This document shows positions 1 to 64,000 of a stretch of DNA of 64,000 nucleotides, piece after piece. The position numbers and the translations under genes were made by a program. This stretch comes from an uncultured Clostridia bacterium. GTDB lineage: Bacteria; Bacillota; Clostridia; Oscillospirales; JAAYOS01. How positions within the stretch are numbered: the first letter of the stretch is position 1; the number at the start of each line of letters is the position of its first letter. A model generated the notes under the pieces. The model worked only from the letters and a program-made list of their open reading frames with translations. It did no database searches and was not told where the DNA came from. The stretch is from positions 1,301 to 65,300 of the forward strand of contig CANRJS010000009.1 of assembly GCA_947631015.1 (NCBI GenBank), in the 5' to 3' direction.

Positions 1-1440
1 AAACTCCCGCGACTTCGCCTCGGCCTTCTTCGCCTCGTCCGCGCGGCCGAGCCGCGCGAGTATCTTCGCGTAGCCCGCCATGCCCATCGCCGCCTTTATC
101 GTGAGGTTGACGTTGTGGGCGAGGTGACCCGCAAAGTCGTCGGTGCAGAGCTGATTTTCCGGGTCGAGGCCGTAGCGGTCGAGGTAGCGGCTCCACTTAT
201 CGAGCAGGTCCATGTTTTCCGCGGCGAAGTCCGCGTTCCCGTCCCGCTCGCACATGGCCGCAACCACGATGAGGATGTTCCCGCTCTCCTCCACCGGCAT
301 CTGGTACTCGAGCTGGTTATTGCCGTAGACCTGTCCGTTCAGGAGCGGGTACTGCCCGACGTCGTGCGGCGCGAAGTCGAACTCCCACGCGTCACTCCGC
401 GCGTATTTCAGCACCGGACGGAGCATCCCGCGCAGCAGCTCGGTGTTGTAGCGCAGATAGAGAGGCGCGGACGGATATGTGAGGTCGACCGTCGCGGCGC
501 ACCCGTTCGAAAAGCACTCCTTCGATATGTAGAGGACGTTCCCCTCCGGGTCGAGCGCGAGCTTGTGTGCCGCCATCACCTGACGGTACGCGAGGGCAAG
601 TATTTCGCGGTACTTCTCCCCGCCCTTCCGTTCGGCCTCGCCGAGCATTTCGCGCGAGAACTTTTCGCACCGCGCGGAGATCTCCTCGTAGTCGGATAGC
701 GCCTCGTCCATCACCTGATCTATCGTCCTGCCGTCCTTCTTCCAGTAGGCCTTCACCGGCTCGCCGAAGTAGACAAGGCTCGATATGTCGTCGTACCCGA
801 AGGCAAAGAGCGCCGACGGGCGCAGCTCCGTCTCGGCATACACCGCGTACAGGTCCTCAAAGACCTCGTTTCCGGTCTCCGCCGCGCCTCGGACGGCGAG
901 GTAGAGGTATCCCCAGTCGATACGCACATCGTCCCCACTCCTCCAGAGTACCTTCTGCGCGCCGCTTCCCATGCAGACGCACGCGCCGTTTGCGAGCGGG
1001 ACGCCGCGCGAGCAGGCGCGTCCCTCGCCCGCGCGGTTGAGGACCAGTTCCTCCGAGACCGACACCTTCGCGCGGACGTCGTGCTCCGAGCCGTCGAGAC
1101 TCTTATAGCTCAGTTCGAGGTAACTCACCGGCCGCGACGCATAGTAGAGGTCGGTGATGAGCAGCGGCGAAAGGAGCCGCGCCGTGAGCTCTATCTTTTC
1201 GTTTGCAAAGACGGCGGTGGTGCTCACGGCGTCTATGTCGAGCGACTTCTGCTCTATCGCTTCGCCCTCCCCGCCGCCGAGGAAGCGGAGCGTCTCTCCG
1301 TCCACCGTGACCGTGCCGAGTATGGCGTTCCGGCTCCCCGTCCAGTGGACCGGCCACCGGCGGTTTATCTCGTCCCGGCTCCACACCGAGAAGTAGGGGT
1401 CGACCGTGATGAGCGGCACGGACGGCATACGCATCTTCAT
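1..1440 (-). CDS. DUF4965/DUF5127-family 'glutaminase A (GtaA)-like' protein, 3' end runs off the left edge
   Basis: Missing from the ORF track because it has no stop in the window. Manual translation from ATG 1440 (SD GGAGG) gives MKMRMPSVPLITVDPYFSVWS; near the left edge it reads LDPENQLCTDDFAGHLAHNVNLTIK. Both are motifs recognised for this family. Confidence 0.85.
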   Translation of the reverse strand, partial: MKMRMPSVPLITVDPYFSVWSRDEINRRWPVHWTGSRNAILGTVTVDGETLRFLGGGEGEAIEQKSLDIDAVSTTAVFANEKIELTARLLSPLLITDLYYASRPVSYLELSYKSLDGSEHDVRAKVSVSEELVLNRAGEGRACSRGVPLANGACVCMGSGAQKVLWRSGDDVRIDWGYLYLAVRGAAETGNEVFEDLYAVYAETELRPSALFAFGYDDISSLVYFGEPVKAYWKKDGRTIDQVMDEALSDYEEISARCEKFSREMLGEAERKGGEKYREILALAYRQVMAAHKLALDPEGNVLYISKECFSNGCAATVDLTYPSAPLYLRYNTELLRGMLRPVLKYARSDAWEFDFAPHDVGQYPLLNGQVYGNNQLEYQMPVEESGNILIVVAAMCERDGNADFAAENMDLLDKWSRYLDRYGLDPENQLCTDDFAGHLAHNVNLTIKAAMGMAGYAKILARLGRADEAKKAEAKSREF

Positions 1441-1520
1441 AATGTTTTCCTCCCTGATTTGTATTTTTTCTCCGTAAAATCCGCAAAGGACAGCGTTTCG
1501 CGCTGTCCTTTGTAGTTTCC

Positions 1521-2063
1521 TTATATCCCGAGCGTTCGGCGCGCCCTCTCTATTGCGAGCACTGTCGACTGTTGGTATATCTCTCCTGAGGATATCATCT
1601 TCTCTATTTCGTCGAAGGTCGCGGTCTCAAGTTCAAGCTCCTCGTTTACGTCGAAGTGCGTCTCTCCGGTCTTCCTGCACCCGGTAAAGAGAAAATACCA
1701 GATGTAGTTGTTGTTGCGGGCGGGATTTGTCGCATACTTTCCCAGAAGCACCGGCTCGTTCGGCGAAGTGTAACCCGTCTCCTCGGCAAGCTCACGCTTC
1801 GCCGCGTCCGCCATAGTCTCGCCCGGCTCGGGCGAGCCCGCCGGGACTTCAAGCGTTATCTCCCCGAGGGCGTGGCGGTACTGCCGCACGAGCAGAACCT
1901 GTCCCGCCTCCGTGACGGCGACCATGTTCACCCAGTCGGTGTACTCGCAGACATTGTACCCTTCGATGACGCGTCCGTTCGGAAGCGCCACGCGGTCACA
2001 GCGGAGGTTCCCGAAGGGCGACTTGTAGTAGTACTTCGAGCTTATGAGCGTCCACTTCTCCAT
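1521..2063 (-). CDS. NUDIX hydrolase (ADP-ribose pyrophosphatase-like)
   Basis: Nudix box AGSPEPGETMADAAKRELAEETGY; start trimmed to MEKW at 2063, just after the yebC stop. Confidence 0.9.
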   Translation of the reverse strand: MEKWTLISSKYYYKSPFGNLRCDRVALPNGRVIEGYNVCEYTDWVNMVAVTEAGQVLLVRQYRHALGEITLEVPAGSPEPGETMADAAKRELAEETGYTSPNEPVLLGKYATNPARNNNYIWYFLFTGCRKTGETHFDVNEELELETATFDEIEKMISSGEIYQQSTVLAIERARRTLGI

Positions 2064-2067
2064 GGAA

Positions 2068-2796
2068 TTACTCGGCGTCCTCCCAGTTGTGCCAGACCTC
2101 CTGCACATCGTCGTTGTCCTCGAGCGAGTCGAGCAGCTTCTGCATGCTCTTACGGCTGTCCTCGTCCGCTATCGAGACGTAGGTCTGCGGGACCATGGCG
2201 ACCTCGGCCTCGAGGAAGGTGTAGCCGAGCTTTTCGAGGGCTTCGAGCACCGCGCTGAAATCGTCCGGGTCGGTGTATATCTCGAAGGTCTCCTCATTCG
2301 CCTCAAACTCGGCGGCGCCGCTCTCTATCGCGTCCATCATGACCTTGTCCTCGTCGAGCTCGCCGCGCTCGATGACTATCGAGCCCTTCCTGTCAAACGA
2401 CCAGCTCACGCATCCCGTGACGCCGAGCGAGCCGCCGAACTTGTCAAACGCGTGGCGCACCTCGCTTGCGGTGCGGTTGCGGTTGTCGGTCATAGTCTCG
2501 ACTATGACGGCGACGCCGTTCGGGCCGTATCCCTCGTAAGTAATGCTCTCGTAGTTCGCGCCGTCCGACGCGCCGGAGGCGCGCTCTATGACGCGCTTGA
2601 GGTTATCGTTCGGGACATTGTTCGCCTTGGCCTTCGCGATGATGTCGCGCAGCTTGCCGTTCGAGTCGGGATTGGCTCCGCCCTCGCGCACCGCAAGGAT
2701 TATCTCGCGGCTCATCTTGGTGAATATTTTCGCCTTCTGGGCGTCTGTCTTGCTCTTCTTCGCCTGAATGTTATGCCACTTGGAATGACCGGACAT
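2068..2796 (-). CDS. yebC: YebC/PmpR family protein
   Basis: MSGHSKWHNIQAKK N-terminus, YEGYGPNGVAVIVE motif. Confidence 0.97.
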   Translation of the reverse strand: MSGHSKWHNIQAKKSKTDAQKAKIFTKMSREIILAVREGGANPDSNGKLRDIIAKAKANNVPNDNLKRVIERASGASDGANYESITYEGYGPNGVAVIVETMTDNRNRTASEVRHAFDKFGGSLGVTGCVSWSFDRKGSIVIERGELDEDKVMMDAIESGAAEFEANEETFEIYTDPDDFSAVLEALEKLGYTFLEAEVAMVPQTYVSIADEDSRKSMQKLLDSLEDNDDVQEVWHNWEDAE

Positions 2797-2846
2797 CTAA
2801 ACACACCTTCCGTAATATGCTGGTACTTCTTAGTACGTCTCTGAAT

Positions 2847-2875
2847 ATTGTAACATACATATCCGCCCTTTTCAA
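2847..2875 (-). promoter_or_regulatory. sigmaA-like promoter of yebC
   Basis: TTGAAA-N17-TACAAT on the minus strand. Confidence 0.65.
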
Positions 2876-2949
2876 GGGCGGATATTCGCTTTCAAAAAGT
2901 TCCCGCGGACTTTCCGCGTGAATTTGCCTCCCCGGAGATCTCCGCCGTC

Positions 2950-4233
2950 TCAGTTGAGGAAATCCTTCAGCTTCTTTGAGCGGCTGGGGTGGCGGAGCTT
3001 GCGGAGCGCCTTCGCCTCTATCTGGCGGATACGCTCGCGGGTGACGTTGAACTCCTTGCCGACCTCCTCGAGCGTGCGGGCGCGCCCGTCCTCTATGCCG
3101 AAGCGGAGACGGAGCACCTTCTCCTCGCGCGGGGACAGCGTGGAAAGAACCTCCACAAGCTGCTCCTTGAGGAGCGAGAAGCTCGCTACTTCCGCCGGCT
3201 CGGACGCTCTCTCGTCCTCGATGAAGTCTCCGAGGTGGCTGTCCTCCTCCTCGCCTATCGGGGTCTCGAGACTCACCGGCTCCTGCGCTATCTTCATTAT
3301 CTCGCGGACCTTGTCCACCGGCATATCCATTCTCTCGGCGATGTCCTCAGGCTGGGGGTCGTGACCGAGCTCCTGAAGGAGCTGGCGGGAGACGCGGATG
3401 ACCTTGTTTATCGTCTCTACCATGTGGACGGGTATGCGTATCGTGCGCGCCTGATCCGCTATGGCGCGGGTTATTGCCTGACGTATCCACCATGTCGCGT
3501 AGGTGGAGAACTTATAGCCTTTGGTATAGTCGAACTTCTCCACAGCCTTGATGAGACCCAGATTGCCCTCCTGGATGAGGTCGAGGAAGAGCATCCCGCG
3601 CCCGACGTACCGCTTCGCTATGCTGACGACAAGGCGGAGGTTCGCTTCGGTGAGCTTCTTCTTTGCGCGGTTGCCGCGCTCGACGGCGGCCTTCAGCTCC
3701 TTCTCCTTCGCCTCGTCTATCGCGGCGAGCTCTTCCGGGAGGTCGCCGCCCGCCTTCCGCGCGGATTCGAGCTTTTCGAGGAGGTCGCGCGCCTCGTAGC
3801 CCTTGCCGATGTCCTGCGCAAGCTCTATCTCCTCGTCCGCGCTCGAGAGCAGGTCGACCGAGCCTATCTCCTTGAGGTACATACGCACCGGGTCATCGAG
3901 CTTGAAGCTGTCCGCAAGCGACTGCGTATCGACAAGCTCGTCCTCGGTTATCTCCTCGATGCTCTCAAGCTCCTCCGGGGGAACATCCATATCGTCGTCG
4001 ATACGTTCGAGCGCCTCTATCTCCTCGTCCTCGACCGTGACCTCTATCGAGTTTGCCTCGAGTGTGTCGTAGAGCTTCTCTATCTGGTCGTCGTCAAGCT
4101 CGAGCTCGTCTATTACCATCTTGATATCCGAGCTGTCCAGCTTGCCGCTCTCCTTGCCCCGCTCGATGAGGTTCGTGAGCAAAGTCTTTTTTCCCTCCTC
4201 CGAGGGTGTCTTCTGAATATTATTACTCGCCAT
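2950..4233 (-). CDS. rpoD: RNA polymerase primary sigma factor
   Basis: [12 protein letters not shown], region 2 [36 protein letters not shown], region 4 [22 protein letters not shown]. Confidence 0.99.
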
Positions 4234-5968
4234 CTTCTTTATCCTCCCAGCCCTTTGTCTTTTTCAATTTCTGCCATCTTTCCACGAGATCGTCCGGCGC
4301 CTGTCTTTGCTCGTACCCCGCGCGCACGACCTCTACATAGCTCAAAAACGCCGCTTCGCCTCCCGGCTCCGGGTCCATCAGGACCTTCATGACAAGTGAC
4401 AGCTCCGCCGGCGTCAGCCTACCCTCGAATATCGCGGGCGACGGCGCCCTGCCCTCGTCCGCCGCTTCGAGCATGGCGGAATACGCCTTTGCGAGCGTCT
4501 CCGAGCTGAATTGCTCCGGCGGCAAAGCCTCACGCGCCTTGCGGAGCAGTTCTCCGTCCGAATACATACATCGGATAAGTCCCTCCTCCGCGCGGGCCGA
4601 CTTCGTATCCGAATACCGCACCTCGCGCTCCTTAGGCTGCATCGCCGCCACGGGATTGAGCTCCCGCCGCCGCTCCGCCGAGCGTTCCTTGCCCGCCTTC
4701 TTCTTCCGCGCGATCGCCACCTCGTCAGCGACGGCCTCCGCCCTCACTCCCGCGAGCTCCGCGACGCGTGAGCTGTACACCGCGCGCTCGGCGGGGCTTG
4801 ACAGCTCCGCGAGCATCTCCGCCGCGTCGTGAAGGAAGCTTATCCTCCCCTCGTCGCTCGAGAGGTCGTACTTGCCCCGGAGTGTGCCGAGGCGGTACTC
4901 GATGTGTCCCTCCGACTGTGTGAGCCGCGCCGAGAGCGCGTCCGCCCCGAACCGCTTGATGAACTCGTCCGGGTCCTTCGCGCCCGCCATGTCTATCAGC
5001 TTCACCTTTATGCCCGCGTCCTCGAGGAGCTTTATCGCCCGCTCTGCGGCGCCGCGTCCCGCGGCGTCCATGTCGTAGGCTATCACCGCCTCCTGCTTGT
5101 AGCGCGAGATAAGCCGCGCCTGCGCGTCGGTGAGCGCCGTGCCTAGCGACGCGACCGCGCTCGAAAACCCCGCCTGGTGAAGGCTTATCACGTCCATATA
5201 CCCTTCGGCAAGTATCATCGCGGGATAGGTCGATTTCTTTGCGAGGTTCATCGCAAACAGGTTGCGGCTCTTCGAGAACGCTATCGTCTCCGGGCTGTTC
5301 AAATACTTCGGCTGCGAGTCGTCAAGCACCCGCCCTCCGAAGCCTATGACCTCGCCCCGGAGGTCGATTATCGGGAACATCACCCTGCCCCGGAACCGGT
5401 CGTAGAGCCCGCCCTTCCTGTTCGCGACGGCAAGCCCCGCCTCCAGAAAGAGCGACTTTTCGTAGCCCTTTATCCCGCCGAGAAGGTCGTCCCAGCTGTC
5501 CGGCGCCCATCCGAGGCCGAAGCGCCTTATCGTCCTGTCGGTGAGGCCGCGCGAGTAAAAATACTCCAGTCCTCTCCGGCCGCCCGGCGAGTAGAGGTTT
5601 GCGTGGAAGCGGCGCGCCGCCTCCTTATTCAGTGTGAGCACCTGCGCGCGCCGTTTTGACGTGTCGGCGTCCCCGTCCTCGGGGACGGTCATGCCGACCC
5701 GCGCCGCGAGGTGCTTGACGGCATCCACGAACCCGAGGTTCTCCGCCTTCATTATAAACGTTATTACTCCGCCTCCCTCGCCGCAGCCGAAGCAGTGGAA
5801 TATCTGGCGGTCGCGGTTTACCGAGAAGGACGGCGTCTTTTCCGAGTGGAAGGGGCAGAGTCCGAACAGATTTGTGCCCTTCTGCTTCAGTTCGACATAC
5901 TCGCTCACGACGTCAACGATGTCGCTCCGCTCGACAAGCTCGTCCAAAAACGACTGAGGTATCGGCAC
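4223..5968 (-). CDS. dnaG: DNA primase
   Basis: Zn finger [11 protein letters not shown]...[24 protein letters not shown] and YDMD. Confidence 0.99.
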
Positions 5969-6063
5969 CCTGTCCTCCTTCCCTTCCGCTGTGCGTTACA
6001 ATAATCCCCAACACGGCGGAAAAATATTCATAACCCGCCATTTGCGGGAAAATGCAAGCTGTT

Positions 6064-7068
6064 TCAGCTGTGCTTTGTCCACCCATAGGGTATAAACAGC
6101 TCTGTGAAGCGTTCGACGGCGTAGTTGTCGGTCATGCCGGATATATAGTCCGCCGCCGCGCGCTCCGCGCCGTATTCTTCGACGAGGTAGCGGTCGTCCT
6201 CGGGAAGCGTCTCCGGGTGCTCCGCATAGTAGCAGTAGAGCATCTTCAGCATCTCCTTGGCCTTGCCCTCCTCGCCCTTCGCTATGGGGTTGCGGTAGAC
6301 CCGCTCGAACATGAAGTCGCGCAGCTCGTTCATGGCGGGGCCGACCGTGTCACTCATGCGTATCTCCCCTCCGTCGCTTGAGAGTATGACGTCGAGGACC
6401 ATCGTATTTATCCGCTCGCTGTAAGTCTCGCCGAGAACGTCGCGAAGGCGCTTTGATATGTCCTCCCCGCGGAGTATGCCGGCGCGTATCGCGTCGTCAA
6501 TGTCATGGTTTATGTACGCTATCCTGTCCGCAAACTTCAGTACGCGTCCCTCCGGCGTCATCGCCTCGGCGTCTCCGCTGTGGCAGAGCGCGCCGTCAAC
6601 GACCTCTGCCGAGAGGTTCAGACCCTTCCCGTTCCGCTCGAGTATCTCCACGACGCGCGCGGACTGCTCGTTGTGGGCAAACCCGCCGGGGACTACTTCG
6701 TCGAGGGCGTATTCCCCGGCGTGGCCGAACGGCGTGTGTCCGAGGTCGTGCGCGAGCGCCTGCGCCTCGACAAGGTCCTCGTTTAGTCGCAGACCGCGCA
6801 CGATGGTGCGCGCTATTCGCGCGACCTCCAGCGTGTGCGTGAGGCGGGTGCGGTAGTGGTCGCCCTCCGGGCGCAGGAATACCTGCGTCTTGTGCTTGAG
6901 ACGCCGGAACGCCTTTGAATGTATCACCCTGTCAATGTCGCGCTGGAAGCAGGTGCGTATAGGGCACGGCTCCTCCTCCCGCGCTCTGCCGGCGGAGTTT
7001 GCGGCAAGCGTCGCGTAGTCTGCGAGCGTCGCGCGCTCCAGTTCCTCATAGTGCTCTCTCAGGGTCAT
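6064..7068 (-). CDS. dgt: Deoxyguanosinetriphosphate triphosphohydrolase-like HD protein
   Basis: FRRLKHKTQVF, RTRLTHTLEV, HDLGHTPFGHAGE. Confidence 0.95.
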   Translation of the reverse strand: MTLREHYEELERATLADYATLAANSAGRAREEEPCPIRTCFQRDIDRVIHSKAFRRLKHKTQVFLRPEGDHYRTRLTHTLEVARIARTIVRGLRLNEDLVEAQALAHDLGHTPFGHAGEYALDEVVPGGFAHNEQSARVVEILERNGKGLNLSAEVVDGALCHSGDAEAMTPEGRVLKFADRIAYINHDIDDAIRAGILRGEDISKRLRDVLGETYSERINTMVLDVILSSDGGEIRMSDTVGPAMNELRDFMFERVYRNPIAKGEEGKAKEMLKMLYCYYAEHPETLPEDDRYLVEEYGAERAAADYISGMTDNYAVERFTELFIPYGWTKHS

Positions 7069-7180
7069 GGCGCATCATCTCCGTCCTACTATATATTACG
7101 CCGCCCGCTTACCAAAACACTCTTTTTTGCCGCAAAAAAATTCGACCTTCTTCGCGGTGGCGACGGATTCTCCGGAATCG

Positions 7181-7813
7181 TCACTTTATCCTCACCGCGC
7201 GCCGCCGCTCGCCGCACGGACGCGGGTCGACCACCCCCGCCGTCAGCTCGACGGCGCGGAGGCGGAACTTTTCTTCTTCCCCGCCGGGTATCCAGTAATC
7301 CATGGTGACGGCGTCGGTGTACTCCGTACCGTCGAGCCCGCCTCCGGCGGCCTCGATCTCGAGGCGCATCCGCTCGAAGAAGGTGTAGTCGACGCGCGTG
7401 GAGTAGACACTCACCTTCTTCATCGCGGCGACGCCCGCCGCGTCGAGCGCTATCTTCGCGCCGTGTGCGTAGGCGCGGATGAGTCCGCCCGCGCCGAGAA
7501 GTATGCCGCCGAAGTACCGCGTCACGATGCAGAGGCAGTTCGTCACTCCCTCACGCGTGAGGGCTTCGAGCACCGGGCGTCCCGCCGTGCCGGACGGCTC
7601 GCCGTCGTCCGAGCAGCGGGTGACGCCGCCCGCAAGCGACCACGCCGAGACGTTGTGCGAGGCGTCCCAGAACTTTTTCTTCGTCTCGGCGATTATCTCC
7701 TGCGCCTCCGCCTCGCTCTCGACGCGCCAGAGCCTGCCGATGAACCGCGAGCGCTTCTCTGTAAACTCGTCCTCCGCGCGCTCGAGGAACGGCACAAGAT
7801 ATTCGTCGTTCAT
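7181..7813 (-). CDS. yigZ: YigZ/IMPACT family protein
   Basis: EKRSRFIG, SDDGEPSGTAGRP, VTRYFGGILLGAGGLIRAY; start MNDEY overlaps the hflX stop (ATGA). Confidence 0.93.
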   Translation of the reverse strand: MNDEYLVPFLERAEDEFTEKRSRFIGRLWRVESEAEAQEIIAETKKKFWDASHNVSAWSLAGGVTRCSDDGEPSGTAGRPVLEALTREGVTNCLCIVTRYFGGILLGAGGLIRAYAHGAKIALDAAGVAAMKKVSVYSTRVDYTFFERMRLEIEAAGGGLDGTEYTDAVTMDYWIPGGEEEKFRLRAVELTAGVVDPRPCGERRRAVRIK

Positions 7814-9066
7814 TTCTCGACCGCTCCCCTGCTTTTGAGATACTGCACCGTCGGCTCGTCGCACTCCGCCCGGACCGTCACCGTTCCCGGCTCGTACTCG
7901 ACCTCGACCGCCCCGGCTCTTTCGCGCAGCCACTCGACAAGACCGAGCTGCGAGTATTCGAGCGCAAACGTCACCGGGCGCTTCGGCTTCGCGAGCGCTG
8001 CCCGTAGAGACGCTATGAGCCTGTCCAGACCCTCGCCCTTCGCCGCCGAGACCGCGACGTCATATTCGCGGAGCGGCGCCGGCTCCGTGCAAAGATCCAT
8101 CTTGTTGAATACCCGTATCCTCGGCGTCGCCGCCGCCCCAAGCTCCTCTATAAGCGACTCGGTGACCTCCGCCTGCCGCTCCCACTCGGGCGACGAGTAG
8201 TCTATCACATGAAGTATGGCGTCCGCGTACTCCAGCTCCTCGAGCGTCGCCTTGAACGCCTCGACGAGCGTGTGCGGCAGCTTCCGCACGAACCCGACCG
8301 TGTCCGAAAATATCAGCCGGAACCCGTCCGGCGCGGTGTAGGCGCGCGTCGTCGGGTCGAGGGTGTCAAAGAGCCTGTCCCGGCCGGCGACGCCGCCGCA
8401 GAGCGCGCCGAGAAGCGTCGACTTTCCCGCGTTCGTGTAGCCGACTATCGCCACCGTCGGCACGCCGCTCTTCACCCGCCGCTCGCGCTGCGTGCCGCGC
8501 ACGCGGCGGACGCGCTCAAACTCCTCCTCGAGGTGCGCTATCCTCCGGCGGATGTGCCGCCGGTCGCTCTCGAGCTTGCTTTCGCCCGGGCCGCGCGTGC
8601 CTATTCCGCCGCCAAGACGGCTCATCGCCGTTCCGAGCCCCGAGAGTTTAGACAGCATGTATCGGTACTGCGCGAGTTCGACCTGGAGCCGTCCCTCGCT
8701 CGTGCGGGCGCGGCCGGCAAAGATGTCGAGTATCAGCGCGGGACGGTCGAGGACGGTCGTGTCGAGCGTCTTGGAGAGGTTCCGAAGCTGGCTCGGGGAC
8801 AGCTCGTTGTCGAATATGACGAGCTCCGCGCCGCTCTCCTCCGCGAGCTTCTTTATCTCCTCCGCCTTGCCCTCGCCGATAAAGGTCGCCGCGTCCGGCG
8901 CGGGACGCCTTTGCAGCACCGAGCCGACGCACTCCCCGCCCGCCGCCTCGAGCAACAGGGCAAGCTCCTCCATGCTCTCGTAGTCCGAGCTGTCATGTTC
9001 GAGGAGCGGACAGTCGAGACCGACGAGCACCGCGCGCTCTGTTTTTTCGTGTTTTGTTTCTTCCAT
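7810..9066 (-). CDS. hflX: GTPase HflX
   Basis: LQVELAQ, GPGESKLESDRR, GYTNAGKSTL, DTVGF; start trimmed to MEETK with SD AAGGAG. Confidence 0.97.
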   Translation of the reverse strand: MEETKHEKTERAVLVGLDCPLLEHDSSDYESMEELALLLEAAGGECVGSVLQRRPAPDAATFIGEGKAEEIKKLAEESGAELVIFDNELSPSQLRNLSKTLDTTVLDRPALILDIFAGRARTSEGRLQVELAQYRYMLSKLSGLGTAMSRLGGGIGTRGPGESKLESDRRHIRRRIAHLEEEFERVRRVRGTQRERRVKSGVPTVAIVGYTNAGKSTLLGALCGGVAGRDRLFDTLDPTTRAYTAPDGFRLIFSDTVGFVRKLPHTLVEAFKATLEELEYADAILHVIDYSSPEWERQAEVTESLIEELGAAATPRIRVFNKMDLCTEPAPLREYDVAVSAAKGEGLDRLIASLRAALAKPKRPVTFALEYSQLGLVEWLRERAGAVEVEYEPGTVTVRAECDEPTVQYLKSRGAVEK

Positions 9067-9330
9067 ATATTCTCCTTCATCGCGGGAGCCGCTGTTTTCC
9101 CCCGTTTGCCATAAACACAACAAAAACCGTATGATATGTCGTGGACGCATTTCTTTTCCGCGTTTATACTTGATTCAAACAGAAATACATAGCTATTGTA
9201 TCATGTTTTGCGCGTTTTGCAAGGGTACGCATCTTTCGGCACACAGCTCCGTCAAATCGTGCAGAAAGCCCCGCCGGATTCTCCTGCTTTTGGTGCATAT
9301 AGCTGAATCTGAAATATTTTGAAAAAGTCC

Positions 9331-9390
9331 TTGACATTAGGTAAGCAACCTACTAAAATAAGTAGGTAAGCAAAATAATAGGTTTCCTAA
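9331..9390 (+). promoter_or_regulatory. sigmaA promoter of marR-ABC operon overlapped by TAGGT inverted/direct repeats (candidate operator)
   Basis: TTGACA(9331)-N17-TAAAAT(9354); TAGGT-N5-ACCTA 9338-9352; ACCTACT-N6-AGTAGGT 9348-9367. Confidence 0.75.
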
Positions 9391-9417
9391 CGATTATGAA
9401 AGGAGGATCCAACAATA

Positions 9418-9936
9418 GTGAGACAGCCCTTCCCCGAACCCCCCGCGCCGGACGGCAAACGTCCGCCCGAGCCGCCCATGCCCGACCCGTCCGAGCCGGT
9501 CGAGCTGAGGCTTGTCAGCCTGTTCTTCCGGCTGATGCACACGCCGTGGATGAAGGTCCCCGCCCCCGGCCTCACGAATTCGGAGACGCGGATACTCTTC
9601 GCCGTCCGCGGCAGCGAGCACACCGGGCATCCCATACGGGTGCGCGACCTCAGCCGCATGCTCCGCGTGAGCTCGCCCACGATAACCCAGCACATCAACT
9701 CGCTTGAGAGCCGCGGGCTCGTCCTGCGCGAGCAGTCCCCAAAGGACAAGCGCGAGGTACACATCGCCCTCACCGAGCTCGGGAACGCGACGTTGGAGGG
9801 ACATCGGGACGTGCTCCTGCAGAACTTCCGCGAGTTTGCCGAATATCTCGGCGGCGGGGACGCGGAAAAGCTCGCGGAGCTCATAGCAAAGACCTGTGAG
9901 TTCTTCAACGAAAAAGAAAAACAGTATTCGGACTGA
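9418..9936 (+). CDS. MarR family transcriptional regulator with Pro-rich N-terminus
   Basis: wHTH RVRDLSRMLRVSSPTITQHINSLESRGLV, DKREVHIALTELG. Confidence 0.9.
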   Translation: MRQPFPEPPAPDGKRPPEPPMPDPSEPVELRLVSLFFRLMHTPWMKVPAPGLTNSETRILFAVRGSEHTGHPIRVRDLSRMLRVSSPTITQHINSLESRGLVLREQSPKDKREVHIALTELGNATLEGHRDVLLQNFREFAEYLGGGDAEKLAELIAKTCEFFNEKEKQYSD

Positions 9937-9956
9937 TTCAAAAGGAGTGACGATTT

Positions 9957-11711
9957 TTGCGACTCATTCTTCACAAACTCAAGCCCTACCGGCTGCTCGT
10001 CTTTCTGACGCTGGTGCTGCTCTTTGCCTCGGCGATGTTCGAGCTCTATCTGCCGAGCCTGATGAGCGACATCGTCAACAAGGGCATCGGCGCGACGAAC
10101 GCGGCGGGCGAGGTAGTCGGCGACACCGGCACGATAATACGCATCGGCGCGTACATGCTCCTCACGAGCCTGCTCGTGTCGCTTACCGACTTCGGCGCGA
10201 ACTACGTCGCCGCCCGCTCCTCGATGGGCTTCGGGCGCGACCTGCGCGGCGACGTCTTTCGCAAGGTCAGCAGCTACTCTCTGCACGAGGTCGACAAGTT
10301 CGGCACCTCGTCGCTCATCACCCGTACAACAAACGACGTCGGACAGGTCCAGATGATGCTCTCCTTCGGTCTGCGCATGATGGTCAATATGCCCCTGAAC
10401 CTCATCGGCGGCATCATCATGGCGGTGACGAAGGCCCCGAGCCTCGCGTGGATAGTCGCGATAGCCATGCCGCTGCTCGCCCTCGTCGTCGTTCTCAACA
10501 TCAAGGTCACGACCCCGCTCTTCAAGGTCATGCAGACGAAGCTGGACACGCTCAACCGCGTTCTCCGCGAGAAACTCTCCGGCATGCGCGTCATCCGCGC
10601 GTTCAACAACGTCGACCGCGAGCGCAAGCGCTTTGACGACGCGAACTACGACCTCACCGAGACCTCATTGAAGGCCATGCACCGCATGACGCTCATGCAG
10701 CCGCTCAATATGCTCATCTTCAACGGCGCGGCGCTGGCAGTCCTGTGGTTCGGCGGCTGGAGGGCAGCCGAGGGAAACATCTCCGCCGGCGACCTGATGG
10801 CGTTCACGCAGTACCTCATGCAGATACTCATGAGCGTCATGATGGCCTCGATGATGTTCACGATGATCCCGCGCGCCATGGTCTCGATAAACCGTATCGG
10901 CGCCGTCCTCGAGGAGAATCCGAGCATAGACGACCCGGCAAAGCCGATCTCCCCCTCCGAGAAGATACACGGCAAGGTCACGTTCGACCACGTCACCTTC
11001 CGCTATCCCGGCGCGGAGAACGCCGTTCTCGAGGACATAACATTCACCGCCGACCCGGGCGAGACGGTCGCCATAATCGGCTCCACCGGCTCGGGCAAGA
11101 GCACGCTGATAAACCTCATACCGCGCTTCTACGACGTGGCGGAGGGCTCGGTGAAGGTCGACGGCGTGGACGTCCGCGACATGCGGAAGAACGACCTCCG
11201 CGGCCGCATCGGCTACATTCCGCAGAAGGCTTTGCTCTTCACCGGCTCTATATCCGAAAACATCCGCTACGGCAAGCCGGACGCCACCGACGAGGAGGTG
11301 CGCGACGCCGCGCGGATAGCGCAGGCGCTCGACTTCATCGAGGCGATGCCGGAGGGCTTCGACTCGATGCTCGCGCAGGACGCGACGAACGTCTCCGGCG
11401 GTCAGAAGCAGCGCATCTCGATAGCGCGCGCACTCGTCCGCCGCCCCGAAATATACATCTTTGACGACAGCTTCTCCGCGCTCGACTTCAAGACCGACGC
11501 CGCGCTTCGCGAGGCTCTGCGGCCTGTCTCGCGCGAGAGCACGGTGCTCATCGTCGCGCAGCGCGTCAGCACCGTCATGTCGGCCGACCGCATACTCGTC
11601 CTCGACGAGGGCAAGCTCGTCGGCATCGGTAAACATTCCGAGCTGATGGAGTCCTGCCAGGTCTACCGTGAGATCGTCGCAAGCCAGCTCAAGGAGGAGG
11701 ATATAGCATGA
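9957..11711 (+). CDS. ABC exporter, heterodimer subunit 1 (TMD+NBD, degenerate site)
   Basis: Multiple TM helices, GSTGSGKS, SGGQKQR, FDDSFSALD (Walker B E->D), switch H->Q. Confidence 0.95.
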   Translation: MRLILHKLKPYRLLVFLTLVLLFASAMFELYLPSLMSDIVNKGIGATNAAGEVVGDTGTIIRIGAYMLLTSLLVSLTDFGANYVAARSSMGFGRDLRGDVFRKVSSYSLHEVDKFGTSSLITRTTNDVGQVQMMLSFGLRMMVNMPLNLIGGIIMAVTKAPSLAWIVAIAMPLLALVVVLNIKVTTPLFKVMQTKLDTLNRVLREKLSGMRVIRAFNNVDRERKRFDDANYDLTETSLKAMHRMTLMQPLNMLIFNGAALAVLWFGGWRAAEGNISAGDLMAFTQYLMQILMSVMMASMMFTMIPRAMVSINRIGAVLEENPSIDDPAKPISPSEKIHGKVTFDHVTFRYPGAENAVLEDITFTADPGETVAIIGSTGSGKSTLINLIPRFYDVAEGSVKVDGVDVRDMRKNDLRGRIGYIPQKALLFTGSISENIRYGKPDATDEEVRDAARIAQALDFIEAMPEGFDSMLAQDATNVSGGQKQRISIARALVRRPEIYIFDDSFSALDFKTDAALREALRPVSRESTVLIVAQRVSTVMSADRILVLDEGKLVGIGKHSELMESCQVYREIVASQLKEEDIA

Positions 11712-13864
11712 ACGGCAACAACACACCTCCCAAGGGCTTTGACCCGAAGAACATGCCGAAGAACCTCGACCCGAAGAAGGCGCCGAAGGGCTTCGACCCC
11801 AAGAACATCCCGCAGGGCGCGCCCGCCGTTCTCCGCGACAAGAAGGGCAACCCGATAGTCGTCCAGTCCAAGTACGCACAAAAGCCCGGCGCGCGCCGTC
11901 CGATGCGGCGCGGAGGCCCGCCCGGCCGTCCCGGAATGCCCGGCGAGAAGGCGAAGGACTTCAAGGGCAGTCTCAAGCGCTCGATAGTCTACATCGGAAA
12001 GTTCAAGTGGGCGCTCCTGCTCGTGGCGGTGCTCTGCGTACTCAGTTCGATAGCAAACATCTTCTCGCCGAGAGTTCAGGGTCTCGCGATAAACGTGATA
12101 GACCGCGCGTTCCGCACCGGCACGCTTGACACGGCGGCGCTGCTCCGGTGGATACTCGTTCTCGGTGCGATATACGTCGCGTCGTCGCTCTTCTCGTTTA
12201 TCCAGCAGTGGACGGCGATAGGCGTCTCTCAGCGCCTCGTCCGCACGATGCGGAGCGACGTCGACGCGAAGCTCTCCAAGCTCCCGCTCAAGTACTTCGA
12301 CCAGAACACCCACGGCGAGATACTGAGCCGCGTCACAAACGACATCGACAATGTCTCCAACACTCTCCAACAGTCGATGACGCAGATAATATCGTCGGTG
12401 ATAACCCTCGTGGGCGTCCTCGCGATGATGCTCACGATAAGCTGGATACTCACCCTCGTCGTGCTCTGCATCACGCCGTTCTACATCCTCGTCGTCTACG
12501 TCATCGCGCCTAAGAGCCAGAGGTACTTCGTCGGCCAGCAGGCGGCTCTCGGCGACATCAACGGTCACGTCGAGGAGATGTTCACCGGTCACAAGATAGT
12601 CCAGGCATACGGCCGCGAGGACGAGAGCATCGAGGAGTTCGACGAGATAAACGACCGCTACTACACCTACTCGGTGAGCGCGCAGTTCATCTCCGGCATG
12701 ATAATGCCTATCAGCCGCATGCTCGGCAACACCGGCTACGTCCTCGTCTGCGTCATAGGCGGTATGCTCGTGTCGAACGGAATGCTCCCCGGCATCGGCG
12801 AGATACAGTCGTTCACGCAGTACGTCCGTCAGTTCAACCAGCCGATACAGCAGACCTCGTCGATAGCGAACACCCTCCAGTCGACGATAGCCTCGGCGGA
12901 GCGTATCTTCGAGATACTCGACCAGGTCGAGGAGCCTGCGGACATCCCGAACGCCATCACCATCGAGCGTCCGCAGGGCGCGGTGAAGTTCGAGCACGTC
13001 CGCTTCGGCTACACCGAGGACAACGTCCTCATGGAGGACATGTCCATCGACGTCCACCCCGGCGAGACGATAGCGATAGTCGGCCCGACCGGCGCGGGCA
13101 AGACCACACTCGTGAACCTCCTCATGCGCTTCTACGACGTAAACGGAAGCCGCACCGTCACCGTTGACGGCAGCAGCTACCCCGTCTCCGGCGGCGAGGT
13201 AAAGATAAACGGCACGGTCTACAAGGTGAAGGACGGCGCGGTGAACATCGCAGGCCGCAGCTATCCCGTCGAGGGCGGCGGCATCACCGTTGACGGCGTG
13301 GACATCCGCGACATGCCGAGAAGCAATCTCCGCTCGATGTTCGGAATGGTGCTTCAGGACACGTGGCTCTTCCGCGGCAGCATCCGCGACAACATAGCCT
13401 ACGGACGTCCGGACGCCACCGACGAGCAGATAGTCGCGGCGAGCCGCGCGGCGCGCGCGGACCACTTCATCCGCACCCTGCCGGACGGCTACAACACCGA
13501 GATAAACGAGGAAGCCTCGAACATCTCACAGGGACAGCGCCAGCTCCTCACGATAGCGCGCGCGTTCCTCGCCGACCCGGAGATACTCATTCTCGACGAG
13601 GCGACGAGCTCGGTCGATACCCGCACTGAGGTTCTTATCCAGACCGCGATGAACGAGCTGATGAAGAACCGCACGAGCTTTGTCATAGCGCACCGCCTCT
13701 CGACGATACGCGGCGCGGACCTGATACTCGTCATGAACCACGGCACCATCGTGGAGCAGGGCACGCACGAGAGCCTGCTTGCCGCAAACGGCTTCTACGC
13801 CGACCTGTGGCAGAGCCAGTTCACGGCGGCGCACATATCCGAGGAGGACCAGGAGAGGATGTGA
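11708..13864 (+). CDS. ABC exporter, heterodimer subunit 2 (TMD+NBD)
   Basis: GPTGAGKT, SQGQRQL, LDEATSSVD, IAHRLST; overlaps the upstream stop (ATGA). Confidence 0.95.
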   Translation: MNGNNTPPKGFDPKNMPKNLDPKKAPKGFDPKNIPQGAPAVLRDKKGNPIVVQSKYAQKPGARRPMRRGGPPGRPGMPGEKAKDFKGSLKRSIVYIGKFKWALLLVAVLCVLSSIANIFSPRVQGLAINVIDRAFRTGTLDTAALLRWILVLGAIYVASSLFSFIQQWTAIGVSQRLVRTMRSDVDAKLSKLPLKYFDQNTHGEILSRVTNDIDNVSNTLQQSMTQIISSVITLVGVLAMMLTISWILTLVVLCITPFYILVVYVIAPKSQRYFVGQQAALGDINGHVEEMFTGHKIVQAYGREDESIEEFDEINDRYYTYSVSAQFISGMIMPISRMLGNTGYVLVCVIGGMLVSNGMLPGIGEIQSFTQYVRQFNQPIQQTSSIANTLQSTIASAERIFEILDQVEEPADIPNAITIERPQGAVKFEHVRFGYTEDNVLMEDMSIDVHPGETIAIVGPTGAGKTTLVNLLMRFYDVNGSRTVTVDGSSYPVSGGEVKINGTVYKVKDGAVNIAGRSYPVEGGGITVDGVDIRDMPRSNLRSMFGMVLQDTWLFRGSIRDNIAYGRPDATDEQIVAASRAARADHFIRTLPDGYNTEINEEASNISQGQRQLLTIARAFLADPEILILDEATSSVDTRTEVLIQTAMNELMKNRTSFVIAHRLSTIRGADLILVMNHGTIVEQGTHESLLAANGFYADLWQSQFTAAHISEEDQERM

Positions 13865-13865
13865 C

Positions 13866-14250
13866 CTGCGGGGCAGCCCCGCGTCCCTGAGTGAGGCAGA
13901 GCCTCACGGGCACTTTGTGGGGCAAGCCCCACCCCCATCTAGCGGGGAAGCCCCGCGGGCATACGCGGGGCGACCCTGCGTCCCTGTTACGGGGTAAAAC
14001 CCCGTGCGAATATGCGGAACCTGGCGGTTCCGAAGGCATTGCGGGGGCTGTGCCGCCCCGCACCCCTGCGCTACTTTTTGCTCGCGCAAAAAGTAGCCAA
14101 AAAGCGCGCTTAAGGGAGAGGGCTCCGCCCTCTCCCTTAAAAATCCCTCTCCTGAATACAGACACACAACCGCAACCCACATAACAGAACGCACTCTGTA
14201 TCGAACAAATCTGTCATCCGACCGGGTGAGTTTCTGGGGAAACAATATCT
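13866..14250 (+). repeat. Family-1 modular palindromic intergenic repeat, copy 1
   Basis: Core 14043-14159 is nearly identical to 17824-17941 (TACTTTTTGCTCGCGCAAAAAGTAGCCAAAAAGCGCGCTTAAGGGAGAGGGC); second shared block 14205-14248. Confidence 0.9.
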
Positions 14251-14343
14251 GGCTTTTCTTAGGCGTCGGAGCGACAATCTACAAAAATCCGTTGTGCCGC
14301 CTGTGCACGACGGTATTATCATCCTGCGAGGTCAATACATACA

Positions 14344-15009
14344 ATGAAAACCATTCTTGTCATAGACGACGACGTACATATCGGGAACCTCCTCGAGGAG
14401 GCGCTTTCGCGCGAGGGGTACAGAGTCATGCGCGCCTACTCCGGCACCGAGGCGCTGCTGCTCCTCTCGCGCTCCGTGCCCGACCTCGTGCTTCTCGACT
14501 TGATGCTCCCCGGCCTCTCCGGCGAGGAGGTGCTGCCGAAGCTTCGCGGCATACCCACGATAGTCGTGAGCGCCAAGGCGGACGTCGAGGACAAGGTGGC
14601 GCTCCTCCTCGGCGGCGCCGTCGACTATGTCACAAAGCCGTTCCAACTCCGCGAACTACTCGCGAGGGTGGCCGTGCGCCTGCGGGACGGCGCCGCCGAG
14701 CCCTCCGTCCTGCGGTGCGGAGACCTCTCGCTCGACCCGGACGCCCGCACGGTCGAGGCGGCGGGGTGTCCCGTCCGCCTGACGCGGACGGAGTTTGCCA
14801 TCCTGAAAATGCTGATGTCAAATAAGTCGCAGGTCGTCACAAAGTCGCAGCTTCTCGATCGGATAAGCTCCGACACGCCCGACTGCACCGAAAGCTCGCT
14901 CAAGACCCACATGAGCCACCTCCGCTCTAAGCTCCGCGCCGCCGGAGGACAGGAGTATATCGAGGCGGTCTGGGGGATAGGCTTCCGGCTTTCGGAAAAT
15001 CTCAACTAG
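14344..15009 (+). CDS. OmpR-family response regulator
   Basis: ILVIDDD, LLDLMLPG, DYVTKPF, EAVWGIGFRL. Confidence 0.95.
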   Translation: MKTILVIDDDVHIGNLLEEALSREGYRVMRAYSGTEALLLLSRSVPDLVLLDLMLPGLSGEEVLPKLRGIPTIVVSAKADVEDKVALLLGGAVDYVTKPFQLRELLARVAVRLRDGAAEPSVLRCGDLSLDPDARTVEAAGCPVRLTRTEFAILKMLMSNKSQVVTKSQLLDRISSDTPDCTESSLKTHMSHLRSKLRAAGGQEYIEAVWGIGFRLSENLN

Positions 15010-15087
15010 ATCTCCACCGTTTCCTTTACCGCTTTCTCAACCTTTTTCCGGTATGCTGGACCCACCGGACAAAGGAGGTAATACGAT

Positions 15088-15999
15088 ATGGAATATGTTC
15101 TTCAAACGAGCGCCCTCAAAAAGAGCTACCGGGGCTTTCGGGCGCTCGACGGGCTCGACATGCACGTCCCGAAAGGGTCGATCTACGGCTTCGTCGGCAA
15201 GAACGGCGCGGGCAAGACGACGCTTATCCGCGTCATCTGCGGCCTTCAGGAACCGACCGGCGGCGGGTACACCCTCTACGGGCGGCGAAACAACGAGCGC
15301 GGCATCGCAAAGAGCCGCCGCAGGATGGGCGCGGTGGTGGAGGCGCCGTCGATATATCTCGATATGTCGGCGGAGGACAACCTCCGCCAGCAGTACAGGA
15401 TACTCGGCCTTCCGTCGTTTGAGGGGATAGACGGCATTCTCCGCCTCGTCGGGCTGGACAAGACGGGGCGCAAAAAGGCGCGTCACTTCTCGCTCGGTAT
15501 GCGTCAGCGGCTCGGCATAGCCGTCGCGCTCGCGGGCGACCCGGACTTTCTCGTCCTCGACGAGCCGACGAACGGGCTTGACCCGCAGGGCATCGTCGAG
15601 ATACGCGAGCTCATACTGAAGCTCAACCGCGAGCGGCAGATGACCGTTCTCGTCTCGAGCCACATACTCGGCGAGCTCTCAAAGCTCGCGACCTGCTACG
15701 GCTTTATCGACCGGGGACGCATCGTCCGCGAGATAAGCGCGGAGGAGCTGGAGGCATCCGCCGAGAAGCGCACGCGCGTCGAAGTGAGCGACGTCCGCGC
15801 GCTCGCGCGTGTGCTCGGGCGCATGTCCCTGGAGTACCGCATACTCTCGCCGACGTCGGCGGATATATACGCAAAGCCCTCCGTCTCCGCTCTCGTCCGC
15901 GAGCTCGGCGAGGAGGGGTGCGAGCTCCTCTCGGTGGAGGAGCACGACGAGAGCCTCGAGAGCTACTACATCCGACTCGTAGGAGGTGACGCGGAATGA
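15088..15999 (+). CDS. ABC transporter ATP-binding protein (BcrA/LanF-like)
   Basis: GKNGAGKTT, FSLGMRQRLGIA, LDEPTNGLDPQG, VSSHILGE. Confidence 0.93.
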   Translation: MEYVLQTSALKKSYRGFRALDGLDMHVPKGSIYGFVGKNGAGKTTLIRVICGLQEPTGGGYTLYGRRNNERGIAKSRRRMGAVVEAPSIYLDMSAEDNLRQQYRILGLPSFEGIDGILRLVGLDKTGRKKARHFSLGMRQRLGIAVALAGDPDFLVLDEPTNGLDPQGIVEIRELILKLNRERQMTVLVSSHILGELSKLATCYGFIDRGRIVREISAEELEASAEKRTRVEVSDVRALARVLGRMSLEYRILSPTSADIYAKPSVSALVRELGEEGCELLSVEEHDESLESYYIRLVGGDAE

Positions 16000-16832
16000 A
16001 CAGACTGCTTTGCGCCGACTTCTCCCGGCTTCGGAGGGACAAATTCTTCCTGATTTGCGTCTTTGCGGTGCTTGCCGTCTCCCTGCTTTACGCATTTACC
16101 GGCGGCGTCGAAAACTACCTCATTATGCTCGGGGAGGGGCGCGAGGAACCGCTTGAATACTTCATATTCGAGCTCGCGCCGTTCCTCTCGATGTTCTTTG
16201 CCTCTCTGGTAAGCCTGTTCCTCGGCTCCGAGTACACCGACGGGGCGATACGCGGCAAGCTCATCGTCGGCCACACCCGCGGCGGCGTCTACCTCTCTAA
16301 CTTTCTCGTGTGCTTTACGGCGGATCTGATACTCACAACTGTTTTCCTTCTCGGGCAGATCCCCTGCTTTGTCGTTATCGGCGCGCCCGAATTCGGATGG
16401 GGAGTGTTTGCCGCGTACATCCTCGCCCTCGTCTGCCACACGGCGGCGTTCACGGCGATATTCTGCGCTGTCTCCATGCACGTCACGAACCGCGCGCTCG
16501 CGGTGATAGTCTGCTTTGCCGTCTGGATGGTGCTCATTCTCGCGGCAAGCGGCATAAATGACCGTCTGCTCGAGCCGGAGCTGACCGGCGGAATGGTATA
16601 TATAAACGGTGAGTTTGTGATGGCGGACCCGGAGCCGAACCCGCTCTACGTCTCGGGGACAGCGCGCGCGGTGCTTGAGCGTCTGCTCGAGCTGCTTCCG
16701 AGCGGGCCCGCCATTCTCATGACAAATGCGACGCTTGAGCACCCCGTCCGCGCGGCGGCGCTCATGCTCGTCCTCACCGCCGTCGTGAACGCCGTGGGGA
16801 TGCTCGCGTTCCGAAGGAAAAACCTGAAATAG
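15996..16832 (+). CDS. ABC-2 type permease
   Basis: Hydrophobic with about 6 TM segments, EYTDGAIRGKLIVGHTR motif; coupled to the ATPase gene. Confidence 0.88.
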   Translation: MNRLLCADFSRLRRDKFFLICVFAVLAVSLLYAFTGGVENYLIMLGEGREEPLEYFIFELAPFLSMFFASLVSLFLGSEYTDGAIRGKLIVGHTRGGVYLSNFLVCFTADLILTTVFLLGQIPCFVVIGAPEFGWGVFAAYILALVCHTAAFTAIFCAVSMHVTNRALAVIVCFAVWMVLILAASGINDRLLEPELTGGMVYINGEFVMADPEPNPLYVSGTARAVLERLLELLPSGPAILMTNATLEHPVRAAALMLVLTAVVNAVGMLAFRRKNLK

Positions 16833-16841
16833 GAGGATCTG

Positions 16842-17735
16842 ATGACTGTGTTGGCATGGACGGCGGCGGGAGCGGCTTCTGTTCTCTCCCTCCTGCTCCT
16901 TATGAAGATACTCGTCATGCGAAAAAGCGCACGGGAGATAGAGGAGGCGTTTCACGACCGCCTCATGTCCGACACGAACACGCTTATCGACATATCCTCG
17001 CGCGACCGGCGTATGCGGTCGCTTGCGGAGTCGGTGAACCGCGAGCTGCGGGTGCTCCGCGCGGAGCGGCTTCGCTTCCTGCGCGGAGACGAGGAGCTGA
17101 AAAACGCCGTCACGAACATCTCGCACGACCTCCGCACGCCGCTCACCGCGATATGCGGATACCTCGACCTGCTCGACCGCGTGGAAAAGAGCGACGCCGT
17201 CGCGCGTTACCTCGACGTGATACGCGGCCGAGCGGAGTTCATGACAGGCCTCACCGAGGAGCTTTTCCGCTACTCGGTGATACTCTCCGGCGGCGCCGGG
17301 GACGAACCCGAGACGGTGTCTGTGACCGCCGTCCTCGAGGAGTGCGTCGCGGCGGACTATGCCGCGCTCACCTCGCGCGGCATAGAGCCGGCGGTCTCCC
17401 TGCCGGAGCGGAAGATTGTGCGGACGCTCGACCGCGCCGCCCTCGTCCGCGTATTTTCAAACCTAATAAGCAACGCGGCAAAGTACAGCGCGGGCGACCT
17501 CGACATAGTCCTCGCCGAAAGCGGCGAGGTCACATTCTCAAACTCCGCGCCGGGGCTTGACGAGGTGCGGGTCGGGCGACTCTTTGACCGCTTCTACACC
17601 GTTGATACGGCGCGGAGTTCCACCGGCCTCGGCCTCTCTATCGCGCGGACACTCATGCGCCGCATGGGCGGCGGCATCTCCGCCGAGTACGCCGGGGGAC
17701 GGCTCACCGTCCGCGTCGCGCTGCCAGAAGAATAG
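16842..17735 (+). CDS. Sensor histidine kinase (short intramembrane-sensing type)
   Basis: Single N-terminal hydrophobic segment, H-box ISHDLRTPLTAI, NLISNAAKY, STGLGLSIA. Confidence 0.93.
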   Translation: MTVLAWTAAGAASVLSLLLLMKILVMRKSAREIEEAFHDRLMSDTNTLIDISSRDRRMRSLAESVNRELRVLRAERLRFLRGDEELKNAVTNISHDLRTPLTAICGYLDLLDRVEKSDAVARYLDVIRGRAEFMTGLTEELFRYSVILSGGAGDEPETVSVTAVLEECVAADYAALTSRGIEPAVSLPERKIVRTLDRAALVRVFSNLISNAAKYSAGDLDIVLAESGEVTFSNSAPGLDEVRVGRLFDRFYTVDTARSSTGLGLSIARTLMRRMGGGISAEYAGGRLTVRVALPEE

Positions 17736-17744
17736 CGCGCGTCC

Positions 17745-18030
17745 ATCCAGCGGGGAAGCCCCGCAGGAATCTGCGGGGCGAGCCCTGCGTCCCTAAGTGA
17801 GGCTGAGCCTCACCACCACCTTCGCGGGGCTGTGCCGCCCCGCGCCCCTGCGTTACTTTTTGCTCGCGCAAAAAGTAGCCAAAAAGCGCGCTTAAGGGAG
17901 AGGGCTTCGCCCTCTCCCTTAAAAATCCCTCTCCTGAATACGACACAACACCATTACCCCAGAGTGTGACGACACCTTGTTTCAGACAAATCTATCATCC
18001 GACCGGGTGAGTTTCTGGGGATACAACATC
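17745..18030 (+). repeat. Family-1 repeat, copy 2 (direct orientation relative to copy 1)
   Basis: Core 17824-17941 and block 17986-18030 match copy 1. Confidence 0.9.
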
Positions 18031-18224
18031 CGACTTTCCCACTGTCTCCGACAACATCGAACAGTTCCTGCGTAGTAGAAATAAAAGTCCGGTCCTACGC
18101 TCACACTATAAGCGTAATGCAGATGCTTTCCCAAGAAAACGTAACTTTCGGTTCTATTCAGAAAGTATAAGCGTGGAAGCTTGTACTAAGCTACGAACAG
18201 ACGTCCCGCGTAGCAGAGACTTTC

Positions 18225-18515
18225 CGGTCAAAGGAAAGAGGGATACAAAGGGGAGAAAACTTTGTTTTCTCCCCTTTGTGTGCTTTTTGGTTACTTTTTG
18301 CACAAGCAAAAAGTAACGCAGGGTGCGGGGATGCAATCCCCGCATGGTGTCGGTAGAGCTCCGCTCTACCAAGGACGCGGGGTCTCGCCCCGCAGATTCC
18401 TGCGGGGTCTGCCCCGCTAGATGGGTGTGGGCTCTGCCCACTCGGGACGCGGGTCTCGCCCCGCGAATGCTCGCGGGGCTTCCCCGCTGAATGAGAGTGG
18501 GGCTGCACAGCCTCA
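18225..18515 (-). repeat. Family-1 repeat, copy 3 (inverted, more diverged)
   Basis: Reverse complement contains CTGCGTTACTTTTTGCTTGTGCAAAAAGTAACCAAAAAGC and AGCGGGG(A/C)AG(A)CCCCGC modules. Confidence 0.85.
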
Positions 18516-18947
18516 CTGCTCTTGAAGCACCTTTGTCATATGTATATGCGGACAGTGCTCGTCGAGGTATACCTCCCCCTCCGCCGCATAACCGCAGCTC
18601 TCGTAGAAGCCGCGCGCCTGCAACTGCGCCGAGACTGCGGCGCTCTTCGCGCCGTGCGAGACGCACTCGCGCTCGGCGGCGGCCATGACCGCCCTTCCGC
18701 GCCCGCCGCCGCGGAACTTCTTCCGCACGGCGACGCGGCCGATATTCCATTCGCCCGCCTTGTCGGAGGGATATATCCTGCACACGGCGGCGGCTTCGCC
18801 GCCCTCGCGGAAAAGGAGGTGCAGCGACTTTCCAGGCTCGTCGAGCCCGTCAAACTCGACCTTGAAGCCCTGCTCCTCCACGAATATTTCCAGACGTATG
18901 GCGCGCTCCTCCTCGAAGGGCGCGCCGCTCACTTCGTAGTCAGCCAC
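18513..18947 (-). CDS. GNAT acetyltransferase (YjcF/ElaA-like)
   Basis: IRLEIFVEEQGF, IGRVAVRKKFRGGGRG, SAQLQARGFYESCGY. Confidence 0.92.
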   Translation of the reverse strand: MADYEVSGAPFEEERAIRLEIFVEEQGFKVEFDGLDEPGKSLHLLFREGGEAAAVCRIYPSDKAGEWNIGRVAVRKKFRGGGRGRAVMAAAERECVSHGAKSAAVSAQLQARGFYESCGYAAEGEVYLDEHCPHIHMTKVLQEQ

Positions 18948-18951
18948 TGTT

Positions 18952-20073
18952 TCACCTCACACGCTCGCCCGCAAGATACACGCTCTCCACCGTGCCCGCC
19001 TCGTCCACTGTGACGAAGTCGGCGCGCATGCCGGTATAGAAGCCGCCGGCGTCCTCCGCGCCGAGCGCGCGGGCGGGATTTGCGGAGCATATCCGCGCCG
19101 CGTCCCCGGGCGCAACTCCGAGCGACAGGAGATTCACAAGCGCCGCATCGAGCGTGCGGCAGCTTCCGCAAATCGTGCCGTCCGGGAGGCGCGCGACGCC
19201 GCCCGAAATGCGGTATTTCACGCCGCCCAGCTCGTGCTCGCCGTCCCCGAGACCCGCGCCGCTCACCGCGTCGCTTATCGCGGTGACGTTCGCCGCTCCC
19301 TTCGCAAGCAGCACGAGCTTCACCGCCGGCGCGGAGAGGTGCACGAGGTCGCATATCATCTCGCACTCGACGCGCTCGTCGGTGAGCGCCGCGCCGAGAA
19401 GCCCCGGCTCGCGGTGCGCGAACGGCACCATGCCGTTAAAGACGTGCGTCGCGCGGCGGAAGCCGGCGTCCACCGCCGCCTCCGCCTGCCCGTAGGACGC
19501 CGTCGAGTGTCCCATCGAGAGCTTCACGCCGAGGCGCGCGGACTCCTCCGCGAGCTCCGCCGCCCCTTCGAGCTCCGGCGCGGCGGTCATCAGCTTCACA
19601 AGGCCCTCGCCCGCCCCGACAAGCTCGCGGAACAGCCGGACGTCCGGCAGGCGCAGATTTTCGGGGTTGAGCGCCCCCGCGCGCTTCGGCGAGACGAACG
19701 GTCCCTCGAGGTGTATGCCGAGTATCCGCGCCTCGTCCGCGCCCTGATTTCTGCTCGCCGCGACGATGTTTTGTATCGCCGCGAGCGCGTCACTCTCGCC
19801 GAGCGCCGAGAGCGTCGGCGCAAACGCGGTGACGCCCGCCCGCGCGAGCATCCTCGCCGCGCGGTGCAGGTCGGCATCCGCGTGGTCGAACGCCACTCCG
19901 AAGGCGCCGTGTATGTGCGTGTCTATAAGCCCCGGCAGCGCTCTCGCGCCGCCGAGGCTTATCTTCTCACCCTCGCCGGAGGCCGAAAATACACCGTTTT
20001 CGACTCTCAGCTCTCCCTTTTCCCAGCCGTCTCCGGCGGGAAGATACAGGTCGGTAAAAATCATGTCAGTCAA
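18952..20073 (-). CDS. nagA: N-acetylglucosamine-6-phosphate deacetylase
   Basis: PGLIDTHIHG, HLEGPF, HVFNGM motifs. Confidence 0.92.
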   Translation of the reverse strand: MTDMIFTDLYLPAGDGWEKGELRVENGVFSASGEGEKISLGGARALPGLIDTHIHGAFGVAFDHADADLHRAARMLARAGVTAFAPTLSALGESDALAAIQNIVAASRNQGADEARILGIHLEGPFVSPKRAGALNPENLRLPDVRLFRELVGAGEGLVKLMTAAPELEGAAELAEESARLGVKLSMGHSTASYGQAEAAVDAGFRRATHVFNGMVPFAHREPGLLGAALTDERVECEMICDLVHLSAPAVKLVLLAKGAANVTAISDAVSGAGLGDGEHELGGVKYRISGGVARLPDGTICGSCRTLDAALVNLLSLGVAPGDAARICSANPARALGAEDAGGFYTGMRADFVTVDEAGTVESVYLAGERVR

Positions 20074-21127
20074 GCACGACCTCGTGCCCCGTCTCCGCCG
20101 ACTTGTAGACGGCGCAGAGTATCTTCATTATGTCGACGCCGTCCTTCGCGGGGCTGCGGCAGGGCTCGCCGTTTGTCACGCAGTCCACAAAGTGGTTTAT
20201 CTCGTTTGCGAAGAGCCCGTTGAAGTCGAGCGCGGTGTTGTGGGCAAAGTTCACGTCCGCAAGGTAGTCGTTCATCTCGGTGTAAAGTTCGACCTCCGGC
20301 TCTATCTTCGCGCCGCCCTTGGTGCCGAAGAGCTCTATCTTTCCCTCGTCGTGCTTGATGTTGAGGCTGAACGCCGCTTCTATCGACAGGACCGCGCCGT
20401 TGTCGTAGCGTATCATGGCGCTTGCGAGGTCCTCAACGTCGCATATGTCGTCCACGCCCGCCGAGACCGACGTGTAGCCCTTGCCGCTCTTGATGTTCGG
20501 ACGGTTCCCTAGCTTGCGGAAGGTCGCACCGTAGACCGACACCGGCTTTGGGTTGCCCATGATGTAGCGGGTGAGGTCGATGACGTGTACGCCGAGGTCG
20601 ATGAGCGGACCGCCGCCCGAACGGCTCCTGTCGCCGAACCAGCCGCCGGGGTTCCCGTTGCGGCGGAGGTATGTCGCCTTAGCATAGTACATCTCGCCGA
20701 AGAAGTCGCTCGCAACGAAATCCTTTAGGAGCGAGCAGTCGTTGCCGTACCGGCGGACAAAGCCTATCATCAGGAGCTTGCCGTTCTTCTCGGCGGCCGC
20801 CTTCATCGCCTCCGCGTCCTCGACGGAGGTCGCCATCGGCTTCTCGCAGAGGACGTTCAGTCCGGCATTGAGCGCCGCAATAGTGACCGGCGCGTGCTGG
20901 CTGTTCCAGACGCAGACGCTCACCGCGTCGAGCTGCTCCGACCGGAACATTTCGTTGTAGTCCGAGTAGAGCTTCGTTATGCCGTACTTCTCACCCATGA
21001 GCTTCAGCTGCTTCCCGTTGATGTCGCAAAAGCTGACGAGTTCCACCGCCGGGTTTTTCAGGTACGCCTGAATATGCTCGTTTGAAATATTTCCGACGCC
21101 TACGACGCCGACTCTGAGTTTTGCCAT
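20066..21127 (-). CDS. Gfo/Idh/MocA family NAD(P)-dependent oxidoreductase
   Basis: GVVGVGNI Rossmann motif, LCEKP, GGGPLIDLGVHVIDL. Confidence 0.93.
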   Translation of the reverse strand: MAKLRVGVVGVGNISNEHIQAYLKNPAVELVSFCDINGKQLKLMGEKYGITKLYSDYNEMFRSEQLDAVSVCVWNSQHAPVTIAALNAGLNVLCEKPMATSVEDAEAMKAAAEKNGKLLMIGFVRRYGNDCSLLKDFVASDFFGEMYYAKATYLRRNGNPGGWFGDRSRSGGGPLIDLGVHVIDLTRYIMGNPKPVSVYGATFRKLGNRPNIKSGKGYTSVSAGVDDICDVEDLASAMIRYDNGAVLSIEAAFSLNIKHDEGKIELFGTKGGAKIEPEVELYTEMNDYLADVNFAHNTALDFNGLFANEINHFVDCVTNGEPCRSPAKDGVDIMKILCAVYKSAETGHEVVLD

Positions 21128-21178
21128 GTTTTTTCCTCCTCACGTTTATTGTTCCGCCGCAGGACGCGGCGCCGTTCG

Positions 21179-22015
21179 TTACATCAGTTTTCTCAGGAAG
21201 TCCGCCGCGAGACGGATGTCCGCCGTCGGGTCGGCTCCGACCTCGCGCTCTATCGTAAGAAATCCCCTGTACCCGACGTCCTCGAGAGCCGAAAGCCAGC
21301 CGGGGAAGTCCACGCTCCCCTCGCCGAGCGGCACCTCCTCAAACGCCCTGCCCTCCTGTATGGCGTCCTCTATCAGGCCGTAGATTATCTCCGGGTCGAC
21401 GTCGAGGAGCTTCACGCCGTCCTTCGCGTGGGTGTGGACTATGTAGTCGCGGAGGGTATAGACGCCCTTCACCGGGTCGTCTCCGGTGACCATGACGAAG
21501 TTTGCCGGGTCGAAGTTGACGGCGACGCCCTTCGAGCCGAGCCCGTCGAGGAAGCCCTTCAGCGTCTCCGCAGTCTCGGGACCAGTCTCGATGGCGAAGT
21601 GGCCGCCGAGCGAGTCCGCATACTCCGCAAGCTCGCGGCACGCCTCCTGCATGACCTTGTAGCGCTCGTGCGACGGGTCGGACGGCACGACGCCGATATG
21701 CGTAGTCACGATATCGGTGCCGAGGTCCTTTGCGAGATCCATCACCCGCTTCGACTTCTCGACGAGCTCCGCATTGAGCTCCTTCTTGCCGAAGCCGTGC
21801 CCGAAGTCGCCGCATATCGCCGAGAATTCCAGCCCGTGCGAGCGGACCATGTCGAGCAGCTCATGCCGCGCGGAGGCCGTCAGCTTCTCCGGCGTGTACT
21901 CCCCGCGCGAGGCGTACATCTGGATACCGGCGGCTCCGAGACTCTCCGCGAGCCCGAGCGCCGTTTGAAAGTCGGTGCGGAAGCTCTCGACCATAACTCC
22001 TATCGGAAATTTCAT
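21179..22015 (-). CDS. Sugar phosphate isomerase/epimerase family TIM-barrel protein (AP endonuclease 2/IolE-like)
   Basis: Metal ligand pattern AIETG, NFDPAN, HTHAKD, TIERE. Confidence 0.9.
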
Positions 22016-22172
22016 TGTTCTCCCTCCGTTTTTTCTGTATTGCCGCGCCGCCGCGCGGCGCCTCTCTCAGCCGTATCATAGCACACCCTCGGGAGCGCCG
22101 CAAGGTGTTTTCGGATAAAATGGGAAAAGAATATTATGCACGAGCCGATTTTGCGAAACGTGCGCGCGGAGG

Positions 22173-22201
22173 TCAAGTTTCCCCTTCCCGCGGCATACAC
22201 A
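22173..22201 (+). promoter_or_regulatory. sigmaE-like (sporulation) promoter of the deacetylase gene
   Basis: TCAAGTT-N14-CATACACA. Confidence 0.55.
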
Positions 22202-22221
22202 TTCGGAGAGGAGGGATAGCA

Positions 22222-23055
22222 ATGAAGAAAGTACTTAAAGCGCTCTCCGCACGTTTCGGCGGAGGCAAGGCACGGATATTCCTGATACGGCGGTGGTACG
22301 TCGCGGCGGCGGTGCTCGCGCTCTGCGTCGTCGGGATATACGCCGTGTTCGGCAACGAGACCATCGTGGGCGCGGCGGCGGCAAAGCGCGAGCTGCCGAT
22401 ATACTGCGTGCAGCGCGAGGACAAGGCGGTATCGCTCACCTTCGACGCCGCGTGGGGCAATGAGGACACTCAGCAGCTCATCGACATACTCGGCCGCTAC
22501 AACGTAAAGGCGACCTTCTTTGTCGTGGGCGACTGGGCGACGAAGTACCCCGAGTCGGTCAAAGCGCTCTCGGACGCGGGGCACGAGGTCATGAGCCATT
22601 CCGACAAGCACAAGCACATGACCCAGCTCTCTGCGGACGAGATAGTGGCGGACATCACCGCCTGCTGCGACAAAATTTCTGCCGTCACCGGCGTCACGCC
22701 GACGCTCTTCCGCGCGCCCTACGGCGAGTATGACGACAAGGTCGTCACCACCCTCCGGAAGATGGGTATGTACACCATCCAGTGGGACGTGGACAGTCTT
22801 GACTGGAAGGAGCTCTCCGCTGCGGAGATACACGAGCGGGTGATGTCGCGCGTCGCGCCCGGCTCGATAGTCCTCTTTCACAACGCCGCGCTGCACACCC
22901 CGGAGGCTCTGCCCGGGATAATCGAGGCGCTTCAGGCGGACGGCTACTCCGTCATGCCGGTAAGCGAACTCATATACAAGGGCGAATACACCCTCGACCA
23001 CGAGGGACGGCAGATCCCCGCAGCCCCCGCTCCGTCTCCGTCCCCCGCCGGCTGA
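22222..23055 (+). CDS. pdaB: Polysaccharide deacetylase, PdaB-like (CE4)
   Basis: LTFDAAWG, HSDKHKHM, LFRAPYG, VLFHN; N-terminal TM; start trimmed to MKKVLK. Confidence 0.85.
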   Translation: MKKVLKALSARFGGGKARIFLIRRWYVAAAVLALCVVGIYAVFGNETIVGAAAAKRELPIYCVQREDKAVSLTFDAAWGNEDTQQLIDILGRYNVKATFFVVGDWATKYPESVKALSDAGHEVMSHSDKHKHMTQLSADEIVADITACCDKISAVTGVTPTLFRAPYGEYDDKVVTTLRKMGMYTIQWDVDSLDWKELSAAEIHERVMSRVAPGSIVLFHNAALHTPEALPGIIEALQADGYSVMPVSELIYKGEYTLDHEGRQIPAAPAPSPSPAG

Positions 23056-23131
23056 ACCGCATTTGTATTTTTTGCGGATTTTTCATCATATTTCCGCAAA
23101 ATTTTCAGCCGATTTTTTCTTTGGAATTCGG

Positions 23132-23160
23132 TTTACAGCCGCGATTCCCGGTGATATAAT
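23132..23160 (+). promoter_or_regulatory. sigmaA promoter of MATE gene
   Basis: TTTACA-N17-TATAAT. Confidence 0.7.
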
Positions 23161-23215
23161 AGCCGAGTACGAAATTATGCGCCGTTACCGGCCGTTTTCA
23201 CTGGGAGTGACTGTT

Positions 23216-24625
23216 TTGGCTCGCACACGCAGCTATGAAATGGATATGGTCAATGGGCCGCTGCTCGGCAAGATATGCCGGTTCGCGTTCCCGCTCGCTC
23301 TGTCGAGCATGCTCCAGCTTCTGTTCAACGCGGCGGACATCATCGTCGTCGGCAACTGGGGCAGCGACACTTCGCTTGCCGCCGTCAGCTCCACCGGCTC
23401 GATGGTCAACCTCATCGTCAACCTCTTTATCGGTCTGTCGATAGGCACAAACGTCCTCGTCGCGCGCTACTACGGCTCGGGCGACCGCGAGATGCTCGAA
23501 CGCGTGGTACATACCTCCATCGCGACGAGCCTCGCCGCAGGCGCGATACTCGCCGTCATTGGCTGGTTCTTCGCCCGCCCGATGCTCGAGCTGATGGGCT
23601 CGCCCGAAAACGTCATCGACCAGTCCGCGCTGTACGTGCAGATCTTCTTCCTCGGTATGCCGGGAAATATGCTCTACAACTTCGGCGCGGCGGTGCTCCG
23701 TTCGGTGGGCGACACGCGCCGCCCGCTCTACTTTCTCATGATCGCGGGCGTGCTGAACGTCCTGCTCAATCTGCTGTTCGTCATAGTGTTTAAAATGGAC
23801 GTCGCGGGCGTCGCGGTAGCGACGATAATCTCGCAGTACGTCTCCGCCGCGCTCGTGCTGATATGCCTCGTGAAGAGCGACGGGCCGTACCGCGTTTATC
23901 TCCGCCGCCTGCGCATACACCTCGACATGCTTTGGGGGCTTGCACGCATCGGCATCCCGGCGGGCATCCAGGGCATCATCTTCTCCCTGTCCAACGTGAT
24001 AATCCAGTCGTCGATAAACTCCTTCGGCTCGGTCGTCATGACCGGCTCGGGCGCGGCGGCAAACCTCGAGGGCTTCGTGTACGTCGCGATGAACTCGTTC
24101 TATCAGGCGGCTCTCAGCTTCACCGGACAGAACATGGGCGCGGAGAAGTACGAGCGTATCGACCGCGTGCTCCTGCTCTGCGAGATGATGGTAACGATAG
24201 TCGGTATCGTGCTCGGCGTGGGCGTGTACCTTCTCGGCCACCCGCTCCTTTCCATCTACACAAACGACGAGGTCGCGATACAGTACGGCATCGACCGTCT
24301 GCTGCTTCTGAGCGCGCCGTACTTCCTGTGCGGTATGATGGACGTTCTCTGCGGTGTCATGCGCGGAACCGGCTACTCGTTTATCCCGATGGTCGTGTCG
24401 ATACTCGGCGTATGCGGTTCGCGCATACTCTGGATATACACGATATTCGCCATGCACCACACGCTTTTCACGCTCTTCATCTCCTACCCCATTTCGTGGG
24501 CGGCAACGGCGCTTATCCACCTGCTCAGCTACTTCCTGCTGAAGAAATACAAGCTGAATCCGATGAAGAAGAAGCGCGACGAACGGCTCGCCGCCGAAGC
24601 GGCGCCTGCGGCGGCCGCCGTGTGA
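23216..24625 (+). CDS. MATE family efflux transporter
   Basis: FAFPLALSSMLQLLFNAADIIVVG, LRSVGDTRRPL, GVAGVAVAT; exact start uncertain. Confidence 0.92.
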   Translation: MARTRSYEMDMVNGPLLGKICRFAFPLALSSMLQLLFNAADIIVVGNWGSDTSLAAVSSTGSMVNLIVNLFIGLSIGTNVLVARYYGSGDREMLERVVHTSIATSLAAGAILAVIGWFFARPMLELMGSPENVIDQSALYVQIFFLGMPGNMLYNFGAAVLRSVGDTRRPLYFLMIAGVLNVLLNLLFVIVFKMDVAGVAVATIISQYVSAALVLICLVKSDGPYRVYLRRLRIHLDMLWGLARIGIPAGIQGIIFSLSNVIIQSSINSFGSVVMTGSGAAANLEGFVYVAMNSFYQAALSFTGQNMGAEKYERIDRVLLLCEMMVTIVGIVLGVGVYLLGHPLLSIYTNDEVAIQYGIDRLLLLSAPYFLCGMMDVLCGVMRGTGYSFIPMVVSILGVCGSRILWIYTIFAMHHTLFTLFISYPISWAATALIHLLSYFLLKKYKLNPMKKKRDERLAAEAAPAAAAV

Positions 24626-24712
24626 CGCCGTCAAACTCCATAGAATTTTCGCATTTTCCCCGGGAATATTTGTCGTATGGTCACAAATATCCCCGGGGAA
24701 ATCATTTTGTGC

Positions 24713-24741
24713 TTTACAAAACGGGCGTCAGGATATAAAAT
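24713..24741 (+). promoter_or_regulatory. sigmaA promoter of aromatic amino acid operon
   Basis: TTTACA-N17-TAAAAT. Confidence 0.7.
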
Positions 24742-24772
24742 ATTCGTAAGTTCAAAAGCGAGGTTTCAACCT

Positions 24773-24877
24773 ATGTCTGACTGTTCGCGTAAAAACGGAT
24801 ACTTCTACTTTAGCTTCAGCTTTGCCGGCTATTACTTCGGCAAGGCTTGTTCTGCTGTGGAAGACGTCAGGGCATAG
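24773..24877 (+). CDS. Phe/Tyr-rich leader peptide (34 aa), candidate attenuator peptide
   Basis: SD GAGGT; MSDCSRKNGYFYFSFSFAGYYFGKACSAVEDVRA*; 5 Phe and 4 Tyr in codons 10-22. Confidence 0.85.
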   Translation: MSDCSRKNGYFYFSFSFAGYYFGKACSAVEDVRA

Positions 24878-24896
24878 ACAGTTAATTCTGTGCAGC

Positions 24897-24932
24897 AACG
24901 CTCCGCGGCAGACCGCCGCGGAGCGTTTTTGT
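24897..24932 (+). terminator. Attenuator terminator upstream of aroF
   Basis: 13-bp stem AACGCTCCGCGGC/GCCGCGGAGCGTT followed by TTTGTT; lies between the leader ORF and aroF. Confidence 0.85.
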
Positions 24933-24987
24933 TCCGCGCGGCACGCGGAACGGGCCCCGCTTTCAAAAAGTATCGGAGGAATTCAAA

Positions 24988-26001
24988 ATGATCGTCATTC
25001 TCAAGCAGAACCCGGACAAGGCGCAGCTCGACATGCTTACAAAGTGGCTCGACGACATGGGCATAAGCGTCCATACGACCGTCGGCCACCTTCAGACCAT
25101 CCTCGGTCTCGTCGGCGACACCTCGAAGGTCGACATCGACCTCATTCAGGCGCTCGACATTGTCGAGGACGTCAAGCGCGTCCAGGAGCCGTTCAAGAAC
25201 GCGAACCGCAAGTTTCACCCGGACGACACCGTCGTCGACGTCGGCGGCGTAAAGATAGGCGGAGGAAACTTCCAGGTCATAGCGGGCCCGTGCTCGGTCG
25301 AGAGCGAGGAGCAGATATGCGCCGTCGCAAAGGCGGTAAAGGCGTCCGGCGCGACGCTGCTGCGCGGCGGCGCGTTCAAGCCGCGCACCTCGCCCTACTC
25401 CTTCCAGGGACTGCGCGAGGACGGCATCCGTCTGCTTGTCGAAGCCAAGCGCGAGACCGGACTGCCGATAGTCACCGAGATAATGGACCTCTCCCAGCTC
25501 GGCCTGTACGACGATGTGGATATGATTCAGGTCGGCGCGCGCAACATGCAGAACTTCGAGCTTCTGAAGGAGCTCGGACATCTCCGCAAGCCGATACTCC
25601 TCAAGCGTGGCCTCAGCTCCACGCTCGAGGAGCTGCTGATGAGCGCCGAGTACATCATGGCGGGCGGCAACGAGCAGGTCGTGCTCTGCGAGCGCGGCAT
25701 CCGCACGTTCGAGACCTACACCCGCAACACTCTCGACATCAGCGCCGTGCCCGTCCTCAAGGACCTCAGCCACCTCCCCGTCATAGTCGACCCGAGCCAC
25801 GCCACCGGCAAGCATTCGCTCGTCCCGCCGACCGCGCTCGCGGCGGTCGCCGCAGGTGCGGACGGTCTCATCATAGAGGTTCACAACGACCCGGCGCACG
25901 CCCTCTGCGACGGCCCGCAGTCGCTCACCCCGAAGAACTTCGAGCGCCTCATGCGGAGCATCGACGCGCTCCGTCCCTATGCCTACGGGCGCGAGGCGTG
26001 A
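24988..26001 (+). CDS. aroF: DAHP synthase (type I-beta, N-terminal regulatory domain)
   Basis: [40 protein letters not shown]. Confidence 0.97.
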
Positions 26002-26005
26002 CCGT

Positions 26006-26845
26006 ATGAATATAGGTATAGTCGGCCTCGGCCTGATAGGCGGGAGCATGGCGCGCGCGATAAAGCGCTCCGGCGCAGGCCACACGGTCTACGCGTGCAA
26101 CCGCTCGAAGGCGCCGCTCGAAGCGGCGCTCGGCGAGGGCGTCGTTGACGCTGTCCTCACCGACGAGACTCTCCCTCTCTGCGACCTCGTGCTCGTCGCG
26201 CTCTATCCCCGCTCCACGGTGGACTACGTGCTCGAGCACGCACCCCTCTTCTCGCTCGATACTGCCGTCGTTGACCTCTGCGGCGTGAAGGGCGCCGTCT
26301 GCCCCGAATGCTTCGAGGCGGCGCGCGAACACGGCTTCGCCTTCATCGGCGGACATCCGATGGCGGGCCGCGAGATCTCCGGCTTCTCCGCATCTCAGGA
26401 GGAGCTGTTCGACGGCGCTTCGATGATACTCGTCCCGCCGGAGGACGTCGACCCCGACCTCATGAGCTCGCTTCACGACTTCTTTCTGTCGCTCGGTTTC
26501 GGACGGATAACCGTATCGACGATGGAGCGGCACGACCGCGTCATAGCCTACACCTCCCAGCTCGCGCACGTAGTCTCGAACGCCTACGTCCAGAGTGAGA
26601 CCTCCGCGATGCACGGCGGCTTCTCCGCCGGCAGCTTCAAGGACCTCACCCGCGTCGCGCGGCTCAAGGTGGATATGTGGACCGAGCTCTTTCTTGACAA
26701 CCGGGATGCGCTCTCCTGCGAGCTGCGCGGCCTTATAGACCGCCTCTCGGCGTTCGAGAGCGCGATAAGCTCCGGCGACGCGGAGACGCTTGCCGTGATG
26801 CTCGAGCGCGGCGTCGAGATGAAGGAGGCAAGCGAAAATGTCTGA
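26006..26845 (+). CDS. tyrA: Prephenate dehydrogenase
   Basis: GIVGLGLIGGS, GGHPMAGRE, HDRVIAYTSQLAH. Confidence 0.93.
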   Translation: MNIGIVGLGLIGGSMARAIKRSGAGHTVYACNRSKAPLEAALGEGVVDAVLTDETLPLCDLVLVALYPRSTVDYVLEHAPLFSLDTAVVDLCGVKGAVCPECFEAAREHGFAFIGGHPMAGREISGFSASQEELFDGASMILVPPEDVDPDLMSSLHDFFLSLGFGRITVSTMERHDRVIAYTSQLAHVVSNAYVQSETSAMHGGFSAGSFKDLTRVARLKVDMWTELFLDNRDALSCELRGLIDRLSAFESAISSGDAETLAVMLERGVEMKEASENV

Positions 26846-27923
26846 CGTGATACGCGTCCACGTCTCCGCCGACCCGATAGACGCCGCGCCGGACGCGCGC
26901 GGCTATGACATACACATCGGCGAAGGGCTGCTCGAGCACCTCGTCGACTTCTTCCCTCTGCGCGGCGGCGCGCCGGACGGCTTCGCTCTCGTCACGGACG
27001 CGAACACCGACCGTCTTTTCGGCGGCCGCGCCGAAAAGACGCTCGGGCGCATGGCTCCCGTGACACGGATAGTCATGCCGGGCGGCGAGGAAAACAAAAA
27101 TCTCACGACGCTCGGCGCGATACTCGAGCGCATGGCGGCGGCAAAGCTCACCCGCCGCTGCGCCGTCGTCGCGGTCGGCGGCGGGATAGTCGGCGACGTC
27201 GCCGGCTTCGCCGCCGCGAGCTATCTGCGCGGCGTCCGTCTCATGCAGGTTCCGACGACGCTTCTCGCCGCCGTCGACAGCTCGGTCGGCGGCAAGACCG
27301 CTGTGAACCTCTCGGCGGGCAAGAACCTCGCGGGGGCGTTCCACCAGCCCTCCGCCGTCGTCTGTGACACGTCGCTTTTCGCGACCCTCACCCCGGACCT
27401 CGTCGGTGACGGCACGGCGGAGGCTCTGAAGCACGGCGTTCTTTCGAGCCGCGAGCTCTTCCGCGACACCGCCGCGAACGGCGCGCTCCGCCCGGAGATC
27501 ATAGCCGCGAACGTGACGTTCAAGGCAAACGTCGTCGCGGCGGACACGCGCGAGAGCGGCGCGCGCAAGCTTCTGAACCTCGGTCACACCTTCGGCCACG
27601 CGATAGAGAAATGCAGCGGATACGCCGTCTCGCACGGTCACGCCGTCGCGATAGGAACGGCGATGGCGGCGCGCGCCGCCTGCTCGCTCGGCATCCTTCC
27701 CACGTCCGACCGCGATGAGATAACGGACGGCATCCGTGCGGCGGGCCTCCCCACCGGGACTGACATCCCCGCCTCCGAGCTCGCCGAGGTGATGCTCTCG
27801 GACAAGAAGCGCTCGGGCGACGGGATAGACTTCATCCTCCCCGAGACGGTCGGCCGCTGCCGCATAGTCCGCATATCCACCGACCGGCTCGGCGGCGTTC
27901 TCGCCGCCGCCGGCGCGAAATAA
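26838..27923 (+). CDS. aroB: 3-dehydroquinate synthase
   Basis: GGGIVGDVAGF, PTTLLAAVDSSVGGKT, LNLGHTFGHAIE. Confidence 0.97.
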   Translation: MSDVIRVHVSADPIDAAPDARGYDIHIGEGLLEHLVDFFPLRGGAPDGFALVTDANTDRLFGGRAEKTLGRMAPVTRIVMPGGEENKNLTTLGAILERMAAAKLTRRCAVVAVGGGIVGDVAGFAAASYLRGVRLMQVPTTLLAAVDSSVGGKTAVNLSAGKNLAGAFHQPSAVVCDTSLFATLTPDLVGDGTAEALKHGVLSSRELFRDTAANGALRPEIIAANVTFKANVVAADTRESGARKLLNLGHTFGHAIEKCSGYAVSHGHAVAIGTAMAARAACSLGILPTSDRDEITDGIRAAGLPTGTDIPASELAEVMLSDKKRSGDGIDFILPETVGRCRIVRISTDRLGGVLAAAGAK

Positions 27924-27932
27924 GGAGACGCC

Positions 27933-29123
27933 ATGGACATCAGGATAACCCCGCACCGGCTCTCGGGCTCGCTACGCGCGATACCCTCCAAGTCGGACGC
28001 GCACCGTCTGCTGATACTCGCCGCGCTCGCGGAAAAGGAGACCTTCGTGGGCTGCCCCGACATCTCGCGTGACATCGACGCCACCGCGTCGCTCCTCCGC
28101 GCGCTCGGCGCGGGCGCAGAGCGCGCGGAGGACGGCTTCCTTGTGACGCCGGTGTCCTCCGTTCCCGCGTCGCCGCTCACGCTCGACTGCCTCGAGAGCG
28201 GCTCCACGCTCCGCTTCCTGCTCCCCGTCGCGGCGGCGCTCGGCGTGAACGCAACATTCGTCGGGGAGGGACGCCTCGGCGAGCGTCCGATGCTCCCCCT
28301 CACCGCCGCTCTGCGGAGCGGCGGCGTCTCCGTCTCCGCCGACCTCCTGCCGATAGAGATAAGCGGCAAACTTCGTTCCGGAGAGTACGAGCTCCCGGGC
28401 AACATAAGCTCGCAGTTCATCAGCGGTATGCTGATGGCGCTTGCGCACCTCGGCGGCGGCTCGGTTCGCCTCACAACGGCGCTCGAGAGCGCGGGCTACG
28501 TCGACATGACCCTGCGGACGCTCGAGCGCTTCGGCGTGTCGGTCTCGCGCGGCGGCGGGATGTTTGCCGTGTCCGGCAGAGTTCGCTCGCCCGGCCGCGC
28601 GGACGCGGAGGGCGACTGGTCCTCCGCCGCGTTCTGGCAGGAGGCGAACACCTTCGGCTCGGACGTCTCGGTCGAGGGACTTGACGACGCTTCCGCACAG
28701 CCCGACCGCGCCGCCGCGCAGTTGCTTCAATGTCTCGGCGGCACGGTGGACGTCAGCGGCTCGCCCGACCTCTTTCCCGCGCTCGCGCTCGCGGCGTCCG
28801 CCGCCCGCGAGAAAACGGTCTTTGTCGGCGGCGCGCGCCTGCGTCTGAAGGAGAGCGACAGGATAGCCACCGTCGCGGCGGCGCTTCGCGCGCTCGGCGG
28901 CGTCTGCCGCGAGACCGATGACGGTCTCGCGGTCGAGCCCTCGCCCCTCTCCGGCGGCGAGGTCGACGGCGCGGGCGACCACAGGATAGTTATGGCGGCG
29001 GCGGTCGCGGCCGCCCACGCCTCCGGCGAAACCGTCATACGCGGCGCGGAGGCCGTCGAAAAGAGCTATCCGGGATTCTTTGAAGATTTTACTCATCTGG
29101 GAGGGATAGTCCATGTCCTCTAG
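27933..29123 (+). CDS. aroA: EPSP synthase
   Basis: PSKSDAHR, ESGSTLRFL, SSQF, RLKESDR, DHRIVMA, KSYPGFF. Confidence 0.96.
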   Translation: MDIRITPHRLSGSLRAIPSKSDAHRLLILAALAEKETFVGCPDISRDIDATASLLRALGAGAERAEDGFLVTPVSSVPASPLTLDCLESGSTLRFLLPVAAALGVNATFVGEGRLGERPMLPLTAALRSGGVSVSADLLPIEISGKLRSGEYELPGNISSQFISGMLMALAHLGGGSVRLTTALESAGYVDMTLRTLERFGVSVSRGGGMFAVSGRVRSPGRADAEGDWSSAAFWQEANTFGSDVSVEGLDDASAQPDRAAAQLLQCLGGTVDVSGSPDLFPALALAASAAREKTVFVGGARLRLKESDRIATVAAALRALGGVCRETDDGLAVEPSPLSGGEVDGAGDHRIVMAAAVAAAHASGETVIRGAEAVEKSYPGFFEDFTHLGGIVHVL

Positions 29124-30216
29124 CTTCGGCGAAGCGTTCAGGGTTACGGTATTCGGCGAGTCGCACGGTGCGGGCATCGGCGCCGTCGCGGAGGGCTTTC
29201 CCGCGGGCGAGCACATCGACCCGGACGCGCTTGCGCGCTTCATGGCGCGCCGCGCCGGAGGCAAGAGCTTCTCGACACAACGCCGCGAGGCGGACAGTCC
29301 CCGCTTCCTCGGCGGCATAAGGGACGGCGTCCTCACCGGCGCGCCGCTCTCTCTCTTTATCGAGAACGCCTCGCAGCGCTCCTCGGATTACAGGTCCTTT
29401 GAGAACATACCCCGTCCGTCCCACGCGGACTATCCGATGTACGTTAAGTACGGCGGATACGCCGACCGCGCGGGCGGCGGACACTTCTCCGGCCGCCTCA
29501 CCGCCGCGATATGCGCCGTCGGCGGCATGGCAAAGCAGATACTCGCGCGGCGCGGCATATACGTCGGCGCGCACGCCGCCGCGATAGCGGGGGTGCGCGA
29601 CGCGGCGTTCGACCCCCTCCGCGTCACCCGCGCGGAGCTCGAGGCGGCAGGCAAAAAGGAGTTTCCCGCGCTCGACGACGACGCCGCCGAAAGAATGCTC
29701 GCGGCGATAGCCTCCGCGCGCGCCGAGTGCGACAGCGTCGGCGGCACAGTCGAGTGCACCGCCGTCGGACTGCCCACGGGGCTTGGCGAACCGCTCTCGG
29801 GCGGCGTTGAGAACCGCCTGTCTGCGGCAATGTTCACCCTCGGCGCGGTGCGCGGCATAGAGTTTGGGGACGGCTTCGCCGCCGCCGAGATGCGCGGCTC
29901 GGAGCACAATGACGGCTACGGCCTCTCGGACGGCAGAGTGACGCCGCTCACGAACCACGCCGGCGGCGTCCTCGGCGGCATGACGACCGGCGCGCCGCTT
30001 CTCTTCCGAGTCGCGTTCAAGCCGACGCCGTCCATCTCGAAGCCGCAGCGGTCGGTCGACCTCGCGAACGGCAGGGAGACCGAGCTTGTCATCGCGGGCA
30101 GGCACGACCCGTGCATCGTCCCGCGCGCCGTCCCGTGCGTTGAAGCGGTGACGGCCTGCGTGCTTCTCGACCTCATCCTCGGAAACAAAGGAGTGAGCGA
30201 AAATGGAACTCTCTGA
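29113..30216 (+). CDS. aroC: Chorismate synthase
   Basis: FGESHG, RPSHAD, SGRLTA, FKPTPSI, GRHDPCIVPRA. Confidence 0.97.
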   Translation: MSSSFGEAFRVTVFGESHGAGIGAVAEGFPAGEHIDPDALARFMARRAGGKSFSTQRREADSPRFLGGIRDGVLTGAPLSLFIENASQRSSDYRSFENIPRPSHADYPMYVKYGGYADRAGGGHFSGRLTAAICAVGGMAKQILARRGIYVGAHAAAIAGVRDAAFDPLRVTRAELEAAGKKEFPALDDDAAERMLAAIASARAECDSVGGTVECTAVGLPTGLGEPLSGGVENRLSAAMFTLGAVRGIEFGDGFAAAEMRGSEHNDGYGLSDGRVTPLTNHAGGVLGGMTTGAPLLFRVAFKPTPSISKPQRSVDLANGRETELVIAGRHDPCIVPRAVPCVEAVTACVLLDLILGNKGVSENGTL

Positions 30217-31330
30217 ACTTCGCGCCCGGCTGGATGTGCTGGATAAACAGCTTCTTGCGCTCTTCACGGAGCGCATGGGCATCGCCGCCGACGTGGCGGC
30301 TGTGAAGAAGCGCGACGGGCTCGCGCTCTACCAGCCCGACCGCGAACAGCAGATACTCGAGCGCGTCGGCGCGGAGGCTGGCGAGCTCGGCGGATATGCC
30401 CGCGCGCTATTCTCCACGCTGATGGCTCTCAGCCGCAGCTATCAGGCGCACCTCGGCGGCGCCGGGGACGACATCGTGCGTGCGTTTGACAGCGCCTCCG
30501 TGCGGGACGACTTCCCGCGCGGAGGGAACGTTGCGTGTCAGGGCGTCACCGGAGCGTTTTCCGAGGAAGCGTGCCTCGGCCTCATGCCGGACGCGCACAT
30601 ACTCTTCTTCAAGAACTTCGACGCGGTGTTCTCCGCCGTGGAAAGCGGTCTCTGCGCCTACGGAGTGCTTCCCGCCGAAAACTCCACCCACGGCACGGTG
30701 AGCCGAGTCTACGACCTCATGCTCGAGCACCGCTTCAGCATCGTCCGCTCGACGAAGCTGAAGGTCTCGCAGTCGCTTCTCGCGCCAAGTGGCGTCGGTC
30801 TTCGCGACATACGCGAGGTGATAAGCCACGAACAGGCGCTCGGACAATGCAGAGCCTACCTCGAAAAGCTCGGCGTCACGGCGACCGCCGTCGAGAATAC
30901 GGCGGTTGCGGCAAAGACCGTCGCGGAGAGCGGACGGCGCGACCTCGCGGCGCTGTCTTCCGCGCGCTGTGCCGAGCTGTACGGGCTCGACGTCCTCGCG
31001 GAGGACGTCCAGGACGAGAGCTCGAACTTCACCCGCTTCATCTGCATAGCGCCGGAGATGCGGATATACCCCGGCGCAAACAAGCTGAGCTTTGTCTGCT
31101 CGCTTAAACACATTCCCGGCGCGCTCTACTCGCTCATAAGCCGTATAGCCGCGCTCGGTCTGAACCTCACGAAGCTCGAGAGCCGCCCGATACCCGGGCG
31201 CGACTTCGAGTTCACCTTCTACTTCGACATCGAGGCCGACCCGTCCGACCCGGACGTCCGTGCGCTGATAGGCGAGCTTGAGACCGTGACCGAGAGCTTC
31301 CGCTTCCTCGGCGCTTACTCGGAGGTGTAG
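30203..31330 (+). CDS. pheA: Bifunctional chorismate mutase/prephenate dehydratase
   Basis: N-terminal CM (LRARLDVLDKQLL), PDT ENST...GTV, SHEQALGQC, NFTRF, ACT LTKLESRP. Confidence 0.95.
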   Translation: MELSELRARLDVLDKQLLALFTERMGIAADVAAVKKRDGLALYQPDREQQILERVGAEAGELGGYARALFSTLMALSRSYQAHLGGAGDDIVRAFDSASVRDDFPRGGNVACQGVTGAFSEEACLGLMPDAHILFFKNFDAVFSAVESGLCAYGVLPAENSTHGTVSRVYDLMLEHRFSIVRSTKLKVSQSLLAPSGVGLRDIREVISHEQALGQCRAYLEKLGVTATAVENTAVAAKTVAESGRRDLAALSSARCAELYGLDVLAEDVQDESSNFTRFICIAPEMRIYPGANKLSFVCSLKHIPGALYSLISRIAALGLNLTKLESRPIPGRDFEFTFYFDIEADPSDPDVRALIGELETVTESFRFLGAYSEV

Positions 31331-31331
31331 C

Positions 31332-32582
31332 ATGAAGCTCGGTCTTATTGGAAACCCGCTCGGCCACAGCTACTCCGCTATAATACACAAGCGGTTCGGC
31401 GGGGACTACTTCCTGCACGAGCTTGAGCGGAAGGAGCTTGCGGACTTTCTCACGCATGGCGAGTGGGACGGGCTCAACGTCACCATTCCATACAAGCGGG
31501 ACGTCATTCCCTTCTGCTCCGAGCTCGGCTCCGCCGCGCGGGCGATAGGCAGCGTGAACACGCTCGTCCGCCGTCCGGACGGCAGCATATTCGGAGACAA
31601 CACCGACTACACCGGCTTTCTCGCCCTCTCCCGCCGCGCCGGCGCGGACTTTGCGGGAAAGAAGGTGCTCATCCTCGGCTCGGGCGGCACGTCGCTCACG
31701 GCGCGCGCCGTCGCGCGGGACGAGGGCGCGCGGGAGATACTCGTCGCGAGCCGCACCCCCTCCGGCGAGGGAATGATAGGCTACGGCGACATAGACCGCC
31801 ACCTCGACGCGGACATACTTATAAACACCACGCCCGTCGGGATGTTCCCTAATGAGGACGCCGTTCCGGTCGAGCCGGAGCGCTTCAGTCGGCTTGAGTG
31901 CGTACTTGACGTGATATACAATCCGCTCCGCACCGAGCTTGTCCGCCGCGCCCGCGCCGCCGGGATACCGGCCTGCGGCGGGCTGTACATGCTCGTCTCT
32001 CAGGCGGAGGCGGCGCGGAAGATCTTCGGCGCGGAGAACCGCGCCTCCTGCGAGGATGTCTACTCCGGCCTTCTCCGCAGCCGCGAGAACGTCGCCCTCA
32101 TCGGTATGCCGGGGTGCGGAAAGAGCACCGTCGGCGCGCTCGTCGCGGCGGCGCTCGGGCGCGAGCTCGTCGACACCGACGAGATGGTCGAAAAGGCGGC
32201 GGGGATGACCGTCCCCGAGATATTTGCCGCCGAGGGAGAGGCGGGCTTCCGCCGCCGCGAGCGCGCGGCGATCGCCGAGGCGTCCACCCTGCGCGGCGCG
32301 GTCATCGCCACCGGCGGCGGCGCTCCGACCTTCGAGCAGAACCGCGCGGCGCTCCGCCGTTCGGCGCGGGTGTACTATGTCGAGCGGGACGTCGCTCTGC
32401 TCTCGACCGACGGGCGGCCGCTCTCGACCTCGCGGGAGCGCCTGCACACAATGCTTGCAGAGCGGACGCCGTCCTACCTTGCCTGCTCGGACGTCAGCGT
32501 GAAAAACGACCGCCGTCCGGAGGACGCGGCGGTGGAGATAGTGAGGGATTTCAATGAAAATTCTTGTGATCAACGGGCCTAA
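31332..32582 (+). CDS. Shikimate dehydrogenase-shikimate kinase fusion (AroE-AroK)
   Basis: GNPLGHSYS, NVTIPYK, GDNTD; C-terminal LIGMPGCGKSTVG, ATGGG. Confidence 0.93.
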   Translation: MKLGLIGNPLGHSYSAIIHKRFGGDYFLHELERKELADFLTHGEWDGLNVTIPYKRDVIPFCSELGSAARAIGSVNTLVRRPDGSIFGDNTDYTGFLALSRRAGADFAGKKVLILGSGGTSLTARAVARDEGAREILVASRTPSGEGMIGYGDIDRHLDADILINTTPVGMFPNEDAVPVEPERFSRLECVLDVIYNPLRTELVRRARAAGIPACGGLYMLVSQAEAARKIFGAENRASCEDVYSGLLRSRENVALIGMPGCGKSTVGALVAAALGRELVDTDEMVEKAAGMTVPEIFAAEGEAGFRRRERAAIAEASTLRGAVIATGGGAPTFEQNRAALRRSARVYYVERDVALLSTDGRPLSTSRERLHTMLAERTPSYLACSDVSVKNDRRPEDAAVEIVRDFNENSCDQRA

Positions 32583-32997
32583 CATCAACATGCTCGGCAT
32601 ACGCGAGCCGGACGTCTACGGAAAGAACACCTACGCCGACCTCTGCGAATTTGTCAAGCAATCGGCGGAGGAACTCGGCGTCGAGGTCGAGCTGTTCCAG
32701 TCGAACCACGAGGGAAGCATCGTCGACCGCATACAGGAGGCATACGGGAATATCGACGGTATCGTCATCAATCCCGCCGCCTACACGCACACGTCGGTCG
32801 CGATACTCGACGCGCTGAAGGCCGTGTCGATACCCGCGGTCGAGGTCCACATCTCGGACGTCGCGGCGCGCGAGGATTTCCGACAGATAAGCTACGCCGG
32901 TATGGCGTGCGTGAAAACCTACAAGGGTCTCGGCTTCGAGGGCTACCGCGAGGCAATGAAGTTCCTCACAGAATACGCCGGGAAGTCCGTCGAATGA
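32554..32997 (+). CDS. aroQ: Type II 3-dehydroquinate dehydratase
   Basis: NGPNINMLGIREP, QSNHEG, INPAAYTHTS, EVHIS. Confidence 0.97.
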   Translation: MKILVINGPNINMLGIREPDVYGKNTYADLCEFVKQSAEELGVEVELFQSNHEGSIVDRIQEAYGNIDGIVINPAAYTHTSVAILDALKAVSIPAVEVHISDVAAREDFRQISYAGMACVKTYKGLGFEGYREAMKFLTEYAGKSVE

Positions 32998-33431
32998 GCG
33001 GCGCGGAGACTATGGACGGCTGCATCTTCTGCCGGATAGCAAACGGCTCCGCACCCTGCATGAAGGTGTACGAGGACGAACACACCGTGGCGTTTCTCGA
33101 TGTTGCGGGCGACGTGGACGGTCACATACTCGCTGTCCCGAAAAAGCACGTGAAAAGCATCCTCGACTGCGACGCGGAGACGCTTTCCCGCCTCACCGAG
33201 ACGGTTCGGCTCATCTCGAAGCATCTCACGGAGAACTGCGGCTACGACGGCGTGAACCTCCTGAACGCCAGCGGCGCGAGCGCCGGACAGTCGGTGCCGC
33301 ACCTGCATGTCCATATCATCCCGAGGCGGAGCGGCGACGGCATAGACGCGTGGCCGCGCTTCGGCGGAGCGAAGGAGGATCCGGCGGTACTCCTCGAAAA
33401 GCTCGCTGTCTGGAATGAAAAAAGGTTATGA
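32994..33431 (+). CDS. HIT family protein
   Basis: CIFC, GQSVPHLHVHIIPR; start overlaps the aroQ stop. Confidence 0.92.
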   Translation: MSGAETMDGCIFCRIANGSAPCMKVYEDEHTVAFLDVAGDVDGHILAVPKKHVKSILDCDAETLSRLTETVRLISKHLTENCGYDGVNLLNASGASAGQSVPHLHVHIIPRRSGDGIDAWPRFGGAKEDPAVLLEKLAVWNEKRL

Positions 33432-33500
33432 ATTTCCCATGGCGCGGCGTGAAATTTTCACGCCGCGCCCGAAATATCGGCTGATATTTCCTCCCCGCTA

Positions 33501-33529
33501 TTGCAAAACACCCGGCAATAGTATACAAT
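33501..33529 (+). promoter_or_regulatory. sigmaA promoter of GH5 gene
   Basis: TTGCAA-N17-TACAAT. Confidence 0.65.
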
Positions 33530-33568
33530 GTTTTCGTACCACAAGATTACATAAATTCGGAGGGCATT

Positions 33569-34927
33569 ATGGGAAACAACAAAAAGAAACAGTCCCCGCA
33601 GCAGAAGACCGAAGAGGCGGAGCAGAAGACGAAAGAGACGAAAAAGAAGAAGCTCGTCGGCATCGTGTGCTGTCTTGCGGTCGTGGCGGGCATCACGGCG
33701 GGATTTTTCGTCGGCAGGGGCGTGAACGGCACGGCAAAGCGCCCGAACCACATCACCGACAAGGACTTTCTCACCGTCACCGGCTCCGACCTCACCAACC
33801 GGGACGGCGAGGTCATCCGTCTGCGCGGCGTGAACCTCGGCGGCTGGATGATACAGGAGTGCTGGATGTGCCCCGTCATCGGCGCGGACGGCGAGTGGGG
33901 CAATCTCGACACGATAGAGGCGTTCGAAGCCGCCGGCTTCACCGAGGAGCAGATACAGCAACTCTTTGACACCTATCAGGACAACTGGATAACCGAGACC
34001 GACCTCGACATCATAGCCGACTTCGGCGCGAACTGCATCCGCGTCCCGTTCTGGTACCGCAACTTCATGAAAAACGAGGCGGGCGACTGGATCGAGGACG
34101 ATCTTGACAAAAACCCCGGCTTCAAGCGGCTCGACTGGGTCATAGAGCAGGCGGGCGCTCGCGGGATGTACGTCATTCTCGACCTCCACGGCGCGCCGGG
34201 CGGGCAGAGCATGAACCACTCGTCCGGCACGGTAGGCCGCAACGACCTCTACTCCTCCGACGAGTGCCGGGCGACGATGAAGAAGCTCTGGACGGCGATA
34301 GCCGAGCGGTACAAGGACGAGCCCGCCGTCGCCGCCTACGACCTCATGAACGAGCCGCAGAACAACGACGGCTTCGAGGAAAACGAGCACTTCGTCAGCC
34401 CGTGGGACGAGGCCGCGTGGCAGCAGACAAACGATGTCTACCGCGAGATGACCGCCGCCGTCCGCGCGGTCGACCCGGACCATGTCATCTCGGTCGAGGG
34501 CATCTGGCGCATCACGAACCTCCCGGACCCCGAGGACGAGGGCTGGACGAACATGCTCTATCAGGTCCATCTCTACGACGACACGGCGCAGTTCAGGACG
34601 CTCGCGAAGGAGGTCGCGGCCTACGGCAAGGCGCACGGCGTCGCGACGCTCGTGGGCGAGTTCTCTAACATGGCGGGCATTGAGATATGCGACGAGAACG
34701 GCATAAGCTGGACCTCGTGGACCTACAAGGGCGCGAAGGGCTCGAACGGCACTTGGTTCTGGTACTACGGCACCCCGACGCCCGCCGTCCCCAAGAACAC
34801 CGACTTCGACACCGCGCTCGAGCGCTGGGGCGAGGCCATCCGCACCGAGAACGGCTTCACGCAGTCCGGCGTCGTCACAAGCGCCATACGCAATGCGCTG
34901 AATCCGTCCTCCGAGCCGGAGAAATAA
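33569..34927 (+). CDS. Glycoside hydrolase family 5 with N-terminal membrane anchor
   Basis: LRGVNLGGW, IRVPFWY, ILDLHGAPGGQ, acid/base NEP, nucleophile GEF. Confidence 0.92.
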   Translation: MGNNKKKQSPQQKTEEAEQKTKETKKKKLVGIVCCLAVVAGITAGFFVGRGVNGTAKRPNHITDKDFLTVTGSDLTNRDGEVIRLRGVNLGGWMIQECWMCPVIGADGEWGNLDTIEAFEAAGFTEEQIQQLFDTYQDNWITETDLDIIADFGANCIRVPFWYRNFMKNEAGDWIEDDLDKNPGFKRLDWVIEQAGARGMYVILDLHGAPGGQSMNHSSGTVGRNDLYSSDECRATMKKLWTAIAERYKDEPAVAAYDLMNEPQNNDGFEENEHFVSPWDEAAWQQTNDVYREMTAAVRAVDPDHVISVEGIWRITNLPDPEDEGWTNMLYQVHLYDDTAQFRTLAKEVAAYGKAHGVATLVGEFSNMAGIEICDENGISWTSWTYKGAKGSNGTWFWYYGTPTPAVPKNTDFDTALERWGEAIRTENGFTQSGVVTSAIRNALNPSSEPEK

Positions 34928-34957
34928 ATCAGTTCAATCCGAAATAACAATAATGAA

Positions 34958-35001
34958 CGGCAAACAACGAACCGCCTTGTTAGGCGGTTCGTTGTTTGCC
35001 G
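34958..35001. terminator. 20-bp perfect hairpin between convergent genes
   Basis: CGGCAAACAACGAACCGCCT-tgtt-AGGCGGTTCGTTGTTTGCCG. Confidence 0.8.
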
Positions 35002-35076
35002 ATTTTGATCCAAACGGAAAGATTTTTATCGGCGGTGAGGAGTTTTTCTATTTTTATCCTTTAGAAGCACAGAATT

Positions 35077-35748
35077 TTATCGGTTCGCCATAGATTCCAA
35101 CATCTCTTGAGAAAGCGCCGTTATTTCCCCGTTATGGATCCGATATATCCGCCCGACTGGCGAGGCGTATCCGTCTTTTACAAAAATAGCGCTGTCATCT
35201 TCCATTGCACAAACAGGGAGTTCCATGGAGATTTGCTTCAATGTCTGTACCAATTCTTTGTTTTCCATGTCAAAATGAGCTTTGATCGTAATATCGGCAA
35301 GGGCAAGTCCATCGTAAGGCGTCAAGGATTCCCAAATATCGACCGAATGCTTTGCCATATTGACAGATCCGGCGCTCACCCCTAAAATAACCGCCGAACT
35401 ACTGCGGATCTCATCAACGATCGCTTTTCTGCGAAGCAGTTGAAATTGCTGCGTTGCATTGCCGCCCATAAGGAAGATACACGAACCCGTTCGGATGAGT
35501 TCTTTCGCTAAAACCACCTCTGTTCTGTTGTCAATTACATAGTATTCAGAAAACGGCAAATCACATTCTTCAAACATACCGTGCATACCGGCAGCATCAT
35601 TATCATTGCGCCCATACTCTGACGGCCATGCGCTTATAAAAACGAGCCTTCTGCGAACGGATAATTCTTCTTTGAGACGATCCACAACGGCATCGGGAAA
35701 ATGATGTGTCGGAAACCCGCTGAAAAAGCCAAGCATTTGTGCATTCAT
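35077..35748 (-). CDS. Peptidase S51/peptidase E-like (type 1 glutamine amidotransferase-like) protein, low GC
   Basis: The real gene is the C-terminal part of track ORF 35077..36582 (MNAQMLGFFSG); IFLMGGNATQQ, GVSAGS, IKAHFD. Confidence 0.85.
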   Translation of the reverse strand: MNAQMLGFFSGFPTHHFPDAVVDRLKEELSVRRRLVFISAWPSEYGRNDNDAAGMHGMFEECDLPFSEYYVIDNRTEVVLAKELIRTGSCIFLMGGNATQQFQLLRRKAIVDEIRSSSAVILGVSAGSVNMAKHSVDIWESLTPYDGLALADITIKAHFDMENKELVQTLKQISMELPVCAMEDDSAIFVKDGYASPVGRIYRIHNGEITALSQEMLESMANR

Positions 35749-36692
35749 AGTAGCCGTTCTATCTCCTCCCGCGAAGGGATGGCATCTATCGCGCCGTGCT
35801 TCGTCGTCGCGAGGCTCCCAGCCGCCGCCGCGAAGCGCATCAGCTCCTCCGCCTCGTCGAGGGTGAGGGCGTTCGCGTTTCCTCCGAGTTCGAGTAGCTT
35901 CGTCATGGCCGCGCCGCCGAAGCAGTCCCCCGCCCCGGTAGTGTCGACGACCGTGACGTCCGGCGCCGGAACCTTCACCGTGCCGCATTTGAACGCTCCG
36001 ACCGCGCCCTTTCCTCCGCAGGTGACAAACACCGCGTCGAGGCCGTACCGCTCGCGGAGCGTACCCGCAGCCTCCTCCGCATCGCTTATGCCGAACAGCC
36101 ACTCGGCCTCCTCCTCGGACACCTTGAGGATGCTCGCGTAGTCCATCGCTCCGAGCACCTCCCGGCGGAGCTCGTCTTCCCTGCCCTTCCAGAGCGGAAA
36201 GCGGAGGTTCGGGTCGAAGCTGACCGTCACGCCGCTGCCCTTCGCGTGCATGGCGAGGGTGAGCACGGTCCGGCGCTCCGGCTCCTCCGCGAGCGCGACC
36301 GAGCCGAAGTGCAGCACGCGGGCGTTCTCCGCCGCGCACAGAAGCTCCACATTGAGCGCGAGCGCCGTATCCGCAAGACCCTTGCGGTAGAAGGAAAAGC
36401 TCCTGTCCCCCTTGTCGTCGAGATGCACGAACGCAAGCGTCGTGCCGCGCTCGGGGTCGGTCTGTATGTAGTCGTCGATGAGTCCGCAGTCCTTCAAGGT
36501 GCTGCGTATCTGACGGCCGAACGCGTCGTCCCCGACGCGCGCGGCGGCAGCGCTGCGAAGTCCGAGCTTTGCCGCGACGCACGCGCTGTTTGCCGGCGCG
36601 CCGCCGACCTTCGGCAGGAACGCGCCGTCCTTCGGCGTCATGTCTATCAGCGCCTCGCCCACAGCGAGGAAGTCAAGCCTTGTTTCTTCCAT
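35745..36692 (-). CDS. PfkB family carbohydrate kinase (fructokinase-like)
   Basis: GGAPAN, VGDDAFG, DPNLR, DTTGAGDCF. Confidence 0.93.
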   Translation of the reverse strand: MEETRLDFLAVGEALIDMTPKDGAFLPKVGGAPANSACVAAKLGLRSAAAARVGDDAFGRQIRSTLKDCGLIDDYIQTDPERGTTLAFVHLDDKGDRSFSFYRKGLADTALALNVELLCAAENARVLHFGSVALAEEPERRTVLTLAMHAKGSGVTVSFDPNLRFPLWKGREDELRREVLGAMDYASILKVSEEEAEWLFGISDAEEAAGTLRERYGLDAVFVTCGGKGAVGAFKCGTVKVPAPDVTVVDTTGAGDCFGGAAMTKLLELGGNANALTLDEAEELMRFAAAAGSLATTKHGAIDAIPSREEIERLL

Positions 36693-38400
36693 ACTTCTCC
36701 TGCTCCTCCTTCTCAAGCAGCGAATACGCGACCTTGCCTACTCCGGTGAGCGGCAGTTCGCTCCTGAACTCTATTTCTCGCGGAAGCGCGTACCGCGCGA
36801 CCTCCTTGCGGCAATACCCAAGGATGTCCTCCTTCAGCCCGTCCGATGGCTCCGTACCCTTCTTCGGGACAATGAACGCCTTCACCCTCTGCATCCTGTA
36901 CGGGTCGGGCACGCCTATCACGCAGCACTTCTCGACCGCCGGGTGCTTCTCTAGCACCGATTCTATCCGCGACGGGTAGACGTTATAGCCGCTCGTGACT
37001 ATCACTCTCTTGAGGCGCTGGCGGAAGAATACGAAGCCGTCCGCGTCCATCATGCCGAGGTCGCCGGTGTGAAGCCACACCTCGCCGTCCTCATGGCGGC
37101 GGAGAGCAAGCGCGGTCTCCTCCTCGCGGTCGATGTAGCCCGACATGAGCGACGGGCCGGTGATGCATATCTCGCCCTCCTCGCCGGGCGCCATACGCTC
37201 CCCGGACTTTGGGGCGCATATCTCGTAGAAGGTGTCCGGGAAGGGTATGCCGATGCTTCCCTCCACCTCGCGGTCTATCGGCGTGAGGCAGGACGCCGTC
37301 ACGCATTCGGTGAGTCCGTACCCCTCGCGCACGCGGACGTGCGCGCCGTGCTCCGCGAGATAGCTGTCAAACCGCTTTTTCAGCTCCGGAGAGAGCGAGT
37401 CTCCGCCGGAGAACACTCCCTCGAGGAAGTCGAGCTTCACGCCGTCGAGGAACGGGTTCCTTATCATCGCCTCGTAGAGCGTCGGGACTCCCGCGATGAA
37501 CGTCGGCTTTTTCTTCTTTATGAGCGTTGCGTACTCCTTGAGTACGAGTCGCGGCACGAGCAGGGTCTTTCCACCCGCCGTGAGCAGAGTGTGGACGCAC
37601 ACCCCAAGCCCGAAGCCGTGGAACATCGGCATGGCGGCGAGCATGCTCATCCACCGCTCTATCGGCTTGCCGAGCATGGCGGCGGTCTGGACGGCAAGAG
37701 CGTTCATCGCGAGGTTCGAGAGGCGGACGCCCTTCGCCTCGCCGCTCGTCCCGCCGCTGAACAGGACTACCGCCTCGTCCTCGGCGCGGCCGACGTCCGG
37801 CTCGAGGGAGACGCCCTCTCCGAGCGCGAGGAAGTCCCGCCACTTCAGCGTCATCCCGCCCTCCGGGCGCGGATACTTCCTGCCGGAGGCGAGCGTGTAC
37901 GCCGCGAGCTTCACGCGCGGCAGCTCGTCCGCGGGGGTGGTGAAGACTATCCTCTCAAGCGTCGAGCCGGGCGCGACGCCGAGGAACTTCCCATAAGCCC
38001 CGTCAAACGTCACCGCGACGCGGCTCTTTACCGTCCCGAGAGCGTGGCGCAGCTCCCCCTCCGCCGATAGCGGATGGATAAGACAGGCCACGGCGTCGAT
38101 GCGGTTCAGCGCGTAGAGGCAGTACACCGCCTGCGGGGTATTCGGAAGGCAGAGCAGGACGCGCTCGCCGCGCGTCACGCCGAGCGCCGCGAAGCTTCGC
38201 GCCGCCTCGTCTATCCGCCGCATGAGCGTCGAATATGTGTAGTCTCTATTCATATAGCTGAGCGCCGTCCGCTCGGGTTCGCTCGCGGCCGACGGCTCTA
38301 TCGCGCGGAACATGCTTCCCTCGGGATAGTCCAGCTCCGCCGGGACCGGACCGTAGAAGCGCTTCCACGGCGCTGGAATGTTCTTTTCGGGTATCCTCAT
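36673..38400 (-). CDS. Long-chain acyl-CoA synthetase (AMP-binding)
   Basis: FSGGTSGEAKG, EGYGLTE, LHTGDLG, LTGVGKV. Confidence 0.93.
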   Translation of the reverse strand: MRIPEKNIPAPWKRFYGPVPAELDYPEGSMFRAIEPSAASEPERTALSYMNRDYTYSTLMRRIDEAARSFAALGVTRGERVLLCLPNTPQAVYCLYALNRIDAVACLIHPLSAEGELRHALGTVKSRVAVTFDGAYGKFLGVAPGSTLERIVFTTPADELPRVKLAAYTLASGRKYPRPEGGMTLKWRDFLALGEGVSLEPDVGRAEDEAVVLFSGGTSGEAKGVRLSNLAMNALAVQTAAMLGKPIERWMSMLAAMPMFHGFGLGVCVHTLLTAGGKTLLVPRLVLKEYATLIKKKKPTFIAGVPTLYEAMIRNPFLDGVKLDFLEGVFSGGDSLSPELKKRFDSYLAEHGAHVRVREGYGLTECVTASCLTPIDREVEGSIGIPFPDTFYEICAPKSGERMAPGEEGEICITGPSLMSGYIDREEETALALRRHEDGEVWLHTGDLGMMDADGFVFFRQRLKRVIVTSGYNVYPSRIESVLEKHPAVEKCCVIGVPDPYRMQRVKAFIVPKKGTEPSDGLKEDILGYCRKEVARYALPREIEFRSELPLTGVGKVAYSLLEKEEQEKYGRNKA

Positions 38401-38495
38401 ACTTCCTCCGCATAATACGGGAATTTACAACACCTCAATTATATCACATTGTACGTCAAAAACAACACGGACTTTTTCCGTCCGCCGAGCGCGGC

Positions 38496-38524
38496 TTGCA
38501 TTCGTCCCGGCGCGGTGCTATAAT
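38496..38524 (+). promoter_or_regulatory. sigmaA promoter of carboxypeptidase gene
   Basis: TTGCAT-N17-TATAAT with extended TG. Confidence 0.7.
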
Positions 38525-38618
38525 AGCCGTAGAGCGGCTATTATAAATTATTAATGCCGTTTTGCTCCCGTCCTTCGGGCGGCATAACGGCGTATACATT
38601 TCCACAGGAGGTAATCAA

Positions 38619-40118
38619 ATGGACATCAACACCGCAAAACAGGCGCTCCGCGAGCTCCAGCTCAAGATGTACGCTTACAGCTACGCAAGCGCGATAGTCT
38701 ATCTTGACGCCGCAACCGTCGCGCCGAAGAACACGAGCGAGGGACGCGGCGTCGCAATGAGCGTACTGTCCGGCGAAACGCACAAGCTCTTCTGCAACGA
38801 CGAGGTGGGCGAGCTTCTCGCATTCCTCACCGAGCACAAGGACGAGCTAAACGACATAGAGCGGCGCGAGACCGAGGTCCTGAAGCGCAGCTACGACCGT
38901 CAGACGAAGATCCCGCTCGACGTTGTCATGGAGTATTCCAAGCTCGGCGTCGAGGCGGACGACGCGTGGCACCGCGCCAAGGAGACCTCCGACTTTGAGC
39001 TGTTCCGTCCGTATCTCGAGAAGATAGTCGAGTATCAGAGGATGTTTGCGGGCTACTACGACCCGGATAAAAAGCCGTATGACGCTCTGCTCGATACATA
39101 CGAGCGCGGCATGACCACCGAGATACTCGACCGCTACTTCGAGAAGGTGCGGAGCGCGATAGTCCCGCTCCTCGCCGCGACGCAGGCCGCGCCGGAGATA
39201 GACGACTCGTTCCTCTACAAGTATTACCCCGTCGAGAAGCAGAAGGAATTCAACGACTGGCTGATGGACGTCATGGGCATCGACCGGGGCTACTGCACGA
39301 TAGGCGAGACCGAGCACCCCTTCACCACCGGCACCGACAACCGCCATGCGCGCATCACCACCCACTACTACCCGGAGGCTCCGAGCTTTGCGATGCACTC
39401 CACTATTCACGAGGGCGGTCACGCGCTCTACGAGCTCGGCGGCGACGACAGGTACCGCTACACCTGCCTCGCGGGCGGCGTGTCGATGGGCGTCCACGAG
39501 AGCCAGAGCCGCTTCTACGAGAACATCGTCGGCCGCTCGGAGGGCTTCACGAAATTCATCTTCCCGAAGTTCAAGGAAATGTTCCCCGAGCAGCTCGAGG
39601 GCGTCACGGCGGACATGTTCTATCGCGCGGTCAACAAGGCGCAGCCGTCCCTTATACGCACCGAGGCTGACGAACTCACCTACTCCCTGCACATAATGAT
39701 ACGCTACGAGCTCGAGAAGCGGATAATCGCGGGCGAGCTCGCGGTGAAGGACATACCCGGCGAGTGGAACCGCATGTACAAGGAGTACCTCGGCATCGAC
39801 GTTCCGAGCGACAAGGAGGGCTGCCTTCAGGACAGCCACTGGTCGGGCGGCAGCTTCGGCTACTTCCCCTCCTACTCTCTCGGCAGCGCCTACGGCGCGC
39901 AGATGCTCGCGAAGATGCGCGAGACCGTCGACGTTGACGGCGCGCTCGCGAAGGGCGACATCGCGCCGATAACCGCGTGGCTCCGCGAGAGGATACACCG
40001 CCACGCGAGCTTCCTCGAACCGGCGGATGTCGTCCGCAATGCCTGCGAGGCGGAGTTTGACCCCACGTTCTACACCGACTACCTCACCGAAAAGTTTACG
40101 AAGCTCTATAACCTGTAA
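38619..40118 (+). CDS. Carboxypeptidase, peptidase family M32
   Basis: HPF, HEGGHALYE, HESQSRF, IRTEADE, GCLQDSHW, YFPSY. Confidence 0.96.
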   Translation: MDINTAKQALRELQLKMYAYSYASAIVYLDAATVAPKNTSEGRGVAMSVLSGETHKLFCNDEVGELLAFLTEHKDELNDIERRETEVLKRSYDRQTKIPLDVVMEYSKLGVEADDAWHRAKETSDFELFRPYLEKIVEYQRMFAGYYDPDKKPYDALLDTYERGMTTEILDRYFEKVRSAIVPLLAATQAAPEIDDSFLYKYYPVEKQKEFNDWLMDVMGIDRGYCTIGETEHPFTTGTDNRHARITTHYYPEAPSFAMHSTIHEGGHALYELGGDDRYRYTCLAGGVSMGVHESQSRFYENIVGRSEGFTKFIFPKFKEMFPEQLEGVTADMFYRAVNKAQPSLIRTEADELTYSLHIMIRYELEKRIIAGELAVKDIPGEWNRMYKEYLGIDVPSDKEGCLQDSHWSGGSFGYFPSYSLGSAYGAQMLAKMRETVDVDGALAKGDIAPITAWLRERIHRHASFLEPADVVRNACEAEFDPTFYTDYLTEKFTKLYNL

Positions 40119-40129
40119 AAATATCAAGG

Positions 40130-40500
40130 CAAATCGCAGGAGCGGGCAAAAGCCCGCTCCTTTACAAATTTGCCGCGAGATTTTCGCAGGAAATCGCGCG
40201 GGCTTCGCCCGCGACCTATTTCCTGCGAAGCCGCCGGACAGAACAAGTTCTGCCGACGGCAAGCGCTGCGCTGCGCGTCGATTTTCCGCCTTCGGCGGAA
40301 AATCGACGCACGCTCCGCGAGAAGTATTTTTTTGCTTTAATTCGCAGAAAATCGGGACGTCGGCGCGAAGCGCCGAGGTCTGATGCGCCCGGTAGAGTGT
40401 TGGATGCGGTATAAGTTCGAGGGCGCATTATACACGCCGCCGGAAAAAATAAATTGAAATCTATTTCGCGCCTGTCGGTGCGAAACTCTGCGAGGCTTTT
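40130..40500. repeat. Family-2 modular palindromic intergenic repeat cluster
   Basis: Modules TCGGCGCGAAGCGCCGAGGTCTGA (40360) and GCGAAACTCTGCGAGG (40480) recur at other loci. Confidence 0.85.
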
Positions 40501-40511
40501 TTGACAAGCTG

Positions 40512-40546
40512 AAAGGCGCTCCGAAACGATGTTTCGGGGCGCCTTT
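40512..40546. terminator. Bidirectional terminator-like hairpin
   Basis: AAAGGCGCTCCGAAAC-gat-GTTTCGGGGCGCCTTT with T tract. Confidence 0.7.
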
Positions 40547-40568
40547 TTGTCTAACGTCTTGCGGCGGA

Positions 40569-41579
40569 TCATTCCCACTCCTCGCCCTGCTCCCACATAT
40601 ACTCCCGGTACTCGTTCACTCCGCGGAGTATGAGGCCGCGCACGTTGAGCCCGAACCGGCAGCGGTCGGCGCAGTAGCCGCAGCCGACGCATTTTGTAGC
40701 AAGGCGCATCTTTCCGCGCGTCTCCGCGTCGGTGTACGCACCGCGCGGCGCGATGTGGATAATATACCCCGCCCGCGCCGCGAACGGTATGTCGATACCG
40801 ACGGGGCACGGCATACACTCCCCGCAGCCCCGGCAGAGCATACCGGCGTTCATTTCGCGCTCGCCCTCTATCCTCTCGCGCAGGAGCTTTGTGGACCTCG
40901 GCGGCTTGCGCTCGAGCGCCGCCGTCTCATCTATCTGCCACGGGTACTCCGCGCCCCAGAGCGGGTGGACCTTCCCGACGTCGCGCAGGAACGCCATGGC
41001 GCACGCCGCCGAGCGGAGGAGCCCTCCCGCCATCGGCATGGACGCGAAGAAGTATACGCCGTGCTCTTCCGCGAGCGCCGCGAGCTCCAGCTCCTCCGGC
41101 GCGGAGAGACTGTTCAGAGGATACACGACGGCGTCAAAGAAGCCGCCGCATACCGCCTCACGCGCACACTCAAGCGACTCGGGGGCAAGCCCGAGGCTCC
41201 GCACTTTGCGGCTCCGCTTCGCCTCCGTCATTGCCTCGCGCAGTTCGTCCGACATGTCCTCCGGGCGGATGCCGCGCAGACAGAGGACGTCGACGTACTC
41301 CGTCCCGAGCGCGCGCAGGCTCTCGTCAAGACCGCGGCGGAAGTCCTCCGCGTCGGACGCGCGGACGTCGGCGAGAAGCAGGTACTCCGAGCGCTCGACA
41401 CCCTCGAGCCCTCGCGCGACGCGCTCCTCAATGCCGGGGTACTCGCGCGTCGCGGCGAACAGCCGCATGCCGCCGTCGTAGGCTCGCCTCACGAGAGCCG
41501 CGCCCTCGCGCTTTTCGAGCCGTCCGAGCCTCTTACAGTCGAGGCCGCCCTTCCCTCTCCTGAGCCCTTTCAACGTCAT
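40569..41579 (-). CDS. Aldo/keto reductase with C-terminal 4Fe-4S dicluster
   Basis: SLRALGTEYVDVL, MPMAGGLL, CRGCGECMPCPVGIDIP, CVGCGYCADRCRF. Confidence 0.85.
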   Translation of the reverse strand: MTLKGLRRGKGGLDCKRLGRLEKREGAALVRRAYDGGMRLFAATREYPGIEERVARGLEGVERSEYLLLADVRASDAEDFRRGLDESLRALGTEYVDVLCLRGIRPEDMSDELREAMTEAKRSRKVRSLGLAPESLECAREAVCGGFFDAVVYPLNSLSAPEELELAALAEEHGVYFFASMPMAGGLLRSAACAMAFLRDVGKVHPLWGAEYPWQIDETAALERKPPRSTKLLRERIEGEREMNAGMLCRGCGECMPCPVGIDIPFAARAGYIIHIAPRGAYTDAETRGKMRLATKCVGCGYCADRCRFGLNVRGLILRGVNEYREYMWEQGEEWE

Positions 41580-41650
41580 CTTCGTAACCTCCGCTTTGTC
41601 GGTGTGCAGGGTCTTACATTCAAGCGTATTCTACCACGTTTTGGCGCGCG

Positions 41651-43207
41651 CTACAAGCGTTTTACCGATTCAGCGCGCCGGGACGCGCTTTTTCCCACCG
41701 CGGTTCCCGCGCCGACGCCCTGCGCCGTTGCCGCCGCGAGGTAGCACACCGCCGCCGCCAGTACCCCTCCGGCGAGCGCCATGCCGTCCGGCAGGAGTTC
41801 CCCGAGGTAGAGATACGCGAGCCGCGCGACAAGTCCCGCGAGCACCGCCGACGCGAGCGGCGCGACAAACCATCTCCGCCACTCCGCCGCAAGTCCGCAT
41901 GTCGAGAGTACGAGCCGGAAGTTCAGCGCGAAGGTGAGCGCCGTGCTCGCGACGAACGCCGCGACGTAGCCCGCCATCCGCAGCCCCGGCAGGCGCACGA
42001 GCAGAACGACCATCGCAAGCTCCACGGCGTTGCCGAGAAGGAAGTTCACCGCCGAGATGTTCTGTTTTCCGAGTCCGTTGAGGATGCTCCCGCATATCGC
42101 CATGTATATCGAGAACGCCGTGCCAATCGCGATAGGCAGGAGGTATGCCGGGTCGACCCTCTGTCCGAACATATACCACCCGAGCGTGTCCCCGAGTGGC
42201 ACGAGCACCGCGAGCACCGGGAGTATGACAAAGCTCGTCGCGAGTATACAGCGTGAGACCTTGTGCCGCAGGTCCGCCATGTTGCCTGTGGCGAGGTTTT
42301 CCGAGAGTTTCGGCACCATCACGAGCCCGAGGCCGACGATGAGCGCGGAGGGAAGGTTAAAGAGCGGCATCGCCATCCCGAAGAGCACGCCGAACTCCCC
42401 GAGCGCCTGCGACTGCGTGAGTCCGCTCCGCACGAGCATCCTCGGGATAAGTATGACTATGAGCGAGGAGATGATGTTGTTTGCGAGGTTCGTGACGCTC
42501 ACCGGCGCGGCGATTGCGAGTATCCTCCGCGTCATGTGGCGGTCGCCCTCGCCGCCCTGCGGCAGGCGGGCGGACTTCCTGCGGTACACGAGGCGGAGAA
42601 AGCCGCTGCTTGCCACCTCGCACACGAGCATCCCCGCGGCGATGAGAGCGAGCATCCGGTCGTCCGGCTGGGGCAGGAACAGGCGGAGCAGTCCCACCAC
42701 TGCCGTCATGCGGACGACCTGCTCCATCAGGTCGCTGAAGGCGGGAGGGTTCACCTCCTTCGTGCCGTAGAGGTAGTTCTTATGTATGTTCTCTATGCCG
42801 GTAAAAAGTATCACCGGTATGAGGACGTACACCGCGAGGCGCGTGCGTTCGTCGCCGAGGAACCTCTCCGCTATCGGTGCGGCGAATATCCCCGCGCCGA
42901 CGCTTATCACGGCAAATATCCCGAAGAACGCCGCGAGCGCACGCCGGACGAGTCCGCGCAGGGCGGCGTAGTTCCGGAGCGCCATATACTCCGCCGCGAG
43001 GCGGCTCACCGCGACGCAGATACCGCTCGTCCCGAGCGCGAGCGCGAGCGAGTAGAACGGGAATATCAGCTGAAAGAGCCCCATCCCCTCCGCGCCTATC
43101 AGCCGCGAGAGCAGCATCCTGTACACGAACCCGAGGAGCTGTGAGAGAATGTTTGCCCCCGTCAATATAAAAGCGCCGTAGCGCACCGACCGCGTGTCTA
43201 TGCCCAT
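41651..43207 (-). CDS. spoVB: SpoVB/MurJ-like polysaccharide flippase (stage V sporulation protein B)
   Basis: GAFILTGANILSQLLGFVYRMLLSRLIGAEGMGLFQL; SD GGAGGT before ATG 43207; an upstream in-frame ATG at 43486 also has an SD. Confidence 0.85.
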   Translation of the reverse strand: MGIDTRSVRYGAFILTGANILSQLLGFVYRMLLSRLIGAEGMGLFQLIFPFYSLALALGTSGICVAVSRLAAEYMALRNYAALRGLVRRALAAFFGIFAVISVGAGIFAAPIAERFLGDERTRLAVYVLIPVILFTGIENIHKNYLYGTKEVNPPAFSDLMEQVVRMTAVVGLLRLFLPQPDDRMLALIAAGMLVCEVASSGFLRLVYRRKSARLPQGGEGDRHMTRRILAIAAPVSVTNLANNIISSLIVILIPRMLVRSGLTQSQALGEFGVLFGMAMPLFNLPSALIVGLGLVMVPKLSENLATGNMADLRHKVSRCILATSFVILPVLAVLVPLGDTLGWYMFGQRVDPAYLLPIAIGTAFSIYMAICGSILNGLGKQNISAVNFLLGNAVELAMVVLLVRLPGLRMAGYVAAFVASTALTFALNFRLVLSTCGLAAEWRRWFVAPLASAVLAGLVARLAYLYLGELLPDGMALAGGVLAAAVCYLAAATAQGVGAGTAVGKSASRRAESVKRL

Positions 43208-43512
43208 ACATACCTCCGCCGGATACCGATTATAGCTGCCGGAAGGCGAACCCGTGGTGCTCCACGCGGGCTCTTTTCGTCGCTTTTCTGTTTGTCGTCG
43301 CCGGTTTGCGTCAGCAAAACCGGCTCCTCCGCGCAGAAAATCATCCGAAAATAGTTCCGCGTGGAGTGCAGGCAGTTTTCGCCGAGCGGGTTTGCGTTCG
43401 GTGGGGAAAAGCCCGCCGGGAATACTGCCGTATTTCCAAGGGTTCCGGCGCCGCACGGGCGCAAACCCGCCGTCGAAAACCATCATGGGTTCACCTCTCG
43501 TCAGCTATATCC

Positions 43513-43542
43513 ATCTATATTTCCGCACGGAAGAATTTAGAA
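43513..43542 (-). promoter_or_regulatory. sigmaE-like promoter upstream of spoVB
   Basis: TTCTAAA-N14-AATATAGAT. Confidence 0.5.
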
Positions 43543-43549
43543 TTTGCGC

Positions 43550-45143
<1,594 letters not shown>

Positions 45144-45178
45144 CAGCTGTCATTTATAATCACGGTTCGCAAATGCGC

Positions 45179-45212
45179 CGGGGCGTACAGAGTTGTCTGT
45201 ACGCCCCGTTTT
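45179..45212 (+). terminator. Intrinsic terminator after abfA
   Basis: CGGGGCGTACAGA-gttg-TCTGTACGCCCCG-TTTT. Confidence 0.85.
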
Positions 45213-45307
45213 GCGGTCCAAAAAAAATTTTCAAAAATTTTGTCCCGAAAACGTCATGACCGGACATATACAGGCAGAACTAAAAACACCGCAAGGAGGT
45301 CATGAAA

Positions 45308-46393
45308 ATGTCAAAGAAGAAGCTCTTTTCGGCGCTCTGCCTTATACTCGCCGCGCTCGTCCTTCCCGCCTGCTCGGGCGGAGAAAAGGAGCCGGACGCC
45401 CTCACCTTCACCGTGCCCGAGACGTTCACCTCGGGAAGCGCCGGACAGTTTGAAGTCACCATGCTCGGGCTCACAAGCAGAAACCTGCTTATTTATCCCG
45501 GCATCGGCATAGAGCTCAAGATACAGAGCACCGACGGTCTCTACTATCTGTTTGGGGATACCGTCTGGGAGATGGGTTTGCTCCAAAGCGGAGAGCCCGG
45601 ACGGTACGGCACGGTCGAACGCGAGGAGGGCGGCGAGTGGGTCGACTGCGGCAGCGTTTTTGACGGAAGTACCACTTCAACGACGTCCATGGGATATGGG
45701 CTCTTTGTCCCGCCGCCGTGCGTTCACGGCCGCTTCATTCGTCCCTATGAGGCAGCCTACAACCATCAGTATATGCGGATAGAGCTCAGCGATACGCTCC
45801 CCGGCCGCTATCGCGCCCGCGTCGCCGTGCGGGAGTACATCCCGAGGTGGAACGAGGACAATATACCCTTCAAGCCGTTGAACGGCGAGGAACCGCTGTC
45901 CTTCGGCGGCACCACGGGCGAGGCGACGGATGAGATAGTCGTTGAATTCGACATACCGAGGTTCGGAAGCGGCCCGTTGGGCGTGCTGGGGTACTCCCTT
46001 TCCGACGAGAGCCGCACGGACTCGGTGATTGGCGACCGGGCGATAGCTTATTTCGATCTCCTGCTTCACGCCAACGGAGACATAAGGTACCTGCAAAACG
46101 ACTCCGTAAAGTTTGAATATCCGGACGGTGCGGGGTATTCGGAGGTGCCCGACGGCGTGGTTTGCGGCTTTGGCAGCGACGATTACTACAACTATCCGTA
46201 TCGGCATCTCCACGACAAAGACGGCATAGACTACACCACTCCCGACGTTGTTCCCATCGGCTCGATAATTTTCCGAGACTGGAACAGGGAGACGACCTAC
46301 CGCCTCTCGATGACCTTTACCGAGAACGAGGACGGCTCGGGCGAAGCCTACACCCTCTACCTGTATCTGAACTTTGCGGAAGCGGTCGAGTAA
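45308..46393 (+). CDS. Hypothetical lipoprotein
   Basis: Basic N-terminus, hydrophobic core, lipobox LPAC; SD AGGAGG; no family recognised. Confidence 0.8.
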   Translation: MSKKKLFSALCLILAALVLPACSGGEKEPDALTFTVPETFTSGSAGQFEVTMLGLTSRNLLIYPGIGIELKIQSTDGLYYLFGDTVWEMGLLQSGEPGRYGTVEREEGGEWVDCGSVFDGSTTSTTSMGYGLFVPPPCVHGRFIRPYEAAYNHQYMRIELSDTLPGRYRARVAVREYIPRWNEDNIPFKPLNGEEPLSFGGTTGEATDEIVVEFDIPRFGSGPLGVLGYSLSDESRTDSVIGDRAIAYFDLLLHANGDIRYLQNDSVKFEYPDGAGYSEVPDGVVCGFGSDDYYNYPYRHLHDKDGIDYTTPDVVPIGSIIFRDWNRETTYRLSMTFTENEDGSGEAYTLYLYLNFAEAVE

Positions 46394-46464
46394 CACTCTC
46401 TGGCATTTCGCAGGCTCCCGCAACAAATAACGGACGGTGCGATAAATCGCACCGTCCGTTGCAG

Positions 46465-46680
46465 CCTCGCAGAGTTTCGCCGCTTTAGCGGCGAAACAAA
46501 GTTAAATCATTTTCGGCGGCGGCGTGTACGTCGCCGAAAATACCTCTCGCGTAGCGCGCGTCGAAGGCGGCAAAGCCGTCGAGGCGCGAAGCGGAGCGCT
46601 CGCCGTCGGCAAGGCTACGCCTTGTCCGACGGCTTCGGCGCGAAAGGGTGCGCAGCGAAGCGAGCACATTTCGCGCCGAA
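46465..46680. repeat. Family-2 repeat cluster
   Basis: CCTCGCAGAGTTTCGC start; 46465-46600 is a near-colinear inverted copy of 49620-49755. Confidence 0.85.
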
Positions 46681-46682
46681 TG

Positions 46683-48506
46683 TTACTCGACGGTGACGCT
46701 CTTCGCGAGGTTCCTCGGCTTGTCGATGTCGCAGCCCTTGAGAGACGCGATGTAGTAGCTGAGAAGCTGGAGCGGTATCACGCTGAGGCTCGCCGCAAAC
46801 AGCGGCTCGCAGTCCGGGATGGTGAGCGGCGTCACGCCCTCTCCGGATATGTCCCGCGCGGACTCGCAGACTATCGCCGCCACCGACGCGCCGCGCGCCG
46901 AGACCTCCTTGATGTTCGAGAGCGTCTTTTCAAAGAGACGGTTGTCGCTTATGACGGCTATCACCGGCGTGCCGTCCACTATGAGCGAGATGGGACCGTG
47001 CTTCAGCTCGCCCGCGGCATACGCCTCGCTCATCGTGTAGGATATTTCCTTGAGCTTCAGCGCGCCCTCGAGCGACACGGCGTAGTCGATACCGCGCCCG
47101 ATGAAGAATACGTGCTCCGCCGAGAACCAGCGGCTCGCAAGCTGCTGCGTCTGCTCCTTTATGCCGAGCGTCTTTTCTATCAGCCCCGGCAGCTCCTCGA
47201 CCGCCGCAACGAGCTCGCCGTATCGCTCGGGCGTCACCGTTCCGCGCGCCTCCGCCATGCGGATGCCGAGCAGGTAGAGCGCCGCGAGCTGTGTGGAATA
47301 AGCCTTCGTCGTCGCGACGGCTATCTCCGGCCCCGCCCATGTGTAGAGGCTCATGTCAGCCTCCTTTGCAATAGAGCTGCCGACGACGTTGACGACGGCG
47401 AGCGTCCTTGCGCCGAGGCGCTTCGCCTCGCGCAGAGCTGCGCGGCTGTCCGCCGTCTCGCCCGACTGGCTGATGATTATCACAAGCGTCCTCTCGTCCA
47501 CTAGCGGCGACTGGTAGCGGAACTCACTTGCAAGCTGCGTCAGCACCGGTATGTGCAGCAGCGTCTCGAGCACCCGCGCCGCCGCGCACCCGACGTAGTA
47601 CGCCGAGCCGCACGCCGCTATGTATATCCTGTCAAAGCTCCGTATGTCCTCGTCCGAGAGCGGTATCTCAAGCTCCACTCTGCCGTTCTTTATGCGCGGC
47701 GAGATGGTCGCCTGCACGGCGGATGGCTGCTCCATTATCTCCTTGAGCATGAAGTGCTCGTAGCCGCCCTTCTCCGCCGCCTGCACGTCCCAGTCTATGT
47801 GGGACGGGGTCTTCTTCACCCGCCGGGAGTGCTGGTCATAGACCTCCACCGACGCGCCGGTGAGAATGGCTATCTCCTTATCCTCTATGTAGTACACCGA
47901 GCGGGTGTGCTCGAGTATCGCGGTGACGTCGCTTGCGATGAAGTTCTCGTCCTCGCCGAGGCCGATGATAAGCGGCGAGTCGTGGCGCATGGCGACGAGC
48001 GTGTCCGGGTGATCCGCGACGAGGATGCCGAGCGCATAGCTCCCCTCTAGCACCGACGCGACGCGCTCCGCCGCCTCGAGGAGGTCGCCCTTGTAGTAGT
48101 GCTCGAAGAGGTGCGCGACGACCTCGGTGTCGGTCTCGCTCACGAACGTCACGCCCTGCGACGTGAGGTACTCCTTGAGCTCCATGTAGTTTTCGATTAT
48201 GCCGTTGTGAACGACGGCGGTGCGGCCGGTGCCGCTCGTCTGCGGGTGGGAGTTTATGTCGGACGGCCTGCCGTGCGTCGACCAGCGTGTGTGTCCGATA
48301 CCCGTCGAGCCCACCGGGAAAGCTCCGTTATTCGTCTTTTCCACGAGCACGCGGAGGCGTCCCTTCGCCTTCTCGACCTCTATCCTATCGCCGTTCCATA
48401 CCGCGACGCCCGCCGAGTCGTAGCCCCGGTACTCGAGCTTTTTCAGTCCCTCGAGCAGTATCGGCGTCGCCGCTTTTCTACCGACATATCCGACTATTCC
48501 GCACAT
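46683..48506 (-). CDS. glmS: Glutamine-fructose-6-phosphate aminotransferase
   Basis: MCGIVG, LEYRGYDSAG, GHTRWSTHG, VATTKAY, PRNLAKSVTVE. Confidence 0.99.
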   Translation of the reverse strand: MCGIVGYVGRKAATPILLEGLKKLEYRGYDSAGVAVWNGDRIEVEKAKGRLRVLVEKTNNGAFPVGSTGIGHTRWSTHGRPSDINSHPQTSGTGRTAVVHNGIIENYMELKEYLTSQGVTFVSETDTEVVAHLFEHYYKGDLLEAAERVASVLEGSYALGILVADHPDTLVAMRHDSPLIIGLGEDENFIASDVTAILEHTRSVYYIEDKEIAILTGASVEVYDQHSRRVKKTPSHIDWDVQAAEKGGYEHFMLKEIMEQPSAVQATISPRIKNGRVELEIPLSDEDIRSFDRIYIAACGSAYYVGCAAARVLETLLHIPVLTQLASEFRYQSPLVDERTLVIIISQSGETADSRAALREAKRLGARTLAVVNVVGSSIAKEADMSLYTWAGPEIAVATTKAYSTQLAALYLLGIRMAEARGTVTPERYGELVAAVEELPGLIEKTLGIKEQTQQLASRWFSAEHVFFIGRGIDYAVSLEGALKLKEISYTMSEAYAAGELKHGPISLIVDGTPVIAVISDNRLFEKTLSNIKEVSARGASVAAIVCESARDISGEGVTPLTIPDCEPLFAASLSVIPLQLLSYYIASLKGCDIDKPRNLAKSVTVE

Positions 48507-48581
48507 ACTATATGAACCTCCGTAAAAGGCAGATTTCAAAACACACAATACAGTATATTACAAGACTCTCCACCGTGTCAA

Positions 48582-48610
48582 GCATACCGCGTCCCCGCAC
48601 CGCATATATA
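48582..48610 (+). promoter_or_regulatory. sigmaE-like promoter
   Basis: GCATACC-N14-CATATATA. Confidence 0.45.
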
Positions 48611-48638
48611 TTTGCAGGCGTTACAGGGGGTGGATATT

Positions 48639-49196
48639 ATGAAAGTGTTAGTTGCGGGCGGAAAGCGCGACCTCTCGCGGGCGGCGATAACCGTCCTCTC
48701 GGCCGTCATACTCGTGGCGGGAATAGTGGGCATTTCGGCGATATGGAACAGCCCCTCCGCCTCTGCGGAGGGAACGGCGGTCATGGCGGACGGGACGGAC
48801 GACTTCGTCGTCTCGGCGGCGCTCGGCGCGCTCGGCAAATTGGGCGCGCATTCGAACACCGAGGCGATAGAGGTCTGGGCGGAGGGCGTCGTGTCGCGGA
48901 ACGGACTCATGCAGTACTCGGTGATGAGCGCGGAGCTCGGCGAACGCTATCTCGAGATACTCGGCGACGACGTGATGATAGAGCCGACGGCCGCGTCGGT
49001 GGACAGCTGGTACGCGTCCGACATAGTCGAGGGCGAGACCGAGACGAAGGCGACGCTGCTCTTCACCGTGTCGGAGGACGGAAAGAGCGTCGCGGCGTCG
49101 GCAGAGCTCACGCTTACCGAGGAGGGCGAGTATACGGTGATAAGCTCGCTCACCGTCGAAAGTCCGCTCTACGACTTCACCGGGATACGCGCATAG
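48639..49196 (+). CDS. Hypothetical secreted or membrane-anchored acidic protein
   Basis: N-terminal hydrophobic segment, host-like codon usage, SD-like GGGGG. Confidence 0.75.
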   Translation: MKVLVAGGKRDLSRAAITVLSAVILVAGIVGISAIWNSPSASAEGTAVMADGTDDFVVSAALGALGKLGAHSNTEAIEVWAEGVVSRNGLMQYSVMSAELGERYLEILGDDVMIEPTAASVDSWYASDIVEGETETKATLLFTVSEDGKSVAASAELTLTEEGEYTVISSLTVESPLYDFTGIRA

Positions 49197-49319
49197 CTCG
49201 CCGGGAAAACGGCGCGGCGCGGAGCCGTCCGCGCATCAAAACAATGGAATTTTTTGGCGGCATAAAACGCTCCGGGGCGAGGTAAAATATTGCCGAACTC
49301 GCTAAAGGAGGCGTTTAAA

Positions 49320-49526
49320 ATGACCGACAGAATTGCTCTGATTCTTTCTATAATCGGCGCGCTGAACTGGGGTCTTATAGGCATTTTCAAGTTTGATCTC
49401 GTGGCGTGGATCTGCGGCGGCCAGACTGCGGCGATAAGCCGCGTGATATACACGCTGGTCGGGCTTGCGGGTATATGGTGTATCTCGCTGCTCTTCCGCA
49501 AGCGTTCCGCGATAAGCGAAAACTAG
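49320..49526 (+). CDS. DUF378 family small membrane protein
   Basis: IIGALNWGLIGIFKFDLVA...SRVIYTLVGLAG. Confidence 0.92.
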   Translation: MTDRIALILSIIGALNWGLIGIFKFDLVAWICGGQTAAISRVIYTLVGLAGIWCISLLFRKRSAISEN

Positions 49527-49529
49527 TAG

Positions 49530-50075
49530 TCGCGGGAAATGGGTGAAGGAGCGGGCAAAGCCCGCTCCTTCACCCATTTCCCGCGAGGGCACCGGACAGA
49601 GCCGAGCTCTGCCGGTGCCTTGCGCTCCGCTACGCGCCTCGACGGCTTCACCGTCTTCGACGCACGCTCCGCGAGAGGTATTTTTCCCGACGTACACGCC
49701 GCCGGGAAAAATAATTTGACTTTATTTCGCGCCGGAGGCGCGAAACTCTGCGAGGCGCCAATCAGACCTCGGCGCGAAGCGCCGAGGTCTGTTGAGATTT
49801 TCAAGCGGCGCTCTGCGCCGCTTCTGCCCAACAATGCGCTCTCAAGTTAGGCAATATTCGCGGAGCAAATATTGCGGGCGAAAGCAGCAGCGCGTCGGGT
49901 GAAGAACGGGTTTGCGTCCTCGCTGTTCGCGTGGAAGCGGCTTTGCTCCTTGCGCGGTGAAACTCGGGGAGGTCTTTGATGCGCATACGGAGCCGGCCAA
50001 AATGGCCGGCTCCGTCGTTGCGTTTATTTTTGCCGCGCGAACAGGTGCGGGCACGCGGCTTTGCCGCGGAAGTCT
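49530..50075. repeat. Family-2 repeat cluster
   Basis: 27-bp perfect stem 49530-49586; modules at 49740, 49762 and about 49840-49885 shared with other loci. Confidence 0.88.
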
Positions 50076-51197
50076 TTATTTCCCCCAGACTTCTTCTGCG
50101 ACCTCGCGCACGAGCGCGAGCTTTGCCCACTGTTCCTCCTCGGTGAGCTTGTTTCCCACCTCGCAGGAGGCAAAGCCGCACTGCGGGCTGAGGCAGAGGC
50201 GGTCGAGCGGGATGTACTTCACGGCCTCGTGTATCCGCCGAATGAGCGTCTCCTTGTCCTCGAGCTTCGGCGACTTCGTCGTGACGAGCCCGAGCACCAC
50301 CGTCTTCTCCCCGGAGACCTCCGCGAGCGGCTCGAAGCCGCCGGAGCGCTCGTCGTCAAACTCGAGGTAGTACGCGTTCACGTTCTCGCGCGCGAAAAGC
50401 GTCGCCGCGACGCGGTCGTATGCGCCGCTCGAGGCGTAGGTCGAGTGAAAGTTGCCGCGGCAGACGTGCGTGTTCACCGTCATGCCCTCCGGCGCGGACG
50501 CTATCGCGGCGTTGTTTGCCGTCACGAGGAGGTCCTTGACCTGCTCAAGCCCCGCCTCGTCGGTGCCGAAGAACATCGGTGCGCGCTCGTCAACGAGCAT
50601 ACCCCACGAGCAGTCGTCGAGCTGGAGGTTGCGGCATCCCGCATCGTAGAGCTGACGTATGACCTCGGCGTAGCACCTTCCGACGTCCGCCACGAGCTCG
50701 TCGTTATCCTCATAGAACTTTCTCGTGTTCGGCAGAGCGAACGGCATGATGAACTGCTCGAGCATCTGCGCGGGCGCGGGGATAGTCTGCTTTGCGACGA
50801 CGCCGTCCTCCTCGAGCGCCTTCACAAAACGGAAATGCTCCACAAACGGGTGCTCGCCCGCAAGCCGCAGCTTGCCCGTGAGGTAGGTGTCGTCTATCAT
50901 CGCGGCCTCATCGTGGAACGGGAGTCCGGTCTTTGTCGGGCTGTGGCCCACGCCCTCGAAGCCCCACATGAAGTCGAGGTGCCATGTGGCGCGGCGGAAC
51001 TCGCCGTCGGTAATGACGTGGTATCCCGCGGCCTTCTGTTTTGCGACGAGGTCGAGTATCGCCTCATTTTCGACTGCGGTAAGCTCCGCGCGGGTGATCT
51101 TTCCCGCTTCGAAGTCCGCGCGCGCGGACTTCAGCTTTTCGGGACGCAGGAAGCTTCCGACATAGTCATATCTGAACGGTGTATGTATCTTTTCCAT
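50076..51197 (-). CDS. Cobalamin-independent methionine synthase II family (YxjH-like, catalytic domain only)
   Basis: VGSFLRP, ITDGEFRRATWH, HVCRGN, LEFD, SPQCGFAS. Confidence 0.93.
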   Translation of the reverse strand: MEKIHTPFRYDYVGSFLRPEKLKSARADFEAGKITRAELTAVENEAILDLVAKQKAAGYHVITDGEFRRATWHLDFMWGFEGVGHSPTKTGLPFHDEAAMIDDTYLTGKLRLAGEHPFVEHFRFVKALEEDGVVAKQTIPAPAQMLEQFIMPFALPNTRKFYEDNDELVADVGRCYAEVIRQLYDAGCRNLQLDDCSWGMLVDERAPMFFGTDEAGLEQVKDLLVTANNAAIASAPEGMTVNTHVCRGNFHSTYASSGAYDRVAATLFARENVNAYYLEFDDERSGGFEPLAEVSGEKTVVLGLVTTKSPKLEDKETLIRRIHEAVKYIPLDRLCLSPQCGFASCEVGNKLTEEEQWAKLALVREVAEEVWGK

Positions 51198-51294
51198 GGG
51201 ACATTTCTCCTTTGCCAATTGGGTGCGGAAATATTATACACCTCGTCCGGCGGGATTGTAAAGGCAGAAATTTTCGCCGTCAGTTGACGGCGGC

Positions 51295-51640
51295 TCTCAG
51301 CCTCGCAGAGTTCGCCGCGTAAGCGGCGAACAAATTCCAATTAGTAAATTTCGGCAGCGTGAATGCGCCCTTCGACTTGCTGCGCATCAAAACTTTCTAC
51401 CGGGCGCATCAGACCTCGGCGCTTCGCGCCGACGTCCCGACTTTGTACGAACCGTAGGGTGAAATTTACACCTCTCGCGGAGCGTGCGTCGAAGACGGCG
51501 AAGCCGTCTCCGCGCCTGTTCGCGCGGTCGATGTTGCCACAGGCAACATCGCGCAGGGGCGATTCATTCGCCCCGAGCATTTCAATCGGAAGGGTTCCCA
51601 CGCGGTCGGCGACCGCGTGGGAATTACAAAGCCCGCGCGA
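51295..51640. repeat. Family-2 repeat cluster
   Basis: Modules at 51301, 51409-51432 and 51510-51622. Confidence 0.88.
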
Positions 51641-51642
51641 TT

Positions 51643-52215
51643 TCACGCGAGAATTTCGCCCCACGCTCCGAGCGGTTTCCCGTCCCAGCCGAAGTATTCG
51701 CTGTTCACCGTCCGCACCGGCTTTATCGCGCCGGCGCGCTCCGCGACGCTCCGCGTCTCGTCCGCGAGCGCCTCGTCGTACAGCACGTTCCGTATCCGGC
51801 AGAACATCACCGCACCGTCCCCGCGCGGGAAGAACTCCTTCACCTCGAGCTCGAAGTTTACCGGGCTAGCGGTGAGCACCGGCACGTCGAGTACGCGCCC
51901 GTGCTCGGTCTCAAGCGGGATCTCCGCCTTCCTCGGGTCGTAGCCGCCGATGTTGCCGAGCCTGTCCGCGAGCGGAAGCAGAGCCTCGGTGACGAGGTTT
52001 GCGGAAAACCTCCGCGTCTCGCGTATGCGGTCAAGCGTCAGCTTCGGTTCGCCTATCGACGCGACGAACCCCAGCGCGTCCTCCTCATAGTCCCAGTAGT
52101 AGGAGAACCATGTGAAAAGCGCGAAGTTCGGCGCGCCGTCCTCCTTGTATGTCCCGTAGAGCATAAGCGACTGCGGGCAGAAGTCGTTCGTCGCCTCGCG
52201 GCATATCTTACTCAT
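51643..52215 (-). CDS. Flavin reductase-like FMN-binding protein
   Basis: YGTYKEDGAPNFALFTW, FSANLVTE, SPVNFELEV. Confidence 0.85.
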   Translation of the reverse strand: MSKICREATNDFCPQSLMLYGTYKEDGAPNFALFTWFSYYWDYEEDALGFVASIGEPKLTLDRIRETRRFSANLVTEALLPLADRLGNIGGYDPRKAEIPLETEHGRVLDVPVLTASPVNFELEVKEFFPRGDGAVMFCRIRNVLYDEALADETRSVAERAGAIKPVRTVNSEYFGWDGKPLGAWGEILA

Positions 52216-52654
52216 TGTCTTCTTCCTCCTTCAAATTGTTCAACACTCTCTGTAAAGTCGCCTCGAATCGGGCTACTTCGTCCTCGGAAAATCCCTTGTA
52301 GTACACGTCGCTCATCCTGTCGCTCACGCTGTCGTACTTCTCGCGAAGGCCGCGCGCCCTGTCGGTGAGGCGGACGAGCACCCGCCGCCTGTCCCGCCTG
52401 TCCGGCACGCGCTCGACGAGCCCCGCCGCCTCCATGCGGTCGAGCATGCTCGTGAGCGTCGCATTCGCGAGGCTCGTCGCGCGGGCGAGCTCCGCCGCCG
52501 GAAGCATGTCCCGCTCCCAGAGCACATAGAGTATCTTCCCCTGCGCGCCGTTGAACTCGACGACGCCCTCGCGTTCGAGTATCCTCTCGAATATGCGTCC
52601 CCCGACCTGCTTTATCTGAGTTATCAGGAATCCGCCCTGCGTCTTCAAAGGCAT
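52208..52654 (-). CDS. MarR family transcriptional regulator
   Basis: QGKILYVLWE, LANATLTSMLDRMEAAGLV, DRRRVLVRLT. Confidence 0.92.
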   Translation of the reverse strand: MPLKTQGGFLITQIKQVGGRIFERILEREGVVEFNGAQGKILYVLWERDMLPAAELARATSLANATLTSMLDRMEAAGLVERVPDRRDRRRVLVRLTDRARGLREKYDSVSDRMSDVYYKGFSEDEVARFEATLQRVLNNLKEEEDNE

Positions 52655-52673
52655 CCTCTCCTCCTGAAATAAT

Positions 52674-52728
52674 TTCGACATCGAATATTTCTATATCGAA
52701 ATATATCACGCGGAGCGCACGCTGTCAA
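52674..52728 (-). promoter_or_regulatory. sigmaA promoter with tandem TTCGA-N2-TCGAA-type palindromes (candidate MarR operator)
   Basis: TTGACA-N17-TATATT (52728-52700); palindromes 52674-52685 and 52686-52703. Confidence 0.7.
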
Positions 52729-52756
52729 CCCTTCCCGCAAAAATTTTCCGAAATCG

Positions 52757-52785
52757 CTGACAAACGGCGCGGGACGTGCTATAAT
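52757..52785 (+). promoter_or_regulatory. sigmaA promoter of degV
   Basis: CTGACA-N17-TATAAT with extended TG. Confidence 0.65.
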
Positions 52786-52823
52786 TCAGTCACAAACCAA
52801 ATTGCAAACGGAGGAAAAACGGG

Positions 52824-53678
52824 ATGGGAAACAACATAAAGATAATTGCCGACAGCACCTGCGACCTCAGCCCCGAGCTGCTTGAGAAGTACGACATAGA
52901 CATACTGCCGCTCCAGATAATCATGGACGACCGCAGCGTTCGGGACGGCGAGCTCAGTCAGGCGGAGCTCTTCCGCTGGGCGGACGGCGCGGGCAAGACC
53001 CCGAAGACCGCCGCACCGTCCCTTGAGGATGCGGCGGCGCTGTTCTCGCGCTACAGCGACCGCGAGGTCATTTGCTTCAGCATCTCGAGCGAGATGAGCT
53101 CGTCGAACAACGTCATGCGCCTCGCCGCCGAGGAGGCGGGCTGCAAGCGCTTCCGCGCGGTCGATTCGCGCAACCTCTCCACCGGGATAGGGCTTCAGGT
53201 GCTCCGCGCGGCGGACATGGCGGCGGAGGGGCGCTCGTTTGACGAGATCTCCGCCGAGCTTGACCGGATAATCCCGCTCGTCCGCGCGAGTTTCGTCATA
53301 GACACGCTCACCTACCTGCGGCGCGGCGGACGCTGTTCCGCGCTCACCGCCATCGCCGCAAACCTGCTCTCGCTCAAGCCGAAGATAGTCGTCGCGGGCG
53401 GGAAGATGGACGTGAGCAAAAAGTACCGGGGGAAGATCGACCGCGTCACGGCGGACTACGTCCGTGACCTCATGCCGGCGCTCGAACGTGCGGATAAGCA
53501 GAGGGTGTTCGTCACCCACACGATGAAGGAGGACGCGCGGCCGATAGTCGAGGCGGTGAAGAAGACCGTCCGCGACACCGGGCTCTTCGAGGAGGTTATC
53601 GAGACCCACGCCGGCGGCGTCATTTCGAGCCACTGCGGCCCGAACACCCTCGGCGTGCTGTTTATCGCGCAGGAGTGA
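52824..53678 (+). CDS. DegV family fatty acid-binding protein
   Basis: IIADSTCDL, PKTAAPS, DTLTYLRRGGR, ISSHCGPNTLG. Confidence 0.95.
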   Translation: MGNNIKIIADSTCDLSPELLEKYDIDILPLQIIMDDRSVRDGELSQAELFRWADGAGKTPKTAAPSLEDAAALFSRYSDREVICFSISSEMSSSNNVMRLAAEEAGCKRFRAVDSRNLSTGIGLQVLRAADMAAEGRSFDEISAELDRIIPLVRASFVIDTLTYLRRGGRCSALTAIAANLLSLKPKIVVAGGKMDVSKKYRGKIDRVTADYVRDLMPALERADKQRVFVTHTMKEDARPIVEAVKKTVRDTGLFEEVIETHAGGVISSHCGPNTLGVLFIAQE

Positions 53679-53809
53679 CCCTGTACGGAATTTCGGGAAA
53701 CACGAACGCGGGGCGGTACACAGTACCGTCCCGCGCAGTTTATACGCCTTGTATCCATACCGCATCCTACTGTCTCCGCCGCCGAAGGCGGCAACCGCAG
53801 TTTTACTTA

Positions 53810-54320
53810 GCTCAAAGTCGGACAATATTTGCGAAGCAAATATTGCTAGCGAGGGCTGTAAAATGTCGGATAAAGAATTGGTGCGCGCCCTCGCGGTTCG
53901 CAGCGGTTGAAGTTAGCGGCAAAGCCGCTAACTTCGCGCAGGGAAGTCATATCAATGTCCGGCTTTGCCCGCGAAGCGGGTAAAGCTCACGAGGGCTGAA
54001 TATGTACCGATGAAGAATTAGTGGGCGCCCTCGTGTTTGCCCTGAGCATTTCAATCAAAGGGGCCCCCAAACGGCGCAAAGCGCCGTTTGGGGATAGCGC
54101 ATCAGACCTCGGCGCTTCGCGCCGAGGTTCCGACTTTCAGAGAATCCGGGGTGCCCTCGAACCTATGCCGCATCTGGCGTTCTACGCCGCCTACGGCTGC
54201 GCCGCGCCGGTTCGCGCGGTTGAAGTTGGCGGCAAAGCCGCCAACTTCGTGCAGGCGGAATTCATTTCCGCCGAGCATTTAATTCAAGGGGCCCCCAACG
54301 CTCCGCCGGAGCGTTGGGGC
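53810..54320. repeat. Family-2 repeat cluster
   Basis: 53810-54090 is largely colinear with 56090-56360; module A at 54202-54320. Confidence 0.9.
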
Positions 54321-54775
54321 ATATTGAATCCGTGCATGAACCCGTCGAGCGCGGGGCTCGCTACGTCCCCCGCTACGACCTTGTCCTTGTATATGAGCAG
54401 CGTTATGCGCACCCCCTCCTCGCCGGACGGATGGTTAAGTATGGGGTAGCTGTAACGCTTCACCTCGCGCCCCACGAGGTATCGCAGGTCGAGACCCTGT
54501 TCTATCTGCATACGGTTGTAGCGCTCGTAGACCTCGTCAAATAACTCCGGGATGAGCACCGTGTCCTCACACTCGTCCGCTCCGTCGGTCTCCCAGCCGA
54601 AGGAGCGGATGAACGTAAGTCGATCCTCACGCGTCTTCACGCCGGAGTATCCGGGTATGGCGCTCCCCGCGCGGAAGACGCTCACGAGCATTATTATGAG
54701 GATCACCGCCGCGCCGCACGCCGCAAAGAGCAGAACAAGCTGCTTTCTTGTAAATTTTGCCGAAATAATAAACAA
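54284..54775 (-). CDS. DUF4830-like protein with N-terminal membrane anchor
   Basis: FIRSFGWE, YERYNRMQIEQGLDL, GREVKRYSYPILNHP, VVAGDV...GFMHGF. Confidence 0.8.
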   Translation of the reverse strand: MFIISAKFTRKQLVLLFAACGAAVILIIMLVSVFRAGSAIPGYSGVKTREDRLTFIRSFGWETDGADECEDTVLIPELFDEVYERYNRMQIEQGLDLRYLVGREVKRYSYPILNHPSGEEGVRITLLIYKDKVVAGDVASPALDGFMHGFNMPQRSGGALGAP

Positions 54776-54825
54776 AGATACTCCCCCTCATGTTCCGCTT
54801 CGCTAAAATATATGCCCCGCACCGC

Positions 54826-54879
54826 TTGAAAATCACGCCGCGATGCTGTATAATCTTGTTAAACAGGAAAACGCTTGCC
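54826..54879 (+). promoter_or_regulatory. sigmaA promoter plus LacI/CcpA-like site
   Basis: TTGAAA-N17-TATAAT (54826-54854); GGAAAACGCTTGCC at 54866-54879. Confidence 0.6.
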
Positions 54880-55023
54880 ACATCGGAACAGGCGTCGGGC
54901 GAGGAACCGTCCGCCGGCTGACACAGCCGGTCACCGACCCGCCGCCCGCCTGCACACGTTTTTCCCGGCAGCATTTTTCGCGGACGACCGCGATAAAACA
55001 AATTTCGAAGGGAGTAATGCACT

Positions 55024-55986
55024 ATGAAACTCGGCGTTCTTACCGTACCGCTTTACGGCATGAGCCTTGAAGATGCTCTCAAGTATCTCCACGGCCTCGG
55101 CGTCCAGGCGGTCGAGCTCGGCGGCGGCTGCTATCCGGGCAACACCCACACTCTGCCCTACATCACGGGCGAGAAGCCGGTAAGCGAGCTCAAGGCTCTG
55201 CTCGAGAAGTACGACCTCACCCTCTCCGCCGTCGCGGCGCAGGGCAACTACATCCATCCGAACAAGGAGCAGGCCGCGCAGTTCCAGAAAGGTCTGGAGG
55301 ACAGCATCCTCCTCGCCGAAAAGATGGGCTGCGACACCGTCAACGTCTTCTCCGGTTGCCCGGGCGACTGCCCCGAGTCGAAGAACCCGAACTGGGTCAC
55401 CTGCCCCTGGCCGCCCGAGTACCTCGAAGTGCTCGACTGGCAGTGGAACGAAGTCCTCATCCCCTACTGGAAGAAGCAGGTCGCGTTTGCGCGCGAGCAC
55501 GGCGTCACCAAGCTCGCGTTTGAGATGCACCCCGGCTTCCTCGTCTACAACACCGAGACGCTGCTGAAGCTCCGTCACGCCGTCGGCCCGGAGATAGGCG
55601 CGAACTTCGACCCGAGCCACCTCGTATGGCAGGGCATGAACATTGTTGACGCGATAACCATGCTCGGCAATGAGGGCGCTATCTTCCACTTCCACGCGAA
55701 GGACACCCGCATCGACGAGATAAACACCCGCCGTATCGGCGTTCTCGACACAAAGCACTACGGCGGCAACGACCGCGCGTGGGACTTCCGCTCGGTCGGC
55801 TACGGCCACGACAACTTCTTCTGGAAGGAAGTCGTAAGCGCCCTCCAGCGCGTAGGCTACGACGGGACGCTCTCGATAGAGCATGAGGACAGCCGCATGA
55901 GCGTCAAGGAAGGTCTCGAGAAGGCCATCGCGGTGCTCAAGGACGTTCTGGTGTTCGAGAAGCCCGGCGAGATGTGGTGGGCCTGA
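55024..55986 (+). CDS. Sugar phosphate isomerase/epimerase family TIM-barrel protein
   Basis: FEMHPG, NFDPSHL, FHAKD, SIEHED. Confidence 0.92.
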   Translation: MKLGVLTVPLYGMSLEDALKYLHGLGVQAVELGGGCYPGNTHTLPYITGEKPVSELKALLEKYDLTLSAVAAQGNYIHPNKEQAAQFQKGLEDSILLAEKMGCDTVNVFSGCPGDCPESKNPNWVTCPWPPEYLEVLDWQWNEVLIPYWKKQVAFAREHGVTKLAFEMHPGFLVYNTETLLKLRHAVGPEIGANFDPSHLVWQGMNIVDAITMLGNEGAIFHFHAKDTRIDEINTRRIGVLDTKHYGGNDRAWDFRSVGYGHDNFFWKEVVSALQRVGYDGTLSIEHEDSRMSVKEGLEKAIAVLKDVLVFEKPGEMWWA

Positions 55987-56016
55987 TAGCACATTGTCCG
56001 TTATGAAACAAATGAG

Positions 56017-56044
56017 CGGCGCGGTCTATGACCGCGCCGTTTAT
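56017..56044 (+). terminator. Intrinsic terminator-like hairpin
   Basis: CGGCGCGGTC-tat-GACCGCGCCG-TTTAT. Confidence 0.7.
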
Positions 56045-56495
56045 CGCGGCGAAAAGGTGCGCAGCGAAGTCTGCGCTCCGCCCTACAATGCGCTCAAAGT
56101 TGGGCGATATTCGCGAAGCGAATATTGCGGGCGAAAGCAGTGGAGCATCGGATGAAGAACAGGTTCGCGCTTTCGCGGTTCGCAGCGGTTGAAGTTGGCG
56201 GCAAAGCCGCCAACTTCGCGCAGGGCAAATTTTACACTGTGTTTGGCTTTGCCCGCGAAGCGGGCAAAGCTCACGAGGGCTGAATATGTTCCGATGAAGA
56301 ATCGGTAGGCGCCCTCGTGTTTGCCCCGAGCATTTAAATCATAGAGGTCCCAAACGGCGTGAAACGCCGCTCCGCGCCTGTTCGCGCGGTTAAATTCGGC
56401 GCAAAGCGCCGAATTTGCGCAGGCGGAATTCATTTCCGCCGAGCATTTTAATTAAAGGGGTCCCCAAACGGCGCAGAGCGCCGTTTGGGGAATCC
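56045..56495. repeat. Family-2 repeat cluster
   Basis: Modules at 56093, 56173, 56245-56340 and 56372-56490. Confidence 0.9.
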
Positions 56496-56577
56496 CTGCA
56501 CCTCCGGGCAGTAAAAGTCGGGATTTCCGACCCCGAAAGTGATAATATGTGAGTGTCAGCGGAAAGGAGACGGTAGG

Positions 56578-57390
56578 ATGAACCTTGCGGACGGCATGGC
56601 GGAGGCGCTCGCGTACATCGAGGCGCACCTCGACGGCGAGCTCAGCATATCGGAGGCCGCGGCGCGCGCGTATCTCTCCGAGTTCTACTTTCAGCGCATA
56701 TTCGGCGCGCTCTGCGGCATGACGGTGGGCGAGTACATACGCGGCCGCCGCCTGACCCTCGCCGCGCGTGAGCTCGCCGCGTCGGACGCGAGGGTCATCG
56801 ACGTCGCGCTGAAGTACGGCTGGTCCTCGCCGGACAGCTTCGCCCGCGCGTTTGCGCGGTTCCACGGCGTCTCTCCGTCCGCGGCAAAGGCGGGCGCGGC
56901 GCTCAGGTCGCTCGCTCCGCTGAAAATAAAACTCACATTGGAGGGCGGAAACATGACAGATTACAGGATAGTACACAAGGAGGCGTTCAGCCTCGTCGGA
57001 ACCGGGCGCAGGTTCTCCGCGGAGACAAGCTATGCGGAGATACCGAAGTTCTGGGACGAGTTCCTTGCCTCGCCCGAGAAGCCGGTCCACGGGATGTTCG
57101 GTGTTTGTCTCGACACGGGGATAAACGAGAGCGGGATGTTCGACTATCTGATAGCCGATATCTACGAGCCGTGGCGGGACGTTCCGGCGGGGTGCTCGGT
57201 GCAGAGCTTCGCCGCCGGCGACTGGGCGGTGTTTCCCTGCACGCTCGAGACGCTTCAGGACACGAACACGAGGATGTGGAGCGAATGGCTCCCGAGCGCC
57301 CGCGACTACCGCCTGCGGGACGGCTTCGACCTCGAGTGCTACCTCCCCGGCGGCCGCGTAGAGCTGTGGCTGCCGGTCGAGAAGGCGTAG
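56578..57390 (+). CDS. AraC family regulator with C-terminal GyrI-like effector-binding domain
   Basis: YIEAHL, EYIRGRRLTLAA, DVALKYGWSSPDSFARAF; C-terminal WSEWLPS...DLECY. Confidence 0.93.
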   Translation: MNLADGMAEALAYIEAHLDGELSISEAAARAYLSEFYFQRIFGALCGMTVGEYIRGRRLTLAARELAASDARVIDVALKYGWSSPDSFARAFARFHGVSPSAAKAGAALRSLAPLKIKLTLEGGNMTDYRIVHKEAFSLVGTGRRFSAETSYAEIPKFWDEFLASPEKPVHGMFGVCLDTGINESGMFDYLIADIYEPWRDVPAGCSVQSFAAGDWAVFPCTLETLQDTNTRMWSEWLPSARDYRLRDGFDLECYLPGGRVELWLPVEKA

Positions 57391-57413
57391 GGTGCACAGA
57401 TTACGTACAACAC

Positions 57414-57458
57414 AAAGCGCGGCACGGAGCGGTTTTCCGCTCCGTGCCGCGCTTTTTC
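57414..57458. terminator. Bidirectional terminator
   Basis: AAAGCGCGGCACGGAGCGG-tttt-CCGCTCCGTGCCGCGCTTT with flanking T tract. Confidence 0.85.
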
Positions 57459-57475
57459 TGTCAGAAAATCTGCCC

Positions 57476-57937
57476 TCAATTTACTTTTTCCGTTTTTGTG
57501 ACGACAAATCCGTTTTTCAGATACAGCTTTATCGCATTCTCGTTCCACTCGGCGACATGTATGGTTATGGGTTTGTCGGAATATTCCCTGATGCGGCGGA
57601 TCGCCCACAGCAGTATCTTTTTTCCGTAACCTCGGTTCTGAAACGCCCGATTTACAAACAAATCGTCTATTTCCGTGCCATAGCATCCCACGCCGCCGAC
57701 TATCTCTCCGTCCTGCACAAGCAAAAATATATCGGCCGCTTTTTCTCTTATCTGCTCAATGCCCGAATAGAAGTTATACGGCCGCACGTCCAACGCCTCG
57801 CGCATCTCGTAAAAGCATTCGTTGTATATGCGTTCGTACTGTGAATAGTACTCCTCACAAAACGGGATCATTTGGACCGTATCGGTTTTGTGTCCCTCTC
57901 CCGAGTACTGCATCTCATAAGCAAAGAAACTTTTCAT
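57476..57937 (-). CDS. GNAT acetyltransferase, low GC
   Basis: IDDLFVNRAFQNRGYGKKIL, NENAIKLYLKNGF; SD GGAGG before MKSFF. Confidence 0.9.
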   Translation of the reverse strand: MKSFFAYEMQYSGEGHKTDTVQMIPFCEEYYSQYERIYNECFYEMREALDVRPYNFYSGIEQIREKAADIFLLVQDGEIVGGVGCYGTEIDDLFVNRAFQNRGYGKKILLWAIRRIREYSDKPITIHVAEWNENAIKLYLKNGFVVTKTEKVN

Positions 57938-58034
57938 GGCTCCTCCAAACATATTCGGGTCTTGCGGGCGGTCATCCGATCCCATGTCAAGACCGCCGTG
58001 TCTCCGTCTACCACGCTATAACGCCCGCCGCAGG

Positions 58035-58471
58035 CAGAGCTCCGCCCTGTCCGACGCCTCGCAGAGTTTCGCGCCTTCGCGCGAAATAGATTAATATCGC
58101 TTTTTCCGGCGGCGTGTGGCGTGTACGGTGAAATTTACGCATCTCGTCCAGCGCGTTTCGAGTAAAGCGCCGCAGGCGCTCCCGCGCCTGTTCGCGCGGT
58201 TGAAGTTGTCGGCTTTGCCGCCAACTTCGCGGAGCCGGAATTCATTTCCGGCGAGCATTTCAATCTAAAGGGCTCCCACGCGGTCGCTGACCGCGTGGGA
58301 ATACGTCGATTTTCCGCCGAAGGCGGAAAACTCGGCGCGTAGCGGAGCGCTTGCTGTCGGCAAGGCTACGCCTTGTCCGACAGTTTCACTTGGAATTGCG
58401 CCCGCGCAATTCCAAGTGAACTTCTCGCGGGAAACAGGTTGCGGGCGAAGCCCGCAACCTGTTTCCCGCGA
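58035..58471. repeat. Family-2 repeat cluster
   Basis: Modules at 58057, 58182-58300 and 58348; 22-bp perfect stem 58425-58471. Confidence 0.9.
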
Positions 58472-59455
58472 CTAGCACAGCCGCGTCGGGCAGTCGCGTC
58501 CCTCCGCCATCGCGCAGATGCCGTATATCCCGCACTCGACCATGCTCCTCGTCGCGGCGTCGGTGTAGAACGCCATGTGCGGCGTCATGACGACGTTGCG
58601 GAACTGCCGCAGGTAGAACAGGTTGCGGTTCGCAAGGATGTCTATGCGGTGGTCGGAGTGAATAACTCCCTCCTCGCCCTCGAGCGCGTCCAGTCCAAGC
58701 GCTCCTATCTTCTCGGTCTCTATGCCCTCAACGAGGGCTTCGGTCTCGGTGAGCTCTCCGCGCGCGCAGTTGATTATCACGACGCCGTCCTTCATCTTCG
58801 CTATCGCAGCACGGTCGATGATATGATATGTCGAGTCGAGGAGCGGCATGTGAAGCGTGATTATGTCGCTCTCGCGAAAGAGCGTGTCGCGGTCGACGTA
58901 CCGCCCGAGCTTCTTTGCGTCGTCGTTTTCGCGGACATCGAAGCAGAGCATCCTGCACCCGAAGCCGGAGAGGTTCCGCATCACCTGCGTGCCGATGCTG
59001 CCCGTTCCCATAATTCCGACGGTGAGCTCGCGCATCTCGCGTCCCTGAAGTCCGTTCAGCGCGAAGTCGTTCACCTGACCGCGCCAGAGCGCCTGCTTGT
59101 AGTTGCGCAGGCACATCAGCATAAGCATTACGGTGAAATCCGCGACGCCGTTCGGCGCGTAGTTCGCGTTGCAGATGCCGATGCCGAGCTTCTCCGCGCA
59201 CGTCAGATCTATGTGATCGTAACCTATCGTGCGCGTCGACAGGAAGCGCACTCCGTTTTCGTACCACTTCTCAAGCAGCTCGGCATTTATTTTGCCCTGG
59301 CCGAGCGTAGTGACGCCGTCCACGCTCTCGGTCATTTCGACGTTCTGCATGCTCGGGACGGCAGAAGTCATCACCAGCGAAACGCCGTACTCCAGCGCCG
59401 CGCTCTCCATTATTTCGCGTTCATCGGGCCGAACCTCATAGGCAAGTATTTTCAT
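58472..59455 (-). CDS. D-isomer-specific 2-hydroxyacid dehydrogenase (D-lactate dehydrogenase-like)
   Basis: RTIGYDHIDL, GIMGTGSIG, INCARG, LDALEGE, TPHMAFYT. Confidence 0.93.
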   Translation of the reverse strand: MKILAYEVRPDEREIMESAALEYGVSLVMTSAVPSMQNVEMTESVDGVTTLGQGKINAELLEKWYENGVRFLSTRTIGYDHIDLTCAEKLGIGICNANYAPNGVADFTVMLMLMCLRNYKQALWRGQVNDFALNGLQGREMRELTVGIMGTGSIGTQVMRNLSGFGCRMLCFDVRENDDAKKLGRYVDRDTLFRESDIITLHMPLLDSTYHIIDRAAIAKMKDGVVIINCARGELTETEALVEGIETEKIGALGLDALEGEEGVIHSDHRIDILANRNLFYLRQFRNVVMTPHMAFYTDAATRSMVECGIYGICAMAEGRDCPTRLC

Positions 59456-59540
59456 GGTATTCCTCCGTCAGGTTTTCCGCATGCTTTCAAGTTCCTATTA
59501 TCGTCTTATATCCCGACCCGCCGTTCGCACTCGGAACGGC

Positions 59541-60272
59541 TCAGGCGGTGTAGCCCCCGTCCACCGGAAGGACGGCGCCGTTGATGAACGCCGCGTCCTC
59601 CGAGGCGAGGAAGAAAATAGCTTTCGCGACCTCCTCTGGTTGTCCTATCCTGCCGAGCGGCGTCGCGCGGACGACCTCGAGGCGCGCCTCCGCGTCCACA
59701 TCGGCGTTCATGTCGGTGTCGATGAACCCCGGCGCGACGCAGTTCACCCGCACGCCGTTCGGGCCGAGCTCGCGCGCGAGGCTCTGCGTGAGCGATATGA
59801 CAGCCGCCTTGCTCGCGGCGTAAGCCGCTTCGCAGGACGCGCCGCGCAGTCCCCACATCGACGAGACGGTGACGATGCTCCCGCCGTGGCGGCGCATCAT
59901 GCCGTCCGCCGCCGCGCGACAGCACTCCGAGACGCCGAGAAGGTTCACCGCAAGTATCCGCTCCCAATCGGCGCGGCCGGTCGCGGCGTGCTCCTTTATG
60001 AGCGATATGCCGGCGTTTGCGACGAGCACGTCTATGTGCCCGAGCTCCGCCGCGACGCGCTCCGCCGCGCCTTCGCCCGCGCCGGGGACGGCGAGGTCGG
60101 CGCGCACCGGCATCGCAACGCCGCCGTGCTCGCCTATCACGCGGCAGAGGCGCACCGCGCTCTCCTCGGACGTGTTGTACCCCACCGCGACGGCGTATCC
60201 CGCCGCCGCGAACTCCAGCACCGCCGCAAGCCCTATACCCTTCGACCCTCCGGTCACAAACGCAGTTTTCAT
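59541..60272 (-). CDS. Short-chain dehydrogenase, FabG-like
   Basis: VTGGSKGIG, ANAGI, YAASKAA, NCVAPGFIDT. Confidence 0.93.
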   Translation of the reverse strand: MKTAFVTGGSKGIGLAAVLEFAAAGYAVAVGYNTSEESAVRLCRVIGEHGGVAMPVRADLAVPGAGEGAAERVAAELGHIDVLVANAGISLIKEHAATGRADWERILAVNLLGVSECCRAAADGMMRRHGGSIVTVSSMWGLRGASCEAAYAASKAAVISLTQSLARELGPNGVRVNCVAPGFIDTDMNADVDAEARLEVVRATPLGRIGQPEEVAKAIFFLASEDAAFINGAVLPVDGGYTA

Positions 60273-60320
60273 AGTGTCCTCCAAAGAAATATTCGCGGAA
60301 AATCGTGCGGGCTTCGCAAT

Positions 60321-60480
60321 TCCCAAACGCTCCGGCGGAGCGTTTGGGAGCCCTTCCGATTGAAATGCTCGCTCCGAATGAATCGGAGCTGCGCGAAGCT
60401 GCCTGCGGCAACTTCAACCGCGCGAACAGGCGCGGGGTCGCCGCTTACGCGGCGAATCGCAGTTGCGGCTCACCCGCGCG
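60321..60480. repeat. Family-2 repeat cluster (module A inverted)
   Basis: 60321-60435 is a reverse-complement copy of module A. Confidence 0.85.
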
Positions 60481-60532
60481 GAAATATCCTCCGATAGTAT
60501 ATAAGCACCGCCGGAGCGGTGCTTATACATTC

Positions 60533-60607
60533 TGGTACGCCCGATTGGAATCGAACCAACGCACCCGGCTCCGGAGGCCGGTGCTCTATCCACTGAGCTA
60601 CGGGCGC
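60533..60607 (-). tRNA. tRNA-Arg(CCG)
   Basis: GCGCCCGTAGCTCAGTGGATAGAGCACCGGC-CTCCGGA-GCCGG...GGTTCGATTCC...CGTACCA; cloverleaf with encoded CCA. Confidence 0.97.
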
Positions 60608-60646
60608 TTCTTATACAAAGGAGCACCTTCATAGGTGCTCCTTTGT

Positions 60647-60723
60647 TGGCGCGCTTGAAGGGACTCGAACCCCTGACCTACTGGTTCGTAGCCAGTCACT
60701 CTATCCAGCTGAGCTACAAGCGC
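60647..60723 (-). tRNA. tRNA-Arg(ACG)
   Basis: GCGCTTGTAGCTCAGCTGGATAGAG...CTACGAA...GGTTCGAGTCC...GCGCCA. Confidence 0.97.
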
Positions 60724-60751
60724 AACTGCGACTCTTTTCAGCCGCTCAATT

Positions 60752-60780
60752 ATGATAGCACATTCTGCCCGCGATTGCAA
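60752..60780 (-). promoter_or_regulatory. sigmaA promoter of tRNA pair
   Basis: TTGCAA-N17-TATCAT with extended TG. Confidence 0.7.
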
Positions 60781-60814
60781 GGACTTTTTTCCTTTTCGCA
60801 AAAATTTTTTATTG

Positions 60815-61125
60815 TCCCAAACGGCGCGGCACGCCGTTTGGGAACCCTTTGATTAAAATGCTCGGGGAAAATGAATTGCCCCTGCGCGAAGTTAGCGGCG
60901 CAGCCGCTAACTTCAACCGCGCGAACAGGCGCGGCACGGCGCGCCGTTTGGGGACCCTTCCGATTAAAATGCTCGGGGCAAACACGAGGGCGTCTACATA
61001 TTCCGCACCGAAACATATTCAGCCCTCGTGAGCTTTGCCCGCTTCGCGGGCAAAGCCGGACACTGTACATAATTGCCTGCGCGAAGCCCACGGCCTTGCC
61101 GTGGGCTTCCACCGCGCAAACAGGG
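60815..61125. repeat. Family-2 repeat cluster (modules A and B inverted)
   Basis: 60815-60934 is module A reversed; 60962-61057 is module B reversed. Confidence 0.9.
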
Positions 61126-61182
61126 GTGGAACAACGATAAGGGCGCGGATAAAATCCGCGCCCTCAATTCGTCTTGCAATTC

Positions 61183-61425
61183 TTACTCGGTCACGTAGGG
61201 CAGCAGGGCTATCTGACGCGCCCTCTTGATGGCGACGGTCAGCTGGCGCTGATGCTCGGCGCAGACGCCGGTCATGCGGCGGGGCAGTATCTTGCTGCGC
61301 TCGCTCATGAAGCGGCGGAGACGCGCCGTGTCCTTATAGTCGATGTGCTGTATCTTGTCCGCGCAGAACATGCAGACCTTCTTGCGTCTGCGTCCGCCGG
61401 GACGTGCGCTCTTATCGTAAGGCAT
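61183..61425 (-). CDS. rpsR: 30S ribosomal protein S18
   Basis: [37 protein letters not shown]. Confidence 0.99.
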
Positions 61426-61529
61426 AGTTAATAACTCCTTTCGTCAGCATAAAGAAACCAAAATCATCGGCACAAAGCGGCTCTCGGGCTGCTTTGTGCG
61501 CGGCGGAACGCCGTTATGCGGTCGTCCGC

Positions 61530-62012
61530 TCAGAAGGGCAGCTCGTCGTCCCCGTCCTCGAGGTCGGTGAAGTCGCCCGTGGGAAGCTGGCTTGCGGGAA
61601 CGTCGCCCGTGCTGCGGTCGTAGCCGCCGTGAGGCTGGGGCTGATGGCGGTATCCGCCGGAGCCGGCTCCGTCGCGCGGTGCGCCGCCCTCGCCCGAGCG
61701 GTCGCCGCAGAAGCTGAGCTCGTCCGCCACGACCTCCACGGCGGTGCGGTTGTTCCCGTCCTTATCGACATAGCGGCGCGTCTGGATGGAACCGACGACG
61801 GCTATCATGCGGCCCTTTGTGAACCACTTCGCGAGGAACTCCGCCTGCTGCCGCCACGCGACGCAGTTGATGAAGTCGGTCTCGCGCTCGCCGTTCGCGT
61901 TCTTGAAGCGACGGTCGATCGCTATGGAGAAGGTCGCCACCGGAGTGTTCGACTGTGTGTAGCGCAGCTCGGGGTCTTTGGTGAGCCGCCCCATGAGTAT
62001 TGCTTTATTCAT
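61530..62012 (-). CDS. ssb: Single-stranded DNA-binding protein
   Basis: MNKAILMGRLTKDPELRYT...C-terminal DDELPF. Confidence 0.99.
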   Translation of the reverse strand: MNKAILMGRLTKDPELRYTQSNTPVATFSIAIDRRFKNANGERETDFINCVAWRQQAEFLAKWFTKGRMIAVVGSIQTRRYVDKDGNNRTAVEVVADELSFCGDRSGEGGAPRDGAGSGGYRHQPQPHGGYDRSTGDVPASQLPTGDFTDLEDGDDELPF

Positions 62013-62018
62013 CGCGCG

Positions 62019-62312
62019 TCACTCCTTGCAAACGATGATAGAGCGCATGATCCCGTCGGTAATGTTGTAGATACGGTCAAGCTCCGCCGGGAAATCCGGA
62101 GTGCTCTCAAAATTGATGAGCACATAGTAGCCCTCGCGCTGGTCGTCTATCTCATAGGCGAGCTTACGGGTGCCCCACTCGTCGACCTCCTCGAGCGTGC
62201 CGTTGCTTTCGATAAGCGACTTAAAGCGCTCGATGAGGGCGGTTCGGGACTCCTCGTCAAGCGAGGGGTGGACGATGAAGATCGTCTCGTACTTGGAAGA
62301 AACCTTTGCCAT
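62019..62312 (-). CDS. rpsF: 30S ribosomal protein S6
   Basis: KYETIFIVHP, WGTRKLAYEI, GYYVL. Confidence 0.99.
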   Translation of the reverse strand: MAKVSSKYETIFIVHPSLDEESRTALIERFKSLIESNGTLEEVDEWGTRKLAYEIDDQREGYYVLINFESTPDFPAELDRIYNITDGIMRSIIVCKE

Positions 62313-62414
62313 GTTGCACCTCCTTCTGGACTATGGCCGCCTTTTGGCGGCAAGGATCGCCGCACATACTCGTGCAGACTAAAGTATTATACTTGACACT
62401 TCCGCAAAAGTCAA
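62313..62414 (-). promoter_or_regulatory. rpsF promoter and probable S6:S18 autoregulatory leader
   Basis: TTGACT-N17-TATAAT (62414-62386); leader CCTTG-[CCGCC-AAAA-GGCGG]-CCA...AAGGAGG, where CCTT can pair with the SD. Confidence 0.6.
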
Positions 62415-62540
62415 GCATTTTCTTTCCTGCGGGGAGGAAATTTTGCATTCCGCCGTGGCGTTCTCCCCAGCGGCGGGATGCGGTCGCTCTTGCGGAAATA
62501 AGGCCTGCCGCGAAGCATGTGTTTCGCGGCAGGCCGTTTT

Positions 62541-62882
62541 TCAACCTGCGAAAAGATACTGCCGGTACACCACCAGCATATACGCGGCTTTCACGCCGAG
62601 GTACGCAAACACTGCAAAGCAGAGCCACAGCCCGAATCTCGCGAGCGGATGCGAGCGGAAGTGATACATCGCCCACAGCGCCGCGGGTATGACGACAAGC
62701 TTGTACGCCGCCGCCATCCACGGAGAACCCAGCAGCACCGCGAAGAACGGATTGCCCTCCCGCATACCCGGTATGCGGCCTATGCCGAAAAGCGTGTAGG
62801 CGAAATCGACGAGGCTAAGAATCTGCGTACCAATGGCGAGGAGCAAATACAGCCGCCGCGAGCGAGGCAAAGAGCTTTCCAC
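62541..62882 (-). CDS. Small membrane protein, DUF5658-like
   Basis: Hydrophobic helices with DFAYT...REGNP motif; SD GAGGAGG. Confidence 0.7.
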   Translation of the reverse strand: MESSLPRSRRLYLLLAIGTQILSLVDFAYTLFGIGRIPGMREGNPFFAVLLGSPWMAAAYKLVVIPAALWAMYHFRSHPLARFGLWLCFAVFAYLGVKAAYMLVVYRQYLFAG

Positions 62883-62912
62883 TAAACCGCCTCCTCAAGT
62901 CAACATCGGTGG

Positions 62913-62957
62913 GGGGACGGTTTTAATTGTGCTCAATGATACAAAAGAACCGTCCCC
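62913..62957. repeat. GGGGACGGTT/AGAACCGTCCCC inverted-repeat element (REP-like)
   Basis: 12-bp arms 62913-62924 and 62946-62957. Confidence 0.6.
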
Positions 62958-62977
62958 TTGTACACCCGTGTACCGGT

Positions 62978-64000
62978 TTAATGAACCTCAATAGAAATGG
63001 TTTCCTCTGCACTGTCAGAGTAAAACTTCAACTGAGCATGACCAGGATTTGTTGCTTCAATCTTCCAATCCGTGCCACTTCCGGTTATTGTGACGCAGTT
63101 ATCCCCACTAACAAATTCTACTGTGGCCTTACCAAATCTGGTAATACCTTGCCCATCGCTCGAAATAAATTTCACCGTACAAATTGATGGACCACCTTTT
63201 GTACAAAGGGACAGACTGCTTTTATCCAAAGTGAGTGTAACCTTTGCTCCTCCATTCTTCGCAAAATCTCCTGTGATGCTATCAGTATGTGCCAGATTGC
63301 AGACCGCAGTACCTCCGGCAGCGCCTGCGTCGTTTGTTACGTCAAACTCGTCTAATTCTTTTTCGTGCCAATCGATGTTGAGCCTGCCGTCCTTTGACGT
63401 AACAGTCGCGTACAATGCGCTTTGGCTGTCTGCCATTGATGTCTTGATTGCTTCCCAGTTATCACGAGACTCCATGATGGTTTCGGTAATGCCCACATAG
63501 CCGGTCAGCGCGTCATAATAATCGAAGTCTGTAATGGGCTTACCACTCGAGGTCAAATCATCCTCCACGGCTTTTCCGGCCTCCAGCATACCGAGAAAAG
63601 CGGTCGCATCGGCCTCCGCCTGTCCGTTCTTTTGATAATCATCAATGATTTTAGTCCATTCACTCGAGACAGAGGATGCCGCTTCAAAATAACTTTCATA
63701 ATGTGCATATGTTCCGCCTTTTTTAGTTGGAACGGGATTCCACGCCTCAAGCTCTGCTCTGGCAGTGTCGGAAAGATCCAGCTTTTCCGCGTATGCCTTA
63801 AACGCGCAGCTGCGGGCCACTGCCATAGACAACAAGATACCGTCTGTATCCACGTTGGTTTTGAATGTGTTATCGCTGCACATTTTATCAAACTTACGAT
63901 AAGCTGAATCGTTTACCGATGACTTCCAAGCATTGAGCATCACGTCTCTGTATGTCTCACCCTCGAATTGATGGGTCGTATCCGTCAATCCGTTTACGAC
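62978..64000 (-). CDS. Low-GC hypothetical protein, 5' end beyond the right edge; possible Ig-like C-terminal domain
   Basis: The frame stays open to base 64000 (..VVNGLTDTTH..), so the track start at 63988 is not the true start; beta-rich C-terminus VTLTLDKSSLSL...IEATNPGHAQLKF. Confidence 0.75.
   Translation of the reverse strand, partial: VVNGLTDTTHQFEGETYRDVMLNAWKSSVNDSAYRKFDKMCSDNTFKTNVDTDGILLSMAVARSCAFKAYAEKLDLSDTARAELEAWNPVPTKKGGTYAHYESYFEAASSVSSEWTKIIDDYQKNGQAEADATAFLGMLEAGKAVEDDLTSSGKPITDFDYYDALTGYVGITETIMESRDNWEAIKTSMADSQSALYATVTSKDGRLNIDWHEKELDEFDVTNDAGAAGGTAVCNLAHTDSITGDFAKNGGAKVTLTLDKSSLSLCTKGGPSICTVKFISSDGQGITRFGKATVEFVSGDNCVTITGSGTDWKIEATNPGHAQLKFYSDSAEETISIEVH

Follow-up and report, generated by a model that had tools for sequence, protein, structure and literature searches.

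In the E. coli pheL-pheA (Rfam Phe_leader) and trpL leaders, a short ORF rich in end-product codons carries its regulatory codons on region 1, the leader RNA is laid out for 1:2, 2:3 and 3:4 pairings, and an intrinsic terminator precedes the biosynthetic gene, an arrangement with which the leader described here agrees in each of these respects. Upstream of aroF in C. glutamicum, the aroR leader encodes Phe-Tyr-Phe and, in the account of it carried by a later paper, responds to Phe only (Neshat et al. 2014, via PMC11802643). Another uORF candidate found exclusively upstream of aroF, uORFC-13-1, comprises 24 sequences from Acholeplasma and from unknown organisms or environmental sequences, and contains “at least one” Phe codon (Brewer et al. 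2021, PMC8632094). Among Firmicutes, His-leader attenuators have been predicted in the Bacillus cereus group, Peptostreptococcaceae and Erysipelotrichales (PMC9413887). Furthermore, NusG-dependent hairpin-stabilised pauses are described for the Bacillus subtilis trpE, ribD and vmlR leaders, the pause motif being non-template TTNTTT at −11 to −6, enhanced by a hairpin 11–13 nt upstream (PMC9963633).

In the window (the whole 64,000-nt stretch of Clostridia DNA that was analysed), a leader of this general kind precedes an operon for aromatic amino-acid biosynthesis. Its features, with the operon, are as follows.

24713..24741, + strand: sigma-70/sigmaA-type promoter, with −35 TTTACA (24713–18), a 17-nt spacer and −10 TAAAAT (24736–41)
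24760..24763, + strand: Shine-Dalgarno GAGG of the leader ORF, 9 nt before the ATG at 24773
24773..24877, + strand: leader ORF (uORF) of 34 codons plus TAG, encoding the peptide MSDCSRKNGYFYFSFSFAGYYFGKACSAVEDVRA
24800..24838, + strand: regulatory codon run Y F Y F S F S F A G Y Y F (Phe/Tyr 9/13, Trp 0)
24802..24813, + strand: region 1, the anti-antiterminator 5′ arm, on the first Phe/Tyr codons; pairs with 24852–63
24818..24847, + strand: inner hairpin AGCTTTGCCGG / CCGGCAAGGCT, arms 24818–27 / 24838–47, nested in the 1:2 helix
24847..24852, + strand: TTGTTC, a near match to the TTNTTT of relatives and a candidate NusG-dependent pause motif
24851..24867, + strand: region 2, with region 1 (terminating state) or region 3 (antiterminator) as alternative partners
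24897..24933, + strand: intrinsic terminator, a 13-bp stem (24897–24909 / 24915–24927) with loop AGACC, then a T-run
24898..24912, + strand: region 3, most of the terminator 5′ arm plus 3 nt of the loop
24988..32997, + strand: aro operon, comprising aroF, tyrA, aroB, aroA, aroC, pheA, an aroE-aroK fusion and aroQ

An earlier note, made from the sequence of this DNA, had named a promoter, a Shine-Dalgarno sequence, a 34-aa ORF, a hairpin, a pairing segment and a terminator, and all six were recovered at the same coordinates. The promoter (TTTACA-17-TAAAAT, 10/12 matches) is the sole promoter-like site within 24300–25300 and would place the leader transcription start at ~24748–50, ~25 nt 5′ of the leader ORF. 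The antiterminator that the note had drawn between 24851–61 and 24902–12 was reproduced (11/11 paired, two of them G-U; −18.0 kcal/mol), and its extended form, 24851–67 with 24898–24912, reaches −21.9 kcal/mol compared to −14.5 ± 2.7 for shuffles (p ~0.01). Folding of the alternative structures, as the note had advised, formed this antiterminator as well as the terminator (10 G-C pairs in the stem, −26.9 kcal/mol, 3′ tail TTTTTGTT), and the whole-leader fold of −81.8 kcal/mol lies at z = −6.2 relative to shuffles. The hairpin of the note is likewise present (about −16.6 kcal/mol, with a Phe codon within its 5′ arm), but the helix that encloses it had been overlooked: pairing of 24802–13 with 24852–63 adds the 1:2 helix and completes the 1:2 / 2:3 / 3:4 layout. 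Counting both strands, the window holds 675 small ATG ORFs, of which the leader ORF alone reaches a density of 8 F/Y/W in 12 residues, an enrichment in Phe/Tyr greater than chance would give, and a scan of the window for amino-acid-rich uORFs followed by a terminator returned no second example besides the aro leader.

The genes of the operon overlap or lie ≤9 nt apart. The first, aroF, encodes a DAHP synthase with an N-terminal FXD domain and has its own Shine-Dalgarno sequence GGAGG at 24975–79; the pheA product is a chorismate mutase-prephenate dehydratase (CM-PDT). Gene content bears out the earlier reading that tyrA and pheA are present and trp genes absent (none within 24988–32997), so the Phe/Tyr codon set of the leader matches the operon that follows it. 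A HIT-family gene (33013–33431) comes next after the aro operon and may be co-transcribed.

To place the leader in a wider context, aroF loci whose DAHPS proteins are 68–80% identical were compared. The note had called for a search for F/Y-rich uORFs with covarying antiterminators upstream of aroF orthologues, and an F/Y-rich uORF with an intrinsic terminator behind it was indeed found at 75 of the 78 informative loci; two further loci (L059 and L069), whose upstream DNA is too short to judge, stand outside this count. The uORF sits 160–250 nt upstream of aroF, and the terminator 21–86 nt before aroF in nearly all cases. The three exceptions (L003, L067 and L070) lack the leader; there aroF follows closely behind another ORF and is therefore probably not the first gene of its operon. 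Carriers belong to Oscillospiraceae, Acutalibacteraceae and Oscillibacter, with divergent variants in MAGs labelled Lachnospiraceae and Victivallales. Signals for expression are retained alongside the codons: a promoter with ≥9/12 matches stands at equal distance (−10 box ~32 nt before the uORF ATG) in 59/76 leaders, and a Shine-Dalgarno core of ≥4 nt precedes 65/76 leader ORFs compared to 24% of control ATGs. Summed over the 76 leaders, the uORFs contain 389 Phe, 293 Tyr and 11 Trp codons, with a median of 9 F/Y per leader (range 5–13). The density threshold given above was reached by 0/5,959 small ORFs outside the leader zone in 80 related loci, leaving the F/Y density of the leaders unmatched among ~6,600 background small ORFs (window and related loci). 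The exact leader peptide has been called as a gene on 13 public contigs, and relatives of it, for which a profile search was run with a 41-aa family member as first sequence, form at least 205 public clusters labelled “hypothetical protein”.

Selection at the RNA level was assessed in 65 aligned relatives. The terminator is 98.5% paired with compensatory changes in 10/10 pairs, and the inner hairpin is 97% paired, again with compensatory changes. For the antiterminator, 74.5% of cells are paired compared to 20–47% in slid controls, compensatory changes occur in 8/10 pairs, and the covariation score, measured on an alignment that was not fitted to this pairing, is 0.242 vs 0.156 ± 0.012 (0/500 shuffles). 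Each leader is, moreover, fitted better by its own terminator than by the terminators of other genomes: cognate 2:3 duplex energies sum to −1099 kcal/mol compared to −840 ± 23 for permuted pairs (0/10,000 permutations), L027 having been excluded from the energy statistics because the automatic terminator pick chose a second hairpin there. Together with the 75/78 loci, the antiterminator covariation and the cognate-terminator fit support the note's central proposal of a Phe/Tyr leader-peptide attenuator. In these relatives region 1 spans the beginning of the F/Y run together with the codons immediately 5′ of it, and the 1:2 helix is 63–74% paired with compensatory changes in 10/11 pairs. Judged by the alignment, this helix is the least well supported of the pairings, partly through the short-spacer subtype (window included), which MAFFT misplaces by ~6 nt in region 2 and which covariance-model alignment left uncorrected; the column counts for 1:2 and 2:3 are underestimates for this reason.

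The same alignments bear on what the peptide itself contributes. Residues other than Phe and Tyr drift freely while pairing holds, the codon that precedes Lys, for one, showing covariation with the arm across from it; the conserved S-F-T...G-K-A residues are accounted for by the covarying arms of the inner hairpin. RNA pairing explains the peptide conservation seen outside Phe/Tyr. Were the uORF instead the gene of a small hydrophobic protein that works in its own right and has its own terminator, and were aroF expressed from a separate promoter, the predictions of gene callers and the many clusters of hypothetical proteins would follow naturally; we nevertheless regard this as highly improbable. 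Non-aromatic residues track RNA pairing and not peptide conservation, neither the length nor the sequence of the C-terminus is constant, and F and Y replace one another freely. The coding sequence also shows covariation with the loop of the terminator, for which a free-standing gene would have no need, and the gap of only ~60 nt between terminator and aroF holds no promoter-like site. Hardly any weight falls, either, on a TnaC-like arrest in which the nascent peptide would stall the ribosome on free Phe or Tyr and not on tRNA charging. Contacts with the exit tunnel are possible for nascent chains rich in aromatic residues, and conservation here is high at the K residue and the positions around it. 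The conserved G-K-A codons, however, form the 3′ arm of the covarying hairpin opposite S-F-T, and the polarity would be wrong for a biosynthetic operon, because arrest by an abundant amino acid would favour read-through.

A further alternative is that the switch is set by some factor acting in trans, be it an RNA-binding protein, tRNA or small ligand, and that the uORF is incidental. T-boxes, TRAP-like proteins and riboswitches are common for amino-acid operons of Firmicutes (general knowledge; PMC9413887), and the leader is highly structured. A gathering-score Rfam 15 search of the whole window and 9 related loci nonetheless returned no relevant match, and at E ≤ 10 the interval 24600–25050 matched no T-box, no riboswitch and no Phe, Trp, His, Leu, Thr or other leader family, in agreement with the note's remark that no T-box is visible; Rfam likewise detected no T-box in the relatives checked, including the three leaderless loci. 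Weak matches of the leader to miRNA and sRNA models were set aside as palindrome noise. Beyond the helices and the T-tract, no conserved unpaired core resembling a ligand pocket is visible. An incidental ORF, furthermore, would not, at 75 diverged loci whose peptides otherwise drift, keep its ATG, Shine-Dalgarno sequence and 5–13 in-frame Phe/Tyr codons, and we consider control by such a factor very unlikely.

We thus favour, with a probability of roughly 0.85, a classical ribosome-mediated attenuator that couples the aro operon to charged tRNA-Phe and, probably, tRNA-Tyr; translation of the leader ORF, ribosome stalling and sensing of both amino acids are the parts of this reading that we infer. 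Briefly, three mutually exclusive pairings would be available: 1:2 (around the inner hairpin), the 2:3 antiterminator and the 3:4 terminator. When Phe and Tyr are plentiful, the ribosome would traverse region 2 on its way to the stop codon (24875), so that region 2 could not capture region 3, the terminator would form, and transcription would end at the T-run ~60 nt before aroF. Under a shortage of charged tRNA-Phe or tRNA-Tyr, it would stall within 24800–24838, covering region 1 and melting the inner hairpin while region 2 stays clear; region 2 would then capture region 3 once it is transcribed, and RNA polymerase would read into the operon.

Whether both amino acids are read is a separate matter, and the same device could sense phenylalanine only, with Tyr codons as tolerated filler. 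TAT and TAC are one base from TTT and TTC, F exceeds Y in the family totals, and read-through at C. glutamicum aroR-aroF is, in the account given in PMC11802643, raised under Phe limitation with Tyr having no effect; because that Phe-Tyr-Phe leader answered to Phe and not to Tyr, dual sensing is not assured here. Against a Phe-only device, Tyr codons are abundant and positionally conserved (Y at ≥90% at the first position of the run), both residues occur in 74/76 leaders, and the operon encodes tyrA alongside pheA. Dual Phe and Tyr sensing appears plausible, and sensing of Phe only seems the unlikely reading.

Spacing between the codons and the pairing regions is compatible with ribosome-mediated attenuation. 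Region 2 begins 13 nt beyond the last Phe codon in the window; in relatives its distance from the final codon of the main F/Y cluster has a median of 16 nt. With only the RNA 3′ of the ribosome folded, the terminator 5′ arm is predicted to be sequestered in 71–75 of 75 loci when the ribosome stands on the F/Y codons, and in 21/75 when it stands at the stop codon; an earlier version of the folding that permitted helices enclosing the ribosome muddled the last-codon results and was replaced. According to the note, the antiterminator segment is masked once a ribosome runs on to the stop. With its A site at 24875, a ribosome there would cover ~24860–87, so the claim stands for the 3′ part of region 2 and fails for the remainder, and in about half of the relatives there is no overlap with region 2 at all. 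With masking partial or absent, termination under sufficiency must rely on timing and steric exclusion, the latter having to act, in this model, on the helix that would enclose the stop-codon ribosome. Upon folding, the truncated transcript of the window adopts the antiterminator even with no ribosome placed, and termination in the untranslated state would accordingly depend on kinetics, with 1:2 forming first.

Timing may be assisted by a pause. Directly 3′ of the inner hairpin, TTNTTT is exact in 35/65 leaders and ≥4 of its 5 Ts are present in 49/65; the window has TTGTTC, and for NusG pausing it is the final three Ts that are critical. The inner hairpin and T-tract could thereby constitute a hairpin-stabilised NusG-type pause that holds polymerase until the ribosome arrives. 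We entertain more tentatively, as a combination that is possible but rather doubtful, that this pause acts as a second checkpoint, that the response to two amino acids is graded, and that the device was possibly transferred to Victivallales. If so, the inner hairpin on Phe codons and TTNTTT would stall polymerase within region 2, to be released once the leader ribosome has melted the hairpin, and so would synchronise transcription with translation in Gram-positive bacteria, where coupling between them is otherwise considered loose; the long mixed Phe/Tyr run would give a branched pathway a graded response to two amino acids; and the device may have travelled with the aro operon into Victivallales.

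The mechanism is a textbook one, but the widespread leader family, found across 75 sampled genomes in addition to its public peptide clusters, is absent from Rfam, Pfam and NCBIfam (six leader peptides gave no Pfam or NCBIfam match at E ≤ 10). Being defined by covariation and missing from these libraries, it could be added to them, and such an entry would relabel many “hypothetical protein” calls. From sequence comparison, the whole shikimate-Phe-Tyr pathway is most likely under the control of a leader-peptide attenuator in a large group of Clostridia from gut and rumen (Oscillospiraceae, Acutalibacteraceae, Oscillibacter and relatives); the T-box or protein systems usually assumed for Firmicutes were not found at these aro leaders. 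The family offers a natural system for studying ribosome-polymerase coupling in Gram-positive anaerobes and a test ground for whether NusG-type pausing serves leader-peptide attenuation. Because the aromatic amino acids that gut commensals put out bear on host-relevant metabolites, knowing the switch would also aid the interpretation of metatranscriptomes.

The earlier note did not recognise such an attenuator as described for clostridial aro operons. The family is not described in the libraries and papers searched, and an earlier prediction in a broad attenuator survey outside these is possible; Phe or Phe/Tyr leaders before DAHP synthase genes have been published, and the claim to novelty is tempered because C. 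glutamicum aroR, Acholeplasma uORFC-13-1 and the Firmicutes his leaders precede it. Compared by description, as far as PMC11802643 relates it, aroR likewise places a Phe/Tyr leader peptide with ribosome-mediated attenuation upstream of a DAHP synthase operon; it carries a single Phe-Tyr-Phe where the present leaders carry 5–13 F/Y codons, and the two belong to different phyla. In the uORFC-13-1 candidates, as described, a promoter, an RBS and a Phe-coding U-run are likewise accompanied by an intrinsic terminator close by and by a further base-paired element (PMC8632094). The Firmicutes His leaders are similarly leader-peptide attenuators where T-box or repressor control of the pathway is lacking (PMC9413887), but have 3–5 His codons, serve another operon in other lineages and show no sequence relationship. 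With the B. subtilis NusG pauses the aro leaders share a hairpin followed by TTNTTT in a regulatory leader, with an implied pause 11–12 nt after the hairpin; this likeness is one of motif, and the coupling would be to a translating ribosome and not to a protein or ligand. Finally, relative to E. coli pheL-pheA, to which it has no sequence or structure similarity (Rfam, E ≤ 10), the Clostridia leader mixes Phe and Tyr codons, nests an extra hairpin in 1:2, and would control the common pathway together with both the Phe and Tyr branches, not pheA alone.

An earlier note had read the RNA between promoter and aroF as a leader-peptide attenuator, and its coordinates for the leader elements proved exact on re-reading of the sequence:

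24713-24741, plus strand: promoter-like site (TTTACA-17 nt-TAAAAT), the sole such site within the surrounding kilobase
24760-24763, plus strand: SD (GAGG), 9 nt 5′ of the uORF ATG
24773 (ATG) to 24877 (TAG at 24875-24877), plus strand: uORF, product MSDCSRKNGYFYFSFSFAGYYFGKACSAVEDVRA
24897-24927, plus strand: intrinsic terminator, a 13-bp stem with 10 G-C pairs, then TTTTTGTT
24988, plus strand: aroF start, with SD (GGAGG) at 24975-24979

Nine of the 13 codons in 24800-24838 encode Phe or Tyr, and none encodes Trp. No other of the window's 675 small ATG ORFs (both strands counted) reaches this aromatic density (8 per 12-residue span), nor does any of 5,959 small ORFs taken from 80 related loci after masking of the leader zone; a window scan for further amino-acid-rich uORFs with a terminator returned none beyond the aro leader uORF. 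The terminator has an energy of -26.9 kcal/mol, and the full leader folds at -81.8 kcal/mol (z = -6.2 versus dinucleotide shuffles).

Folding of the leader revealed alternative partners for a single segment, region 2 (24851-24867). Once the terminator 3′ arm is removed, region 2 pairs with region 3 (24898-24912) to form the antiterminator (2:3), at -21.9 kcal/mol versus -14.5 ± 2.7 for shuffled partners (p ~0.01); the 11-mer core proposed earlier for this helix does pair, at -18.0 kcal/mol on its own. In the full-length fold, region 2 instead pairs with region 1 (24802-24813, the first Tyr-Phe-Tyr-Phe codons), giving an anti-antiterminator (1:2) that encloses an inner hairpin (24818-24847). 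Pairings 1:2, 2:3 and 3:4 (the terminator stem) thus make up the classical four-region layout, plus the inner hairpin; the earlier note had correctly drawn all of these except 1:2, which it missed.

Pfam assignments of the eight downstream genes (DAHP synthase with an N-terminal FXD domain; prephenate dehydrogenase; dehydroquinate synthase; EPSP synthase; chorismate synthase; chorismate mutase-prephenate dehydratase; a shikimate dehydrogenase-shikimate kinase fusion; and type II dehydroquinase) bear out the claim of an operon with Tyr and Phe branches and no trp genes. Neighbouring genes overlap or lie ≤9 nt apart and are therefore taken as a single operon (24988-32997). The FXD domain (Pfam PF18152, ferredoxin-like) forms the N-terminus of the aroF product (window 24988-25190). 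In Thermotoga-type DAHP synthases, feedback inhibition by aromatic amino acids works through this domain; if it acts likewise here, the pathway would be under two controls, allosteric and attenuator. A HIT-family hydrolase gene (33013-33431) begins 15 nt after aroQ and may be part of the operon; 3′ of it lie a palindrome without a T-run (GGCGCGGCGTGAAA/TTTCACGCCGCGCC, 33441-33470) and then a GH5 cellulase gene, which has an upstream region to itself.

To place the leader among its relatives, we collected relatives of the DAHP synthase, one genome per species, yielding 80 loci (68–80% identity) from Oscillospiraceae, Acutalibacteraceae, Oscillibacter (including the complete O. valericigenes genome), butyricicocci, a Faecalibacterium MAG, and MAGs labelled Lachnospiraceae, Eubacteriaceae, Victivallales/Lentisphaerae and Planctomycetia. 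Two had too little upstream DNA and were left out. Among the 78 informative loci, 75 carry a Phe/Tyr-rich uORF upstream of aroF followed by an intrinsic terminator, as the earlier note had proposed to check; these uORFs start with ATG, contain 5–13 Phe/Tyr codons and lie 160–250 nt 5′ of aroF, with the terminator 21–86 nt from aroF in nearly all. In the three leaderless loci aroF closely follows another ORF and so is probably not the first operon gene. Over 76 leaders, residues total 389 F, 293 Y and 11 W, with both F and Y present in 74; an SD core is found in 65 (versus 24% of control ATGs), and a promoter matching at ≥9/12, with its -10 ~32 nt 5′ of the uORF ATG, in 59.

Per-locus folding indicated one architecture common to the leaders, in which region 1 (typically GCAGCTGAA..ACCG, the Ala-Ala-Glu-Tyr codons opening the run) pairs with region 2 (typically CGGTTTGGCTG), the inner hairpin (AGCTTTACC/GGTAAGGCT) lies between them, and the upper half of the terminator 5′ arm plus its loop (CAGCCGAACC) is the alternative partner of region 2. 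A covariance model of the terminating conformation was used to align 65 leaders. In this alignment pairing amounts to 98.5% for the terminator (10/10 pairs with compensatory changes), 97% for the inner hairpin and 63–74% for the 1:2 helix. The antiterminator was left out of this model, so the alignment was not fitted to it; 74.5% of its cells are nonetheless paired (versus 20–47% with the partner slid by 1–3 columns), compensatory changes occur at 8/10 pairs, and none of 500 shuffles reaches its covariation score. The short-spacer subtype (TTGTTTCACTGCGG), which includes the window, is shifted ~6 nt in alignments, and column counts of pairing are therefore underestimates. In an independent check, the region 2 of each leader paired better with the terminator arm and loop of the same locus than with those of other genomes (summed -1099 versus -840 ± 23 kcal/mol for permuted pairs; 0 of 10,000 permutations reached this value). 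The terminator loop therefore covaries with uORF coding sequence, which is difficult to account for other than by a 2:3 helix.

Two divergent leader forms were also observed. DAHP synthases 70–75% identical to the Clostridia enzyme occur in seven Victivallales, Lentisphaerae or Planctomycetia MAGs: five (L018, L041, L056, L065, L071) have their own Phe/Tyr-rich variant (e.g., MNLNSKFFFYFFSFAFFFRTRSPLAVASSI), ~170–270 nt 5′ of the DAHP synthase match, which is without the G-K-A hairpin and has an antiterminator arm that begins where the codon run ends; in L037 the leader is of the main type, and the upstream DNA of L069 is too short for a call. This distribution suggests horizontal transfer of operon plus attenuator, or mis-binning. 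The second subtype (e.g., MSRFVNFFFTYFYFYFIKQFNKVSLSCN; L060, L062, L064, L074 and L080, from MAGs labelled Lachnospiraceae or Eubacteriaceae) matches the covariance model weakly (33–38 bits), and in L062 and L064 the terminator lies 100–190 nt from aroF.

The leader peptide consensus is ..AEY.YFSFT.F.GKA.., in which the A-A-E codons form region 1, and the S-F-T codons pair with the G-K-A codons as the inner hairpin. Ahead of Lys the residue varies (G, S, D, C, R), and the facing hairpin arm changes along with it; F and Y interchange, and C-termini vary in length and sequence. Since RNA pairing accounts for the conserved residues and the C-termini are variable, the target of selection, judged from sequence, is the Phe/Tyr codons and the RNA pairing rather than a peptide product.

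Ribosome geometry was considered across the loci. Region 2 starts a median of 16 nt (interquartile range 14–18) past the last codon of the main F/Y cluster, just outside the ~12 nt covered by a ribosome 3′ of its A site. When only RNA 3′ of a placed ribosome was folded (75 loci), the terminator 5′ arm was sequestered in 75, 75 and 71 loci with the ribosome at the first, middle and last F/Y codon, respectively, and in 21 with the ribosome at the stop codon. The earlier note had region 2 masked by a ribosome at the stop; this holds in part in the window (footprint ~24860-24887), but the median distance from the region 2 start to the stop codon is 23 nt, so a terminating ribosome often sits just beyond region 2. 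Termination under sufficiency therefore probably needs three steps: the ribosome would cross region 2 during synthesis of region 3, a 2:3 helix enclosing the ribosome would be impossible, and 1:2 would re-form behind it. Taken together, the folding and comparative data support a classical leader-peptide attenuator; dual sensing of Phe and Tyr, as proposed in the earlier note, is plausible.

Directly 3′ of the inner hairpin lies a TTNTTT tract, whose five T positions hold T in 52, 56, 62, 58 and 43 of 65 leaders, respectively (exact in 35, at least four Ts in 49); the encoded amino acids vary (Y/C/F/S, then F/L/S), and the window's TTGTTC is a weaker match. The NusG-dependent pause signal of Gram-positive bacteria is TTNTTT at -11 to -6 of the non-template strand, enhanced by a hairpin 11–13 nt upstream of the pause (PMC9963633); the hairpin and T-tract fit this geometry as a motif match. 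Such a candidate NusG-type pause would fall inside region 2, where it may hold polymerase until the ribosome melts the inner hairpin. This role is likened to the 1:2 pause of the E. coli trp leader, which holds polymerase until the ribosome melts the hairpin.

No T-box was found, in agreement with the earlier note, and no riboswitch or known leader RNA either: Rfam gave no such match to the window (gathering score), to the leader alone (E ≤10) or to nine related loci. The window's only Rfam matches at gathering score are two adjoining tRNA genes (60536-60723, minus strand). Between the MatE transporter gene stop (24625) and the aro -35 (24713) lies an imperfect 16-bp inverted repeat (CCCCGGGAATATTTGT-N8-CACAAATATCCCCGGGG, 24655-24701) with a weak T-tract 3′ of it and only a chance miRNA match in Rfam; it may serve as terminator for MatE, or as an operator giving the aro promoter protein-level control. 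Elsewhere, an interspersed intergenic repeat family spans 40150-58460 in both orientations (copies near 40150-40500, 46460-46650, 49557-49930, 51300-51660, 53810-54322, 56092-56490 and 58056-58455). Copies of ~150–450 nt, 60–95% alike and several ~1.8–2.7 kb apart, are strings of short G+C-rich hairpins (e.g., GACCTCGGCGCGAAGCGCCGAGGTC, GAAGTTGGCGGCAAAGCCGCCAACTTC) that resemble mosaic elements of the REP/BIME kind or repeated cassette boundaries.

On this comparative sequence evidence the aro leader family is large and well backed by covariation. Pfam and NCBIfam hold no model for the leader peptides; a peptide profile search of public protein sets returned at least 205 clusters (90% identity), all unnamed or ‘hypothetical protein’ among the 120 listed. 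The family appears undescribed, with no describing paper in the literature searched, which did not cover the survey of Lopatovskaya et al. 2010. Leader-peptide attenuation itself is textbook for E. coli pheA and pheST. Several Firmicutes lineages have predicted His-leader attenuators (PMC9413887), and C. glutamicum aroR encodes a Phe-Tyr-Phe leader 5′ of aroF that responds to Phe, not Tyr (PMC11802643). By its published description, uORFC-13-1 (Brewer et al. 2021; PMC8632094), from Acholeplasma and unassigned environmental sequences, shares with the Clostridia leaders a Phe-coding uORF and terminator 5′ of aroF.

Follow-up and report, generated by a model that had tools for sequence, protein, structure and literature searches.

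The intergenic repeats bcr1-bcr18 of the Bacillus cereus group are Firmicute repeats of 100-400 nt with a conserved predicted secondary structure and compensatory changes, and bcr1 has MITE features, including a TTTAT duplication. In Streptococcus pneumoniae, BOX has boxB units, in varying number, between boxA and boxC, and the BOX-type repeats of Streptococcus suis draw on seven subsequences that occur in certain permutations; SPRITE, a repeat that resembles a terminator, is enriched at the 3' ends of coding sequences (PMC3049150). A REPIN is an inverted doublet of REPs, and REPINs cluster around one master sequence (PMC3116915, PMC3337134). Repeats tagged with GTAG or CGTC occur mainly in gamma- and alpha-Proteobacteria (PMC3733652), whereas the host considered below belongs to the Clostridia. 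We analysed a family of hairpin repeats in a 64,000-nt stretch of DNA from an uncultured Clostridia bacterium, referred to as the window.

Comparison of the window with itself recovered repeat-covered intervals at the same nine sites that a preliminary description of this DNA had reported. The nine clusters occupy ~3.3 kb of the last 21 kb of the window (about 15%) and most of the long 3' spacers of that stretch, and the modules that they have in common far exceed chance. The motif positions quoted earlier are correct, and the motif counts are likewise far above expectation (TCAGACCTCGGCGC, five matches and 0.07 expected; CCTCGCAGAGTTTCGC, four and 0.18; GCTCACGAGGGCTGAATATGT, three and 0.00). 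The module D copy reported at 51301 is present in cluster 4 but carries a one-base deletion, which places it outside a search that allows two mismatches. Compared with shuffled versions, the clusters had far stronger folds (z = -13.2 and -12.4). With a covariance model of module A we detected nine copies in the window and none at positions 1-40000, in agreement with the earlier statement that the first 40 kb lack the family. About ten hairpin modules are strung in a fixed order, some of them optional (in square brackets): type I composites read D1-X-[C]-hp0-[A]-[hp0]-P-[Q]-T and type II composites read E-A-long-[C]-A. The clusters and the copies of module A are as follows.

Cluster 1, 40138-40497, minus strand: type I without A, D1 - X' - C - X'' - hp0 - P - T, between convergent genes for an M32 carboxypeptidase (ends 40118) and an aldo-keto reductase (ends 40569).
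Cluster 2, 46462-46682 (46429-46650 in the self-comparison), plus strand: type I, D1 - X - hp0 - P - W, directly next to the stop codon of GlmS (46683).
Cluster 3a, 49530-49757, minus strand: type I, read on the plus strand as T - P - hp0 - X - D1; T begins 3 nt past the DUF378 stop codon at 49526.
Cluster 3b, 49761-50050, plus strand: fragments, a C-core hairpin (49761-49791) and a copy of module E (49844-49930); the self-comparison intervals for the whole of cluster 3 are 49530-49930 plus 50025-50050.
Remnant within cluster 3b, 50025-50050, minus strand: H1-like.
Cluster 4, 51298-51657, plus strand: type I, D1 - X' - C - X'' - hp0 - A (51510-51625) - T' (51626-51657); T' runs across the stop of the flavin-reductase gene (51643) and has a terminator-like score on the minus strand.
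Cluster 5, 53810-54323 (53810-54322 in the self-comparison), plus strand: type II, E (53813-53894) - A-long with B expansion (53889-54096) - 3' half of C (54097-54137) - A (54202-54323); hairpin 4 of this last A contains the final codons and stop codon of a DUF4830 gene (54284-54775, minus strand).
Cluster 6, 56056-56493 (56070-56491 in the self-comparison), plus strand: W' - E (56092-56183) - A-long (56173-56371) - A (56372-56493), flanked by the end of an AP_endonuc_2 gene and the start of an AraC-family gene.
Cluster 7, 58055-58471, plus strand: the fullest type I, D1 - X - hp0 - A (58182-58303) - hp0 (58303-58332) - P (58333-58386) - Q (58387-58422) - T (58423-58471); its T directly adjoins the stop of the 2-hydroxyacid dehydrogenase gene (58472).
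Cluster 8, 60286-60454, minus strand: half of T (60290-60317), A (60318-60435, minus strand) and a short hairpin, flanked by the 3' end of tRNA-Arg(ccg) and the start of an SDR gene.
Cluster 9, 60812-61129 (60815-61115 in the self-comparison), minus strand: A (60812-60934) and A-long with B expansion (60941-61129), flanked by the rpsR terminator (61166-61138) and a promoter-like site of tRNA-Arg(acg) (60780-60752).
Module A by covariance model, plus strand: 51510-51625, 53889-54096, 54202-54323, 56173-56371, 56372-56493 and 58182-58303.
Module A by covariance model, minus strand: 60318-60435, 60812-60934 and 60941-61129.

Composites are 220-520 nt long, and those of type I are bounded by D1 and T, which are fixed, while every internal module is optional. 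Module A is a ~120-nt unit of four hairpins. What had been described as a free module B is instead an ~85-nt expansion that replaces hairpin 3 in the long variant of A. Modules had also been thought to occur in differing order and orientation; we observed a fixed collinear order with optional members, and where modules are reversed the whole composite sits on the other strand. Of the proposed module shuffling, variation in the presence of modules and in the variant carried by each hairpin was confirmed, but the order is constant. When folded, the interior forms successive local hairpins and no single long fold-back. The small hairpin hp0 reads CGTC-GA-TTTTCCGCC-GAAG-GGCGGAAAA, and in full copies CGTC itself is paired (GTCGA...TCGAC); GCGTAGCG stands 5' of P, with GTAG ~12 nt from the P stem.

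Between copies, stem sequence varies yet stays complementary, and some loops, linkers and one bulged T are constant. In the stems of module A 97.9% of cells are paired, compared with 33-46% in slid controls, and double changes occur in 26 of 37 pairs. Module P behaves similarly (98% paired, 7 of 13 pairs covarying), and its bulged T is invariant. A role as generic hairpins would not account for the conserved loops and linkers (CTGTTC, ATTCATT and GAGCATTTYAATY), which imply a specific partner; none was found in the sampled DNA.

The preliminary description had placed the repeats downstream of genes, and each of the nine clusters indeed adjoins the 3' end of at least one gene, tRNA or rpsR. Gene bodies are free of copies, which occupy, on either strand, the spacers at the 3' ends of genes and tRNAs. 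Of 67 cases, 48 have the 3' side of A directed toward the 3' end of a gene or a tRNA (17 of the 48 are tRNAs). In tandem gene contexts 16 A copies are sense and 13 antisense, and by GC skew the orientation of A shows no bias between leading and lagging strand (29 vs 32). A promoter scan detected no sigma-70-type promoter-like site inside any cluster, and several copies sit past the terminator of the neighbouring gene. Just one window copy of the T module passed a simple terminator scan.

We then considered a 455-kb sample consisting of three rabbit-gut 'uncultured Clostridia' MAGs and this window (four genomes), in which only ~10-15% of each related genome is visible. It yielded ~90 matches to the module A model above 40 bits, and five control loci yielded none; with pattern searches, 50 of 55 matches fell in the three MAGs. 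We did not detect the module family in JGI metagenome contigs, IMG/VR, PLSDB plasmids or INPHARED phages. Among Rfam covariance models two tRNAs alone reached the gathering score and the E-value mode returned generic hairpin noise, with no module matching at either threshold. The family matches nothing in these five collections, which supports the earlier claim that it is undescribed, and as judged from these searches it is restricted to one lineage.

The variants of H2, H3 and H4 form 70 distinct combinations among 75 copies, with mutual information near shuffled values, and the major hairpin variants occur in all four genomes. Hairpin-sized cassettes are exchanged and copies recombine, and therefore a pool common to the four genomes is combined almost randomly. 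In the second A of cluster 6, H2 and H3 were swapped between ~96%-identical strains with flanks intact, and the A at 54202 carries six compensated double changes, all within H2 and H3. Cluster 2 is collinear with its ortholog L007. Other related loci differ: in L060 a deletion between two copies of A has removed 53915-54209; cluster 1 and L010 are separated by four hairpin-sized indels, including the module A missing from cluster 1; and L025, the ortholog of cluster 8, has ~290 nt extra in the form of further A-type units. Close relatives differ in module content, cassettes and indels. The copies are thus polymorphic between them, and fixation without polymorphism, which the preliminary description had named as evidence against its reading, was not observed.

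Orthologous clusters are 97.3% identical, compared with 93.0% for third codon positions (p = 2e-7) and 90.7% for other intergenic DNA (p = 9e-10); in a replicate comparison the values were 94.0%, 88.0% and 89.9%, respectively. Orthologous copies change two to three times slower than third codon positions, which in these alignments points to probable constraint, not purely selfish turnover. Part of this slowness could reflect conversion of both lineages toward the same pool instead of host selection. Within one genome the median identity among copies is ~0.72 and near-identical copies are few. Nevertheless, non-orthologous sites have composites of 200-370 nt in common at 88-91% identity, and these, together with a few pairs at 95% identity or more, leave room for ongoing transposition. 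In the larger part of the related genomes, beyond the visible ~10-15%, a partner gene or identical insertions of recent date could also lie.

The preliminary description had proposed a BIME/REP-like mobile system. We found the repeats to be hairpin-built, extragenic, located at 3' ends, high in copy number and lineage-restricted, but the signs of mobility were lacking. The flanks of 12 aligned composites contained no target-site duplication and no conserved target sequence, and the same composites had no real terminal inverted repeat, with only the ~6-nt motif CCTCGC in common at their ends. No empty-versus-filled site with clean ends was found among the strain comparisons. The check suggested earlier, a search for an HUH gene, gave no credible HUH...Y motif ORF in the ~0.5 Mb sampled, where we likewise found no multi-copy or transposase-like ORF family. 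REPIN-like inverted doublets are not the arrangement here: A copies are mostly single or in head-to-tail tandem, and head-to-head pairs are few (e.g. L036 3011-3131(-) with 3193-3317(+)). The BIME pattern was also rejected, as conserved linkers are present but the modules of a composite are collinear on one strand, with no alternation. An integron attC array was set aside as well: its neighbours are housekeeping genes (glmS, rpsR, tRNAs), encoded on both strands, no integrase domain was found among the proteins scanned in 38.5-64 kb, and no RYYYAAC/GTTRRRY pair frames the hairpins. The composites do have the features of a BOX-type repeat, namely fixed ends, optional and independently folding modules, length polymorphism and an extragenic location, and by kind of element that is what the family is, on a relation drawn from architecture and not from sequence.

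We therefore favour, with a probability of roughly 0.6, a new lineage-restricted, non-coding and structurally constrained composite repeat family of the same kind as pneumococcal BOX and SPRITE and enterobacterial REP/BIME. The family may have spread anciently as a non-autonomous element by means of an enzyme encoded outside the sampled DNA. Its present persistence would be due mainly to vertical descent, ectopic gene conversion, unequal crossing-over and hairpin-sized deletions, the conversion proceeding through heteroduplex with loop repair at each mismatched palindrome. It may be kept because stable hairpin arrays would be useful at the ends of transcription units. The T module is a putative two-way terminator, and the other modules would, for either strand, block read-through or protect 3' ends and/or bind a protein (e.g. 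gyrase or a nucleoid protein).

Mobilisation of an ordinary MITE family by a DDE transposase would account for composites that are short, non-coding, dispersed and intergenic and for the weak motif common to their ends (CCTCGCAGAG at D1 and CCTCGCGGGA on the reverse strand of T), but we consider it highly improbable given the missing duplications and inverted repeats, the chain of local hairpins in place of one long fold-back, and the lack of a transposase-like multi-copy gene in the sampled DNA. Units that are built from hairpins and lack such duplications and inverted repeats would fit a single-strand-DNA transposon. They could be ends or relics of a REP/REPIN-RAYT or IS200/IS605-type element that is still mobilised in trans by an HUH tyrosine transposase whose gene lies elsewhere in the genome, and they contain a covarying hairpin with an invariant extrahelical T; IS608 TnpA recognises a hairpin with an extrahelical T. 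Like a CGTC-tagged REP, hp0 has CGTC, a 9-bp stem opening with A/T pairs and a 4-nt loop (PMC3733652), and the GCGTAGCG ahead of P and the composites 88-91% identical between unrelated sites are also consistent with such an origin. However, CGTC is not an unpaired tag in full hp0 copies, and the HUH search, the scarcity of inverted doublets and the median copy identity all argue against it, as do the flanks and the strand distribution, since an IS200/IS605-type element inserts 3' of a fixed tetra- or pentanucleotide and is biased to the lagging-strand template, and we regard this origin as unlikely.

Similarly unlikely, in our view, is that module A, perhaps with the whole composite, is a functional structured RNA with many paralogs, either a cis 3'-UTR element or a small RNA, and with a long variant that carries an expansion domain. 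The very strong covariation, the conserved loops, internal loops and single-stranded linkers, a variable-size domain in one stem as in many RNAs, and evolution slower than that of silent sites would all fit. In the orientation chosen for module A, G.U pairs slightly outnumber A.C pairs (40 vs 25), but the difference is not significant (p = 0.08). Moreover, the loops of H2 and H4 are variable and three bases long, as is typical of DNA palindromes, copies lie in both orientations to flanking transcription, clusters lack an internal promoter-like site and in several cases follow a terminator, Rfam returned no match, and each genome has dozens of copies with freely recombined stems. More speculative still is that a putative structure-specific enzyme recognises the hairpins by their conserved loops, linkers and bulged T and both spreads composites and swaps cassettes between copies, as a folded-strand recombination system with a logic like that of integron attC exchange but with non-coding modules, or else that module A is a new multi-copy functional RNA with an expansion domain. 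If a folded-strand enzyme or a multi-copy RNA were involved, the family would represent a new element class of gut Clostridia and not one more REP-like repeat, and a partner enzyme would offer a new structure-specific DNA or RNA tool.

The family is an unusually clear case of structurally constrained repeats whose evolution is that of a pool of hairpin cassettes that can replace one another. This is relevant to whether repeats of the REP type are parasitic or serve the host. One gene of the window obtains its stop codon from a repeat, and annotation pipelines are otherwise prone to call spurious ORFs across such repeats or to misplace gene ends. The variation between strains is a possible typing marker for this uncultured rabbit-gut lineage.

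The family resembles bcr1-bcr18 as a set of Firmicute intergenic repeats with conserved predicted structure and compensatory changes; we know of no modular grammar of its kind in those repeats. With REPINs it has in common non-autonomous hairpin repeats that are long-persisting, vertically inherited and form within-genome sequence populations (PMC3116915, PMC3337134), but it follows no doublet rule and has no master sequence, and several hairpin variants are combined near-randomly. Like REP/BIME, the modules are G+C-rich extragenic palindromes between unidirectional and convergent genes, downstream of coding regions, in mosaics with conserved linkers and stems that are heterogeneous within families, and the layout of hp0 resembles that of a CGTC-tagged REP (PMC3733652), although in full copies the CGTC is paired. 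Unlike in BIMEs, in which REPs alternate in orientation, the modules are collinear, the units are far more varied and longer, and no RAYT was seen in the sampled DNA. Module T lies next to coding-sequence 3' ends, as does the terminator-like palindrome SPRITE in S. pneumoniae. Like BOX and the S. suis repeats, the family is a Firmicute set of interspersed composites in which the bounding modules are fixed and the internal ones can be absent or repeated; the modules fold locally, and the elements differ in length between strains and cluster downstream of genes (PMC3049150). Because each module folds locally, those of BOX and of the window can be gained or lost without disturbing the rest. The terminal repeats of BOX have been reported to resemble ISSpn2, whereas no IS is known to match the ends of the window family. 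In contrast to the three modules of BOX there are about ten types here, a conserved unit of four hairpins, which also has an expansion variant, forms the core, and the stems covary and recombine between copies.

Self-comparison of the window recovered, as repeat-covered intervals, all nine intergenic sites named in the preliminary description, together covering ~3.3 kb of 21 kb, close to the ~3 kb claimed. As that description had also stated, nothing of the hairpin family was present in the first 40 kb (1-40000). The motifs it quoted occur 3-5 times each against 0.00-0.18 expected by chance, and single-strand folding of two whole clusters was far better than that of shuffled versions (z = -13.2 and -12.4). 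The clusters belong to a modular, hairpin-built family that is confined to a single lineage, sits at the 3′ ends of transcription units and has maintained its structure.

Clusters of the hairpin family in the window (position, cluster, content).
40138, cluster 1: type I composite
46462, cluster 2: type I composite
49530, cluster 3a: type I composite
51298, cluster 4: type I composite
53810, cluster 5: type II composite (E, A-long, optional C, A)
56056, cluster 6: type II composite
58055, cluster 7: type I composite
60286, cluster 8: one A and half a T
60812, cluster 9: type II composite

The neighbours are ordinary chromosomal genes (M32 carboxypeptidase, aldo-keto reductase, glmS, a DUF378 gene, a MetE-like gene, flavin reductase, marR, degV, a DUF4830 gene, a sugar-phosphate isomerase-like gene, an araC-type regulator, acetyltransferase, 2-hydroxyacid dehydrogenase, SDR, two tRNA-Arg genes and the rpsF-ssb-rpsR operon). 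From 40.1 to 61.2 kb, all non-divergent intergenic gaps of at least 290 nt are occupied by a cluster and no divergent-gene gap is. The pattern is strongly regional, with every long non-divergent spacer occupied in the last 21 kb versus 0 of 8 comparable gaps in the first 40 kb; the latter segment may have been acquired more recently, or the family may spread locally. A further repeat family, unrelated to this one, occupies two intergenic gaps within the first 40 kb (13866-14256, 17743-18037 and 18245-18504; e.g. CCCTGCGTTACTTTTTGCTCGCGCAAAAAGTAGCC... and GCGGGGAAGCCCCGC...), with direct and inverted copies at 97% and 84-88% identity and no module in common with the hairpin family. The direct repeats at 10968-13599 (71-75% identity) are two adjacent paralogous genes, coding and outside any repeat element, which ORF grouping placed in one protein family with other ORFs of the window and loci.

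Module A is ~120 nt long and consists of four hairpins, H1-H4.

Parts of module A, 5′ to 3′.
H1: CCGCGC-CTGTTC-GCGCGG, nearly invariant
H2: variable stem, loop of three bases
H3: variable stem, conserved loop ATTCATT
Single-stranded stretch after H3: GAGCATTTYAATY..AAGGG, conserved
H4: CCCA..TGGG with a variable inner stem

A covariance model trained on 52 copies identified nine in the window, six short and three long (A-long, ~200 nt). A-long carries a branched insertion in place of the H3 hairpin, and because this insertion is exactly the module B of the preliminary description, B is a domain of A and not the free module it was taken for. Nor is the order of modules shuffled, as had been proposed: in seeded searches, and when 12 composites were aligned together with their flanks, the order was fixed and collinear, each internal module being absent from some composites. 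The reversed orientation of some modules was seen correctly, but it does not reflect independent inversion, since the whole composite sits on the other strand.

Order of parts in type I composites.
1: unique flank, GCCTCGCAGAG, D1 hairpin
2: X hairpin, with C inserted in some copies
3: CTCTCGCGGAGCGTGC, GTCGA, hp0
4: A (optional), second hp0 (optional)
5: GCGTAGCGGAGCGC, P hairpin, Q (optional)
6: T, a long palindrome CGCGGGAAA...TTTCCCGCGA with a terminator-like core, then unique flank

The stop codon of a gene usually lies 0-10 nt into the unique flank beyond T. In cluster 7, T adjoins the stop of the upstream gene. The real gene at 57476-57985 (minus strand) encodes a GNAT acetyltransferase, as indicated by Pfam matches on orthologous contigs, and the plus-strand ORF at 57392-57844 is not the gene; cluster 7 therefore lies among tandem minus-strand genes.

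Pairing in module A is strongly maintained. Across 75 copies, 97.9% of pair cells hold standard pairs and 26 of the 37 pairs have changed on both sides, values reached by 0 of 500 shuffles; when the partner column was shifted by 1-3 positions, pairing fell to 33-46%. This alignment was fitted to the covariance model, which favours structure, and an independent MAFFT alignment gave compensated changes in 22 of the 37 pairs. The P hairpin is 98% paired, with covariation in 7 of 13 pairs and one invariant unpaired T in its 3′ arm. Conservation of the loops and linkers, together with the bulged T, points to a putative specific partner, though none was found.

Of 67 scorable cases, 48 have the 3′ side of A directed at the 3′ end of a gene or tRNA, and gene bodies are free of copies. 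Hairpin 4 of one A copy supplies the DUF4830 gene (54284-54775, minus strand) with its final codons, about a dozen, and its TGA stop (54284-54330); in the ortholog L025 of this gene, gene-end homology ends at GGCATATTGAATCC and the repeat content beyond is entirely different. Several A copies are distal to a neighbour gene's terminator. Cluster 9 runs from the rpsR terminator through A-long and A to a tRNA promoter-like site, and the succession of tRNA, palindromic terminator and A was seen at at least eight different tRNA loci. No sigma-70-type promoter-like site was found inside any cluster, and a promoter on the reverse strand of A driving downstream tRNAs was unsupported by a consensus scan.

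At tRNA genes (Val, Pro-cgg, Pro-tgg, Met, Gly, Lys, Ser and Arg), A is often 0-5 nt from a perfect A/T-tract palindrome that includes the CCA end of the tRNA. Such sites occur at 60318-60934 of the window and at related loci L003, L004, L012, L016, L017, L024, L028, L042, L043, L045, L049 and L051, and these terminator palindromes covary between loci. At L016 6859-7343 and L040 1-252, A, the terminator and ~28 nt of the tRNA-Val 3′ end are duplicated beside the intact tRNA-Val, ARAGORN calling one tRNA only; the duplicate has the appearance of a short tandem duplication or of an att-like remnant.

We scanned a degenerate module A pattern over GTDB, one genome per species. It matched 55 stretches, 50 of them in three rabbit-gut MAGs named 'uncultured Clostridia bacterium' (Lapin-008__bin30, Lapin-003-2__bin20 and Lapin-004__bin9). 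The assemblies of these MAGs are GCA_947585215.1, GCA_947593925.1 and CANRIN01. The remaining five stretches occur singly in unrelated phyla; the covariance model matched none of them, and we therefore regard them as chance matches. Contigs of two of the three MAGs match the window at 91-95% identity, so the window comes from a close relative; window and loci together (455 kb) contain ~90 model matches above 40 bits. The family had been called undescribed, and this held: no match was obtained in JGI metagenome contigs (two degenerate patterns), IMG/VR viral contigs (one degenerate pattern), plasmids and phages (blastn with two whole clusters) or Rfam at gathering or permissive thresholds.

Copies exchange cassettes and recombine with each other. 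Within one genome, A copies have a median identity of ~72%, with few pairs at 95% or more, and unrelated sites share composites of 200-370 nt at 88-91% identity. Each hairpin has a few recurrent stem variants (five major ones for H3), and all major variants are found in all four genomes. H2, H3 and H4 are combined almost at random, the 75 copies showing 70 different combinations: neither H3-H4 nor H2-H4 has mutual information distinguishable from that of shuffled data, and that for the adjacent H2-H3 is only slightly raised. The polymorphism between strains that the preliminary description proposed to look for is present. Among ten strain-level contigs with an identical neighbouring protein, one strain group carries another H2 variant and the B expansion in place of H2 and H3 in the second A of cluster 6, with H1 and the 3′ part untouched. 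Another genome, L060, has a deletion of 53915-54209 whose two ends fall in A copies, and the A at 54202 differs from that of a strain of 96% identity by six compensated double changes, all in H2 and H3. Four separate indels, each the size of a hairpin, distinguish cluster 1 from its ortholog, clusters 5 and 8 have other module sets in the nearest MAG, and a third orthologous site, beside tRNA-Pro, holds just one A in two species and the series E, A-long, A in a third. These were replacements, cassette swaps and nested indels only, with no clean filled and empty sites to fix insertion ends. Elsewhere, 42 in-frame bases of the araC-type gene (57254-57295) are missing from the otherwise identical ENA contig L001 (ERZ27249118, coverage 2.3x), which may reflect either variation between strains or assembly at low coverage.

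Orthologous clusters change slowly, and collinear clusters are more conserved between strains than silent sites. Between the window and L059, identity is 97.3% in clusters, 93.0% at third codon positions and 90.7% in other intergenic DNA (Fisher p 2e-7 and 9e-10); against L007, the values for clusters 2 and 4 are 94.0%, 88.0% and 89.9% (p 4e-5 and 0.018). Paired and unpaired cluster positions change at equal rates. This slow change argues against decaying junk and fits host-level selection and conversion of both lineages towards a shared pool alike.

We give a probability of about 0.6 to one joint reading, a new lineage-restricted hairpin repeat family with ancient non-autonomous spread, cassette exchange and host retention. 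The family would have spread as a non-autonomous element in the common ancestor of these species and would now persist mostly by descent. When copies pair, a heteroduplex could be anchored by the conserved H1 and GAGCATTT segments, with each mismatched palindrome extruded as a loop and repaired as a unit; such repair would account for the exchange of individual hairpins, also across the H2-H3 linker, whose 7 nt leave too little room for independent homologous crossovers. Arrays may be kept by the host because stable hairpins at transcription-unit ends stop or buffer read-through from either side; 3′-end protection or protein binding would be alternative uses.

The covariation could also be that of a functional RNA, which we consider unlikely. 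Nothing singles out a functional strand of module A: G.U and A.C mismatches (40 vs 25) do not differ significantly (p = 0.08), and the three-base loops of H2 and H4 are of arbitrary sequence, like those of DNA palindromes. In tandem gene contexts 16 copies are sense and 13 antisense, and there is no replication-strand signal (29 vs 32 against local GC skew), counts that are rough because copies at orthologous sites and in tandem are not independent, with genes in the loci called by a simple third-position G+C rule and ARAGORN. ωRNA/HEARO, bridge RNA, group II intron domains, T-box and attC were dropped, there being no model match or no defining neighbour gene. Continuing activity of a REP/RAYT or IS200/IS605-like system is equally doubtful. 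The family resembles REP/BIME in its extragenic palindromes, position and mosaic habit. In the ~0.5 Mb of the clade that was read, no HUH (RAYT/TnpA) gene flanked by modules was seen, and searches by multi-copy ORF families and the HUH...Y motif found no transposase. Mobilisation as a MITE by a DDE transposase is very improbable; the 12 aligned composites showed no target-site duplication, real terminal inverted repeat or conserved flanking sequence.

Among known systems, hp0 has the layout of CGTC-tagged REPs (PMC3733652), with the CGTC itself paired in full hp0 copies, but the family follows neither the BIME orientation rule nor the REPIN doublet rule. We therefore file it under no named family, as a proposed new member of the 'composite interspersed hairpin repeats'. 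The nearest analogue in kind is pneumococcal BOX and SPRITE, with the BOX-type repeats of S. suis, which likewise have bounding modules and optional, independently folding internal modules, vary in length between strains, cluster 3′ of genes and include a terminator-like member at coding-sequence 3′ ends (PMC3049150).
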